The notes beneath the pieces were generated by a model. The model searched no databases. It saw only the letters and a list, made by a program, of their open reading frames with translations, and was not told where the DNA came from. A stretch of 48,260 nucleotides of DNA from Eubacteriales bacterium. GTDB lineage: Bacteria; Bacillota; Clostridia; Oscillospirales; CAG-272. This document shows positions 1-48,260 of the stretch, in pieces. The translations under genes were made by a program, and so were the position numbers. How positions within the stretch are numbered: position 1 is the stretch's first letter; every line of letters begins with the position of its first letter. The stretch lies in the NCBI GenBank assembly GCA_045634425.1, contig JAZRAF010000079.1, positions 1 to 48,260 on the forward strand, written 5' to 3'.

Positions 1-745
1 CCTGTCCGATAAGCGTTCCGAGTATTGCCGCAAGCGAAAATGCTGCGATTCCCATGTGGTCGATCTCAAACAGCTTACCTATGGCGCCCTTTTTGCTCTC
101 TTCTGTCTTAATAACAAGCTTTGCTCTTTCGGCTTCCATATCAGCCTTTGTGAGTTTCGGAATGATCTGAACAAACAGAACAACGCCTATAACACCGAAG
201 ATGTACGCGATACCGTGACCGACGGAAACCGCACCCTCGTAAGCCTCGGAAACGGTAGCCTTTGCCGCGGAGAACGCGGGAGTAGAGGTAAGAGAGCCGG
301 AGAGAAGGCCAACGATCATAGCGGTGAACTCCTCGTGGTTTTCCTCACCCATAACGCCCCTGCCGAAGTAGATGCAGCCAACGGCCGCAAGGCCGCCTGC
401 AAGGATAACGACGAGAGCGAGAACTACGTAGGACTTGAAGTTCTTCTTGAAGTTGCCGAAGAACTTAGGGCCTGCGATGAAGCCAACCGACGTAACGAAG
501 AGGATAAGACCGAGGTTTTCAACGATCTTAAGCGCCTTATCGGTAAAGCCGGGGAGCTGTGCCTCGAGCTGGCTGTAAAAAAGACAGCCGAACACGAGAG
601 CGATGATAAATACGCCTGCATCACCGAGGGAGATGCCCTTGATCGTAATACGGCCAAGTGCAAAGCCTACGGCGATTATAGCGAAGATAGAGAACATAAG
701 AAAGGTTATACCGGAGATCGATACAACGCCGCCAAAAAGATTCAT
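1..745 (-). CDS. AspT/YidE/YbjL (AAE family) antiporter/permease, runs off the left end of the window
   Basis: Not in the ORF track. ATG at 745 lies 15 nt after the flavoprotein stop. Translation MNLFGGVVSISGITFLMFSIFAIIAVGFALGRITIKGISLGDAGVFIIALVFG...LGLILFVTSVGFIAGPKFF...GLLSGSLTSTPAFSAA...GHGIAYIFGVIGVVLFVQIIP shows the GxSLG, GP.FF, GxxTSTP and AYxFGVxG motifs of the family. Frame is open to position 1. Confidence 0.85.
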   Translation of the reverse strand, partial: MNLFGGVVSISGITFLMFSIFAIIAVGFALGRITIKGISLGDAGVFIIALVFGCLFYSQLEAQLPGFTDKALKIVENLGLILFVTSVGFIAGPKFFGNFKKNFKSYVVLALVVILAGGLAAVGCIYFGRGVMGEENHEEFTAMIVGLLSGSLTSTPAFSAAKATVSEAYEGAVSVGHGIAYIFGVIGVVLFVQIIPKLTKADMEAERAKLVIKTEESKKGAIGKLFEIDHMGIAAFSLAAILGTLIGQ

Positions 746-760
746 TTTCCAGCCGCCCCC

Positions 761-2365
761 TTAGATGCTCTTCTGATTGGTGTAGTTGGGGAGAAGCTTG
801 GGAGATACTGCGTCGGTCTTGATGCCGGCCTTCTTGATCTCCTTTTCAAACTGCTCGACGTGCTTAAGGGTAAGCTTGCCGACCTTAACGTCCTTTGCCT
901 TAGCGGCAGCATTCTTACCTGCGCTTCTACCAAATACGATGATATCGAGAAGGGAGTTACCCATAAGTCTGTTCTTGCCGTGGATACCGCCTACGGCCTC
1001 ACCTGCAACGAACAGGTTCTCGATGTTTGTGGTCATACAGTCAGCGCCGATGTCAAGACCGCCGTTCTGGTAGTGGAGTGTGGGATAGATGAGGATGGGC
1101 TCGTATCTGATATCGATACCGTACTTCTCAAACATTCTCCACATTGCGGGAATTCTCTTCATAATAGTTCCCTCTCCGCCGATTTTCTCGATCATGGGAG
1201 TGTCAAGCCAGATGCCCTTGCCGTTGCCGCAATCAACGCCGTTATCGCGCTCAGAGCACTCACGGATGATGGTAGCCGCGGTTACGTCACGGGTCTCGAG
1301 GGGATGCATAAATACCTCACCGTTCTTGTTGACGAGCTTTGCACCAAGGGATCTTACCTTCTCGGTTACGAGAGCGCCGAAGATCTGCTCGGGGAATGCA
1401 ACGCCGGTGGGGTGGTACTGAAGGGTCTCGGCGTAAAGAAGCTTTGCGCCTGCGCGGTAGCCGAGAACGAGTCCGTCAGCGGTTGCGCCGTAGTGGTTGG
1501 AGGTCGGGAAGCCCTGGTAGTGCATTCTGCCCGCACCGCCGGTTGCGATAATAACGGTCTTAGCCTTCGCAACGAGAAGCTCCTTGGTCTCCATATTCAT
1601 AAGAACTGCGCCTGCGGCGTTGCCCTTATCGTCGAGGATAAGCTCGATAGCCGCGGTGAAATCGATAACGGGAATCTGACGGTTCATAACCTCGTCGCGG
1701 AGGGTTCTCATAATTTCAGCACCGGAGTAGTCCTTTGCCGCGTGCATACGCTTGCGCGAAGTACCGCCGCCGTGGGTGGTTACCATAGTGCCGTCGGCCT
1801 CCTTATCGAACTCAACGCCGAGCTCGGAGAGCCACTGAATAGCCTCGGGAGCGTCGCAAACGAGCTTCCGGAGAAGCTCTCTCTTTGCTGCGAAGTGACC
1901 GCCACCGAATGCGTCAACGAAGTGGATAGCGGGAGAGTCGTTGGGCTTATCAGCCGCCTGAATGCCGCCCTCTGCCATCATAGTGTTAGCGTCACCCATA
2001 CGAAGCTTGGTAACTACCATAACCTTTGCGCCTGCCTCGTGAGCCTCGATAGCTGCGGAAGCACCTGCGCCGCCGCCACCGATAACGAGAACGTCGCAAT
2101 CGTAGTCGGGGGTGTCAAGGCATACGCTGTTCTTGTTGATACGGCTGTGTGCCTGAAGGATCTCAGCAAGCTCGGTGGGTACCTTATCGCCCTTGTTGGG
2201 GCCGATGGTAAGCACGGAGAACTGATCCTGCTTATAGTCGGGGTGGAAGGAAGCGAGCACGGTTTCCTTTTGCTCAGCCGTCATACGGGTGGGCTCAAGA
2301 GCAATATTCTTTTCTCTTGCCGCTTCAACGAGTGCAAGGGATTCCTTAAACTGTTCGGAATACAT
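761..2365 (-). CDS. Soluble fumarate reductase/succinate dehydrogenase-like flavoprotein subunit (TfrA/FrdA-like)
   Basis: Rossmann VIGGGGAG; MAEGGI; QYHPTG; ETRDV; HYQNGGL; GEAVGGIHGKNRLMGNSL (dicarboxylate-binding His/Arg of the SdhA/FrdA/NadB family). Has an ~85-aa N-terminal extension. Confidence 0.85.
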   Translation of the reverse strand: MYSEQFKESLALVEAAREKNIALEPTRMTAEQKETVLASFHPDYKQDQFSVLTIGPNKGDKVPTELAEILQAHSRINKNSVCLDTPDYDCDVLVIGGGGAGASAAIEAHEAGAKVMVVTKLRMGDANTMMAEGGIQAADKPNDSPAIHFVDAFGGGHFAAKRELLRKLVCDAPEAIQWLSELGVEFDKEADGTMVTTHGGGTSRKRMHAAKDYSGAEIMRTLRDEVMNRQIPVIDFTAAIELILDDKGNAAGAVLMNMETKELLVAKAKTVIIATGGAGRMHYQGFPTSNHYGATADGLVLGYRAGAKLLYAETLQYHPTGVAFPEQIFGALVTEKVRSLGAKLVNKNGEVFMHPLETRDVTAATIIRECSERDNGVDCGNGKGIWLDTPMIEKIGGEGTIMKRIPAMWRMFEKYGIDIRYEPILIYPTLHYQNGGLDIGADCMTTNIENLFVAGEAVGGIHGKNRLMGNSLLDIIVFGRSAGKNAAAKAKDVKVGKLTLKHVEQFEKEIKKAGIKTDAVSPKLLPNYTNQKSI

Positions 2366-2380
2366 ATCTCACTTACCTCC

Positions 2381-3055
2381 TTACTTTTCGATATCACGGT
2401 TGTTGTAAAGCTCTTTCATCTCCTCGATGGGCTTCTGCATAAGAGCCTCGATGAGGTCGTTGAAATCGCCGTCCTTGATCTCCTTTACGCGATCCTCAAG
2501 GTGACCGCAGCCGGGAGCAAGGTACTTACCGTTGATTCTTCTTGCAAGCATTGCAACCTGGGGATGAGAGATACCCGCAGGGCATCTGGAGGAGCATACG
2601 CCGCACATTACGCAGTCGAAGGACTCCTCAGCGCACTTTTCGAAATCGCCGCGCTGTGCGTATGCAATATACTGCATAACGTTAAGGCCCTGAGTACAAG
2701 CCTTGGTGCAGGCGTTACAGCCGATGCAGGCATATATCTCGGGATAAAGCTGCATCATAACGGTTTCGTTAACGGGGATCTTGTTAATGTCGTAAACCTC
2801 TTTTACGAGGGGGAAGAAAGGAAGAGTCGCAATATACATATTGTCCTCTACCTTGGTCTGACAAGCGAGACAAGCGTGAAGCTCCTTGTCACCCTTTATA
2901 CGGTAAATAGTAGCGCAAGCACCGCAAAATCCGTTTCTGCATCCACAACCGCGAACAAGCTGGTAACCGGCATATTCCATAGCGGTCATAATGGTCAGGT
3001 TTTCGGGTACGTCGTACTTCTTACCGAAAAGAAATATACTTACTGTCTTTTCCAT
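2381..3055 (-). CDS. Fumarate reductase/succinate dehydrogenase-like iron-sulfur subunit ([2Fe-2S] plus 2x[4Fe-4S])
   Basis: CGCRNGFCGAC...LAC [2Fe-2S] motif; CIGCNACTKAC and CVMCGVCSSRCP ferredoxin motifs; adjacent to the flavoprotein. Confidence 0.8.
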   Translation of the reverse strand: MEKTVSIFLFGKKYDVPENLTIMTAMEYAGYQLVRGCGCRNGFCGACATIYRIKGDKELHACLACQTKVEDNMYIATLPFFPLVKEVYDINKIPVNETVMMQLYPEIYACIGCNACTKACTQGLNVMQYIAYAQRGDFEKCAEESFDCVMCGVCSSRCPAGISHPQVAMLARRINGKYLAPGCGHLEDRVKEIKDGDFNDLIEALMQKPIEEMKELYNNRDIEK

Positions 3056-3067
3056 CTGTTTTCTCCT

Positions 3068-3901
3068 TTAATATTCGCTGGGAAGCTCCTCGAGCTCGTC
3101 ACATCTGAAGACGGGGCCGTCCTTGCAAACGTACTTTGCGCCTACGTTACATCTGCCGCATTTACCAACACCGCACTTCATACGAAGCTCGAGGGTGGTA
3201 TATACCTGAGTCTTATCAAAGCCAAGCGCGATAAGACCGTCAAGAGTAAACTTGATCATTATAGGCGGGCCGCAAAGCACCGCGGTCTTGTTGGTGTCGA
3301 AGCCAAGCTCCTTTACGTAGTTGGGAACGAAGCCAACGTGGCCGTCCCAATCGGGCTGGGGGTTGTCGATGGTGAGGTGCACCTTTACACCTGCGTCATT
3401 CGACCACTCCTCGATGATCTCCTTGTAGTCAAGCAGGTCTGCCTTGCTGCGCGAGCCGTATACGATATCGATATCGCCGTAGCGGTCACGGTAGTGGCGG
3501 CAGTAGTTGATTACGGAGCGGAGAGGAGCAAGACCGACACCGCCCGCGATGAAGAGCAGGTTCTTCCCTGCAAATACGTCGTCAACGGGGAAAGGATTGC
3601 CGTAAGGACCTCTGATAGTGATCTGCTGACCTGCCTCGGCCTGGTGGAGCCATTCGGTAACGCAGCCGCACTTCTTGATGGAGAACTCCATATACTCGGT
3701 GTTTGTGGGAGAGGATGTGATCGAGAACATCGCCTCGCCAACGCCGGGGATAGAAAGCATAGCGCACTGACCGGGTCTGTGATCAAACGCCTTCTTACCG
3801 TCGGGGGTAACCACGCGGAAGGTCTTGATATCAGGGGTGTCGATACGTACGTCGGTTATGACGCCGACGGTAGGAATCAAAGTATCGTTTATATTATTCA
3901 C
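3068..3901 (-). CDS. flxA: FAD/NAD(P)-binding oxidoreductase with C-terminal [2Fe-2S] (FlxA/AsrB/PyrK-like)
   Basis: RPGQ, FSITSSP, RGPYG, AGGVGLAP, CGPPIM, ELRMKCGVGKCGRC...CKDGPVF; located in an hdr cluster. Confidence 0.85.
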   Translation of the reverse strand: MNNINDTLIPTVGVITDVRIDTPDIKTFRVVTPDGKKAFDHRPGQCAMLSIPGVGEAMFSITSSPTNTEYMEFSIKKCGCVTEWLHQAEAGQQITIRGPYGNPFPVDDVFAGKNLLFIAGGVGLAPLRSVINYCRHYRDRYGDIDIVYGSRSKADLLDYKEIIEEWSNDAGVKVHLTIDNPQPDWDGHVGFVPNYVKELGFDTNKTAVLCGPPIMIKFTLDGLIALGFDKTQVYTTLELRMKCGVGKCGRCNVGAKYVCKDGPVFRCDELEELPSEY

Positions 3902-4922
3902 CTTTATTTCCTCCGATCTTCTTCATAACCTTAACTATATTCATAGAGATGGGGCATCTTGCAAGGCATCTGCCACAGCCAACGCAGCTGAAAAGACCGT
4001 CGTTATTTTCGGGATAATACACAAGCTTGTGCATAAATCTCTGACGGAATCGCTCCTTTTGTGTGAGTCTGTTGTTTCCGTGAGCCATCTTGGTCAACTC
4101 GGAATACATACAGGAGTCCCAGCATCTGTAACGGATAACACCGTTACCCGTGTTAAAATCTTTTATGTCATAACACTGACAGGTGGGGCAAACGAAGGTA
4201 CAGGTACCGCAGCCAAGGCAGGTCGCGGAGAGCTCATCCCAAGCGGGATCGTTAAAGAGCTCCTTGGTCTTGCCACCGCCAAAGGCATCGGTCGAAAGGT
4301 CCTTAAGAGGAAGCTTATCCATAACCTTTTTGATCTTCGCCTTCTGTGCATCGACTGTCGCAGAGTCGGTGTCCTCAAGGATACCGCCAAGCGAGTTAAG
4401 AAGCGCACTTCCCTTTTCGGTATTAGCCTGAAGGTAGAGCGCATCGCTCTCGCGCCAGCAGGTAACGTCACCTGCGGGGGATGCAGCATCGATGCCAAAG
4501 GTGGTACAGAAGCAGGTCTCGGCAGGCTTGGTGCAAGCAACCGAAACGATGATGCCCTTCTCACGCTTCATAGCGTAGAAGCTGTCACGGGGCTCGGTAA
4601 GGAATACTCTGTCAAGAATATCAAAGCTCTTTACGTCGCAGGCACGCACGCCGAATACAACGAAATCGCCGATTTCCTCTCTTACGTCGATGATCTCGAT
4701 ATTCTTGCCCTCGGTCTTGAAGCGCATAAGGTCCTCAGACTGGGGGAAGAAGAAATCCTTAGGGCTCTTGTTGGTGTTAAGAGCCTCGGACCATACTGCG
4801 CCCTGTTGCCATTCGGTGTAGGATGCAGTGCCGTCGTTGTTGTCAGTGGGGAGATAAAGCTTTGCATTTTTCGCTATTTCTGCGAAAAGAAGGTCGATTT
4901 TTTCAAGAGCGCACTTAAGCAT
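3894..4922 (-). CDS. flxB: 4Fe-4S dicluster protein (FlxB/AsrA-like)
   Basis: GVRACD, CFC, CLGCGTCTFVCPTCQC, WDSC, RFRQRFMHK, CVGCGRCLARCP. Start moved to ATG 4922 (GGAGG 7 nt upstream, overlapping the upstream stop). Confidence 0.8.
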   Translation of the reverse strand: MLKCALEKIDLLFAEIAKNAKLYLPTDNNDGTASYTEWQQGAVWSEALNTNKSPKDFFFPQSEDLMRFKTEGKNIEIIDVREEIGDFVVFGVRACDVKSFDILDRVFLTEPRDSFYAMKREKGIIVSVACTKPAETCFCTTFGIDAASPAGDVTCWRESDALYLQANTEKGSALLNSLGGILEDTDSATVDAQKAKIKKVMDKLPLKDLSTDAFGGGKTKELFNDPAWDELSATCLGCGTCTFVCPTCQCYDIKDFNTGNGVIRYRCWDSCMYSELTKMAHGNNRLTQKERFRQRFMHKLVYYPENNDGLFSCVGCGRCLARCPISMNIVKVMKKIGGNKGE

Positions 4923-5913
4923 TTTCATCCCTCCTGTCAAAAACCTCACCGGGCTCGAGGTCGTCGGTGGTGTAGTTTACAAGGGGAGCTCTGGAGCCGA
5001 CCTCAGCGCCTGCCTGATACTCGCCGTAGAACTCGTTCATATCCTTGATGAACTTACGGTTGAGCAGGTGGAGGGGAATGTTCTGAGGACATACGCGAGA
5101 GCACTCGCCGCAGTCGGTGCAACGGCCTGCAACGTGGAAGGCTCTGATGATGTGGAACATCTTCTCTTCAAAGCTGGTCGTGGGAGACTTGTTCTCAACG
5201 CCGGAGTTCGGGTTGTCGAACACGCACTTCTCACAGGTGCAAGCGGGGCAGGCATCGCGGCAAGCGTTGCAGCGGATGCACTTGGAAAGCTCGCTCTGCC
5301 AGAATGCGAATCTCTCATCGGTGGTCATAGCCTCAAGGCGTGCAACCTCATCGAATCTAGCTGACTCAACGACTTCGCCGTTTTCGCCCATAAGCTCGTC
5401 GAATGCAACGCACTTTTTGCTCTTGCAGTTTATGCAGCGCTCTGCAAGAACGTCGCCGGCGTTGATCACCACGGGCTCGTCAGCGTAGAGGGTGGTAACG
5501 ACGATCTTATCGCCCTCGAAGTCGATCTTCGAGATACCCTCGCCGGAAATTGCCTTTACCTTTGCGATATCAGCCATTCCCTCACAGGGGATGCCGACCG
5601 CATAAACCTTCTCACGGTCAAATCTATGCTCGGTGAGAAGCTGATTAAAGCTGTAAGTATCGCAGGGCTTAAGGAACACGAGGATCTTTCCCTCAAGCTT
5701 CTGTGTCTTTGCAACGAGATACTTAGAGAAGTTTGCGCCGCAGAAATCGTTATACACGAAGCCGGACTTAAGGTCCTCTGCGGTCTTGAAAACGGTAGGA
5801 GTCACGTCGTAGCCAAATTCGCCCGCACCCCAGCCGAGTACACAGCTGACAGTACCGTTTGAAAGAAGCTCGGATGCCTTTTCAACTAACTGTTCACGAG
5901 TTATTTTTTGCAT
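4915..5913 (-). CDS. flxC: 4Fe-4S dicluster protein (FlxC-like, FrhB/FdhB-related)
   Basis: KPCD, GIPC, CINC, CIRCNACRDACPACTCEKC, HVAGRCTDCGECSRVCP. Start moved to ATG 5913 (MQKITRE, GGAGG upstream). Confidence 0.78.
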   Translation of the reverse strand: MQKITREQLVEKASELLSNGTVSCVLGWGAGEFGYDVTPTVFKTAEDLKSGFVYNDFCGANFSKYLVAKTQKLEGKILVFLKPCDTYSFNQLLTEHRFDREKVYAVGIPCEGMADIAKVKAISGEGISKIDFEGDKIVVTTLYADEPVVINAGDVLAERCINCKSKKCVAFDELMGENGEVVESARFDEVARLEAMTTDERFAFWQSELSKCIRCNACRDACPACTCEKCVFDNPNSGVENKSPTTSFEEKMFHIIRAFHVAGRCTDCGECSRVCPQNIPLHLLNRKFIKDMNEFYGEYQAGAEVGSRAPLVNYTTDDLEPGEVFDRRDENA

Positions 5914-6335
5914 CTCAGATCCTCCAATCTCTTGTTCTCGCCAAGTGCCGCTACCTTCTCTGCGAAGTCGTTCATGGTTGCGGCAAACTTTGCGCCCTCG
6001 GCAGCGGATACCCATTCAACACGGGTACGCTCTCTCTCAATACCGAGGTAGTCGAGCATCGAGAAGAGTGCCGCCATACGGCGACGGGTAAAGTAGTTAC
6101 CCGAGGTGTAGTGACAGTCGCCGGGGTGGCAACCGCATATGATAACACCGTCCGCACCTCTCTGGAAGGCGCGAAGAATAAACATAGGATTAACACGGCA
6201 GGAGCAAGGAACTCTGATGATCTTTACGTCTGCAGGGTATGCAAGACGGTTGTTGCCCGCAAGGTCAGCACCTGCGTAGGAGCACCAGTTGCAGCAGAAT
6301 GCAACTATCAAGGGCTTGTATTCATTTACTTGCAT
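5901..6335 (-). CDS. mvhD: Methyl-viologen-reducing hydrogenase delta subunit (MvhD/FlxD) [2Fe-2S] protein
   Basis: FCCNWCSYAGADLAG, RVPCSCRV, GADGV...GCHPGDCHY, WVSAAEG. Confidence 0.9.
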   Translation of the reverse strand: MQVNEYKPLIVAFCCNWCSYAGADLAGNNRLAYPADVKIIRVPCSCRVNPMFILRAFQRGADGVIICGCHPGDCHYTSGNYFTRRRMAALFSMLDYLGIERERTRVEWVSAAEGAKFAATMNDFAEKVAALGENKRLEDLRCKK

Positions 6336-8320
6336 ATTGCGTCAACCTCCGCCATAATCTGATTGTTCTTGAATCCGTTAAGATCCATTGCGCCCGAGGG
6401 ACAAGCAACGGTACAAGCGCCGCAACCCTGGCAGACTGCGGGATTTACCGACGCTACGCGGCGAACCTTGGTGGTTCTGTCGGGCATACGGAATTCCTTA
6501 TCTATATACGAAATAGCGCCGTAGGGACATACTCTCTCACAGCTGGAGCATCCGTTACACATAAGCTCGTTGGAGCTTGCAACGCAGGGGTTGCCGGTGA
6601 GCTTATCCTTGGCAAGAAGGCCGATTACCTTGGATGCCGCCGCACCTGCCTGAGATACGGTCTCGGGAATATCCTTGGGACCCTGGCAAGCACCGGAGAG
6701 GAACACACCTGCGGTGGGGCTCTCTACGGGACGGAGCTTGGGATGCGCCTCGGTGAAGAAGTCGTTGGTATCCATACTTGCGGTAAGCATAGTAGCAAGG
6801 GGGCGTGCGGACTTATCGGGCTCGATAGCCGCTGCGAGAACGACGAGGTCAGCATCGATGTGAAGCTGCTTGCCGCCGATGAGGTCGGATGCCTGGACCT
6901 TGAGCTTATCGCCCTCGGGAACGACCTTACCAACCATACCCTTGATATACTTAACGCCGTATTCCTCTACCGCGCGGCGATAGAATTCGACGAAGTTCTT
7001 ACCGGGAGTTCTTACGTCGATATAGAATACGTAGACCTCGGTATCGGGGTACTTATCACGGGTGAGCATCGCGTGCTTTGCGGTATACATACAGCAGATC
7101 TTCGAGCAATACTCCTTACCCTTTTCAGCGCAGGACTCGCAACGGGAGCCAACGCACTGAACGAAAACGATAGTGTGGGGGTGCTTTCCGTCAGAGGGAC
7201 GGATGAGCTTGCCGGCAGAGGGGCCCGCCGCATTGGTCAGACGCTCGAACTCAAGAGAGGTGATAACGTCCTTGGACTGATTGTAAGCAAACTCGTCGAA
7301 CTTCTCCATACTGATGGGATTGAAGCCGGTAGCAACGACGATAGCGCCGTACTTCTCCTCAATGATCTCATCCTTCTGGGTATAGTCGATAGCACCTGCG
7401 GCACAAACCTTAGCGCAAAGACCGCACTTACCGTTCTTAAGCATATTACAAGCGTTGGGATCGATAGTTGCAACCTTGGGCACAGCCTGTGCAAAGGGAA
7501 TGTAAATAGCGTGGCGGTTATCCATACCGAGGTTGAACTCGTTGGGAACCTTCTTCATAGGGCACTTTTCAACGCAAGCGCCGCAGCCGGTGCAGATATT
7601 TTCGTTTACGTATCTTGCCTTCTTCTTGATCTGAACGTCGAAGTTGCCGACGAAGCCGTGAACACCCACGACCTCACTGTAAGAGAAGATGCGGATCTTC
7701 TCATTCTGTGCAACGTCAACCATCTTGGGCGTGAGGATACAAGCCGCACAGTCAAGTGTCGGGAAGGTCTTGTCAAGCTGTGCCATCTTACCGCCGATGG
7801 TGGGCAGCTTCTCTACGATATCTACGGGGAAGCCCGCATCAGCGATATCAAGGGCGGTCTGAATACCTGCGATACCGCCGCCGATAACGAGGGCGCGCTT
7901 GGTAACGGGGGACTCGCCGGGGGTAAGGGGTGCGTTAAGATTTACCTTTGCAACCGCTGCCTTACCGAGGATGATCGCCTTTTCGGTACCCGTCATCATA
8001 TCCTTATGTACCCAGGAGCACTGCTCGCGGATATTTGCGATCTCAACCATATAGGGGTTGATGCCGGCTGCTGCCGCGGTCTTGCGGAAGGTTGCCTCGT
8101 GCATTCTGGGGGAGCAAGAGCATACTACTATGCCCGTAAGCTTGTGCTCGCGCACGGCTTCCTTGATCATTTCCTGACCTGCCTGGGAGCACATATACTG
8201 ATAATTGGCGGAAAAGACTACGCCGGGCTCATTTTTAAGTGCCTCGGAAACTGCCTGCACGTCTACCGTGCCTGCGATGTTACTTCCGCACCAACATACA
8301 AATACACCAACTCTCTGCAT
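6326..8320 (-). CDS. hdrA: Heterodisulfide reductase subunit A (FAD, electron-bifurcating)
   Basis: VFVCWCGSNI, CSCSP, NIREQCSW, GGGIAG, LDKTFPTLDC, LEFER, CVGSR...YCSKICCMYTAK, GACQGPKDIP, plus internal and C-terminal ferredoxin motifs. Confidence 0.95.
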   Translation of the reverse strand: MQRVGVFVCWCGSNIAGTVDVQAVSEALKNEPGVVFSANYQYMCSQAGQEMIKEAVREHKLTGIVVCSCSPRMHEATFRKTAAAAGINPYMVEIANIREQCSWVHKDMMTGTEKAIILGKAAVAKVNLNAPLTPGESPVTKRALVIGGGIAGIQTALDIADAGFPVDIVEKLPTIGGKMAQLDKTFPTLDCAACILTPKMVDVAQNEKIRIFSYSEVVGVHGFVGNFDVQIKKKARYVNENICTGCGACVEKCPMKKVPNEFNLGMDNRHAIYIPFAQAVPKVATIDPNACNMLKNGKCGLCAKVCAAGAIDYTQKDEIIEEKYGAIVVATGFNPISMEKFDEFAYNQSKDVITSLEFERLTNAAGPSAGKLIRPSDGKHPHTIVFVQCVGSRCESCAEKGKEYCSKICCMYTAKHAMLTRDKYPDTEVYVFYIDVRTPGKNFVEFYRRAVEEYGVKYIKGMVGKVVPEGDKLKVQASDLIGGKQLHIDADLVVLAAAIEPDKSARPLATMLTASMDTNDFFTEAHPKLRPVESPTAGVFLSGACQGPKDIPETVSQAGAAASKVIGLLAKDKLTGNPCVASSNELMCNGCSSCERVCPYGAISYIDKEFRMPDRTTKVRRVASVNPAVCQGCGACTVACPSGAMDLNGFKNNQIMAEVDAICK

Positions 8321-8334
8321 TCGTCCTTCCCTCC

Positions 8335-8724
8335 TTACTTAGTGTACTTTCTGAAAGCACTGACCAGAAGCTGCTGGGGCGTGTCCTCGTCTACCATCTT
8401 AGGAACGTCGTTTGCAGTCATACGGTTAGCACCCTGCTTTCTCGTGGCGATAAGGCGCACTGCCTCAACCACCTTTGCGGGCTCAACGCCGCGGGGGCAT
8501 CTGTCAATGCAAGCGAAGCAGGACAGACACTTATAGAGCGAGTCGGAATTAAGAAGGGGCTCGATGTCGCCGCACTCTACCATACCTACGAACTGGTGGG
8601 GATGATACTCCATCTCGTCGTAAGCGGGACAGGTTGCCGAGCACTTGCCGCACTTCATACACTTAGAGGTGTTAACGCCGCTCATTCTTATGATTTCTTC
8701 ACGGAGATACTTATTGTTTTCCAT
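8335..8724 (-). CDS. hdrC: Heterodisulfide reductase subunit C
   Basis: CMKCGKCSATCP and CLSCFACIDRCPRGV; lies between hdrB and hdrA. Confidence 0.88.
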   Translation of the reverse strand: MENNKYLREEIIRMSGVNTSKCMKCGKCSATCPAYDEMEYHPHQFVGMVECGDIEPLLNSDSLYKCLSCFACIDRCPRGVEPAKVVEAVRLIATRKQGANRMTANDVPKMVDEDTPQQLLVSAFRKYTK

Positions 8725-9507
8725 TTATACCTCCTTGACACCGAGAGCCTCGGCAAGAAGCTCGGTGAAATAAACAACGGGGATATCCGAGCCGCTCTTT
8801 TCGAGGTTGTACTTGCAAAGGGGGCAGGCGGTGATGATCATCTGTGCGCCCTGTGCCTTAGCGTTCTCGATAATAGCGTTCGAATTCTTCTTTGCCGCAT
8901 CGGGGCTCTCAACCGAGATGTAGCCACCGCAGCACTCGTTTCTTCTGGCGTAAACGACCGCCTCCGCACCGAGGGCGCGGATGAGATCCTCAATAATGGT
9001 GGGGTTCTCGGGGTCGTCCATACGCATTACCTTGTTGGGACGGAGAAGAAGGCAGCCGTAATATGCCGCTATTCTTTTGCCCTTAAGGCCGTTTACGACC
9101 TTTTCCTTTACCTTGTCAAATCCAACGAGGTCGCGGAGCATCTCGAGGTAGTGATATACCTCGCACTCGCCGCGGTATTCGGTATCCTCAGCCATATATC
9201 TGTTGACCTTGTCGCCGAATTCCTTGTTGGTCTGCATAGCGTGGTTGGTCTGCTTTATAACGTTATGGCAGGCGGAGCAAACGGTAACGAGGGGATGACC
9301 CTTCTCGCTTGCTGCCTTAAGTGCGCGAACAGAGGAAAGCTTGGTCGCAACCTCGTTATTGGCGGTGGTGAACACGCCGCCGCAGCACTGCCAATCTTCA
9401 ATCTCTTCCAGAGTTACGCCAAGAGCCTCACAAGATCTGTACGCATATGCGTCAAGATCCTTTGCCTTGTTCTTAAGCGTGCATCCGGGGAAATAACTAA
9501 CCTTCAT
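8725..9507 (-). CDS. hdrB: Heterodisulfide reductase subunit B (two CCG domains)
   Basis: YFPGC...CCGG...CSAC and YYGC...CCGG...ACPLC. Confidence 0.92.
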   Translation of the reverse strand: MKVSYFPGCTLKNKAKDLDAYAYRSCEALGVTLEEIEDWQCCGGVFTTANNEVATKLSSVRALKAASEKGHPLVTVCSACHNVIKQTNHAMQTNKEFGDKVNRYMAEDTEYRGECEVYHYLEMLRDLVGFDKVKEKVVNGLKGKRIAAYYGCLLLRPNKVMRMDDPENPTIIEDLIRALGAEAVVYARRNECCGGYISVESPDAAKKNSNAIIENAKAQGAQMIITACPLCKYNLEKSGSDIPVVYFTELLAEALGVKEV

Positions 9508-9533
9508 TAAATTACCTCCGGTTTATGTACCAA

Positions 9534-10967
9534 TTACAGGATCGAGATAGCGTCGGAGATGGTCTTTTCAAGAGCCTCTCTACCGTACTTGTCTACCTCA
9601 GCCTTGTTCTTCTCACCGTGGGTCAGACAGCCCGCGCCGTTTATACAGCCGGAAATACAAGCCATACCCTCGATAAAGTTGCCGCCAAGAAGCGCCTGGC
9701 TCTTGCTGAGCTTAAGAAGCGCAACGCGGCAGGCCTCGATACCGTCGCAAACGACGGGCTTGATCTCGAAGTCGATGTTCTGCTCCTTCATTGCCTGAGC
9801 TGCCGCATCGGTAAGACCGCCGCTTCTTGCGAAGATACGGCCGAAGTAGGATGCGTTATCAAGCACGCCCTCCTCAAAGGTGGAGAGGTCGAAGTCGCGG
9901 CTGTCGAAGAGCGCCTGAAGCTCCTCGAAGGTAAGAACGGAATCAACGTAGGGCTTGACCGACTCGAGCTGCATCTCTGCCTTCTTTGCGGTGCAGGGAC
10001 CGATGAAGATGACCTTAGAGTTAGGCATATGCTCCTTGATGTACTTTGCAAGCACTGCCATAGGCGACATATTGTGGGAGATGTGCTGAACGAGATTCGG
10101 GAACGCAGACTTGATGTACTGCACGAATGCAGGACAGCAGGAGCTGGTAAGAAGACCCTTTTCGGAAAGCTCCTTAGCCTCCTCCATAGCAACCATATCC
10201 GCACCGAGAGCCGCCTCGATAACGTCGTGGAAGCCAAGCTTCTTAAGGCCGGTGATCACCTGGCCGAGCTTAGCGTAGGAGAACTGGCTGGAGATCGCGG
10301 GAGCAACGATAGCGTATACTCTGTAATCGCTGTCGGGCTTGTTTGCCTTGCTGTTCTTAAGGATCTCGATAGCGTCGATGATGAAGGACTTGTCGGATAT
10401 TGCGCCGAAGGGACACTGATAAACGCAAGCACCGCACTGGATGCACTTGGAGTTATCGATGGTTGCCGCCTTCTCGTCGTTCATCGAGATCGCCTTTACC
10501 TTACAAGCGTTCTGGCAGGGACGCTTGCGGCTTACGATAGCGGTGTAGGGGCAGACCTTGGAGCAGGCGCCGCACTCCTTACACTTGGACTTGTCAATGT
10601 GTGCAACGTGGTTCTGATCGAAGGAGATCGCGCCGAACTTACAAACGTCCTCACAGCGGTGTGCAAGACAGCCGCGGCAGGCGTTGGTAACCTCGTAGCC
10701 GCCTACGGGACACTCGTCACAGGCGATGTCGATTACCTCGATAACGTTGGGGTTTTCCCTGTCGCCACCCATAGCGATCTTAACACGCTCGCCAAGGATA
10801 GCTCTTTCCTTATATACACAGCATCTCATGGTAGCTTCCTTACCGGGAGCAAGCTTTGTGGGAACGTCCATAACGTGCTCAAGAAGCTTATCCTCCCACG
10901 CAAGTCTTGCGACCTCGCGAAGGACCTTATACTTTAAATGCTGTACCTTTGTATCAAACTTTCTCAT
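9534..10967 (-). CDS. Monomeric ferredoxin-type [FeFe]-hydrogenase (group B / HfsD-like)
   Basis: H-cluster motifs TSSCCPAF, GPCTAKKAE and EGMACISGCINGAG; N-terminal RCCVYKER and several CxxCxxCxxxC ferredoxin motifs. Confidence 0.88.
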   Translation of the reverse strand: MRKFDTKVQHLKYKVLREVARLAWEDKLLEHVMDVPTKLAPGKEATMRCCVYKERAILGERVKIAMGGDRENPNVIEVIDIACDECPVGGYEVTNACRGCLAHRCEDVCKFGAISFDQNHVAHIDKSKCKECGACSKVCPYTAIVSRKRPCQNACKVKAISMNDEKAATIDNSKCIQCGACVYQCPFGAISDKSFIIDAIEILKNSKANKPDSDYRVYAIVAPAISSQFSYAKLGQVITGLKKLGFHDVIEAALGADMVAMEEAKELSEKGLLTSSCCPAFVQYIKSAFPNLVQHISHNMSPMAVLAKYIKEHMPNSKVIFIGPCTAKKAEMQLESVKPYVDSVLTFEELQALFDSRDFDLSTFEEGVLDNASYFGRIFARSGGLTDAAAQAMKEQNIDFEIKPVVCDGIEACRVALLKLSKSQALLGGNFIEGMACISGCINGAGCLTHGEKNKAEVDKYGREALEKTISDAISIL

Positions 10968-10971
10968 TTTA

Positions 10972-11919
10972 TTACCAATTTACACCTTTTATAACTTCCT
11001 TGAGTGCCTCTGCGGATGCATGCATCTTTCTAAGCTCCTCGTCGGTGAGCTTCTGGGTGATGATAGAGCGCACACCGGTGTGGTCAACGAGAGAAAGAGA
11101 GCTCAAGCAAACGTCGCTGATGCCGTACTCGCCCTCGTGGAGAGAGGAAACGGTCATTGCGGTCTCAGCACTTCCGCTGAGGGATTTAACGATATGGGTA
11201 GAGGTCATTGCGATACCGTAAACGGTACAGCCCTTACGGGAGATGATCTTACCGCCCGACTTTCTTACGTAGGTCTCAACGTCCTCTCTTGTATACTCGT
11301 TGGGAATGTTATACGCAGATGCGATAGCATCGTTGTAGTCCGCAAGAGGAACGCCTGCGATGGTTGCGCTCGACCAAGCAACGAAGGAGGTATCGCCGTG
11401 CTCACCAAGCACGTTTGCGTGTACCTGCTGCTTGTTTACGTTGTAGATCTCTGCAAGTCTTGTGCGAAGACGGATAGTGTCAAGCACGGTACCGGTGCCG
11501 AACACCTGGTTCTTGGGAAGTCCGGTGTACTTGAGGAATGCGTAGGTAAGGATATCTACGGGGTTTGCAACGAGGATGTAGATAGCGTTGGGAGCTACCT
11601 TAACGATCTCGGTGGAGATCTGCTTGATGATACCTACGTTGGTCTGAACGAGCTCGAGTCTTGACTGACCGGGCTTTCTTCCGATACCCGAGGTGATGAT
11701 AACAACGTCAGAGTCCTTAGCGTCCTCGTAGCTGCCTGCGTATATATCGCAGTTGTCGATAAAGGGGGTTGCCTGCTTTATATCAAGTGCCTCACCGAGT
11801 GCCTTGGAGCTGTTAACGTCGATAAGAACGACCTCGGTTGCCGCACCGCGGGTAAGAAGCGCAAACGCGGTATTAGCGCCAACCGCTCCTGCGCCGATAA
11901 TTGTAACTTTCTTCTGCAT
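10972..11919 (-). CDS. ldh: L-lactate-dehydrogenase-like NAD-dependent 2-hydroxyacid dehydrogenase; Arg in the specificity loop suggests malate dehydrogenase activity
   Basis: IIGAGAVG, GIGRKPGQSRLEL, VANPVD, GTVLDTIR, GEHGD, KGCTVYGIA. Confidence 0.85.
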   Translation of the reverse strand: MQKKVTIIGAGAVGANTAFALLTRGAATEVVLIDVNSSKALGEALDIKQATPFIDNCDIYAGSYEDAKDSDVVIITSGIGRKPGQSRLELVQTNVGIIKQISTEIVKVAPNAIYILVANPVDILTYAFLKYTGLPKNQVFGTGTVLDTIRLRTRLAEIYNVNKQQVHANVLGEHGDTSFVAWSSATIAGVPLADYNDAIASAYNIPNEYTREDVETYVRKSGGKIISRKGCTVYGIAMTSTHIVKSLSGSAETAMTVSSLHEGEYGISDVCLSSLSLVDHTGVRSIITQKLTDEELRKMHASAEALKEVIKGVNW

Positions 11920-11935
11920 TATGATTCTCCTATGA

Positions 11936-13108
11936 TTAGAAATAACTGACTTTTATGCGTTTACCCATCTTTTTAAGGCAGCTTGAAAGCTCCTCAACAA
12001 GGTTCATTTTGATGTTGAAGTTGATGGGAAGGTCGGGGTTCTGGTGGGCGGGGTTGATCGCACGTCCGACGTAGAAATTGATATCCGTCGCTTCCTCGAA
12101 GAGAAGTCGGCTGATAAGGGATGCTCCGTCCTTCTTGAAGTTCCACTCCTCGTAAAGCTCGTTCTCACCAAGGTAGTCCTTTGCAAACTGAATTACCTTG
12201 TTCATCGTGATAACGCCCTCTGTAACGAGGTCAACGCCCTCAATGTAGGCGATGGGGGGAACGTCGCTGCGCTCAAACTTAATGCTTGCAACGACGGGCT
12301 TGCCAAGGAATTTGGCAGCGATGGAGGATGTGGTTCCTCCGCATACGATGTGCTTACCCTCTTTAGAGAAGAAGAGCGACATCATACGGTTTGCGTCATC
12401 CCTGTTGGAGGGAGGACCGAAGAGAATGTTCATAGGAACTCTCTTTCTTATCTTGACGACGCAAGCGGTGGTATCGTCACCGGGCTTGTGTCCGTAAAGC
12501 TTATCACACTCGTCAACGAGCATAGTGGAGAGATTCTTTGCGGTATATCCGCCCGCAACGAGCGCCTGCATAAATGCGGCGATCTCCTCTCTCTTCCAGC
12601 CGAAGTTGTACTTGCCGCCAAGGCCTGCGTGGGGACAGCCGTCACTCATAGCGACGAAAACGTCGTCCTCCTGAAGCTTGATCACCGACTTATAGATCTT
12701 CTTGCCGTCGATGTTCATCTCGGTCTTGGGGTAGTCGTAATTCTCAAAGTTTCTTATGAGTATTACGTGGGGGTTATCGTACTGAATGATCTCTGCGATC
12801 TCGTTATTGAGAAGATGGATGATGGTGAAGGTCGAATACGCAACTCCGCGAAGGGAGCACACGGGAAGCGTTGCCGCAATCGTGGACACGCACTCCTCGA
12901 TAGGCAGACCGGCGGCCATCATCGTGGAAATGATCTTGGAGGTAAGGGTTGAAAGGATACTTGCCTTAACACCCGAGCCAAGACCGTCAGCAAGCACGAT
13001 GACCGTGGAGTTTTCACCCTCCTCGATTACGTCAACGTGGTCGCCGCAAAGCTCTTCTCCGACGTGATTGATGCTTTTATAGCCTATATCTGCACACAAA
13101 TCATTCAT
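11936..13108 (-). CDS. SpoIIE/PP2C-family Ser/Thr protein phosphatase (HfsC-like, hydrogenase-associated)
   Basis: EELCGD, LADGLGSG, MSDG, GDDTT metal-binding motifs; C-terminal CGGTT/EGVDLVTEG domain; start overlaps the sensory hydrogenase stop. Confidence 0.85.
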   Translation of the reverse strand: MNDLCADIGYKSINHVGEELCGDHVDVIEEGENSTVIVLADGLGSGVKASILSTLTSKIISTMMAAGLPIEECVSTIAATLPVCSLRGVAYSTFTIIHLLNNEIAEIIQYDNPHVILIRNFENYDYPKTEMNIDGKKIYKSVIKLQEDDVFVAMSDGCPHAGLGGKYNFGWKREEIAAFMQALVAGGYTAKNLSTMLVDECDKLYGHKPGDDTTACVVKIRKRVPMNILFGPPSNRDDANRMMSLFFSKEGKHIVCGGTTSSIAAKFLGKPVVASIKFERSDVPPIAYIEGVDLVTEGVITMNKVIQFAKDYLGENELYEEWNFKKDGASLISRLLFEEATDINFYVGRAINPAHQNPDLPINFNIKMNLVEELSSCLKKMGKRIKVSYF

Positions 13109-14777
13109 CGACGATAGACTCCTTAAGCTTAGTCAGCGCGATCTTGGTCTCAGCTGCAGTCTCACCGAGAAGGGATGCGATCTCCTGAACGATCCTCATC
13201 TGCTTCTCTACGACCTTGTCAGCAACCTCAACGGTCTGACGGCTGATGCTTTCCTTTCTTTCCTCGGTCTCGACCTCGTCGGTAACGTCACGCATAATGC
13301 TGATAAGCAGGCGTGAATCTGCATCGTAAACGACGGTCTGCTCAACGTACTTCTTGTACTCTGCAAGATAGGTGCGTCTGTTGCGAATGCTTCTGCCGGT
13401 GCTCTTTACCTGAGAGAAGGGAGTGGGGTCAAGAATACGGATGACCGGCTCACCGAGAACGTCGGATGCCGCACGGATATTCATAATCTTGCGCGCGGAG
13501 TTGTTTATCTGCTGTACCTCAAGGTTTTCGTTAAGAACGATAAGACCGTTGGGGGTGTTTCTTACGATGGTATCCGAGAAGCTCTCTGCCTTGTCCTTAA
13601 GGAAAGGAAGACACATCGAGATCTCTGCCTTGCCCTGGATGATCGCGATAGCCTTATCGCGGCAGGAATTGTAGCCGCAGGTGCCGCAGTTAAGCTCGTC
13701 CGACGCCTTGAACTTGCCCATCTGGCGAAGAACGGACATAATCTCGCTCTCGCAGGGAAGGGGAAGCTTGTGCTCGATTGCAGAGAAGTTCTTCACAAGC
13801 TCTGCAGGGGTGGGCTGGTCGACCTCGAAGTCGCGCGTGCCCGCATAGCTTGCAACCTTGAGATAGTCGCTTACAAGCGGCTTTTTGGTTCTGTTCATAA
13901 CAGGACCGCCGATGCAGCTGCCAATGCAGGCAGACATCTCAACGAAGCACTTATGTATCTTTCCGCTTGCGATATCCGCAAGTGCGGTCATACAGTTTTC
14001 AACACCGTCCATAGCCATATAGGTATAGCCGGGGGCATCCTGTGCCATAGTCTTAAGCACGCCGCCCGTGGTCGGGAAGAAGCGCGCACGGCTGTTCTCG
14101 GTAGAGTCGCACTCGTTTTCAAGAGTAACGCCCTCCTTCTCGAGCATTCTGTCAAGCTCCTCGAAGGTCAGAACGGCGTCAACGATATTCTCGTAGTACT
14201 CAGCCTCGTCCTTCTTTGCAACGCAGGGGCCGATGAAAACGGTCTTGGCGTTAGGAATGCGCTTTTTGATATCGCTGCAGTGTGCCTGCATAGGCGACAT
14301 AACGTCTGCCAGATACTGAAGGCACTCGGGGAATCTTTTCTGTATAAGAAGATTGATCGAGTGGCAGCAGGAGGTGATGATAACGTCTCTCTCCTCTTCC
14401 CTGATCATTCTTTCGTATTCGTTTTTAACGATCGTAGCACCGATAGCGGTCTCCTCAACGTCGGTAAAACCGAGCTTCTTGAGCGCGCGGCGCATCGACT
14501 CGATGCCCACTCCGCCGTAATTTGCGATAAAGGAGGGGGCAAGGCTGACGATTACGGGGTCGCCCGACTGGATAAGAACTCTGGTCTTTTCGATGCCGTC
14601 TGCGATCTCCTTTGCATTCTGGGGGCACTGAACCACGCAGTTACCGCAAAGTATGCACTCGTTGCCTATAATGTGTGCCTGGTTTCCTGAAAAGCGAATT
14701 GCCTTTACGGGGCATTTTCTGACACAGCGGAAGCAGGACTTACAGTTCGATTTTTTAAGTGTCAAGCAATTTGCCAT
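13101..14777 (-). CDS. Sensory [FeFe]-hydrogenase with Fe-S and PAS domains (group C, HydS/HfsB-like)
   Basis: N-terminal 2x[4Fe-4S]; H-cluster TSCCH / GPCVAKKDE / EMSACIGSCIGGP; ELNCGTCGYNSC Fe-S domain; PAS-like NTPNGLIVLNENLEVQQINNSA; C-terminal KQMRIVQEIASLLGETAAETK helix. Confidence 0.88.
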   Translation of the reverse strand: MANCLTLKKSNCKSCFRCVRKCPVKAIRFSGNQAHIIGNECILCGNCVVQCPQNAKEIADGIEKTRVLIQSGDPVIVSLAPSFIANYGGVGIESMRRALKKLGFTDVEETAIGATIVKNEYERMIREEERDVIITSCCHSINLLIQKRFPECLQYLADVMSPMQAHCSDIKKRIPNAKTVFIGPCVAKKDEAEYYENIVDAVLTFEELDRMLEKEGVTLENECDSTENSRARFFPTTGGVLKTMAQDAPGYTYMAMDGVENCMTALADIASGKIHKCFVEMSACIGSCIGGPVMNRTKKPLVSDYLKVASYAGTRDFEVDQPTPAELVKNFSAIEHKLPLPCESEIMSVLRQMGKFKASDELNCGTCGYNSCRDKAIAIIQGKAEISMCLPFLKDKAESFSDTIVRNTPNGLIVLNENLEVQQINNSARKIMNIRAASDVLGEPVIRILDPTPFSQVKSTGRSIRNRRTYLAEYKKYVEQTVVYDADSRLLISIMRDVTDEVETEERKESISRQTVEVADKVVEKQMRIVQEIASLLGETAAETKIALTKLKESIVDE

Positions 14778-14783
14778 ATCTCT

Positions 14784-15047
14784 TTACTTCCCTTCGTTTT
14801 CAATAACGTCAAGGATATTCTTCTTAAAGAACTCTCTGAAATTCTCGGGGGTAACGCCTACGTGAACGTCGTCGTTTACCTGAACGGTAACGCCAACGCG
14901 GTTGCATTTACCGATGCAGAAGCTGCCGGTAAGCACTACCTCGTCCTCAATGTGATGCTGGGCAACCGCATTCTCAAGAAGCTCGACGATCTCGGGCGAG
15001 CCCTTAAGATGGCAGGATGAGCCAACGCAAACCTGAACGATCAACAT
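14784..15047 (-). CDS. Thioredoxin-like [2Fe-2S] ferredoxin (NuoE/HfsA-like)
   Basis: VCVGSSCHLKG...GSFCIGKC. Confidence 0.85.
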   Translation of the reverse strand: MLIVQVCVGSSCHLKGSPEIVELLENAVAQHHIEDEVVLTGSFCIGKCNRVGVTVQVNDDVHVGVTPENFREFFKKNILDVIENEGK

Positions 15048-15053
15048 ATTCTC

Positions 15054-15293
15054 TTACACCTTTGCCTTGATCTCGTTGGCGAAAAATTCACCTACGGTAG
15101 CGGGGGTAACCGAGTGGATAACGTCGTCTACCATAACCGAAACGCCGGCCTGGCAGTTACCAAGGCAGAACGTGCCGCCAAGGTCAACCTTATCACCAAG
15201 GTTGTTATCGGTGATGAGCTTCTGAAGCTCCTCAACTACCTGACGAGAGCCCTTAATGTGACAAGAGCTACCAATACAAACTACAACTTTCAT
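15054..15293 (-). CDS. Thioredoxin-like [2Fe-2S] ferredoxin (NuoE/HfsA-like), paralog of the neighbour
   Basis: VCIGSSCHIKG...GTFCLGNC; GAGG RBS. Confidence 0.85.
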   Translation of the reverse strand: MKVVVCIGSSCHIKGSRQVVEELQKLITDNNLGDKVDLGGTFCLGNCQAGVSVMVDDVIHSVTPATVGEFFANEIKAKV

Positions 15294-15316
15294 AAATTTT
15301 TTCCTCGCAATATATA

Positions 15317-15943
15317 TTATTTTTTTATTTTCAACTGTGAATTAAGGTGAGCAAGTGAGAGTGCTAAATTCTCCTGCTTTAAGATAACGTCCCCGGGGAC
15401 GGTGAGTGCACAGGGCGCAAAGTTCCATATCGCCTTGATGCCGCAACCGACGAGCCTGTCGCACACCTCCTGTGCCGAGCCCTGCCCTACGGTGATAATT
15501 CCGATCCTTACGCTGTGGGCGGCGCAGTATTCCTCGATTTCTTTGATCGGGAGGACGGTTTTGTTGTTTGAGATCGAGATGACCTTGTCGTTACAGTCAA
15601 ATCCGGCGAGAATTCTTATTCCGAATTCCTCAAAGCCGTCGTAATCGAGAAGCGCGCGTCCGATCTTTCCCGCACCGACGAGAACGGCGTTGGTGATGTT
15701 CTCATAGCCAAGATGGTATTCAAGGTCGTGCATAAGCTTGATGCGCTCGTAGCCTATCTTCGGCTTGCCCTGGCCGCTTATCAGCGCCAAGTCCTTACGC
15801 ACCTGCACCTCGCCAAGTGAGAGGCCGCGTGCAATTTTGGTTGCTGAAATCGTTGTCGTGCCGTCGTCCGGCAGGTCCTTCAGGTACTGTATGTAAACGG
15901 GAATTCGACCAAGGGTCGGCTTTGGAATAAAGCTTGCGTTCAT
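15317..15943 (-). CDS. rex: Redox-sensing transcriptional repressor Rex
   Basis: IPKPTLGRIPVY, QVRKDL, G.PKIGY winged-helix motifs; VGAGKIGRAL Rossmann; AIWNFAP. Start moved to ATG 15943 (AAGGAG upstream). Confidence 0.92.
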   Translation of the reverse strand: MNASFIPKPTLGRIPVYIQYLKDLPDDGTTTISATKIARGLSLGEVQVRKDLALISGQGKPKIGYERIKLMHDLEYHLGYENITNAVLVGAGKIGRALLDYDGFEEFGIRILAGFDCNDKVISISNNKTVLPIKEIEEYCAAHSVRIGIITVGQGSAQEVCDRLVGCGIKAIWNFAPCALTVPGDVILKQENLALSLAHLNSQLKIKK

Positions 15944-16128
15944 TTGCCCCTCTCCTTTGCTGTTTTTTAGTGCTTTTCGTGCGAAAATCGGTGTAGCACG
16001 ACTCATATAATAAATAGAAGGAAATAATCGATACAAATTTAATCGATATAACCGTGATCGATTAAAAATGCTCCAATAAATGCCATTTAAACGACAGGAT
16101 TGCGAAGTCTAAATGGCGCATTTTAAGA

Positions 16129-16146
16129 TTGATAAATTTTTAACCG
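16129..16146. promoter_or_regulatory. Candidate Rex operator
   Basis: TTGATAA-ATTT-TTAACCG matches 11 of 14 arm positions of clostridial TTGTTAA-N4-TTAACAA and overlaps the predicted +1 of the rex operon. Confidence 0.55.
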
Positions 16147-16151
16147 GTAAC

Positions 16152-16180
16152 ATTCTAGCACAAAAATACGAAAATTTCAA
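16152..16180 (-). promoter_or_regulatory. Sigma-A promoter of the rex-hfs-hdr-flx operon
   Basis: TTGAAA-17 nt-TAGAAT with extended -10 TG. Confidence 0.7.
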
Positions 16181-16233
16181 TAGTAAACGACAAAAATAAT
16201 TAAAAAATACAAAAATATTTTTTATATAAACGC

Positions 16234-16282
16234 GTGCGACGGCACCGAGAGGACCTGCTTTATCCCCCGAATGCCGCCGCAC
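16234..16282 (-). terminator. Long GC-rich hairpin downstream of cysK (terminator-like)
   Basis: GTGCGGCGGCATT...GGTGCCGTCGCAC stem whose G-U pairs form only on the minus strand; U-tract is weak. Confidence 0.5.
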
Positions 16283-16302
16283 CCTGTATGAAATTTATCG
16301 AT

Positions 16303-17235
16303 TTAACCCTCGAAAAGCGAGGTGGAAAGGTATCTGTCGCCCGTGTCAGGAAGCAAAACGACGACCGTCTTGCCTGCGTTCTCTTTCCTCTTTGCGACCT
16401 CGATTGCCGCGTGAAGTGCCGCACCCGAGGAAATTCCGACGAGCACGCCCTCGCGGCGGCCTATCATTCTGCCCGCTTCGTAAGACTCGTCCTCGGTGAC
16501 GGTGATGATCTCATCGTATATCGAGGTGTTGAGCACCTCGGGCACAAAGCCCGCGCCGATGCCCTGTATGCCGTGAGGACCGCCGACGCCCTTTGAGAGG
16601 AAGGGGCTTGATGCAGGCTCGACCGCTACGATCTTAACCTCGGGCTTTTTCGATTTGAGATATTCACCAACGCCGGTGATAGTACCGCCAGTGCCTACGC
16701 CCGCAACGAAGATATCGACCTCGCCGTCGGTGTCCTGATAAATTTCGGGGCCCGTGGTCTCTCTGTGTGCGGCGGAGTTGGCGGGATTTGTAAACTGACC
16801 TGCAACGAAGCTGTCGGGGATCTGTCTTGCAAGCTCCTCTGCCTTTTCAATTGCGCCCTTCATTCCGAGCGCACCGTCGGTGAGAACGAGATCGGCACCG
16901 TAGGCCTTCATAAGCTGGCGGCGCTCGAGGGACATCGTCTCGGGCATAACGATAACGATCTTGTATCCTCTCGCGGCTGCAACGGCGGCAAGGCCGATGC
17001 CGGTATTGCCCGAGGTGGGCTCGATGATGACCGAGCCGGGCTTGAGTCTGCCCGATGCCTCGGCGTCGTCTATCATAGCCTTACCTACCCTATCCTTGAC
17101 AGATCCCGCGGGATTGAGGTATTCAAGCTTTGCAAGCAGGCGTGCCTTAAGTGCAAGCTCCTTTTCAATATTCTTAAGCTCGATAAGCGGAGTTCCGCCG
17201 ATGAGCTGATCAACAGACGTGTAAATACGTGCCAT
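16303..17235 (-). CDS. cysK: Cysteine synthase A (O-acetylserine sulfhydrylase)
   Basis: NPAGSVKDR (PLP Lys), [38 protein letters not shown]. Confidence 0.95.
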
Positions 17236-17298
17236 TTTTCAAATCTCCTTGTGGGTACGGGGTAGCTTATATTATACCCCCGCACTCTCCGTGCATTC

Positions 17299-17328
17299 AT
17301 TATACCACCAAAGTGCGTCGCTTGTCAA
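17299..17328 (-). promoter_or_regulatory. Sigma-A promoter for cysK
   Basis: TTGACA-18 nt-TATAAT with TG extension. Confidence 0.7.
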
Positions 17329-17464
17329 TGGTAAAGTGCTATAGCGCATTTTGGGGCGTTTTCGGGGCAAAATATGCGAAAGATAGGGGGGCGTGTAACG
17401 TTTTTCGCCCTTTCAACCCTAAAGTTGCCCAATTTTTGAGCGCACATTTTGGCGTATTTTTATA

Positions 17465-17493
17465 TTGACATAAGGCACTTCAAGTGATAAAAT
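17465..17493 (+). promoter_or_regulatory. Sigma-A promoter for malQ
   Basis: TTGACA-17 nt-TAAAAT with TG extension. Confidence 0.7.
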
Positions 17494-17534
17494 AGATGTA
17501 TATTTTTGTATGAGGATGTAAGGACATCACAGAT

Positions 17535-19049
17535 ATGAAGACAACTCTTAACAATTTCGGATTTAAGCACAAAAGCGGCATTCTTCTGCCCGTAAGTGCC
17601 CTGCCCTCAAGGTACGGCATCGGATCGTTTGGCAAGGCGGCGTACGACTTCGTCGACCTGCTTGCGGACACGGGAACAAAATGCTGGCAGGTGCTGCCGA
17701 TGAATCCCACCTCGCTTGGCGACAGCCCCTATCAATCCCCCTCGTCGGTTGCGGGCAACCCCTATTTTATCGACCTTGATATTCTTGGCAAAAAGGGCTT
17801 GCTTACAAAGGATGAGTTGAGTGCGGCAAGGGTTGGCGGCAAGCGAATTGATTACGGATACATATTCAACACCCGATACTCTATCCTGCGCAAGGCACAC
17901 GGAAGATTTATAGACAACGGGGGCGAGGAAAGCCCCGAGTACCGCACCTTCGTCTACAAGAATGCCGAATGGCTTGACGACTACGCGCTCTTTATGTCAC
18001 TTAAGGAAGAGCACGCATTTGCCGCCTGGTATACCTGGCCCGAGGAGCATAAAAGCATCGAAAACGCCAAAAAAGCGCGAAATAACTTCACACGGGTGGC
18101 ATCCTTTTGGAAATGGGTGCAGTTTGAGTTCGATTCACAGTGGCAGGCGCTGCACGCTTATGCTGTGGCACAGGGCATCCTGGTTATAGGTGATATGCCC
18201 ATCTACGTGGCGCACGACAGTATGGACGTTTGGCAATCTCCCGAGCAGTTTTTGCTTGATGAAAATTATAATCCCACCGTGGTTGCGGGATGTCCGCCCG
18301 ACGATTTCGCGCCCGACGGTCAGCTGTGGGGCAACCCGATATATAATTGGGAAGGAATGAAAAAGGACGGCTTTGGCTGGTGGTGTAAGCGCGTTAAGGC
18401 GGCTATGCGCCTTTACGATATTATACGCATCGACCACTTCCGCGGATTTGCAGGATTTTACAGTATTCCCTACGGTCACACCACGGCACGCGAGGGTCAG
18501 TGGAGCTCTGCGCCCGGCATCGAGCTTTTCAAGGCTATAAAGGAAAAATACCCTAAGGTAAAGATAATCGCAGAGGACCTCGGCTTTATCACCGACGACG
18601 TGCGTGCCCTGCTCTCCGAGACCGGCTTCCCCGGTATGAAGATGCTGCAGTTTGCCTTCTTCGACGACGAAAGCGAGTATCTGCCACGCAAGTACACCAC
18701 CGACAACTGTGTTGTATACACCTCATCGCACGACTCCGATTGCTCGCGCTCCTGGTGTGCTTCCCTTAAGGGTGAGGTGCGCCGCCGCTTTATGCGCGAG
18801 TGCCCGAGAAACAAAAATCAAAGTCGCACCGCCGACCTTATCGACCTTGCGATGAAGAGCCGCGCCAACCTTGCGGTAATTCCGATACAGGATTACCTCG
18901 AGCAGACCAACGCCGAGGGCAGAATAAACATCCCCTCGGTTGCCGACGGAAACTGGTGTTATCGCCTCTCAAATCGCTATAACAGCGTCAAATTGGCAGA
19001 AAAAATCGCATACGTTGCTAAAAAAAGCGGACGCGCAACCAAAAAATAA
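17535..19049 (+). CDS. malQ: 4-alpha-glucanotransferase (amylomaltase, GH77)
   Basis: WQVLP, SPY, GDMPIYV, GCPPDDF...GQLWGNP, RIDHFRG, AEDLG, HD, NW.YR. Confidence 0.95.
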   Translation: MKTTLNNFGFKHKSGILLPVSALPSRYGIGSFGKAAYDFVDLLADTGTKCWQVLPMNPTSLGDSPYQSPSSVAGNPYFIDLDILGKKGLLTKDELSAARVGGKRIDYGYIFNTRYSILRKAHGRFIDNGGEESPEYRTFVYKNAEWLDDYALFMSLKEEHAFAAWYTWPEEHKSIENAKKARNNFTRVASFWKWVQFEFDSQWQALHAYAVAQGILVIGDMPIYVAHDSMDVWQSPEQFLLDENYNPTVVAGCPPDDFAPDGQLWGNPIYNWEGMKKDGFGWWCKRVKAAMRLYDIIRIDHFRGFAGFYSIPYGHTTAREGQWSSAPGIELFKAIKEKYPKVKIIAEDLGFITDDVRALLSETGFPGMKMLQFAFFDDESEYLPRKYTTDNCVVYTSSHDSDCSRSWCASLKGEVRRRFMRECPRNKNQSRTADLIDLAMKSRANLAVIPIQDYLEQTNAEGRINIPSVADGNWCYRLSNRYNSVKLAEKIAYVAKKSGRATKK

Positions 19050-19054
19050 AACTC

Positions 19055-19088
19055 AAAGCCCCTCGTTTTCAGAGGGGCTTTTCTTATT
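19055..19088 (+). terminator. Rho-independent terminator after malQ
   Basis: AAAGCCCCTC-loop-GAGGGGCTTT followed by TCTTATTT. Confidence 0.85.
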
Positions 19089-19164
19089 TCCGCAAAGCTC
19101 CTTTGCGCCCTCGCGCACGCAAAATCAACTCCAAAATTTCGGAAAACTTTTTTCAAAAAAGGTG

Positions 19165-19193
19165 TTGACAAACGCGGAGAAGTCGTGTATAAT
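19165..19193 (+). promoter_or_regulatory. Sigma-A promoter upstream of the riboswitch and oadB
   Basis: Perfect TTGACA-17 nt-TATAAT. Confidence 0.85.
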
Positions 19194-19199
19194 ACTCTC

Positions 19200-19338
19200 G
19201 AAAAGGGAGTAGTTGGCGTGTCCTTACACGCTCGGCGAATCGTCAAAACAGTAGAGTTCCCACTCTGCTCGGTTAGCCGAAAGCATATAGCTTTTACAAG
19301 ACTTTTTGCACACAGGTGCAAAAGGTCTTTATTTTTTT
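19200..19338 (+). ncRNA. yybP-ykoY (Mn2+-sensing class) riboswitch with intrinsic terminator
   Basis: AAAAGGGAGTAG...P2 GGCGTGT/ACACGCT...CGTCAAAAC...P4 AGTAGAGT/ACTCTGCT...CAAGACTTTT four-way layout. The 3' P1 strand is shared with the terminator AAGACTTTTTGCAC/GTGCAAAAGGTCTT plus U-tract. Confidence 0.75.
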
Positions 19339-19381
19339 GCCTCAATAAAAAACAATATAAACAAAGAAAGGTACATCTATC

Positions 19382-20506
19382 ATGGAAGTATTCAAGACAC
19401 TCTTTGAGGGCGTATCCGCTTTCGCCGAGGGCGACAACTGGAAGATGATCATAATGTGGATCATCGGCGGTGTTCTTATCTACCTTGCTATCAAAAAGCA
19501 GATGGAGCCCACCCTTCTTCTGCCCATCGGATTCGGCGCGATCCTCATGAACTTTCCGAACGCGGGAATCGCAGAGCCTCTGCACACCCTGTATGAAGCA
19601 GGTATTGCAAACGAGCTTTTCCCCCTTATCCTCTTTATCGGCATCGGTGCGATGATCGACTTTGGTCCTCTGCTCTCCAACCCCAAGCTTATGATCTTCG
19701 GCGCGGCGGCACAGTTCGGTATCTTCTTCACCCTTTGTATGGCGTCGATCTTCTTCCCCGAGGCGAAGGACTTTGCATCTATCGCAATTATCGGTGCGGC
19801 GGACGGTCCTACCTCTATCGTCGTTGCGAACGCGCTCGGCTCTAACTACATAGGTGCGATAACCGTTGCAGCATACTCCTATATGGCGCTCGTGCCCATT
19901 ATTCAGCCCCCCGTTATCAAAATGCTTACCACCAAAAACGAGAGAAAGATACGTATGGCTTACAAGGCAAAGAGCGTTTCCAAGCTTACCCGCATCCTCT
20001 TCCCCATCGTTATCTCCGTTGTTGCTTGTATATTCGTACCCGGCGCAGGCTCGCTCATCGGATTCCTTATGTTCGGCAACCTCATTCGTGAGTGCGGCGT
20101 GCTTGAATCTATCTCCGAAACCGCGCAAAAGGTGCTTGCAAACCTCGTTACCCTCTTCCTTGGTATCACCATCGCGTTCAATATGACCGCTTCGCAGTTC
20201 CTTAACGTGAACACTCTTCTCATTATGGGACTTGGTCTTATCGCGTTTATCGTCGACACCGCAGGCGGCGTTCTTTTTGCAAAGCTTTACAACGTATTTG
20301 CAAGGATCTTTAAGTTCGACCTTATCAACCCCATGATCGGCGCGGCGGGTATCTCTGCATTCCCCATGTCCGGCAGAATCGTTCACAAAATGGCGCTCAA
20401 GGAAGACCCCGAAAACTTTATCCTTATGCACTCCATCGGCGTAAACGTATCCGGCCAGATCGCATCCGTAATCGCAGGCGCGCTCGTGCTTGGATTCTTC
20501 TCGTAA
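19382..20506 (+). CDS. oadB: Na+-translocating decarboxylase beta subunit (OadB/GcdB/MmdB family)
   Basis: MEPTLLLPIGFG, GIGAMIDFGPL, GAAAQFGIF, IIGAADGPTS, AAYSYMALVPIIQPP, NPMIGAAGISAFP. Confidence 0.92.
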   Translation: MEVFKTLFEGVSAFAEGDNWKMIIMWIIGGVLIYLAIKKQMEPTLLLPIGFGAILMNFPNAGIAEPLHTLYEAGIANELFPLILFIGIGAMIDFGPLLSNPKLMIFGAAAQFGIFFTLCMASIFFPEAKDFASIAIIGAADGPTSIVVANALGSNYIGAITVAAYSYMALVPIIQPPVIKMLTTKNERKIRMAYKAKSVSKLTRILFPIVISVVACIFVPGAGSLIGFLMFGNLIRECGVLESISETAQKVLANLVTLFLGITIAFNMTASQFLNVNTLLIMGLGLIAFIVDTAGGVLFAKLYNVFARIFKFDLINPMIGAAGISAFPMSGRIVHKMALKEDPENFILMHSIGVNVSGQIASVIAGALVLGFFS

Positions 20507-20519
20507 GGAGGTACACAAA

Positions 20520-20660
20520 ATGTATTTTGAACCTATCAAATTTGTAGAAAACCTTAAATATATGGGCATCGGAATGCTCGGCGTATTTCTTATCGTCGGC
20601 ATTATCATGGCCTCGGTCTATATGATCGGCTCTATGAAGATCGGCGAGAGCGAGGACTAA
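20520..20660 (+). CDS. Small single-TM OadG-like (decarboxylase gamma) subunit, 46 aa
   Basis: Not in the ORF track. AAGGAGGT RBS; MYFEPIKFVENLKYMGIGMLGVFLIVGIIMASVYMIGSMKIGESED has the GMxxVF TM pattern; directly follows oadB. Confidence 0.75.
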   Translation: MYFEPIKFVENLKYMGIGMLGVFLIVGIIMASVYMIGSMKIGESED

Positions 20661-20665
20661 ATAAA

Positions 20666-20707
20666 GAAAACCCCTTAGCGTTTTTTATCCGCTAAGGGGT
20701 GATTTTT
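20666..20707. terminator. Bidirectional terminator between oadB/G and the convergent lipoprotein gene
   Basis: ACCCCTTAGCG-loop-CGCTAAGGGGT flanked by A and T runs. Confidence 0.85.
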
Positions 20708-21864
20708 TAGTTCTTTTTAACGGGCTCGATGGCTTCGATCGCAGCAATCACGGGGGTAAAGGTAACGCTTATAGCCTCGGTGCTTGCAGTAACGGAAACG
20801 TCGATCATAAGAACGTCGCCGGCGGTTACCATAAGCTTGATCTTGCCGTCCTCAATGTCGGAAACGGAGTTAACGCTGTTAGAGTTTCTGGTGTTCTGCA
20901 TAGAGACGTAAGCAGAAGCGGTGCCAATCTCGATGTAGAAGAAGCCGCTCTCGGTAGCGGTGTAGGTGTAGTAAAGAGTGGTGCCCTTAGCGATAGGATC
21001 GGTCACAATAGCCTCACCAACGGTCTCGATAACGATGGGGTTGCCGTAGGTGCCGGGCGCGGACTTGATCTCAACTGTGATGGTGATCTCAGCCTCGGTG
21101 GTATTTGCGATAACGAGGGTCTCAGCGGAGTTGGTATCAGTACCAAGGAGTGCGAAATCGATCTTGCCGTTCGCATCTGCGGTGTACTCACACTCGCCGT
21201 AGGTTACCTTTGCGCCTGTCGCACCTGTTGCGCCGAAGTAGAGGTTAACCGCACGGTAGATGATGTAGTTGTAAGAGGTGCTTGCGGGAATGGTGATGCT
21301 ATTCTCGCCTGCGGAGATGATGTATGGCTTCTCGAGCGTGCCGTTGGGGTTGTTGTCGATAAGGAAAAGCTCAAGAGCTGTGGTCTCATCGGTAACGGTG
21401 ATAGTGCCTGTCTGGGTGAGGTAGTAGCCAAGAGCGTCGGTATCGTAGTCATAATATACGCTGTAGCTTCCTACGTATACCTTAGCGGTGATCTTGCCCT
21501 CTGCGTCACTTGCCGCGGTGGTAACGTTATATTCGTCGTTCTCTTCATTTGCAAGAATAACGGTAATACCTGCAAGCACGTCGCCCTCGTCATCCTTAAC
21601 GGTGAAGGTCACGTCAACCTGAGCAGGAGCCTTGGGAATAACTGCCGCGCCGCACTCGTCGCAAAGGTAGTCGCCGTCAGCATCGATATGCTCGGTGCAC
21701 TCGTCCTCGGCGGGCACGTCTGCGCCGCAGGTATCGCACTTTTCATCACCGTTAGCATCGGTGTGCTCGGTGCACTCATCGGGGGTTTCGCCACAAGCGG
21801 TTAAAGCAAAGCAGCCCACCGCAAGGGTAAGACAAAGAAGAATAAAAAGTATCTTTTTCATCAT
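20707..21864 (-). CDS. Surface lipoprotein with Cys/His/Asp repeats, a transthyretin-like domain and beta-sandwich modules
   Basis: Start moved to MMKKIL (AAAGGA RBS); lipobox LTAC; two CTEHxDxxGDxxCDxCG repeats; two GTxxxP modules. Confidence 0.8.
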   Translation of the reverse strand: MMKKILFILLCLTLAVGCFALTACGETPDECTEHTDANGDEKCDTCGADVPAEDECTEHIDADGDYLCDECGAAVIPKAPAQVDVTFTVKDDEGDVLAGITVILANEENDEYNVTTAASDAEGKITAKVYVGSYSVYYDYDTDALGYYLTQTGTITVTDETTALELFLIDNNPNGTLEKPYIISAGENSITIPASTSYNYIIYRAVNLYFGATGATGAKVTYGECEYTADANGKIDFALLGTDTNSAETLVIANTTEAEITITVEIKSAPGTYGNPIVIETVGEAIVTDPIAKGTTLYYTYTATESGFFYIEIGTASAYVSMQNTRNSNSVNSVSDIEDGKIKLMVTAGDVLMIDVSVTASTEAISVTFTPVIAAIEAIEPVKKN

Positions 21865-21901
21865 ATATTTTCCTTTCTTATTATCAACGTAATATACATA
21901 T

Positions 21902-21930
21902 ATCTTACCACATTTGCGCCGCTTTTGCAA
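21902..21930 (-). promoter_or_regulatory. Candidate sigma-A promoter for the 20707-21864 lipoprotein
   Basis: TTGCAA-17 nt-TAAGAT with TG extension. Confidence 0.5.
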
Positions 21931-21944
21931 GTGCTTTAGCGTTA

Positions 21945-21992
21945 AAAATAAAGAAAAGATAAAGCGCCACACCGCTGTTGCAGTGTGGCGCT
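21945..21992 (-). terminator. Terminator after the 1635-aa lipoprotein
   Basis: AGCGCCACAC/GTGTGGCGCT inverted repeat followed by TTATCTTTTCTTT on the minus strand. Confidence 0.8.
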
Positions 21993-22032
21993 CGTTTTGA
22001 TCAAGGCAAAATTTCCTTGAATTTAATTTTAA

Positions 22033-25000
22033 TTATGCCTGGAGAGTGAAGGTATCGTAAGCTGCGGTACCCCAGGTAATGCTGGTGGGAGCACCGGTCT
22101 CGTCGAACACAACGGTTACTGCGTTACCGTTAGAAACATTCGTAGCAGTTACGGTAGTGCCTGCCTCAACAGTACAGGTAGCAGTAGCGATGCTTGCATC
22201 CCAACCGCCGGACATATTGGAACGGGTAAGGGTTACAACGCCGGTGATGATGTCGATCTCAACCTTTATGCTTCTACCGTTAGAATGCTTAGCAGATATG
22301 TAAGTCACAACGGAAGTCTCGCCACCTTCGGAGCCGCCCTCGCCGCCTTCAGATCCGCCCTCGTCGGGAGTGGTGGGAGTAGCTACTGTGATGGTGTAGG
22401 TACCCTCTTTGCTGCCCCAAGGATTGATGGTAACAGTCTCACCCGCCTTAACGGTCAGAGTGTAAAGAAGGTTTGCAGAGTCCTTGTTCCAGTTGCCGCC
22501 GGTGATAGATACATAGTTGCCTGCATTGTAGGTGATGATCATATCTATATCGTTGGTTGCAGTGAACTTGTAGTAAAGGTCGTGCTCGCCGGTAACGGGA
22601 ATCTCGACAGGAAGATTCTCTTCGCCAACGATGTAAGGATCATTTTGCTTACCGGAGCCTGCGATATCGCTTTCATCGCCACCCTCGGGAGCAGCTACTG
22701 CGATAACGTAAGTTCCTGCCTTGCTACCCCAAGGATTGATGGTGATGGTCTCACCTGCCTTAAGAGTTACGGTATAAATGCAGTTTGCGGAATCCTTTTC
22801 CCAGTATCCACCGGTGATGGATACGTAGTTACCGGAGGTGTAGGATACGGTTATAACCATAGCCTCAGTCGCGGTAAACTTGTAGTAAAGGTCGTGCTCG
22901 CCTGCAACGGGGATCTCGATAGGAAGATCCGCTGCGCCAACGATGTAAGGATCGTCAGTAGTACCCGAGCCGGTCATGCCGCTCTCGGAGCCGCCCTCGG
23001 AGCCACCCTCGCCGCCTGCTGCGGGAGCGGTGTAAGCAACGTCAATAGTTACCTTGATTGCCTGGCCGGTGGGAGATGCGATCTGGATAGTAACTGCCTT
23101 AGCAACTACGAGATCAACGGTAGTGGTGGTCGCGGTAAGGACAGTGCCGTTTACTGCGAATACGATGTTACCTCTTGCGATTACCATTGCAAGAGCTGCT
23201 GCGGGAACCTCTTCCCAAGCCTGGGTCTCAGCATTGTACATGCTTGCGCCCTTGATGGTTACGGTAAGAGTGCCCTCTTCCTCTGCGATGTAGGAGTAGT
23301 TTGCGCCGTCCTGGTCATTCTCCTCAACCTCTACCTCGGTCTCGCCTGCGTAGATGGAGCTGTAAATGCCCTCAACGGAGATAGCGTAGTAGCCCTCGCC
23401 GCTTACAAGAGTGATCTTACCAAGTGCGGGAGCACCTGCGGTAGGAGTGGGAACGATGGTGATGGTGCCATCCTCACCAACGGTGAGTGCACCGGTGTAG
23501 GTGTGAACGAAGAGCTCGCTCCAGGTAACCATAGAGTAGTAGCTACGAGTGATGGTACCGTCAGCGCTGATGTTAAGGCTGGAGTCATCCTTGAGGTAGT
23601 AGTCGCCTGCAACAAGGCCGAACCAGTCAGCCTCGGTAAGCTCGCCTGCCTCGAATGCTACGGTCATAGTATCAGTCTGAGCATCGTCTGCGTATGCGGT
23701 AAGAGTGTAGGAAGTACCTGCGATAACGGTGATGCTTGCGCCGGAGGTGATCTCCTTATCGTTTACGTTAACAACGATGTTAGCGTTAGCGAAGGTAATG
23801 GTTACCTTACCGGTTGCGGTTGCGGTAAAGGTGTAGTAGTAGGTGGTGTAGTTGCCGGGGAGATTAACGTTAAGAGTAGTGGGAACGGTAATAGCCTCGG
23901 GGTTCTGGTAAGTGCCCTCGGGATATGCAACGGAAACGGTAAGGGTTACGTTGCCTGCCGCGGTGGGCTTAATGATGATGGTGTAGTTTCTGTAGCTCTC
24001 GAAGTTTGCGGTAGCGGAGCCGGTGCCGCTTGCCATAAGCTCGCCAAGAGAGTTGTAGATAGCGATCTCAGCGCCGGCAAGAGTGAAGGTGTGAGCGCCT
24101 GCATCCCAGCAGTTCAATACGCAGGTAACGCCTGCTGCAAGCTGGCCGGGAAGAACGGTGATCTCGTTGTCACCAACGAAAAGACCAACGGTGGGATAAA
24201 CGATCTTATCCTCGTCATCGGTGAACTCAACGGTGTAAGTACCGGTGGTAAGAGAACCAACGAAGAAGGTAAGCTTCTGACCTGCGGTAAGCTCGATGCT
24301 GAATGCCGCGCCGGTCTCGTTGGAGTAGTAGTCAACCTCTGCATCGCCCCAAGAGTCCATAGAATTCTGGGTGTAAAGACCAAGACCTGCGGGAAGAGTG
24401 AAGGTGTAGGTGCCTGCTACGGGAGCGGTGAAGGTGTACTCATCGATCCAGGAGTAGGTGTCGGTAACCTTAACGGTGAAGTTGCCGTCTGCGGTCTCGG
24501 GCTTGATGTCGTTGGTGTTCTGCTCGGGCTCATCGCCGCCGGGCTGGTCGCCACCCTCGGAACCGCCGGGAGTAGTGGTAAGCTCGTAAACGGTACCGCC
24601 GTTGCATACGAAGGTTGCGGGTATGCCGTTAGAATCAAATGTAAGGTAACCAAAGTATGCAGCCATCATGTTATCTGCAGTGTACTCAAATCCACCGTTG
24701 TAGGTGTAGGTTACAACACCGTCGTTGATTACGTAAGTGTAAACGTAAGGTACTACGGTAAACGTCATAGTGCCGTCGTCCTTAATAACGAGAACCTCGT
24801 TGCCGGAGTAGTAGGTGCCAACGATGTTGCCGATAGCACCGGACTCACCGCCCTCGTCGCCGCCGGGCTGGTCGCCACCCTCGTTGTCGGGAATGTCAGC
24901 TGCCGCGTAAGCGATGGTAACCTCGTACTTGTTGGTGTCGCCTGCTGCGAAATAGATCTTAACGCTTTCGCCGGCGTTAAGTCCTACGGTGAATACGCCG

Positions 25001-26940
25001 CCGTTGTCGTAAAGGTCAACTGCGGGAGCGTCCTCGCCATCAAGTCTTGCGCCAAGACCTGCAGGAACGGTGAAGGTGTAGTTACCCTCTGCAGCTGCGG
25101 TGTAAACGTAGGTCTGATCCTCGTTGGTGTAGGTGTTGAGGTCAACGACCTTAACGCTGATGCTGTCCGCATCACCGGTGATCTCGGTTACGGGAGCGGA
25201 GGTAACGTTAAGAACGAAGGTCTTGGAAACGTCGCCGAAGGAAATGGTTACGTTGTAAGAGCCTGCATCGCGAAGCTTAAGCTTAAGAACGCCGGTGTAA
25301 GCGGAGTAGCCGTTAAGCATCTCGTCAACAGAGCCGGGATCCATATACCAAGCGCGACCCTCGGAGTCGGGATCGTTGTTAACGAACTCGAAGGTGAAGT
25401 CATCAGAGTTGATGAACTTAGAGGATGCGGTTACGGGAAGGATATCGCCGATCGCAAAGGATGCGTAAGTGCCGGAAATGATGTCGATAGACTCGCCTAT
25501 GGGAGCGGTAACGGTAGGAATGGGGTTGCCGTTCTCATCTGCCTCGGTCTCAAGAACGTAGAGAAGCTCGAAGGAGGAAGGAAGAAGAGATGCTCTGGGA
25601 TAGGGAGTGGTAAAGGTTCTCTCACCGGACATCTGTGCAACAGAGTAGGTGTAGAAGGAGGGGTTAGCGGTTGCCTTAAGAGTAGGATACTCAGCGATGG
25701 TTACAGTGCCGTCACCGTTGTCGGTGTAGGTGTAATCAAGGTCGCTGTCGTTCTCATAATCTCTGTAAACCTCAACCTGGAAGTTTGCCATATCGATGAT
25801 GAGATCCTCGTTTACGGTAAACTCAACGTCAACGTTGTAGTACTCAAGCTCTACGGTGTAAAGCGCGCCGCCTACGGTAGTAGCGTTAACCGAGTAGTAG
25901 GTGTAGGAGAAGAAGTAAACTCCGTCCTTGATGCCCTTGGTTGCATCCTTAACTCTTACACCCGCGTTCATCTGGTTGTAAAGAGCATAGAGCATATTTG
26001 CAAGGGTGCTGGTGTCTGCGCTATCGGAGGGGATAACGCTGCCGGGGATGTAGTTGTAGCCGTTAAGGAACTGTGCAGCACCTGCGATGGGAGCAAGCTC
26101 GTACTGGCCGTACTCCATCTCAGCGCCGAACACCTCGCCATTACCGAGGTCCTCAAACCACTGCTCGTTCTGACCGACAAATGCACCGGTCTTGTCAAAG
26201 GAGACGTACTGAATATAGGACTCGCCGTTACCGAGAGCGAAGTGGACCTTATTGGTCTTGCCGTTCTCAAGAGTCTGGGCACCGATGCCGCCGTAAACAG
26301 CCTCGGAAGCAATAACGTCACCGTAAGCTACCTTATCGTTGCGTGCAACTGCAGCAGCGAGGATAGCAGCGATATCGGTAGCGTCGATCTCTTTGATCTT
26401 CGCATCACAAACGGTACAGTAGCCGGCATCGTTAAGCTGGTGAGCTGCCTTGTCAGCAACCTCTACGCCGTGCTCGCAAAGAGCCTTGTGCCAGTGATAC
26501 TCTGCATCGTTTGTCCAAGCGGTATCATAGTAGTGAGTGTGAATGTCGTTGATAACGTACTTACATACGTCGCACTCGCCGTCGCCATTTGCGTCAGCGT
26601 GTGCCGCAACGTTAGCGCCTGCTACGATGTGGCCGCAGTCAGCTGCATTCCAGTGATTGGTGCAGTCAACGGTCCAGCCCTCAGCATAGGTGTGTCCGTC
26701 AGCACAAGCCATCTTGTACTCACAAACGTCACACGCGCCGTCGTTGTTCTTGTCTGCGTGGGAGAACTTCTGTTCGGGAGCGTCCTCACAATCGCAGGTT
26801 GCCTGATACCAGTGTCCCACAGCGTCCGATGACCATGTTTCACTATAGGTATGTGAATGAACTTCTTCGGGCTCGCCGCAGGATGCGATAACGCATACTA
26901 CCATAACGAGGCAAAGAAGAAGAGCAATAATTCTTTTCAT
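22033..26940 (-). CDS. Large (1635 aa) acidic modular surface lipoprotein of unknown function
   Basis: AAGGAGG RBS; lipobox IASC; N-terminal His/Trp/Cys repeats; Thr/Gly/Tyr-rich beta-sandwich modules separated by GGE/GGD linkers; codon usage matches the host. Confidence 0.85.
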   Translation of the reverse strand: MKRIIALLLCLVMVVCVIASCGEPEEVHSHTYSETWSSDAVGHWYQATCDCEDAPEQKFSHADKNNDGACDVCEYKMACADGHTYAEGWTVDCTNHWNAADCGHIVAGANVAAHADANGDGECDVCKYVINDIHTHYYDTAWTNDAEYHWHKALCEHGVEVADKAAHQLNDAGYCTVCDAKIKEIDATDIAAILAAAVARNDKVAYGDVIASEAVYGGIGAQTLENGKTNKVHFALGNGESYIQYVSFDKTGAFVGQNEQWFEDLGNGEVFGAEMEYGQYELAPIAGAAQFLNGYNYIPGSVIPSDSADTSTLANMLYALYNQMNAGVRVKDATKGIKDGVYFFSYTYYSVNATTVGGALYTVELEYYNVDVEFTVNEDLIIDMANFQVEVYRDYENDSDLDYTYTDNGDGTVTIAEYPTLKATANPSFYTYSVAQMSGERTFTTPYPRASLLPSSFELLYVLETEADENGNPIPTVTAPIGESIDIISGTYASFAIGDILPVTASSKFINSDDFTFEFVNNDPDSEGRAWYMDPGSVDEMLNGYSAYTGVLKLKLRDAGSYNVTISFGDVSKTFVLNVTSAPVTEITGDADSISVKVVDLNTYTNEDQTYVYTAAAEGNYTFTVPAGLGARLDGEDAPAVDLYDNGGVFTVGLNAGESVKIYFAAGDTNKYEVTIAYAAADIPDNEGGDQPGGDEGGESGAIGNIVGTYYSGNEVLVIKDDGTMTFTVVPYVYTYVINDGVVTYTYNGGFEYTADNMMAAYFGYLTFDSNGIPATFVCNGGTVYELTTTPGGSEGGDQPGGDEPEQNTNDIKPETADGNFTVKVTDTYSWIDEYTFTAPVAGTYTFTLPAGLGLYTQNSMDSWGDAEVDYYSNETGAAFSIELTAGQKLTFFVGSLTTGTYTVEFTDDEDKIVYPTVGLFVGDNEITVLPGQLAAGVTCVLNCWDAGAHTFTLAGAEIAIYNSLGELMASGTGSATANFESYRNYTIIIKPTAAGNVTLTVSVAYPEGTYQNPEAITVPTTLNVNLPGNYTTYYYTFTATATGKVTITFANANIVVNVNDKEITSGASITVIAGTSYTLTAYADDAQTDTMTVAFEAGELTEADWFGLVAGDYYLKDDSSLNISADGTITRSYYSMVTWSELFVHTYTGALTVGEDGTITIVPTPTAGAPALGKITLVSGEGYYAISVEGIYSSIYAGETEVEVEENDQDGANYSYIAEEEGTLTVTIKGASMYNAETQAWEEVPAAALAMVIARGNIVFAVNGTVLTATTTTVDLVVAKAVTIQIASPTGQAIKVTIDVAYTAPAAGGEGGSEGGSESGMTGSGTTDDPYIVGAADLPIEIPVAGEHDLYYKFTATEAMVITVSYTSGNYVSITGGYWEKDSANCIYTVTLKAGETITINPWGSKAGTYVIAVAAPEGGDESDIAGSGKQNDPYIVGEENLPVEIPVTGEHDLYYKFTATNDIDMIITYNAGNYVSITGGNWNKDSANLLYTLTVKAGETVTINPWGSKEGTYTITVATPTTPDEGGSEGGEGGSEGGETSVVTYISAKHSNGRSIKVEIDIITGVVTLTRSNMSGGWDASIATATCTVEAGTTVTATNVSNGNAVTVVFDETGAPTSITWGTAAYDTFTLQA
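22378..22971 (-). repeat. Tandem duplication of an ~100-aa module within the large lipoprotein
   Basis: GSG.xDPYIVG...GEHDLYYKFTAT...GNYVSITGG.W.KDSAN...KAGET.TINPWGSK.GTY occurs twice; the GSG starts are 312 nt apart. Confidence 0.9.
24529..24882 (-). repeat. 30-nt direct repeat encoding the EGGDQPGGDE linker (24529-24558 and 24853-24882)
   Basis: CTC(A/G)TCGCCGCCGGGCTGGTCGCCACCCTC twice, one mismatch. Confidence 0.85.
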
Positions 26941-27101
26941 AATGAAAAGCCTCCTTAGAAAAATTTTTATATATCACCGAAGTCACATCCGGGAAGCCCC
27001 GCGGTCTCGGAAAACACGCGGTGGGGAAAAATATGCATTTTATGCATCAAAATATGCTTGATGCCTGCTTTCCCGGTGCGAACCGATAATTTAATGAAGT
27101 T

Positions 27102-27130
27102 ATTATACACTATAAAAATAAAGAAATCAA
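27102..27130 (-). promoter_or_regulatory. Sigma-A promoter for the large lipoprotein, giving an ~150-nt leader
   Basis: TTGATT-17 nt-TATAAT. Confidence 0.6.
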
Positions 27131-27251
27131 TAGGAATTTTAACATTTAGTTAATATTCTTCATATTTTGTTAGAATTACACAGTACTCTTATAGCGTATT
27201 TATGCAAGTTGATATGAATAAATATGCAAATTATGCGGGTAAAACCGAATA

Positions 27252-28880
27252 TTACTGCACGTCGTAGTAGTAGCACATAATGAGCCACTCGGAGCCGGAG
27301 GGTGCCTGATAGCCCTGCTTTTCAAGATCGCCCATACCGTCGCGGAAGAAGTTTGAGGCGGGGTGCTGTACGAAATTGTAAAGGAACTCCTGAAGCTCCT
27401 CGGTTACGGGAACCATACCGTCGGAGTTTGCATAGCTTCTGTATCCCTCAACGCCGATAAGCTCGGCAGGACATCTGCGGCAGTCCTTGGTGCAGTTGGT
27501 GCACTCGTCGGTGCACGCCCATCCAAGCTTGCTGTCGGGATCGCTCTCATCGTAGGTGTGACAGGTACAGCTCGTGGAGCAATAATAGGTACCGCCGTTG
27601 ATCTTTCCGTATGTGGAAAGTCTTTTGTAACCCTCGATAAAGTGCTTGTAGTTGATGCCGTTACAGGAAAGACGCGCGTTTTGCGTTTCGAGATCGTTTG
27701 CGGTCGGGTCAACGTATTCGATGCCCGATATCGCTTTATCAAGGAATCTTGAAACAGAGGTGATCGCGGCGTAAAGTATCGGACCGTAGCCGCCGTTGTC
27801 GGCGTATTTTACCTCATCGTAGAGGTGATAGAAGCCGTCGCCGCCCTTGCTCTTGGGCCAGAGCTTCACTCTTGCCTCGTCAAAGACGAGCGCGCCGCTG
27901 GAGTGGCGGTACTCGGGAGTAAGTAGGGAGTATTCCGAGCCGTATTCGTGATCGTTTACGTCGTAGTTTGAGAAATCGAAGTCTACCGTTGCCATAACGC
28001 TTGACGCTGCGCCGCCCGAGGGGGGAAGCTCAAAGCTGCCGTTGCGCTTTACCGCAAAGGTGACCGTGATGGGATACTTGTTGTTTTTGGACTCTGCCTT
28101 AACGGCGAAGGTGTAGGTCGCCTGTCCGCCCGAGCTTATATTCTCGTCGGCGATCTGAACGGTGTGAACAAAGTTCAGAGTGTAGCTTCCGACGGGGCCG
28201 CCGTCGTTTATCGTTTCGACGTATTCGCTCCAGGCAAAGGTGCCTCTGTAAACGTCAACGTAGGGGTTAACGTTGTCAGCGGTGATGTCGATCCAGCTTT
28301 CGATGGAGTAAACTCCGTTTCCCTCGGGAGCGTATCTGAAATAGATAGCCTCATCAGGACTGTTGAGGACCGCAGAATAGACACCCGTCTTTGTAAATTG
28401 ATAACAATCGTACACGCCCGTGCCGCCGCCGGAGAGGTGGTTGAGGGTGTAAAGCTCGACCGTGATATTGCGGTCGTCGTTGGTTGCTATATAGCCGTTG
28501 GGGTTGTAGGTGTACTCGTTGGGAACGTCGGATAAGGTGACACGGTAGTCACCGTCCAGGCCGTCAACGCGTGCAACGCCGTTCTTATCAAAGGTGGCGG
28601 TGTGTATGCTGAAGCCGTCGTTCCAATACGCCTGCATCTCCATTCTCGGGCTGTACGGCTGACCGTCAGCGGTAAGGGTTACGGTGAAGTCGTCGGTGGG
28701 GTCGTCGTTAAGATCGTCGTCCTTATTGCCGCCGTCACCATCCCCTGCTCCGCCATCGCCGAAAATTCCGCCGAGGATGCCACCCGTGCCGCCGCTTTCC
28801 TCATATCCTTCGCACGCCGCGAGGGAGAAAAGCGAGCAGAGCGCAAGCACAAGTGCTATGATTCTTTTTAAATTGTTCAT
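27252..28880 (-). CDS. Lipoprotein of unknown function with a C-terminal Cys-rich cluster
   Basis: AAAGGAG RBS; lipobox LAAC; Gly/Asp-rich linker; CSTSCTCH...CTDECTNCTKDCRRC; starts 17 nt after the VWA gene stop. Confidence 0.82.
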   Translation of the reverse strand: MNNLKRIIALVLALCSLFSLAACEGYEESGGTGGILGGIFGDGGAGDGDGGNKDDDLNDDPTDDFTVTLTADGQPYSPRMEMQAYWNDGFSIHTATFDKNGVARVDGLDGDYRVTLSDVPNEYTYNPNGYIATNDDRNITVELYTLNHLSGGGTGVYDCYQFTKTGVYSAVLNSPDEAIYFRYAPEGNGVYSIESWIDITADNVNPYVDVYRGTFAWSEYVETINDGGPVGSYTLNFVHTVQIADENISSGGQATYTFAVKAESKNNKYPITVTFAVKRNGSFELPPSGGAASSVMATVDFDFSNYDVNDHEYGSEYSLLTPEYRHSSGALVFDEARVKLWPKSKGGDGFYHLYDEVKYADNGGYGPILYAAITSVSRFLDKAISGIEYVDPTANDLETQNARLSCNGINYKHFIEGYKRLSTYGKINGGTYYCSTSCTCHTYDESDPDSKLGWACTDECTNCTKDCRRCPAELIGVEGYRSYANSDGMVPVTEELQEFLYNFVQHPASNFFRDGMGDLEKQGYQAPSGSEWLIMCYYYDVQ

Positions 28881-28897
28881 TCGTTTTTCTCCTTTCG

Positions 28898-31552
28898 TCA
28901 GCGTTTAAGGCTAATCTTTTTCTTCTTCTTTGAGAGCTTCATTTTTCTTACAAGCACGTCAAGAAGGAAGAGCGAGACAGCCGCGATAAGAAGGGGTATG
29001 CGGTAGCTCATATTGTAGGTCGTGACCTCGCTTCTCTCGTTTTCGAGATTGGGGATCTCGCCCTCAAGTATAGAGCCGTTTCCGCGCATAAACTCGTAGA
29101 TGTTTGCCTTCGAGAAGGTTGCAAAGGCGTTGTACTCGGTGAGGTAAGGTATCTCAAAGCTTTCCGTAGAGGTGAACACCTTTTCATCGTATGAGTAGCT
29201 CACGTCTATGGTATAGGTACCGACCTTGCCGGTATCAAAGGTGTAGGTATACTTTCTTGAGTCAAACTCAAGGTTTCTTGTGATGGTCTTGCCACCGGGA
29301 AGAGTTACAACGATGGTGACGACTGCCTTGGGATTGAGTATGCCGGGCACGATCTCAATATAAGCGTCGTAATCGTTGCTTTCGATAGTCACGTTAAAGG
29401 GGTGGTCAACGCGCTCGTCGGGAATTGCGGCGGTAAGCATATTTGAAATGATCCCTACCCTTTCAGCCTCGGTCCAAAGCGAGGTCCACTCGCCCGAAAG
29501 TGAGGTCGTAAGGGTTGCAATTCTACCGTTTCCGTGGGTACGGTATGCGTAAAGCGGAACCTCACGCACGTAGCTCGTGCCCTTGACGTAGTTGATGGTA
29601 AGGGGTACCGTGGCATCGTATTTTGCCATAGACTGAACGAATCCCGAAACCGAGGAGATGCTGCTAAGGCCCGAAACGATCGGGTCACGGTATCTCTCGA
29701 TATTGACCGTAGAGTTTCTCTCGATGACCGACTCGGTAACGTCGTTTGCCACCGTGCCGAATACGAGGGAGTCAACCTTTTCAAGATTCGAGATCTCGTA
29801 ATACACGCCGCCAACGCCTGCGCCAACGACACGCTTAAGGGTTGCCCTACCGTCCTCGCCGTCAGCGGGGATATAGGTGTTAATAGCCGACACGGGTGTG
29901 CCCGAATCGAAAAGCTCGCCTGCTACCTGAACGGCATCCTTGGTGTTGTCAAAGCTGAAGCCGTCGGAGATAAGCATAACCTGGTTTTCGGAGAGGTTGA
30001 GGTTTTTGATAGCCTTCATCGCTTCCTCAAGGCCAAGTCCGATATCGGTGCCGTGTGCGGTGTAGAGATCGTCAATGTACTCGGTGAGCTCACTTCTTAC
30101 GTCACCCACGCGGTCGGGTGTGCGCACCTTGATCTCACCCGAGAAGGTTACGAGGCAGACGTAGTCGTCATCGTTGAGAAGAGATACGAGCTTTATCGCC
30201 GCTTCCTTTGCGATGCTGAACTTGTACGCCATAAACATACTGTGAGATACGTCGAGAACTATCGTATAAAGCTTACCGTCGCGGGCGTAGTTGCCGTAAT
30301 CGACGGGGAGTATCTCCTGAAGCTTTTGGAAAAGAGGATCCTCGTCCTCGGTCTGTATGTACAGGTTTCCGAGGGTGATAAGGCTCTTGCCGTACTGGGA
30401 TACCGCGTTATCGATAGAGTCGATAAATGCGTTTGCGTTATGGATATTTCTTACGTCCACGTTGGAAAGAATGATCTCGTCATACTCGATCATATCCTCA
30501 ATGGTGAAAGGAACTCTGTTGTTCTTTGAGGTGATAACGTAGGAGTCGATAGTCGCCTCACTGCCGTATACCGAGCCGATCAAGGACACGTCGTCCTTCT
30601 GACCCGTAACGAGGAGTATCTTCGTCTTTCCTACTACGGTCTGACGGAATGTGCACTCGTTGTTGTAGTCGGAGATATCGTCATCGGCGGTGATGACCGC
30701 CTTGTACTCATACTCGCCCGACATATTGGTCGGAAGAGTCATCGTAACGGTGTCAAGACCCGATTCAACGTTTATAACGGTGTAGCCGATCCTCTCAAAC
30801 TCCTGATCCTTTACCGCTACGTCGCGCATAAAGAGCTCGAGCATAACGTTGGTGGTGCCGGAGGACTGAATGAGAAGATTTACCTCGCTCTGGTGGTCGA
30901 GGTAGGTAGAGGGTGCGCAATCTGCACCCGAGAGCTGAACCTCGGTCTGTCCCTCCTTGAGGGTGCTGTCAAGGAATATGGTATCGATCTTAACGCCGTT
31001 TTCGGTGAGTCTTTCAACCGTTGAGGCGATGGTGCCGACGTCCTTGTTTACGGTGTCACAGCCGTCGGTGATAAGAATGATACGCTTGATAACGTCCTTA
31101 CCGAAAAGAGTTTCGGTATATCCGAGCGCCGAGGCGATGTTGGTTGCGGTGGTGTCCACCGTAGCTTCCTTAACGCTCTTTAAGGTTCTGCCCGCAGAGG
31201 TGAGGACTACGTTATCCTTACCGAAGCAGACGACACCGAGGTTGGAGTTTGCCGGCAGGTTTTCCTTGATCTCGGCAATATACTCGTCAATTCGGTCAAG
31301 ATCACGCTCGGTGGAATATGACACGTCGGCAACGACGTAAACGGTGGTCTTCGTCATTACGGTGACGGACATAAGTCCTGCCGCGGCAAGGCTTATAAGC
31401 ACCGAGATAACGATATGCACGCACAGGGACATAAACCAGCCGATGGTCTTGTTGTCCTTGTTTTTGATGATTACGTAAGGGATAATTATCGCCAATGCGA
31501 GGGGTATGGCGATCAGGAGCAGATAGGGATTATCGAAGCTGATATTTTTCAT
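28898..31552 (-). CDS. Membrane-anchored double VWA-domain protein
   Basis: N-terminal F.NP..LL TM pair; MIDAS DVSYS...T...TDG and DVSHS...GTD...SDG; GATase-like insert (YDEIILSNV, LPV); C-terminal TM and Lys tail. Confidence 0.85.
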   Translation of the reverse strand: MKNISFDNPYLLLIAIPLALAIIIPYVIIKNKDNKTIGWFMSLCVHIVISVLISLAAAGLMSVTVMTKTTVYVVADVSYSTERDLDRIDEYIAEIKENLPANSNLGVVCFGKDNVVLTSAGRTLKSVKEATVDTTATNIASALGYTETLFGKDVIKRIILITDGCDTVNKDVGTIASTVERLTENGVKIDTIFLDSTLKEGQTEVQLSGADCAPSTYLDHQSEVNLLIQSSGTTNVMLELFMRDVAVKDQEFERIGYTVINVESGLDTVTMTLPTNMSGEYEYKAVITADDDISDYNNECTFRQTVVGKTKILLVTGQKDDVSLIGSVYGSEATIDSYVITSKNNRVPFTIEDMIEYDEIILSNVDVRNIHNANAFIDSIDNAVSQYGKSLITLGNLYIQTEDEDPLFQKLQEILPVDYGNYARDGKLYTIVLDVSHSMFMAYKFSIAKEAAIKLVSLLNDDDYVCLVTFSGEIKVRTPDRVGDVRSELTEYIDDLYTAHGTDIGLGLEEAMKAIKNLNLSENQVMLISDGFSFDNTKDAVQVAGELFDSGTPVSAINTYIPADGEDGRATLKRVVGAGVGGVYYEISNLEKVDSLVFGTVANDVTESVIERNSTVNIERYRDPIVSGLSSISSVSGFVQSMAKYDATVPLTINYVKGTSYVREVPLYAYRTHGNGRIATLTTSLSGEWTSLWTEAERVGIISNMLTAAIPDERVDHPFNVTIESNDYDAYIEIVPGILNPKAVVTIVVTLPGGKTITRNLEFDSRKYTYTFDTGKVGTYTIDVSYSYDEKVFTSTESFEIPYLTEYNAFATFSKANIYEFMRGNGSILEGEIPNLENERSEVTTYNMSYRIPLLIAAVSLFLLDVLVRKMKLSKKKKKISLKR

Positions 31553-33374
31553 AGCAATATACCCCCCAATCCGCTAAAAACAGCAATACTAACATTACGA
31601 AAAGCAGAGTTGACGGATCGTATTTTCCGTCGATCTTACGGTCCCCCCTCTCACCTGAAAGCGAGAAATCACCCTCCGTTACCACGGGCACGCTCTCCGA
31701 AAGAGGTGCTGCGGCGTAGACGGGATACTCGTTGTTTCTGCCGCCCTCGGTCACGATGACGCGGTAGGTGCCGACCTCGCTGAGCTTGAGAGTTGCGGTG
31801 GTGCCGTCGGACTCCATATATACCTCCTCACCCGAGGGGGCAATAGCCTTGACGCTTTCCATAGTTGAGGTGATGTTTACAAGCACCTCCTCACCCGCCA
31901 CGTAGTCGGACGAGTCTATAACGTCGGGGAATGAATACTCGACGAGGTTGCCGATAAGCATTACGAAATCGGTGGAAAGTGCGATATCCGATTCGTGCAC
32001 GTCAAATGCAAATACGACCTGGCGGTTGCCAAGACCGTTTGCACCGGCAAATATCATCGGGTTGGAGTCGTAGGTAAACAGCGTATGGAAGTTGAGATAC
32101 ATACCGCTGTACTTTACGTAATTTTTGATATAGATCTCACCGCCCTCAATTCCCTCGAGGAGCTTGCGCACCATAGTAGAGGTCGATGCAGATTTTTTGA
32201 TAACGTCGGACTCGGTCAGGGATACCTTACCCTTTACGTTAAAGCCGGAGTCCTTAATGCTGGTGTCGGGGTTAACGAGCCATACAGCGCCGTTAGGAAG
32301 CACGGGGGGCTCGTAGGAATCGAAGATGTAAAGACCGTAGACCTCGTCAATGCCCTTCTCATACTTCTCGGGGCTGATAACGGTCACCTCGGAGTCAAGG
32401 AGTGCGTCAAGCACCGCCTCAAAGAAGAAGCCGGTCTCGCTGACGATAAGGGTGCTGTACGTCTTATCGCTGTCGAGGTTGTAGGTGGTGATGGAATTAT
32501 CCGCACCGTATGCGTCGGAATCAAGTATCTCGACCTTGAAGGATGAGAATCGAGGCACCGTGCACTCGATCTTTATCGGTGTGAGCTCGCCGTTCTTCAC
32601 AGCAATCGCGCCCTCGTTTTTAGCCTCTGTGTCAACCGAAAGGCGAACGGAAATATTGGCGTCGCCGCCGTAGGAAATGATATTTGCACCTACGGTGAGC
32701 TTACCGCCCGAGTGGGAATACTGAACGTCGGTGATAGCGTAGTTCGTTGCATTATCGGTAACGGTGATGACCTCGATGTTAGCGGCAGTGTCAAAGCTCT
32801 TGTCGGTAACGAGGTACATAAGCGACGAGGGATGCTCGGTGAAATATGCCTGCGCGGTGTTAAGCGACTTCATAGTGTCGACCGCAACTGCCTCGGGCTC
32901 AACGTCCTTGACAAGCTCGATCGCATATTTCTTATCGGTTATGCCCTGGAAGGTCATTATAGACTCGTCCGCAACGCAAAGAAGGGTAAAGGAGCTGCCG
33001 TCCTTTGCATCCTTGATCAGGTCAACGATCTCGTCCTTTGCCACCTCAAAGCGGGTGGTCTTGCCCTGCTCTATATTCATACTGCCCGATGCGTCGAGAA
33101 CGAAGCAATAGTCGTACGCAGCGCCGGGGAGAGTGAAGATGGGCTTGGCAATCGAAAGGGATACCACGGTAACGATGAGTATCTGGAGAATAAGGCTGAT
33201 AAGTCCGGTAAGACCCGAAAGGGGATTCTTACGCTTCAAGAACTTTTCGCTGAGCTCCCAGATATAGGTGGATGTGATGGTCTGCTCGTTATACTTACTG
33301 CGGAGTATGTATATGAGAATTACGATCGGAATACCGATCAGGCCGATCAGGCCGAGCGGCTGCAAAAACGTCAT
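31530..33374 (-). CDS. BatA N-terminal domain plus VWA-domain membrane protein
   Basis: MTFLQPLGLIGLIGIPIVILIYIL (BatA-like), P...VLDASGSM...TRF MIDAS, VTD, C-terminal TM ending LADW. Confidence 0.85.
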   Translation of the reverse strand: MTFLQPLGLIGLIGIPIVILIYILRSKYNEQTITSTYIWELSEKFLKRKNPLSGLTGLISLILQILIVTVVSLSIAKPIFTLPGAAYDYCFVLDASGSMNIEQGKTTRFEVAKDEIVDLIKDAKDGSSFTLLCVADESIMTFQGITDKKYAIELVKDVEPEAVAVDTMKSLNTAQAYFTEHPSSLMYLVTDKSFDTAANIEVITVTDNATNYAITDVQYSHSGGKLTVGANIISYGGDANISVRLSVDTEAKNEGAIAVKNGELTPIKIECTVPRFSSFKVEILDSDAYGADNSITTYNLDSDKTYSTLIVSETGFFFEAVLDALLDSEVTVISPEKYEKGIDEVYGLYIFDSYEPPVLPNGAVWLVNPDTSIKDSGFNVKGKVSLTESDVIKKSASTSTMVRKLLEGIEGGEIYIKNYVKYSGMYLNFHTLFTYDSNPMIFAGANGLGNRQVVFAFDVHESDIALSTDFVMLIGNLVEYSFPDVIDSSDYVAGEEVLVNITSTMESVKAIAPSGEEVYMESDGTTATLKLSEVGTYRVIVTEGGRNNEYPVYAAAPLSESVPVVTEGDFSLSGERGDRKIDGKYDPSTLLFVMLVLLFLADWGVYCYEKYQLR

Positions 33375-34255
33375 TTAAGCACCCCCATATCCACCATTTC
33401 CCCGAAGAATACGTCGGAGATGCGGGCGTATGCGGGCAGGAGCATATAATGTCCGCCGCGCGACTCGCAATAGGTTTTTATTTTATCGGTGACGTGCTTA
33501 AGCGCCGCCTTGTATGCGTTTATTCTGTCCTTGTCGATCTTCTTACGGAAGAAGCGGTGCTGGTCCTCAACGTCGTAAAGATGCATCTTTCCGCGGAACT
33601 GCGGATTAAGCTCCTCACGGGAGAGTATCTGCACGCAAAGGATATCTCTTTTCTTTTCGGCGAACTTATCAATCGCCCTTTCGTAGTCCTCGTCGGTGAG
33701 GAAATCGGATATAAGTATCGAATATCCGTCACCCATACCGATCTTTGAGGGCACGATAGCGTCACTTATCGATGCTTCGGAGTTAAACTCGATATCGTTA
33801 AGCGCGCTTACGCAGTTAATGTAGGCGTCCTTGCCTACCATACCGGTGATGATCTCGTCTACCTGTGACCCGTGGATCGCATACACCGATACCTTGTCCA
33901 TCTCGCTTACCGAGAGGTAGGCGAAGGCGGCGGCGATCTTTATCGCCTGCTCTGCCTTTTCAAAGGTACCGTGATCCATCGAGCGGCTGGCACCTATGTA
34001 TATTCTGGTGTGCATCTGACGCTCGTCAAGATAGAGCTTCTGATAGAGCTTATCAAAGCGGGCGTAGGCGTTCCAGTCTATTTTCGAGATGTCGTCGCCG
34101 GGAACGTAGTCACGGTAGTCGGCAAATTCGCAGGACGAACCAAAGTTTTTGGACTGATGGTTGCCTCCGAACATTCCGGCCACGTTGTTTTTAAGAAGCG
34201 TCTCAAGAGCCTCAAGCTCGGCAAGAAACGCCTCGTCAATTACCATTTTCCCCAT
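33371..34255 (-). CDS. DUF58 domain protein (VWA-like, MoxR-associated)
   Basis: G.H.S...G.S.EFADYRDYVPGDD...IDWNAYAR, ISDF. Confidence 0.9.
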   Translation of the reverse strand: MGKMVIDEAFLAELEALETLLKNNVAGMFGGNHQSKNFGSSCEFADYRDYVPGDDISKIDWNAYARFDKLYQKLYLDERQMHTRIYIGASRSMDHGTFEKAEQAIKIAAAFAYLSVSEMDKVSVYAIHGSQVDEIITGMVGKDAYINCVSALNDIEFNSEASISDAIVPSKIGMGDGYSILISDFLTDEDYERAIDKFAEKKRDILCVQILSREELNPQFRGKMHLYDVEDQHRFFRKKIDKDRINAYKAALKHVTDKIKTYCESRGGHYMLLPAYARISDVFFGEMVDMGVLK

Positions 34256-35256
34256 TAGCGAGCCTTCTTGGTTTCCTTGATTATCATTGAGATCACGTCG
34301 TCAACACCGAGCTTATCGTTAACTGCGGTGTAGTTTACCTTCATTCTGTGACGGAGTACGGGATATGCGAGCGCATCGATATCCTCATAGGATACGTTGA
34401 AGCGGCCCTGCATAAGCGCGCGTACCTTTGCGGCGGTGATAAGACCCTGTGCCGCACGGGGAGATGCGCCGTACTTAACGTACTTCTTGGTAGAGGGGGT
34501 GGAGTCAAGCTCGGGGTGAGTGTTTGCAACGAGGTCAACTGCGTACATAAGCACCTCGTCAACAACGGGAACGGTGGATGCAAGTGCTCTCATCTCGAGG
34601 ATCTCCTCGCCGTTGATAACTGCCTCGGCAGTCTCGGCCATGGTGATCTGAGTCATCTTTACGATGTCGGCAAGCTCGGCATTTGAGGGGAAGCCGACGA
34701 GAAGCTTGAACATGAAACGGTCCATCTGCGCCTCGGGAAGGGGGTATGTACCGTCCTGCTCGATGGGGTTCTCGGTTGCGAGAACGAAGAAGGGCTCGTC
34801 GATCTTGTAGGTCTGGTTTGCTACGGTAACCTTGTGCTCCTGCATTACCTCAAGCATTGCGGACTGGGTCTTGGGGGTAGCACGGTTGATCTCGTCGGCA
34901 AGCACGAGGTTTGCAAATATAGGGCCGGGACGGAACTTGGTCTCCATCTTACCCTCCTCGTTCTTCTCGATGATGTTGGTACCGGTTACGTCAGAGGGCA
35001 TAAGGTCGGGGGTAAACTGAATTCTCGAGAAAGGAAGAGAAAGCACCTTTCCAAGAGAACGTACAAGACGGGTCTTACCAACGCCGGGTACACCCTCAAG
35101 AAGCACGTTACCGCCGGCAACGATAGCTATTATAACGTTGTCGATGATTCCGCTCTGTCCTACGACGTCCTTAGCAAGCTCAAGACGTACCTTTGCGATC
35201 TTCTCGCTGAATATTTTTACTCTTTCCATTTCCTGTGCATTTATCTCGTTAGTCAT
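34255..35256 (-). CDS. moxR: MoxR-family AAA+ ATPase
   Basis: Walker A GVPGVGKT, RIQFTPDLMPSD, LADEINRATPKTQSA, ATENPIEQDGTYPLPEAQMDRF, GASPR, LRHR. Start moved to ATG 35256 (GAGGT RBS). Confidence 0.93.
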   Translation of the reverse strand: MTNEINAQEMERVKIFSEKIAKVRLELAKDVVGQSGIIDNVIIAIVAGGNVLLEGVPGVGKTRLVRSLGKVLSLPFSRIQFTPDLMPSDVTGTNIIEKNEEGKMETKFRPGPIFANLVLADEINRATPKTQSAMLEVMQEHKVTVANQTYKIDEPFFVLATENPIEQDGTYPLPEAQMDRFMFKLLVGFPSNAELADIVKMTQITMAETAEAVINGEEILEMRALASTVPVVDEVLMYAVDLVANTHPELDSTPSTKKYVKYGASPRAAQGLITAAKVRALMQGRFNVSYEDIDALAYPVLRHRMKVNYTAVNDKLGVDDVISMIIKETKKAR

Positions 35257-35278
35257 TTCTAATAACCTCTCATTCATT

Positions 35279-36805
35279 TTACTGATCCTCAAAGCCGCCA
35301 TAAAGGATCTCAAAGTATTTTTTCAGTGCGGCGATCTCTTCTTCTGTGTAATCGCCGTCCTCGGTCTTACCGAACATCAGCGAGTAGTATTTATCAAGTA
35401 TGGTGCCGTATTCGACGTATTTGTCGGTGTAGGGGTCAAGGACAAGGTCGTCACTTCCGTAGACCGTTCCCGTACCGATACCGCCCATCGATCCGCCGCT
35501 GCCCTCGTCACCGCCGCCACCCGTCTGGGTAGAGGAATCACGAAGCACGGGGCGCTTGAAGGTGGGGAATGCGTGCTCGAAGAGGATACATATACGCTCG
35601 ACGGCGTACTCACCCGTTTCGGTATTCGCACTGCTCTGCTCTATCGCCGCATAGAAGATCGGCGTGAGTGCGGAGAAGGTGGTATCAAGCTCAGCCTGTA
35701 AGGCTGTGTAAGGAACACCGGGCATAAGAGTCGAAAGCTCGGAGAGTCCGGCGTAGTAGCTGGTTGCCGCAGGGTCGGTGAAAACGTAGGCCGTTATTGC
35801 GGCGTAGAGCGCATCGGTGGATGCGATGCCCGACTTAACGAGTGCGACGGGGATAGCCGACGCATCCGACGAGATAAGGGCAAGAATTTCGGAGAACATC
35901 ACGTCATCAGCCGTGGTGCCCTTGATGCTTTCGGGGTGGATGTAGCCTGCGCGCACCTCGGCAAGCGCCGCCACGTATTCATCCCATTCGGTGCCAGATT
36001 GCCATACGTAGTAGTTGAGCGCCTCGGCAAGGGGCTTTGCGGTGGATGATCCCGTCGCCCAAAGCGCCTCGATTATCTCGACGGCGGAGGAGGATTCATC
36101 CGTCTTTTTCAGTATTTCCTCGATCGCCTTATCGACCGATTCGTCACGCTGATTTACGGTGGTCGCAAGCTTCAACTCGTCAAGCAAGGTGCCGAGAGCA
36201 ACGACGACGTCCTCACGGTAGGGGGACTGCATATTCGAGGTGGTCACGTACTCGATAAGCTCCTCCATCGCCGCGATCTGTATGTCGGTGATCTCAAAGG
36301 GCTCCTCGATTACGGGAGGTGCGGGGGGCTCGACGGGTGTGTAAAGCACCGCACCTGCAAGCACAAGGGTTGACAGGCAGAGGCAGAGTACGTAAAGCCA
36401 CAGGTTTCTTATCCTCACGCCGCGGCGAGGTATGGTGTCGATAACGACCTCGGTGTCCTCACGCTGAAGGGCGAATATCGATTCCTCCCTGTCGCGGTAG
36501 GCAAGCATCGTCTGCACTCTTTCCTGAAGTGCAAATCTTCTGTCAAGCATTCGCGCAACCGACGAGGACGAGCGGTAGAAGATAAAGAAGGTGCCGACAC
36601 CCGACAAAAGGAATGACGCAACTCCTATCAGAACGAGCGACCCTAAGTCAAGCTCGGTGATTTTCAGTTTTAAGAGCAGGATAAACACGCCAAGGCAAAG
36701 CACGCTGACGGTGAGTCCCACGAGTATCGCTCTTACTATCGCAGTTATGAGCGACTTTCTTTTCAGCTTGGCAAAGCCGCGCATTCCGGTTACGTCACTC
36801 TTCAT
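35279..36805 (-). CDS. Membrane protein (3 TM, helical region, Gly-rich tail); first gene of the MoxR operon
   Basis: GGAGGTG RBS before ATG 36805; two TMs, ARMLDRRFALQERVQT, third TM, helical domain, GGGGDEGSGG, C-terminal KKYFEIL. Confidence 0.78.
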   Translation of the reverse strand: MKSDVTGMRGFAKLKRKSLITAIVRAILVGLTVSVLCLGVFILLLKLKITELDLGSLVLIGVASFLLSGVGTFFIFYRSSSSVARMLDRRFALQERVQTMLAYRDREESIFALQREDTEVVIDTIPRRGVRIRNLWLYVLCLCLSTLVLAGAVLYTPVEPPAPPVIEEPFEITDIQIAAMEELIEYVTTSNMQSPYREDVVVALGTLLDELKLATTVNQRDESVDKAIEEILKKTDESSSAVEIIEALWATGSSTAKPLAEALNYYVWQSGTEWDEYVAALAEVRAGYIHPESIKGTTADDVMFSEILALISSDASAIPVALVKSGIASTDALYAAITAYVFTDPAATSYYAGLSELSTLMPGVPYTALQAELDTTFSALTPIFYAAIEQSSANTETGEYAVERICILFEHAFPTFKRPVLRDSSTQTGGGGDEGSGGSMGGIGTGTVYGSDDLVLDPYTDKYVEYGTILDKYYSLMFGKTEDGDYTEEEIAALKKYFEILYGGFEDQ

Positions 36806-36915
36806 AAGCACCTCCCGGCAGCGCGCATTTTGCATACTGTATGCAAGATATTCACAAAAAACGCTCCTCTTAGATTTTAAAATAAAAACCTAAATAATTT
36901 AATATATAATGAGGT

Positions 36916-36944
36916 ATTGTAACAAAAAAAGCGAATTGTGTCAA
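36916..36944 (-). promoter_or_regulatory. Sigma-A promoter of the MoxR-VWA operon
   Basis: TTGACA-17 nt-TACAAT with TG extension. Confidence 0.72.
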
Positions 36945-37040
36945 TATTTTTGTATAAAAATTCACAATTAATTTCCCTCAGGCATTATATGCCTGTCCGT
37001 TTTTTGCCATTTTTTGCAAACTTTTATTTACATATACGAG

Positions 37041-37080
37041 CAAAAGAAAGGTCGGTACGGGAGTGTGTCCCATACCGACC
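37041..37080 (-). terminator. Terminator after the DHH-DHH-surE-MATE operon
   Basis: GGTCGGTATGGGA-loop-TCCCGTACCGACC followed by TTTCTTTT on the minus strand. Confidence 0.85.
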
Positions 37081-37122
37081 GAGTAATATTAAATTTTGTG
37101 CTAAGTAGTGACCCGTGTGAAA

Positions 37123-38493
37123 TTATCCCATATCATCGGCAAGCGTTCTGCGCTTTTTCCAAACGCCGGAGAGGAAGTATATCATACCCGGAATTGCACA
37201 GCCGTAGGGTGCAAGGCCGTAACCGAGAACGAAGCCGTAAAAATCGAATCCGAGAACGACTCCAAAGAGCCAGCTGAGGCCGATTCTGAGCACTACGCCG
37301 TCAAGCAAGGAGAGCACGAGGCTGAGTCTTGCGTTGCCGATTCCCTGTATAAAGGAGTGAGTTCCGCGCATAATTGCGAGCGCGGGGAACATCCACATAA
37401 TTGCCGCGATAAAGGTCGAGGACATATCGTGAACGAGGGGGTCGTCGGAGAATACCATAAAGAGCTGCTTGCCTATCGTGAGGTAAAGCACCATACATAC
37501 AAGCGTGAAAGCGCCTGCGTATATCCAGGCAAAGTAGACCGATTTTTTCGCCCTGCCCTGCTCCTTTGCCGCGATATTCTGGCTTACCATCGGGAGTGCG
37601 GCGTGCTGTATTCCCTGCGATATCTTGTTGACGATATCGTCGATACGCATTCCGACACCGAAGGTTGCCGAGGCTACGACGCTTATGTCGTTTACCATAG
37701 AGTTAACGTAAAGCATCGAGAGGTTGATGCAGCCCGACTGGATAGCCATAGGCGCACCGAGCTTGAATATCATAGCCGAGTATTTCTTGTTGGGTATAAA
37801 GCTCTTCGGCTTGAAGTCGAAGCCAAACTCCACCTTGCGGCGGTAGAGGTACCACATAGAAAAGATGAAGGACACCGCCTGGCCGATGATAGTCGCCCAC
37901 GCCGCACCGGCAACACCCATTTTCAAAGGACCGATGAAGATGATGTCGAGCACGAGGTTTATGACCGAGGCGATGCAGATGAACATAAACGGACGGCGGG
38001 AATCGCCCATTCCGCGAAGTGCGGATGCCACCATATTATATCCCGCGGTGAAAACGAGTCCGCCGCCGCAGATAAGAAGGTAGTCCCCCGACATCGCATA
38101 CGACTCGTCGGGAATGTTCATCAGGTTCATTATCGGAAATCTTAACGCCACAACGACGGCGGTAAAGAAAAGTCCGATAGCGGTGACTATGGTGAAAAGA
38201 GTGCCGACGATGCCGTTTATCTGCTCGCGCTTTCCTGCGCCGAGTGCCTGCGAGATCATAACCTGACCCGCGGTGGCAATACCGAGGCACACCATAGTTG
38301 CAAAATTAAGTATCAGGCTGCTTTGCGAAACGGCGGAAAGACCGGGCGTGCCGACGAAATGGCCGACGACGATCATATCCACCGTGCTGTAAAGCACCTG
38401 AAGGGCGTTTGACGCCATAAAGGGGAGCATAAACAGGAAAAGTTGCTTGGGAATGCTACCCCGTGTGAAATCTTTTGATATTTTTCCCTTCAA
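37123..38493 (-). CDS. MATE family efflux transporter
   Basis: DFTRGSI, LQVLYSTVDMIVVG, LRGMGDS..P, NLVLD.IF...GVAGAAWAT. Probable TTG start at 38493 with GAGGT RBS. Confidence 0.9.
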   Translation of the reverse strand: MKGKISKDFTRGSIPKQLFLFMLPFMASNALQVLYSTVDMIVVGHFVGTPGLSAVSQSSLILNFATMVCLGIATAGQVMISQALGAGKREQINGIVGTLFTIVTAIGLFFTAVVVALRFPIMNLMNIPDESYAMSGDYLLICGGGLVFTAGYNMVASALRGMGDSRRPFMFICIASVINLVLDIIFIGPLKMGVAGAAWATIIGQAVSFIFSMWYLYRRKVEFGFDFKPKSFIPNKKYSAMIFKLGAPMAIQSGCINLSMLYVNSMVNDISVVASATFGVGMRIDDIVNKISQGIQHAALPMVSQNIAAKEQGRAKKSVYFAWIYAGAFTLVCMVLYLTIGKQLFMVFSDDPLVHDMSSTFIAAIMWMFPALAIMRGTHSFIQGIGNARLSLVLSLLDGVVLRIGLSWLFGVVLGFDFYGFVLGYGLAPYGCAIPGMIYFLSGVWKKRRTLADDMG

Positions 38494-38497
38494 AGCG

Positions 38498-39223
38498 TTA
38501 CCTCGCAAGCTCCTCGTTAAGCTCTTTGAAAAGGGGCAAATTCGTCTTTTCGGAGGTGAGAGGAGTGATGGAAATGTAGTTGTTTATGACCGCGACGGTA
38601 TCGAGCGAAAGATCGCCGCTGTTGTTTATTGCCATCTGTCCGACCTGGACGTAAATATCGCCGTCACGATGCACGAAATCGTCGGTAAAGTATATGCCGC
38701 CCTGTCTTGTGACAAGAATACCCTTGTCGTCAAGCGGGATATTTACGTTGTATATCGTGTTTCGTCCAAACAGGTCGTGCTTGCAGAAAAATTCAAGCAC
38801 GGTGTCAAGCTTATTCTCTGCCGCCTCAAAGGTTCTCGGGTCGGTGGAGAGCGCAACGCCGTTGATGCCAAGGCGCGCCGCCTCAAAAATTGCGCCGATA
38901 GTGCCCGAGTAAACTATATCCTTACCGAGGTTGAAGCCGCGGTTTACACCCGAGATAACGAGGTCGAAGTGCTCCTTAAGACCGCACACCGCAAAGCGCA
39001 CGCAGTCCGCAGGGGTGGAATCCATAGAGTAGGCGCGGATACCCTCACCGATATCAACGCGCTTGACCTCGATCGGGCGTGTGAAGTCGATGGCGTGGCT
39101 CTTGCCGCTTTGCTCGACCTTGGGGGCAATAACGGTGACCTCGCCAAGCTCCTCTGCCCTTTTTGCAAGCACGGGGAGAATTGGAGATGCGATGCCGTCA
39201 TCGTTGGTTATCAGTATTCTCAT
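38498..39223 (-). CDS. surE: 5'/3'-nucleotidase SurE
   Basis: ILITNDDG, AP..EQSG.SH, TPADC, SGVNRG.NLG...YSGT, ISITPL. Confidence 0.93.
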   Translation of the reverse strand: MRILITNDDGIASPILPVLAKRAEELGEVTVIAPKVEQSGKSHAIDFTRPIEVKRVDIGEGIRAYSMDSTPADCVRFAVCGLKEHFDLVISGVNRGFNLGKDIVYSGTIGAIFEAARLGINGVALSTDPRTFEAAENKLDTVLEFFCKHDLFGRNTIYNVNIPLDDKGILVTRQGGIYFTDDFVHRDGDIYVQVGQMAINNSGDLSLDTVAVINNYISITPLTSEKTNLPLFKELNEELAR

Positions 39224-40203
39224 AACCAGCCCTCGTTGTTTTCCTTGTATTCCTTAAGGCGTGCATCTGCCTCGGCGATAAGCGCATCCGCCTCCTCACG
39301 GGAGTAAACGGTTGCACCTGCGGCACAGGCGTGGCCGCCGCCGTGGTAGCGCTCGGCTACGGGGCTAACGGTTACGAAACGGCTGCGAAGTCGCACACGG
39401 GTGCTTCCGTCACCGTTTTCAATGAATGCAAGCCAGATAAGAGAGTCCTTAATGGAGTCCATATAGGATACCGATGCAGAAGCGTCCTCGCTCGAAAGGT
39501 CAAATCTTTCCTGCATCTCCTTGTCAACGTAGAGATACGCAACGCCGTTTTCGGTGATCTGCATATGCTCGTAAACGTACGCCTCAAACTTGAACATCTT
39601 ATATTCCTTCATATAGAGGTTGGCATAAAGGGTGTCAACGTCAACGCCAAGGTCGAGAAGCATACCTGCAAGGCGCATAGTGTTACCCGAAACGGAACGG
39701 AAGCGGAAGCGGCCGGAGTCGGTAACCATACCGGTGTAAATGAAGGTCGCCGCCTTGGTGTCAAGCTTAAGCTCGTCACGAAGCGCATAGCAGAATTCCG
39801 CGATCATCTCGCAGGCAGAGGAATAGTCCTCCTCGATCCACTCAAGGGGCGCGTAGGACTGTACGGGAATGTGGTGGTCGATCTTTATAAGCTCACGGCA
39901 AAGGGTGTACTTCTGATTTGAGATACGGTCGCTCGTTGCGGTGTCGATAACGATACCGAGCGCATCCGAATAGAACTCGTCGGGAACGTTGTTCTCGTCC
40001 TCGCCGCCGAGGAATTTAAGGTACTCGGAGTAGTCACAGTTAAGCACACGGACGTCTTTTTCGGGATACGTACCTCGCAAAACGGTGCAAAGACCCATTG
40101 TAGAGCCCACCGCGTCGCCATCGGGGCGCTTGTGTCTGAAGATGATTATTTTGTTATATTCCTTGATCTTTTCAAGTATCGCTCTAATTCTTTCAATTTG
40201 CAT
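39220..40203 (-). CDS. nrnA: DHH/DHHA1 phosphoesterase (NrnA-like oligoribonuclease/pAp phosphatase), copy 2
   Basis: HKRPDGDA, IDT, IDHH, TDSGRF, RLRS, GGGH. Confidence 0.87.
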   Translation of the reverse strand: MQIERIRAILEKIKEYNKIIIFRHKRPDGDAVGSTMGLCTVLRGTYPEKDVRVLNCDYSEYLKFLGGEDENNVPDEFYSDALGIVIDTATSDRISNQKYTLCRELIKIDHHIPVQSYAPLEWIEEDYSSACEMIAEFCYALRDELKLDTKAATFIYTGMVTDSGRFRFRSVSGNTMRLAGMLLDLGVDVDTLYANLYMKEYKMFKFEAYVYEHMQITENGVAYLYVDKEMQERFDLSSEDASASVSYMDSIKDSLIWLAFIENGDGSTRVRLRSRFVTVSPVAERYHGGGHACAAGATVYSREEADALIAEADARLKEYKENNEGWL

Positions 40204-41143
40204 TTTTGTTCTCCCTTACGAGCTTATTCATATCCTCGAGCAGCGCCATTGCCTGCTCACGGTCCTTAAGAGTTGCGCCGCTTGCCTTAGCGTGTCCGCC
40301 GCCGCCGTACTTAACTGCGATGGGGTTGATGTTGTACTTGCTTGAGCGTATCTCGGTAAGCACGCCGCCGTCGGTTTCGGTAAAGTTGACCCAAGCGTCA
40401 ACGCCGCGGATCTCAGACATTGTGCCGACCATTCCGCGAGAGATGGAGAAGATGTCAACGCCGTAGGTGCCAAGCTCATCCTTAGTGGTGTATATGTAGG
40501 CCACGCCGTCGTCGGTGAAGTTGATCTTGAGCACGAACTGAGCGCGGAGTCTGATAAACTTGAAATCGTCGGAGTAGAGATTTCTGAAAATATCGTTGGT
40601 GTCAAAATCACGCTCACGCAGGAAGGACGCCATACGGAAGGTGTTTGCACTTGTCGAGTCGTATCTGAAGCGGCCCGAGTCGGTCACCATACCCGTGTAA
40701 AGCGACTTTGCCGCGAGGTTGCTAACGGTGAGGCCGCCCTCGATAGCCATAGCGGTGATAAGTCCGCAGCAGCTTTCGTAAGAGGTGTCGGTCACCTCGA
40801 TGTCGGCTATCTTCTCGCAGAAAATGTGGTGGTCGATGCGTGCGGTGCACTCGGCAAGCTTGTATCTTGAATCGCTGATGAGTGCGGATGCCGAGGTGTC
40901 GAGGATAATCGCAAGTGCGCCCTTGTACGTCTCGTCGCTTATCTCGTCCATCTTCGAGCCCTCCATAAAGCCGAAGCGGCCTGCGCCGTCGCCGACTACA
41001 TAGACCTCCTTGCCGGGAAACGAGTCGATTATGATATTCTTAAGACCGAGCTGCGAGCCAAGCGCATCTCCGTCGGGATTATTGTGCCTGTGTATGATAA
41101 TTCTGCTGTATTCCTTGATTTTTTCAATTATTGCTTCAAACAT
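40193..41143 (-). CDS. nrnA: DHH/DHHA1 phosphoesterase (NrnA-like), copy 1
   Basis: HNNPDGDA, LDT, IDHH, TDSGRF, IRS, GGGGH; AAAGGAAG RBS. Confidence 0.87.
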   Translation of the reverse strand: MFEAIIEKIKEYSRIIIHRHNNPDGDALGSQLGLKNIIIDSFPGKEVYVVGDGAGRFGFMEGSKMDEISDETYKGALAIILDTSASALISDSRYKLAECTARIDHHIFCEKIADIEVTDTSYESCCGLITAMAIEGGLTVSNLAAKSLYTGMVTDSGRFRYDSTSANTFRMASFLRERDFDTNDIFRNLYSDDFKFIRLRAQFVLKINFTDDGVAYIYTTKDELGTYGVDIFSISRGMVGTMSEIRGVDAWVNFTETDGGVLTEIRSSKYNINPIAVKYGGGGHAKASGATLKDREQAMALLEDMNKLVRENKNAN

Positions 41144-41175
41144 TTTCTCTCTTCCTTTCTTTTCTTTAACAGTTT

Positions 41176-41204
41176 ATTATATCATACTTTTGAGAAACTT
41201 GCAA
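41176..41204 (-). promoter_or_regulatory. Sigma-A promoter for the DHH operon
   Basis: TTGCAA-17 nt-TATAAT with TG extension. Confidence 0.65.
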
Positions 41205-41253
41205 CTGTAATAATAAAAAATATATTTTAAAGATATTTTATCCTCTTTTTGTG

Positions 41254-41282
41254 TTGCAAAGAAAGCGTGTGTGTGCTAGAAT
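41254..41282 (+). promoter_or_regulatory. Sigma-A promoter for the protease gene
   Basis: TTGCAA-17 nt-TAGAAT with TG extension. Confidence 0.6.
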
Positions 41283-41303
41283 AAAGAAAAAGGAGGTGCG
41301 AGT

Positions 41304-42122
41304 ATGAGAAGCGTGCGCACAAAATTGATATCCTCACTACTTATCGTGGTGCTGCTCACCCTTTCACTTACGGGATGCACCGCAATTGAGCTTATTACCG
41401 ATTATCTGCTCGACTCGCTGAGTCCGGACTCGACAGAGCCCGAGGTAGATGAGTTTTCGCTTGAGGATGCGATAAACGAGATAACGACCTCAAAAATGTG
41501 TGCCGAGGTAACGATCAGTATAGAATATCGCAGCATCCTATCTACCCCACTCGGAACGGTTCAAGGCTCGGGAACGGTGATAATGCGTACCGAATCCACC
41601 TTACTCTACGTGCTTACGAACGCACATTGCGTAACGACACCCGACAACATCACCGCACAAAAGTATAACAAATCGATATATATGACAGACTACCGCGGCA
41701 ACGTCTACGGCGGCGGAAAGGTATATGCCGAAAGTGTAGATGAGGAACGGGATCTGGCGTTAATAACGTTCGCGTGCGATAACTGGGACGTACAGCCCCT
41801 GACCCTTGCCAAAAACAATCCGAGCATCGGTGACACGGTAATTGCCCTTGGCTCGCCGCACGCACAAATGAACTCAATCACCGTTGGAAAGGCTGTCAGT
41901 TACTATAACAGCGACATGATAGAGTGCGAGGCACTCTATCACAGCGCGCCCGTGGGTAGCGGCGGAAGCGGCGGTGCACTTTTAAACACCGACCTTGAGC
42001 TATGCGGAGTTAACTTTGCCGCGGATACCTCAGAGGGCGACTTTGGCAACGGAAGCTCTATCCCCATCGAGTCAGTGCGCGAATACCTCGCAAATTTCAG
42101 CATTTTTAATCTTATTCTTTAA
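41304..42122 (+). CDS. Trypsin-like (S1C/HtrA-related, PDZ-less) serine protease lipoprotein
   Basis: AGGAGGT RBS; lipobox LTGC; GSG, LTNAHCV (His), RDLA (Asp), GGSGGAL (Ser). Confidence 0.85.
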   Translation: MRSVRTKLISSLLIVVLLTLSLTGCTAIELITDYLLDSLSPDSTEPEVDEFSLEDAINEITTSKMCAEVTISIEYRSILSTPLGTVQGSGTVIMRTESTLLYVLTNAHCVTTPDNITAQKYNKSIYMTDYRGNVYGGGKVYAESVDEERDLALITFACDNWDVQPLTLAKNNPSIGDTVIALGSPHAQMNSITVGKAVSYYNSDMIECEALYHSAPVGSGGSGGALLNTDLELCGVNFAADTSEGDFGNGSSIPIESVREYLANFSIFNLIL

Positions 42123-42134
42123 CAAAAATCAACA

Positions 42135-42165
42135 AGGACCCGTGTAAAAACGTTACACGGGTCCT
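42135..42165. terminator. Bidirectional terminator between the protease and the feo operon
   Basis: Perfect 13-bp inverted repeat AGGACCCGTGTAA/TTACACGGGTCCT. Confidence 0.85.
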
Positions 42166-42171
42166 ATCCTT

Positions 42172-42336
42172 TTACTTTTTTATATTGCAAGCGCAGCCGG
42201 CAGGACACGCGCCGCAGTTTCCTCCGCAGGAGCAGGAGGGCTTGCCTTTTTTCTTGTTTATTATCATAATCACCACGACCAAGGCAAAGAGCGCGGCAAT
42301 GACTGATGCTATTACAGCAGTAAGAATAACTTTCAT
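42172..42336 (-). CDS. FeoB-associated Cys-rich membrane protein (54 aa)
   Basis: Not in the ORF track. MKVILTAVIASVIAALFALVVVIMIINKKKGKPSCSCGGNCGACPAGCACNIKK starts 3 nt after the feoB stop. Confidence 0.85.
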   Translation of the reverse strand: MKVILTAVIASVIAALFALVVVIMIINKKKGKPSCSCGGNCGACPAGCACNIKK

Positions 42337-42339
42337 TTT

Positions 42340-44547
42340 TTACACCTTCTTATTTGTGCCCTTCAGGCTCGGATCCTTGCGAAGAAGGAGATAAAGAGCG
42401 CCGCCGATTATAACGAGAGCGATCGCGGCGGTAAGAGCCTCCCACCAATAGAATGCGCCCGAAACAAGCGAGCCGATCTGATATACGCAGAAGCAGGTAG
42501 CGTAAGCAAACACGCACATATACGCGATCGCAAACGCGGTCCACTTCGAATTGTTCATCTCACGCTTGATCGCGCCCATAGCGCCGAAGCAGGGTGCGCA
42601 AAGCAGATTGAATATCATAAACGAGAATGCCGCAAGCGCGCTGCCGCCGAATACCGCGGAGTTAACGTAGTCGTAAAGTCCCGACTCGCTGCCTGCCATA
42701 GCACCGAATGCGCCAACGACCTCCTCCTTTGCCATAAGACCAAGGATAGTCGCAACCGCGCTCTGCCAGTTGCCAAAGCCAAGGGGAGTAAATATCCACG
42801 CGATAGCCGAGCCGATGACCTCAAGGATCGAGCTGCCGCCCGCCTCGTCGGTGATAAAGTGGAATCCACCTGCGAAGGAGAGATTGTTAAGGAACCAAAT
42901 TACAACGCTTGCCACGAATATGACCGAGCCGGCACGCTTGATGAAGGACCAGCCGCGATCCCACGTGGTGCGGAAGATGTTGCTTGCAAGGGGGGCGTGA
43001 TATGCGGGAAGCTCCATTACGAAGGGAGCGGGTGCGCCTGCAAACGCCTTAAGCTTTTTGAGGATTATACCGGATATTACGACCGCGCCAACGCCGATGA
43101 AGTACGCCGCAACGGATATAAGCGAGCTTGCAAGCGCATTGTCACCGAACATCGAACCCGCGATCATACCTATGATAGGCATCTTTGCGCCGCAGGGGAT
43201 AAAGCCGGTAGTGATTATCGTGATCTTTCTGTCTCTTTCCTGCTCTATGGTACGGGATGCCATAATGCCGGGCACGCCGCAGCCGGATGCTACGAGCATG
43301 GGTATAAAAGACTTGCCGGAAAGACCGAACTTGCGGAATATCTTATCCATAATGAAGGCAACGCGAGACATATAGCCGCAGTCCTCAAGCAAGGAAAGCA
43401 AGAGGAACAGAATAAGCATCTGAGGCACGAAGCCAAGCACCGCGCCGACACCGCCAACGATACCGTCCTGGATAAGCGAATAGAGCCAGGAAGCGATTAC
43501 GGGCTCACCCGTGTCACTTAAAAGCAGCATATCGATAAGCTCAGGTATCGAATACCAGCTTGCCATAAAGCTGTCGGGATAGGTCTCGGCAAAGGAGCCG
43601 AAAAGACCATCGTTCATAAACGTAACGGTGAAGTCACCGACCGATCCTATCGAAATGAAATAAACGAAGAACATTATTGCCGCAAAGATCGGGAGAGCCG
43701 CCCATCTGTTAGTAACAACCCTGTCGATCTTATCGGATATAGACATCTTGCGGCCCTTTGCCTTTCTCTTATAGCAGGCCGCGGTAACGTGGGTCACGTA
43801 AACGTATCTCTCGTTTGCGATAATGCCCTCGGCATCGTCGTCAAGCAGCTCCTCAACTCTCGCTATATCCTTTTCAATATGCGCAAGCTTCTCGGGATCG
43901 AGCTTAAGCTCCTCAAGCACCTTTTCGTCACGCTCGAAGATCTTAACGGCATACCATCTCTGTCTTTCCTCGGGCATGCCGTGCACCGCCGCCTCCTCGA
44001 TGTGAGCAAGGGCATGCTCAACGTCACCGGAGAAGTTATGTGAGGGTACGTGGCTGCCGTCCTTGACCGCCTCAATAGCAACGTCAAGCGCATCGGTTAT
44101 ACCGTCGTTTTTAAGTGCGGATATCTCAACAACACGGCAGCCAAGCTTGCGCGAGAGCATCTCGGTATCTATCGTGTCACCGTTTTTGCGCACTACGTCC
44201 ATCATATTTATTGCCACTACCATCGGAATACCGAGATCGGCGAGCTGAGTGGTGAGATAGAGATTGCGCTCAAGATTGGTTCCGTCTACTATGTTCAGTA
44301 TCGCGTCGGGACGCTCGTTGACAAGGTAGTTTCTTGCCACGACCTCCTCAAGCGTATAGGGGGAAAGCGAGTATATGCCGGGCAGGTCCGTGACGGTCAC
44401 GTCGCCGTTCTTTTTAAACTTTCCTTCCTTCTTTTCTACAGTAACGCCCGGCCAGTTGCCGACGTACTGATTCTGGCCTGTCAGGGCGTTGAACAGCGTC
44501 GTTTTACCGCAGTTCGGGTTGCCGGCCAGGGCTATTCTAATACCCAT
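42340..44547 (-). CDS. feoB: Ferrous iron transporter B
   Basis: GNPNCGKT, VGNWPGVTVE, DLPG, NMMD GTPase motifs; multi-TM gate domains (GCGVP, PCGAK, PC). Confidence 0.96.
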   Translation of the reverse strand: MGIRIALAGNPNCGKTTLFNALTGQNQYVGNWPGVTVEKKEGKFKKNGDVTVTDLPGIYSLSPYTLEEVVARNYLVNERPDAILNIVDGTNLERNLYLTTQLADLGIPMVVAINMMDVVRKNGDTIDTEMLSRKLGCRVVEISALKNDGITDALDVAIEAVKDGSHVPSHNFSGDVEHALAHIEEAAVHGMPEERQRWYAVKIFERDEKVLEELKLDPEKLAHIEKDIARVEELLDDDAEGIIANERYVYVTHVTAACYKRKAKGRKMSISDKIDRVVTNRWAALPIFAAIMFFVYFISIGSVGDFTVTFMNDGLFGSFAETYPDSFMASWYSIPELIDMLLLSDTGEPVIASWLYSLIQDGIVGGVGAVLGFVPQMLILFLLLSLLEDCGYMSRVAFIMDKIFRKFGLSGKSFIPMLVASGCGVPGIMASRTIEQERDRKITIITTGFIPCGAKMPIIGMIAGSMFGDNALASSLISVAAYFIGVGAVVISGIILKKLKAFAGAPAPFVMELPAYHAPLASNIFRTTWDRGWSFIKRAGSVIFVASVVIWFLNNLSFAGGFHFITDEAGGSSILEVIGSAIAWIFTPLGFGNWQSAVATILGLMAKEEVVGAFGAMAGSESGLYDYVNSAVFGGSALAAFSFMIFNLLCAPCFGAMGAIKREMNNSKWTAFAIAYMCVFAYATCFCVYQIGSLVSGAFYWWEALTAAIALVIIGGALYLLLRKDPSLKGTNKKV

Positions 44548-44571
44548 TGTTTTTTCCTTTCGTTCGTTAAT

Positions 44572-44589
44572 GGTTAGTCAAGGCTAACC
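44572..44589. promoter_or_regulatory. Palindromic operator (DtxR/IdeR/MntR-like) between feoA and feoB
   Basis: GGTTAG-N6-CTAACC; a second copy lies upstream of feoA. Confidence 0.6.
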
Positions 44590-44625
44590 GGTGGATGTTT
44601 TTTTACGGCAGTTCCCTGCCGCAAA

Positions 44626-44847
44626 TTATTCTATCTCGATAGTTTCGGCGTCCGACTTACGGATCGAGAGCTCATAGCCGCGCACGGTAAGCTCAATAGG
44701 ATCTCCGAGGGGTGCAACCTTTCTTACGTAGATCTCAACACCCTTGGTAATGCCCATATCCATAATTCTGCGTCTTGTCGGACCCTCGCCGTGAAGCTTC
44801 ACGACCTTTGCCGTGCCGCCTATTTTCACATCGCGAAGAGTTTTCAT
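44626..44847 (-). CDS. feoA: Ferrous iron transport protein A
   Basis: RRIMDMGITKG...APLGDPIE...RGYELSIRKSDA. Confidence 0.95.
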   Translation of the reverse strand: MKTLRDVKIGGTAKVVKLHGEGPTRRRIMDMGITKGVEIYVRKVAPLGDPIELTVRGYELSIRKSDAETIEIE

Positions 44848-44889
44848 ATTTTTTCTCCATTCTATCGCCGTTTTGGCGAAACTTAGGGC

Positions 44890-44907
44890 AGTTAGCCTCT
44901 GCTAACC
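44890..44907. promoter_or_regulatory. Palindromic operator (DtxR/IdeR/MntR-like) at the feoA transcription start
   Basis: AGTTAG-CCTCTG-CTAACC, same GTTAG-N6-CTAAC geometry, immediately downstream of the -10. Confidence 0.62.
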
Positions 44908-44915
44908 GATATAGA

Positions 44916-44944
44916 ATTATACCTTATTCTTCCTCGTTTGTCAA
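44916..44944 (-). promoter_or_regulatory. Sigma-A promoter of feoAB
   Basis: Perfect TTGACA-17 nt-TATAAT. Confidence 0.85.
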
Positions 44945-44987
44945 TAGGTTTTGAGAAACTTTTTCCAACTTTTTTTAAGCGGCAAAT

Positions 44988-45031
44988 AAAAAGCCCGTAC
45001 CTACACGGCTCGTCAGCCATATAAATACGGG
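44988..45031 (-). terminator. Terminator after the ECF S-component gene
   Basis: 17-bp stem CCCGTATTTATATGGCT-GACG-AGCCGTGTAGGTACGGG, fully paired with G-U only on the minus strand, followed by CTTTTT. Confidence 0.8.
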
Positions 45032-45047
45032 AATTTTAATTAAAATA

Positions 45048-45611
45048 TTACACGGGTCGCCTCTTAAGCAGTTTAAACATCAATTCAGACAGCGGAAAAA
45101 CCAAAAATCCCATAAAGAAATTTGATATTCCGTGCACAAGATCGAAGTAAAGTCCGCTCACTATCCAGGCAAGCATTCCCCTGAAATCAAGGCCGAACAT
45201 TATCGCCTGTGCAGGGGCGTAAAGTGTGCCAAAGGCAAAGCCGTGAAGCGCCGTTATTATCGGGTATATCACGCACCTGAGCTTTGGATTTAAGCGCCTC
45301 GGGATAAGCATCGCCACACCCCAAAGAGGAAGCCAGATATATACATAGGGTAGCCACCAGGCCGAAAAGCCGAGATAAAATCCGTTCAAAATGACGTAAA
45401 CGTATATCGGAATCAAGGCCTTGAAGCGGAATACCACCGCGTACGTAACGCACAGCGCGCCGACGAAATGTATATTCGGCAGTGCCTCCATCAATAGGTC
45501 GCCGAGGAACATTATCGTGCCGAGCATCGCAAAAAGCACGCACTCGAATATGCGCTTATGTACCGTGTTTTTTGAATTACATCGTTGTGTAGACAAACTT
45601 ATAGGTCTCAC
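45048..45611 (-). CDS. ECF transporter S component, probably cobalamin-specific (CbrT-like); exact start uncertain
   Basis: About 6 TM helices; AMLGTIMF...LPNIHFV N-terminal pattern; FDLVHGISNF; lies downstream of a B12 riboswitch. Confidence 0.7.
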   Translation of the reverse strand: MRPISLSTQRCNSKNTVHKRIFECVLFAMLGTIMFLGDLLMEALPNIHFVGALCVTYAVVFRFKALIPIYVYVILNGFYLGFSAWWLPYVYIWLPLWGVAMLIPRRLNPKLRCVIYPIITALHGFAFGTLYAPAQAIMFGLDFRGMLAWIVSGLYFDLVHGISNFFMGFLVFPLSELMFKLLKRRPV

Positions 45612-45990
45612 CGCCCTGAATTACAGTTTCATTTGCGCCGACCATGGCGTAATCGTCACCTACGTAGAATGCCCAATAAGCCGAATTTGCATCCCAATCC
45701 GCCTTCATACCGTTGAGGGTATCGAAGAAGGATGCATCGTTGATAAGCTCGAGCTCGTAAAGTGCCGCACCGAGGGTCTCCTTATCGGTCTTTACGGTGA
45801 GGGTAACGGTAGTGTCCTCCGCAGTGATGAGGACGGTAACGGTCTTAGCACCTGTGCCGACGGTCGCATCCTCGGTGTAGGTTGCATCAGCCCAAAGTCC
45901 GGTGGGAGCTTCCTCGCCGCATCCAACAGCAAAGAGAAGCACTACGACAACGAGCATAGCCGCGGTCAGTTTCATAATGTTTTTCATCAT
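45577..45990 (-). CDS. DUF4430-type (transcobalamin C-terminal-like) lipoprotein, probable corrinoid-binding protein
   Basis: Start moved to MMKNIMK (AAGGAG RBS); lipobox AVGC; TLGAAL, F..TLNG, YWAFYVG..YA.VGA. Confidence 0.72.
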   Translation of the reverse strand: MMKNIMKLTAAMLVVVVLLFAVGCGEEAPTGLWADATYTEDATVGTGAKTVTVLITAEDTTVTLTVKTDKETLGAALYELELINDASFFDTLNGMKADWDANSAYWAFYVGDDYAMVGANETVIQGGETYKFVYTTM

Positions 45991-46021
45991 TTTTTTCTCC
46001 TTTCGTATTTCAAAAGGATAA

Positions 46022-46080
46022 AATAAAAACCCCTTCACGGGGTCAAATGATAGAAAAAGGGGGGCGCAAAGCGCCACCCG
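46022..46080 (-). terminator. Leader terminator(s) of the cobalamin riboswitch expression platform
   Basis: GGGTGGCGC-TTT-GCGCCCCCC-TTTTT, then ACCCC-GTGAA-GGGGT-TTTTATTTT, both upstream of the RBS. Confidence 0.6.
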
Positions 46081-46127
46081 TACCACCTTCCCCGTTTGCC
46101 CAAGAAGTCTTTACGGATCACAGAGTG

Positions 46128-46245
46128 ACAAGCATCCCGACTTACGCGACCTAAGTCACGCTCACGGTAATGGCTGTTGCGACGGATTTTCACCGTCTTC
46201 CCTTGTCCCCTAGCCGCCGTCGCGGCCCGACAATGCACCGAAGTG
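46128..46245 (-). ncRNA. Cobalamin riboswitch (compact, class-II-like)
   Basis: CGGTGC...AAGGGAAGACGGTGAAAATCCGTCGCAACAGCCATTACCGTGA...AAGTCGGGATGC: the AGGGAA, GGTG-AAA-TCC T-loop and B12-box elements. Confidence 0.85.
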
Positions 46246-46280
46246 GCGCAATACCCTGCGTTTATTCTTTTGTCGTTTTT

Positions 46281-46309
46281 ATTATAATCGCAACACCGCA
46301 TTTTGTCAA
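46281..46309 (-). promoter_or_regulatory. Sigma-A promoter of the B12-riboswitch operon
   Basis: Perfect TTGACA-17 nt-TATAAT. Confidence 0.85.
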
Positions 46310-46342
46310 TAGTCGGGGAAAAAATAAAAATTTTATTTTCTA

Positions 46343-46371
46343 TTGAAATTGCCGAATGTTTGTATTATAAT
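46343..46371 (+). promoter_or_regulatory. Sigma-A promoter of the MATE pair
   Basis: TTGAAA-17 nt-TATAAT. The ORF-track start at 46343 is this -35 box. Confidence 0.7.
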
Positions 46372-46420
46372 ACAAAAGGAGGCGCAAGACGCGCCCGACA
46401 GCAAAGTGAGGCTTAAGAAA

Positions 46421-47842
46421 TTGATCAACAATAAAAAGCTCCCTCTCACGGAGGGTCCGATATTCGTCAGAATGACGCTTTTCGCCCTGCCGATAATGAT
46501 GACGGGCATATTACAGATCCTATACACGATGGCCGACAACATCATCGTCGGACAGTTCTCGGGCGACACCAACGCCCTTGGCGCAGTTGGATCAACGAGC
46601 ACGCTTAACTCGCTGATACTCACGCTCCTGCTCGGTATCTCTATCGGTACGAGCGTAGTTGTTGCGCAGGCATACGGCGCAAAGAATGAGAGAGTCGTTT
46701 CCCGCGCGGTGCATACCGCCCTCACCTTCTCGCTTATTGGCGGTGTGGCATTTATGATCGCGGGCCTTGCCCTTTCGAGAACGGCACTCGTGCTTATGGG
46801 CACGCGACCCGTGCTTCTTGAGGGGGCGGTGCTTTACTTCCGCATAATCTGCCTTGGCATCCCCGCGACCGCAGTATATAATTTCTCCGCCGGCATCCTT
46901 CGCTCGATCGGCGACTCGAAAACACCCCTTATCATCCTTGCATCCACAGGCCTTGTAAACGTAGTGCTCAACATATTCTTCGTTTGCGCGTGCGGAATGT
47001 CGGTCGAGGGTGTTGCGATAGCGACCGTGGTGTCACAGTACCTTTCCGCAATCGTTGCGGTATACGTGCTTTGGCGCAAGCGCTCGGAGTGCTACGGCTT
47101 CTCATTTAAAAAGATCGGTATAGACACAAGGCTGCTTAAGAGAATTCTTCGCCTCGGCGTTCCCTCAGGACTTCAGAGCGCGATGTTCTCGGTTTCGAAT
47201 ATACTGCTTGTAAGCGGTATCAACACCCTTGGCGACCACGCCATCAAGGCAAACACCATCGCAGGTAACATCGACGCTATCACCTACCTTGCCTGCAACG
47301 CATTCAGCGCGGCGGCAATGACCTTCGTTGGTCAGAACTACGGCGCAGGCAAGATCGACCGAGTTAAAAGGTCGGTCATTTCGGGCATCGTGCAGGTTGC
47401 GATATTCGGTATAGTGATAGGACAGCTTCAGCTGCTGTTTGCAAATCAGCTTGCGAGCCTTTACATCGCCGCTGACGACCCCAACAGGGCGGAGATCCTC
47501 GCACTTACCGAGGGCGTTCTCATCCTGATTTTGAACGTCTATTTCATCTGCGGACTTATGGACGTTATGGCGGGTGCTCTCAAGGGCCTTGGCTATTCCC
47601 TTGCCCCGATGATCATTTCCATCATCTGTATCTGTGGTGTGAGAATAGTATGGCGCTACGTTGCCTTCCCCCTTGAGGCGTTTAACTCCATTGAGGGAAT
47701 TTACATTTCCTATCCCATATCCTGGTCACTTGCGTTTATATGCTACCTCGTCCTTTACATAATCGCACGCGTTAAAATCAAGAAAAGGTTAAACCTCTCC
47801 GCGGCCACACCGACCGAGGAAAAAGCAACCGTAGAGGTGTAA
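46421..47842 (+). CDS. MATE family efflux transporter
   Basis: LTEGPI, LQILYTMADNIIVGQF, LRSIGDSKTP, NVVLN...GVAIAT, GQNYGA. TTG start chosen by GAGG and by alignment with the downstream paralog. Confidence 0.9.
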   Translation: MINNKKLPLTEGPIFVRMTLFALPIMMTGILQILYTMADNIIVGQFSGDTNALGAVGSTSTLNSLILTLLLGISIGTSVVVAQAYGAKNERVVSRAVHTALTFSLIGGVAFMIAGLALSRTALVLMGTRPVLLEGAVLYFRIICLGIPATAVYNFSAGILRSIGDSKTPLIILASTGLVNVVLNIFFVCACGMSVEGVAIATVVSQYLSAIVAVYVLWRKRSECYGFSFKKIGIDTRLLKRILRLGVPSGLQSAMFSVSNILLVSGINTLGDHAIKANTIAGNIDAITYLACNAFSAAAMTFVGQNYGAGKIDRVKRSVISGIVQVAIFGIVIGQLQLLFANQLASLYIAADDPNRAEILALTEGVLILILNVYFICGLMDVMAGALKGLGYSLAPMIISIICICGVRIVWRYVAFPLEAFNSIEGIYISYPISWSLAFICYLVLYIIARVKIKKRLNLSAATPTEEKATVEV

Positions 47843-47846
47843 TAAA

Positions 47847-48260
47847 ATGACTTCAACAAAAAAGCGGCTTGTCATCACCGAGGGCCCGATATTTATAAAA
47901 ATGCTTCGGTATTCGATACCGGTAATGCTCACGAGTGTTTTGCAAACGCTGTACAATATGGCGGATAACGCCGTTGTAGGACAGTTTTCGGGCGACCCGA
48001 ACGCCCTTGGCTCGGTCGGATCGACGACATCGCTTAACAACCTTATACTCAACCTGATGCTTGGCGTATCTATCGGTACGAGCGTTGCAGTCGCGCAGGC
48101 ATATGGCGCAAAAAACGAAAAGCTCGTATCAAAGGTTGCGCATACCGCACTCTCCTTCGCTGCCATAGTCGGTATCATCCTTATGGTGGCTGCAATTGCA
48201 ATTTCAAAACCGGTTCTGATGCTTATGGGCACGCAGGAGTCCCTGCTTGACGGCGCGGTG
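47847..48260 (+). CDS. MATE family efflux transporter, tandem paralog, runs off the right end of the window
   Basis: Not in the ORF track. GAGGTG RBS; MTSTKKRLVITEGPIFIKMLRYSIPVMLTSVLQTLYNMADNAVVGQFSGDPNALGSVGST..., highly similar to the upstream MATE. Confidence 0.88.
   Translation, partial: MTSTKKRLVITEGPIFIKMLRYSIPVMLTSVLQTLYNMADNAVVGQFSGDPNALGSVGSTTSLNNLILNLMLGVSIGTSVAVAQAYGAKNEKLVSKVAHTALSFAAIVGIILMVAAIAISKPVLMLMGTQESLLDGAV

Follow-up and report, generated by a model that had tools for sequence, protein, structure and literature searches.

A predicted Rex-headed operon joins a sensory-hydrogenase gene set to a known Flx–Hdr–fumarate reductase core in a gut Clostridia bacterium

The window, a 48,260-nucleotide stretch that makes up an entire contig of a Clostridia bacterium, carries a three-module operon that we read, at a probability of roughly 0.6, as bifurcating electrons from NADH to fumarate and ferredoxin, with succinate export and control by Rex and H2. 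The first module, Rex, would sense NADH/NAD+. The second would be an hfs/HydS-type set (two 2Fe–2S proteins, HydS, a PP2C phosphatase and a ferredoxin-dependent group B hydrogenase) into which mdh is inserted, and the third the known succinate-operon core, HdrBCA–MvhD–FlxCBA with soluble FrdBA and an AAE carrier. The sequence-only reading had put forward this circuit as novel. However, the accessible texts of two reports already contain its central idea: a succinate operon with ferredoxin-coupled fumarate reduction (PMC7282089) and a tfrAB–flxABCD–hdrABC linkage (PMC6315080). The hdr–flx–frdBA–transporter core is thus known, having been proposed in print, and biochemically it is a proposal (PMC7282089). 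What is new is the in-line fusion of this core with an hfs/HydS-type cluster and rex, in a gut Clostridia bacterium.

The open-reading-frame listing, Pfam, NCBIfam and analysis of starts and gaps placed 17 genes, all co-directional, on the minus strand between positions 2 and 15943, in the order rex, two small 2Fe–2S genes, hydS, PP2C, mdh, group B hydrogenase, hdrBCA–mvhD–flxCBA, frdBA and AAE. With the flxC start set at the ATG at 5913, intergenic gaps range from −35 to +26 nt, bearing out the claim of at least 17 tightly packed co-directional genes (gaps of 26 nt at most). From this spacing we infer that the 17 genes are co-transcribed, and their strong codon bias suggests high expression. 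The operon boundary is marked by a terminator hairpin with a U-rich run at the end of the upstream PALP gene (16232..16284, minus strand; ΔG −41.5 kcal/mol, z −7.07), which none of 200 shuffles equalled. Because this hairpin is strong, the operon would be insulated and would need its own promoter. The single promoter claimed earlier was recovered as a promoter-like site (16152..16180, minus strand; TTGAAA-17-TAGAAT with an extended −10 TG, 10 of 12 matches), and the stretch from the terminator to rex holds no other. Over the whole scan 14 such sites turned up, where shuffles gave 13.3 ± 3.3, and the call rests on the position of the site, the statistics giving it no support. Terminator-like sites numbered 13 in the window (17.1 ± 4.5 expected); all five on the minus strand fall within coding sequence.

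The first gene, rex, encodes a redox-sensing repressor of 208 residues (15317..15943; NF003994 235.7 bits, cut-off 130). Its ATG at 15943 is preceded by GGAGAGG, and start analysis replaced an alternative start at 16036 with this one. There follow two small thioredoxin-like [2Fe–2S] proteins (15054..15293, 79 aa, PF01257 32.4 bits; 14784..15047, 87 aa, PF01257 36.4 bits) and a HydS/HfsB-type sensory [FeFe] hydrogenase (13101..14777; PF02906 173 bits, PF04060, PF00989). The latter combines 2×4Fe–4S, an H-domain, a four-cysteine FeS domain and a PAS domain, and carries the motifs TSCCH, GPCVAKKDE and EMSACIGSCIGG. The HfsC-like PP2C/SpoIIE-type Ser/Thr phosphatase (11936..13108; PF07228 49.3 bits) has a C-terminal stretch of 166 residues without a Pfam match at E up to 1. 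The HfsD/HydA2-like group B monomeric [FeFe] hydrogenase (9534..10967) scores 566.2 bits with TIGR04105, against a cut-off of 450, and its H-cluster motifs are intact. The inserted gene encodes an LDH-like malate dehydrogenase of 315 residues (10972..11919), which in NCBIfam passes the L-LDH cut-off (351.6 versus 339 bits) and falls below that for MDH (275.5 versus 283 bits). Alignment to the LDH 1lld places Arg at the Gln102 position, within GIGRKPGQSR, and 53 of the 58 homologues in related loci have Arg at this substrate-specificity position. By Arg102, the earlier call of an in-operon malate dehydrogenase holds despite the L-LDH score.

The seven Flx–Hdr genes begin with HdrB (8725..9507), which has two CCG domains (PF02754 in two stretches). 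All 64 sequences compared share C9, C41C42, C77xxC80 and C192C193, and both CCG motifs are kept, compatible with disulfide chemistry. Next come HdrC (8335..8724; 2×4Fe–4S, Fer4_8 and Fer4_17 in Pfam, TIGR03290 63.7 bits, below the cut-off), the flavoprotein HdrA (6326..8320; NF040770 772.9 bits, positions 1–641 of 777), MvhD/FlxD (5901..6335; PF02662 185.2 bits), FlxC (4915..5913; Fer4 families, 332 residues from the ATG at 5913, a start chosen by comparison with locus L022), the ShyB/HydB/AsrA-like FlxB (3894..4949; PF17179 99.8 bits) and FlxA, the NAD(P)H/FAD/2Fe–2S input subunit (3068..3901; PF00175, PF00970, PF10418). Pfam and NCBIfam also identify the FrdB-like iron–sulfur subunit (2381..3055), which has a 2Fe–2S motif and two four-cysteine 4Fe–4S motifs, lacks a CCG domain and shows a mean column identity of 91% in 64 sequences.

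The FrdA-like, TfrA-like flavoprotein (761..2365; PF00890 232 bits) has a 90-residue N-terminal extension and no PF02910 match, its C-terminal helical domain being missing. Its best NCBIfam match is TfrA (345 bits, cut-off 718), and NadB models nearly equal Frd models in score (273 bits). All 57 sequences compared share HPT318–320, T334, E335, R338, R359–D360, H431 and R466, which align to E. coli FrdA residues whose catalytic roles we take as given; Asn127 replaces the His of covalent FAD attachment. The best structural match of the FrdA model is E. coli FrdA (E 1.9e-25, TM 0.61). Judged by sequence and model, FrdA is a fumarate-reductase-type flavoprotein. The last gene encodes the N-terminal 248 residues of an AAE-family transporter (2..745; PF06826 97.5 bits) and is incomplete because it runs off the contig end; the full-length orthologue in L022 is 409 residues long, and its only domains are two Asp-Al_Ex repeats. 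The identities originally proposed for Rex, PAS-HydS, PP2C, the group B hydrogenase, HdrABC–MvhD–FlxABC, soluble FrdAB and AAE are therefore confirmed by Pfam and NCBIfam.

Among related loci, the run from hdrB through frdA is uninterrupted in 55/56, mdh lies within the gene chain in 55/62, AAE does so in 39/53 and fumC adjoins the operon in 60/66; in most relatives, mdh–fumC stands directly upstream of the core. Two same-genus genomes (98–99% complete) lack FrdA, which makes the operon accessory. The hfs genes behave differently from the core. By our reading of the locus maps, 19 of 80 related loci carry hydS, and its placement takes one of four forms: it precedes the core in line, precedes it with mdh in between, is transcribed divergently (L009) or follows the core (L037). 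Members of the family sample with hfs downstream of frdA are G059, G067, G080 and G146, whereas in genome G117, from the same genus, hfs occurs by itself. Because 12/53 loci hold hydS, pp2c and hydB in one line with the core, the predicted linkage does recur in relatives; the part of the claim that made hfs a member of one unit gives way, however, to that of a variable add-on outside the conserved unit. On gene order, the fusion is a minority arrangement, repeatedly re-formed.

The circuit had also been called self-contained and quinone-free. No fumarase is encoded within the 17-gene operon: the window and its sister L001, which branch late as a single pair, have lost the in-operon fumC kept by 60/66 relatives. 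In the organism's own genome (78% complete), neither a class II fumarase nor PEP carboxykinase was found, and the only class I fumarase homologue found lies between citramalate-lyase-like and glutamate-mutase/methylaspartase genes. Because it sits in this methylaspartate-pathway cluster, it may be a mesaconase, and the description as self-contained was dropped. The quinone-free claim fared better, as menA was found neither in this genome nor in 5/5 near-complete operon-bearing relatives. Rnf is present in the genome.

In the proposed mechanism, NADH electrons would enter through FlxA and pass via FlxBC and MvhD to the HdrA flavin. One electron would travel through HdrC, HdrB and the FrdB clusters to the non-covalent FAD of FrdA and on to fumarate, the high-potential acceptor, and the other would reduce ferredoxin. 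Reduced ferredoxin would be discharged as H2 by the co-encoded group B hydrogenase or used by Rnf, giving a net reaction of 2 NADH + fumarate + 2 H+ → succinate + H2 + 2 NAD+, and succinate would leave through the AAE carrier. This bifurcation is a reasonable idea; the literature searched yielded no biochemical experiment on whether a Flx–Hdr–Frd complex bifurcates.

A model of HdrB, HdrC and FrdB predicts that FrdB docks on HdrB/HdrC. It scored 0.79, compared with 0.00 for the best of three controls; this mark is attained by 58/80 solved complexes and 2/110 mismatched pairs, rates that apply roughly here, given custom alignments and three chains. At least 95% of contacts agree between runs, with partner pLDDT of at least 77. 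FrdB 108–114 (YACIGCN, the first 4Fe–4S motif) contacts HdrB 38–43 (WQCCG) and C9. Sequence searches of the PDB brought up no entry in which a FrdB-like and an HdrB-like chain occur together, which makes it unlikely that the score reflects a memorized structure. The model favours direct wiring of Hdr to fumarate through the CCG site.

Electron transfer from NADH to fumarate is strongly exergonic by itself, and on these potentials Flx–Hdr could be a plain wire of a non-bifurcating NADH:fumarate reductase, leaving ferredoxin unreduced and the hydrogenase genes as co-regulated neighbours that clear ferredoxin from pyruvate oxidation. The absence of hfs from most related operons and its solitary place in G117 suit this account, because they imply that Frd functions independently of the hydrogenase. 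We nevertheless consider it unlikely: a simple wire hardly explains why full HdrA and MvhD are kept, with HdrA 88–98% identical in 80 species, and P. thermosuccinogenes physiology has been interpreted as ferredoxin-coupled (accessible text of PMC7282089). Alternatively, Flx–Hdr might bifurcate NADH electrons between ferredoxin and a disulfide, with FrdAB re-oxidizing the thiol like thiol:fumarate reductase. The TfrA match, the CCG motifs of HdrB and the mention in PMC7282089 of Flx–Hdr electrons going to 'ferredoxin (and thiols)' point that way. Against it, FrdB lacks the thiol-oxidizing part of TfrB (TfrB 262–487 match HdrB, not FrdB), Pfam reveals no thiol-carrier gene in the operon and the complex model sets the FrdB cluster motif directly on the CCG site, which together render such a shuttle distinctly improbable. 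Very improbable is a substrate other than fumarate, be it L-aspartate (NadB-like) or mesaconate from the methylaspartate pathway encoded in the genome, despite the NadB scores, the missing fumC and an AAE family that includes an aspartate:alanine antiporter (NF003440, whose 73 bits fall well short of the cut-off). In most relatives mdh–fumC lies immediately upstream, fumC loss is confined to one late-branching pair, and an FeS subunit and NADH input would be senseless for an oxidase.

The bifurcating reading can be set against known systems. FlxABCD–HdrABC of Desulfovibrio vulgaris, reportedly described by Ramos et al. in 2015 with a DsrC-type disulfide as proposed acceptor, has all seven subunit types found here, whereas in the window the module comes with FrdBA and the 17 operon genes include none recognizable as DsrC-like. 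The methanogen TfrAB and tubeworm-symbiont tfrAB–flxABCD–hdrABC clusters share the TfrA-like flavoprotein, non-classical FeS partners and Flx–Hdr linkage; they serve the reverse TCA cycle in the symbionts rather than fermentation (accessible text of PMC6315080), and TfrB fuses the FeS and CCG parts that are separate here as FrdB and HdrB. Compared by description, the Pseudoclostridium thermosuccinogenes 'succinate operon' (Koendjbiharie et al. 2020, PMC7282089, accessible text, citing a 2019 preprint by Koendjbiharie & van Kranenburg) has the same order of seven Flx–Hdr genes, two anchorless fumarate reductase genes and a putative succinate carrier, and the same proposed coupling of NADH-driven fumarate reduction to ferredoxin reduction. 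It begins with a fumarate hydratase, which the window lacks, and Rex, the sensory hydrogenase, phosphatase, hydrogenase and mdh are not described for it there.

The sensor set resembles the Ruminococcus albus HydS cluster and Thermoanaerobacterium hfsABCD, in which an NADH-consuming fermentation branch is co-transcribed with a sensory [FeFe] hydrogenase that bears a PAS domain, a Ser/Thr phosphatase and a ferredoxin-dependent hydrogenase (accessible texts of PMC6776011, PMC5707799 and PMC11837493). In the operon, two small 2Fe–2S proteins occupy the hfsA place, and no kinase is present. The hydrogenase is group B (TIGR04105) rather than the group A1 of R. albus, and the NADH sink is MDH with Flx–Hdr–Frd, forming succinate, rather than AdhE, forming ethanol (PMC6776011).

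Regulation would probably involve de-repression through Rex at high NADH/NAD+. A weak Rex-box candidate lies just 3′ of the −10 (16129..16146; three mismatches to TTGTKAANNNNTTMACAA; two at the homologous L001 site). Of 66 related loci, 33 have a box with at most two mismatches ahead of the first operon gene, against about 1.4 expected from overall density. Among the 13 scanned loci that begin with rex, only one has such a box, and this, like the three mismatches in the window's own box, counts against Rex control. By analogy with R. albus, high H2 may raise expression through HydS and PP2C; no kinase or phospho-acceptor regulator was found among the operon genes. Once H2 stops a bifurcating hydrogenase from disposing of NADH, succinate would take over as the cell's NADH sink. 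The fusion parallels R. albus, in which the sensory hydrogenase, phosphatase and ferredoxin-only hydrogenase are co-transcribed with AdhE and regulated 111-fold with H2 (accessible text of PMC6776011): where that organism turns to ethanol, this bacterium would turn to succinate.

The operon consists of 17 minus-strand genes at positions 2–15943, defined from an open reading frame (ORF) listing together with Pfam and NCBIfam matches, with gaps between adjacent genes of −35 to +26 nt (the flxC start having been reset to 5913). The first gene is rex, assigned as a Rex protein by NCBIfam. It is followed by genes for two thioredoxin-like 2Fe–2S proteins of 79 and 87 aa, which are NuoE-like by Pfam, and for a 558-aa sensory [FeFe] hydrogenase, HydS (13101–14777, minus strand), which combines 2×4Fe–4S, an H-domain, a four-Cys FeS domain and PAS (PF02906, PF04060 and PF00989). 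The PP2C/SpoIIE phosphatase gene (pp2c; PF07228) begins within the last 8 nt of hydS. Next come the gene for a 315-aa LDH/MDH-family dehydrogenase (mdh; 10972–11919, minus strand) and that for a group B [FeFe] hydrogenase (hydB; TIGR04105, 566 bits against a cut-off of 450), the latter 26 nt from hdrB. The seven Flx–Hdr genes (hdrABC and flxABCD; matched by Pfam and NCBIfam in the order hdrB, hdrC, hdrA, mvhD, flxC, flxB, flxA) form one contiguous single-strand block, directly downstream of which lie genes for an FrdB-like FeS protein and then an FrdA-like flavoprotein, again by Pfam and NCBIfam. At the 3′ end lies an AAE-family carrier gene (aae; PF06826), which the contig edge cuts after 248 codons. 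The assembly comprises 1.91 Mb in 163 contigs and is 78% complete; the window is the entire contig C79 (48,260 bp), and the missing 3′ half of aae was not found in the other 162 contigs.

The sequence-only reading of a single co-directional operon of about 16 kb is borne out by the 17 genes, their tight spacing, one leading promoter-like site and an insulating hairpin upstream. The 3′ end of the upstream neighbour, a PALP gene, carries a hairpin and U-run (ΔG of −41.5 kcal/mol, z of −7.07), after which a promoter-like TTGAAA-17-TAGAAT site with an extended −10 element is found at 16180–16152. All five minus-strand terminator-like sites lie within genes, and the total of 13 compares with 17.1 expected in shuffles. 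Internal promoter-like sites at 11087–11060 (10/12, within mdh) and 15341–15314 (9/12) were rejected as indistinguishable from chance. A 1,290-aa plus-strand ORF at 56–3928 was likewise rejected as a gene: it has no Pfam match and mirrors four genes codon for codon on the opposite strand. These genes share one register and avoid TTA, CTA and TCA, which make up 17 of the 5,293 codons across the whole operon, so the ORF is a codon-bias artefact. Other very long antisense ORFs lacking Pfam matches occur on the plus strand at 6239–8536, 9525–10937 and 22285–26832 (the last opposite the gene at 22033–26940), the largest antisense frames being 1,290 and 1,515 aa. Elsewhere in the window, the minus strand at 18977–36835 holds a cluster of MoxR-AAA (34255–35313), DUF58 (33371–34255) and BatA/VWA (28898–33374) genes, flanked by five Pfam-less proteins of 1,635 (22033–26940), 542, 421, 543 and 518 aa.

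The predicted fumarate reductase encoded in the operon departs from the established types. Quinol:fumarate reductases (FrdABCD/SdhABCD) have a membrane anchor, a quinone, a covalent-FAD His and a C-terminal helical domain, and none of these was seen for the window enzyme. FrdA matches the FAD_binding_2 domain alone, with no match to Succ_DH_flav_C (PF02910); Asn127 occupies the position of the covalent-FAD His; none of the 17 operon genes encodes a membrane anchor; and no menA was found in the 78% complete genome. The residues that align with the catalytic set of Escherichia coli FrdA are invariant in 57 sequences, and E. coli FrdA is the best structural match of the FrdA AlphaFold model (pLDDT of 76, pTM of 0.81). 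FrdA also carries a 90-aa N-terminal extension that belongs to no known family. Its best family match is TfrA, at 345 bits, below the cut-off of 718. In TfrAB, moreover, the FeS part of TfrB is fused to CCG domains, whereas the 224-aa FrdB has one 2Fe–2S motif and two four-Cys 4Fe–4S motifs and no CCG domain. Both CCG motifs are retained in HdrB.

As a test of direct wiring between Hdr and the reductase, a complex of HdrB, HdrC and FrdB was modelled with custom alignments of 64 rows. The 120 FrdB homologues listed of 6,641 matches are 82–98% identical and, being near-identical, add no diversity to such alignments. The model scored 0.79 (individual runs of 0.79, 0.81 and 0.78), with the best of three controls at 0.00. 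Of 80 solved complexes, 58 attain this mark, as do 2 of 110 mismatched pairs; the counts are only a rough guide for a three-chain model because the calibration used single-chain pairs and other alignments. The runs share at least 95% of contacts, and partner pLDDT is at least 77. In the predicted interface, FrdB residues 108–114, in the first 4Fe–4S motif, pack against HdrB residues 38–43, in the first CCG loop, and against C9; the same FrdB motif also contacts the HdrC tail. In profile searches of the PDB, HdrB matched only methanogen HdrB chains (five sequences) and FrdB only remote RnfC and SdhB entries, so no comparable solved complex is apparent. The modelled contact favours a direct transfer of the high-potential electrons to fumarate. 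No assay that couples fumarate reduction by NADH to the reduction of ferredoxin was found in the papers searched.

The idea at the core of this arrangement has been in print since 2019–2020. In that proposal, NADH is oxidized by Flx–Hdr, whose bifurcated electrons pass to ferredoxin and, either directly or via thiols, to a novel fumarate reductase (PMC7282089). As described, the succinate operon of P. thermosuccinogenes shares with the window seven Flx–Hdr genes, an anchorless FrdA/FrdB pair and a 3′ putative carrier, and differs in having a fumarate hydratase gene, which the window operon lacks. The full-text literature searched contains no description of this core fused to an hfs/HydS cluster (hydS, pp2c and hydB with small 2Fe–2S genes) and rex. 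What is new here is therefore the fusion and not the core, which was already published.

The carrier differs from its characterized relatives. AAE transporters (AspT/YidE/SucE) have two Asp-Al_Ex repeats and central TrkA-C domains. A full-length orthologue from a related locus (L022) is 409 aa long, with Asp-Al_Ex repeats and no other Pfam domain, and the equivalog scores of the window protein fall far below the cut-offs. It is a short AAE variant that may carry succinate.

The hfs portion has its own precedents. The PAS-fused H-domain, the adjoining Ser/Thr phosphatase and the ferredoxin-type hydrogenase of the hfsABCD/HydS–HydA2 cluster are all found in the window; the first gene of hfsABCD is HfsA, in place of which the window has the two NuoE-like 2Fe–2S genes. 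In R. albus, the sensory hydrogenase, phosphatase, ferredoxin-only hydrogenase and AdhE form one cluster, and co-culture with an organism that consumes H2 lowers it 111-fold (PMC6776011). A Ser/Thr kinase neighbour is also reported there, and none is encoded among the 17 window proteins. By analogy, the window operon looks like the R. albus design with succinate replacing ethanol.

To establish how widely these parts are joined, an HdrA-anchored scan with one genome per species was performed, which yielded at least 588 confirmed relatives; the best 80 loci were kept, every one from a Clostridia assembly of gut or rumen origin. Linkage was counted only at loci with enough flanking DNA, hence the differing denominators. 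The stretch from hdrB through frdA is contiguous in 55 of 56 loci, fumC lies directly upstream of hdrB in 60 of 66, mdh is in the chain in 55 of 62 and AAE in 39 of 53. The hydS, pp2c and hydB genes are in the chain in 12 of 53 loci, and rex in 12 of 53. The linkage of hfs to hdr–flx–frd proposed from sequence thus recurs in relatives, though in a minority. Read from the locus maps, hydS occurs at 19 of the 80 loci in four layouts: in line as hfs–mdh–fumC–hdr; as in the window, with mdh between pp2c and hydB (L001, L004, L007 and L054); divergent (L009); and downstream of aae (L037). The fumC gene is missing from the window and L001 alone. On an HdrB and FrdA tree of 57 rows, eight of which had too little upstream DNA and were left unlabelled, the hfs label changes 15 times, at least eight of these forced by well-supported branches alone, and it clusters no more than shuffled labels do. 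These results indicate that the hfs link was made or broken many times. At four loci (L002, L008, L014 and L055), a lone small 2Fe–2S gene resembling either of the two in the window lies directly before mdh in operons otherwise devoid of hfs genes; this could be what is left of an hfs module since lost, or a normal subunit.

Distribution was also examined in 150 evenly drawn genomes of the same family. FrdA was matched (E ≤ 1e-40) in 79 of them, and 61 of those 79 have ortholog-level FrdA (at least 68% identity; 7 partial, counted by hand). HydS is present in 70 of the 150. It lies 1.0–2.3 kb beyond frdA in G059, G067, G080 and G146; in G056 and G138 the two share a contig but are 67 kb apart, and in the other genomes HydS is on another contig or absent. 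No FrdA match was found in the two same-genus genomes, G027 and G117, which are 98–99% complete. G117 has a stand-alone fdx–fdx–hydS–pp2c–hydB cluster without mdh and, 3.8 kb upstream of it, a rex homologue beside a 905–930-aa ORF. Synteny with the same-genus genomes showed only the PALP gene in common beside the operon site, in G117, and yielded no clean insertion site. The variable linkage and the FrdA-less same-genus genomes point to the window operon as an accessory, modular assembly, and the succinate module has probably moved between lineages. Among the FrdA orthologues, one is split into two frames (G059:C16:1465-3037) and two carry one in-frame TAA each (G035:C15 and G089:C12); these may be pseudogenes or assembly errors.

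The 315-aa dehydrogenase scores above the NCBIfam L-LDH cut-offs and slightly under those for MDH, and the names of its PDB matches likewise favour an L-lactate dehydrogenase at 10972–11919. However, its GIGRKPGQSR segment aligns with PRQKPGQSR of the LDH 1lld, placing Arg at the position of Gln102, where, by the Q102R rule, Arg specifies MDH and Gln specifies LDH. Of 58 homologues in the related loci, 53 share this Arg; the remaining five gave no pattern match, two of them being truncated. We set aside the lactate dehydrogenase assignment because of this residue and the mdh–fumC context in relatives, and read the protein as an LDH-like malate dehydrogenase, though the HMM scores favour LDH.

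The proposal that the operon is a self-contained circuit did not survive: it includes no fumarase, tblastn found no FumC homologue in the window's own genome, including the other 162 contigs, and neither a class II fumarase nor PEP carboxykinase was found in this 78% complete assembly. The one class I fumarase homologue found in the genome, with both alpha and beta subunits, sits on contig C97, within a complete methylaspartate-pathway cluster (G000:C97:31290-40010, equivalent to 4290–13010 of locus L098). This cluster encodes citrate/citramalate-lyase-like ACP, beta and alpha subunits, the class I fumarase/mesaconase alpha and beta subunits, B12-binding MutS, MutL, MutE and methylaspartate ammonia-lyase; its content suggests glutamate fermentation. 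The homologue may be a mesaconase, since it lies between the citramalate-lyase-like genes and those for glutamate mutase/MutL/methylaspartase. Class I fumarase enzymes are promiscuous. An oxaloacetate-decarboxylase/pyruvate-carboxylase-type subunit is encoded in the genome.

The two hydrogenases of the operon differ at the H-cluster. The motifs are intact in the catalytic group B enzyme, whereas in HydS TSCCH replaces the TSCCP of catalytic enzymes and the other two motifs are retained. The C-terminal 166 aa of the phosphatase belong to no known family, and Pfam found no kinase domain or phospho-acceptor regulator among the 17 operon proteins. In 33 of 66 loci, the first operon gene is preceded within 350 nt by a Rex-type palindrome with at most two mismatches, against about 1.4 loci predicted from the density over all loci (0.0585 per kb), a background that AT-rich spacers would raise; the candidate site in the window, at 16129–16146, has three mismatches. 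Rnf genes are present in the genome, and a second [FeFe] hydrogenase match, on contig C116, has a NuoF-like gene 2.6 kb away and could represent a multimeric, NADH-linked enzyme.

Reduced ferredoxin from bifurcation could drive ion pumping via Rnf or yield H2 via the in-operon group B hydrogenase. We also considered, as an unlikely arrangement, that this hydrogenase is a physical part of the Hdr–Flx–Frd machine, a ferredoxin-free, fumarate-driven hydrogenase, with HydS/PP2C setting the electron exit by dephosphorylation; in the window, hydB adjoins hdrB. If true, the reaction would be 2 NADH + fumarate + 2 H+ → succinate + H2, the fermenter could dispose of NADH electrons as H2 even when H2 pressure is high, and HydS/PP2C would choose between H2 and ferredoxin-to-Rnf energy conservation for the low-potential electron.

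The predicted FrdB–HdrB contact bears on which acceptor bacterial Hdr complexes use, and points to fumarate, reached through a direct FeS wire, and not to a disulfide. Succinate, and propionate made from it, are rivals of methanogens for the reducing power available in ruminant guts, and the relatives identified here are from assemblies of rumen and hindgut. A quinone-free, possibly energy-conserving fumarate reductase, if switched on by H2 and NADH sensors along with a ferredoxin hydrogenase, would explain how abundant uncultured Clostridia re-route electrons as H2 rises, much as R. albus does using ethanol.
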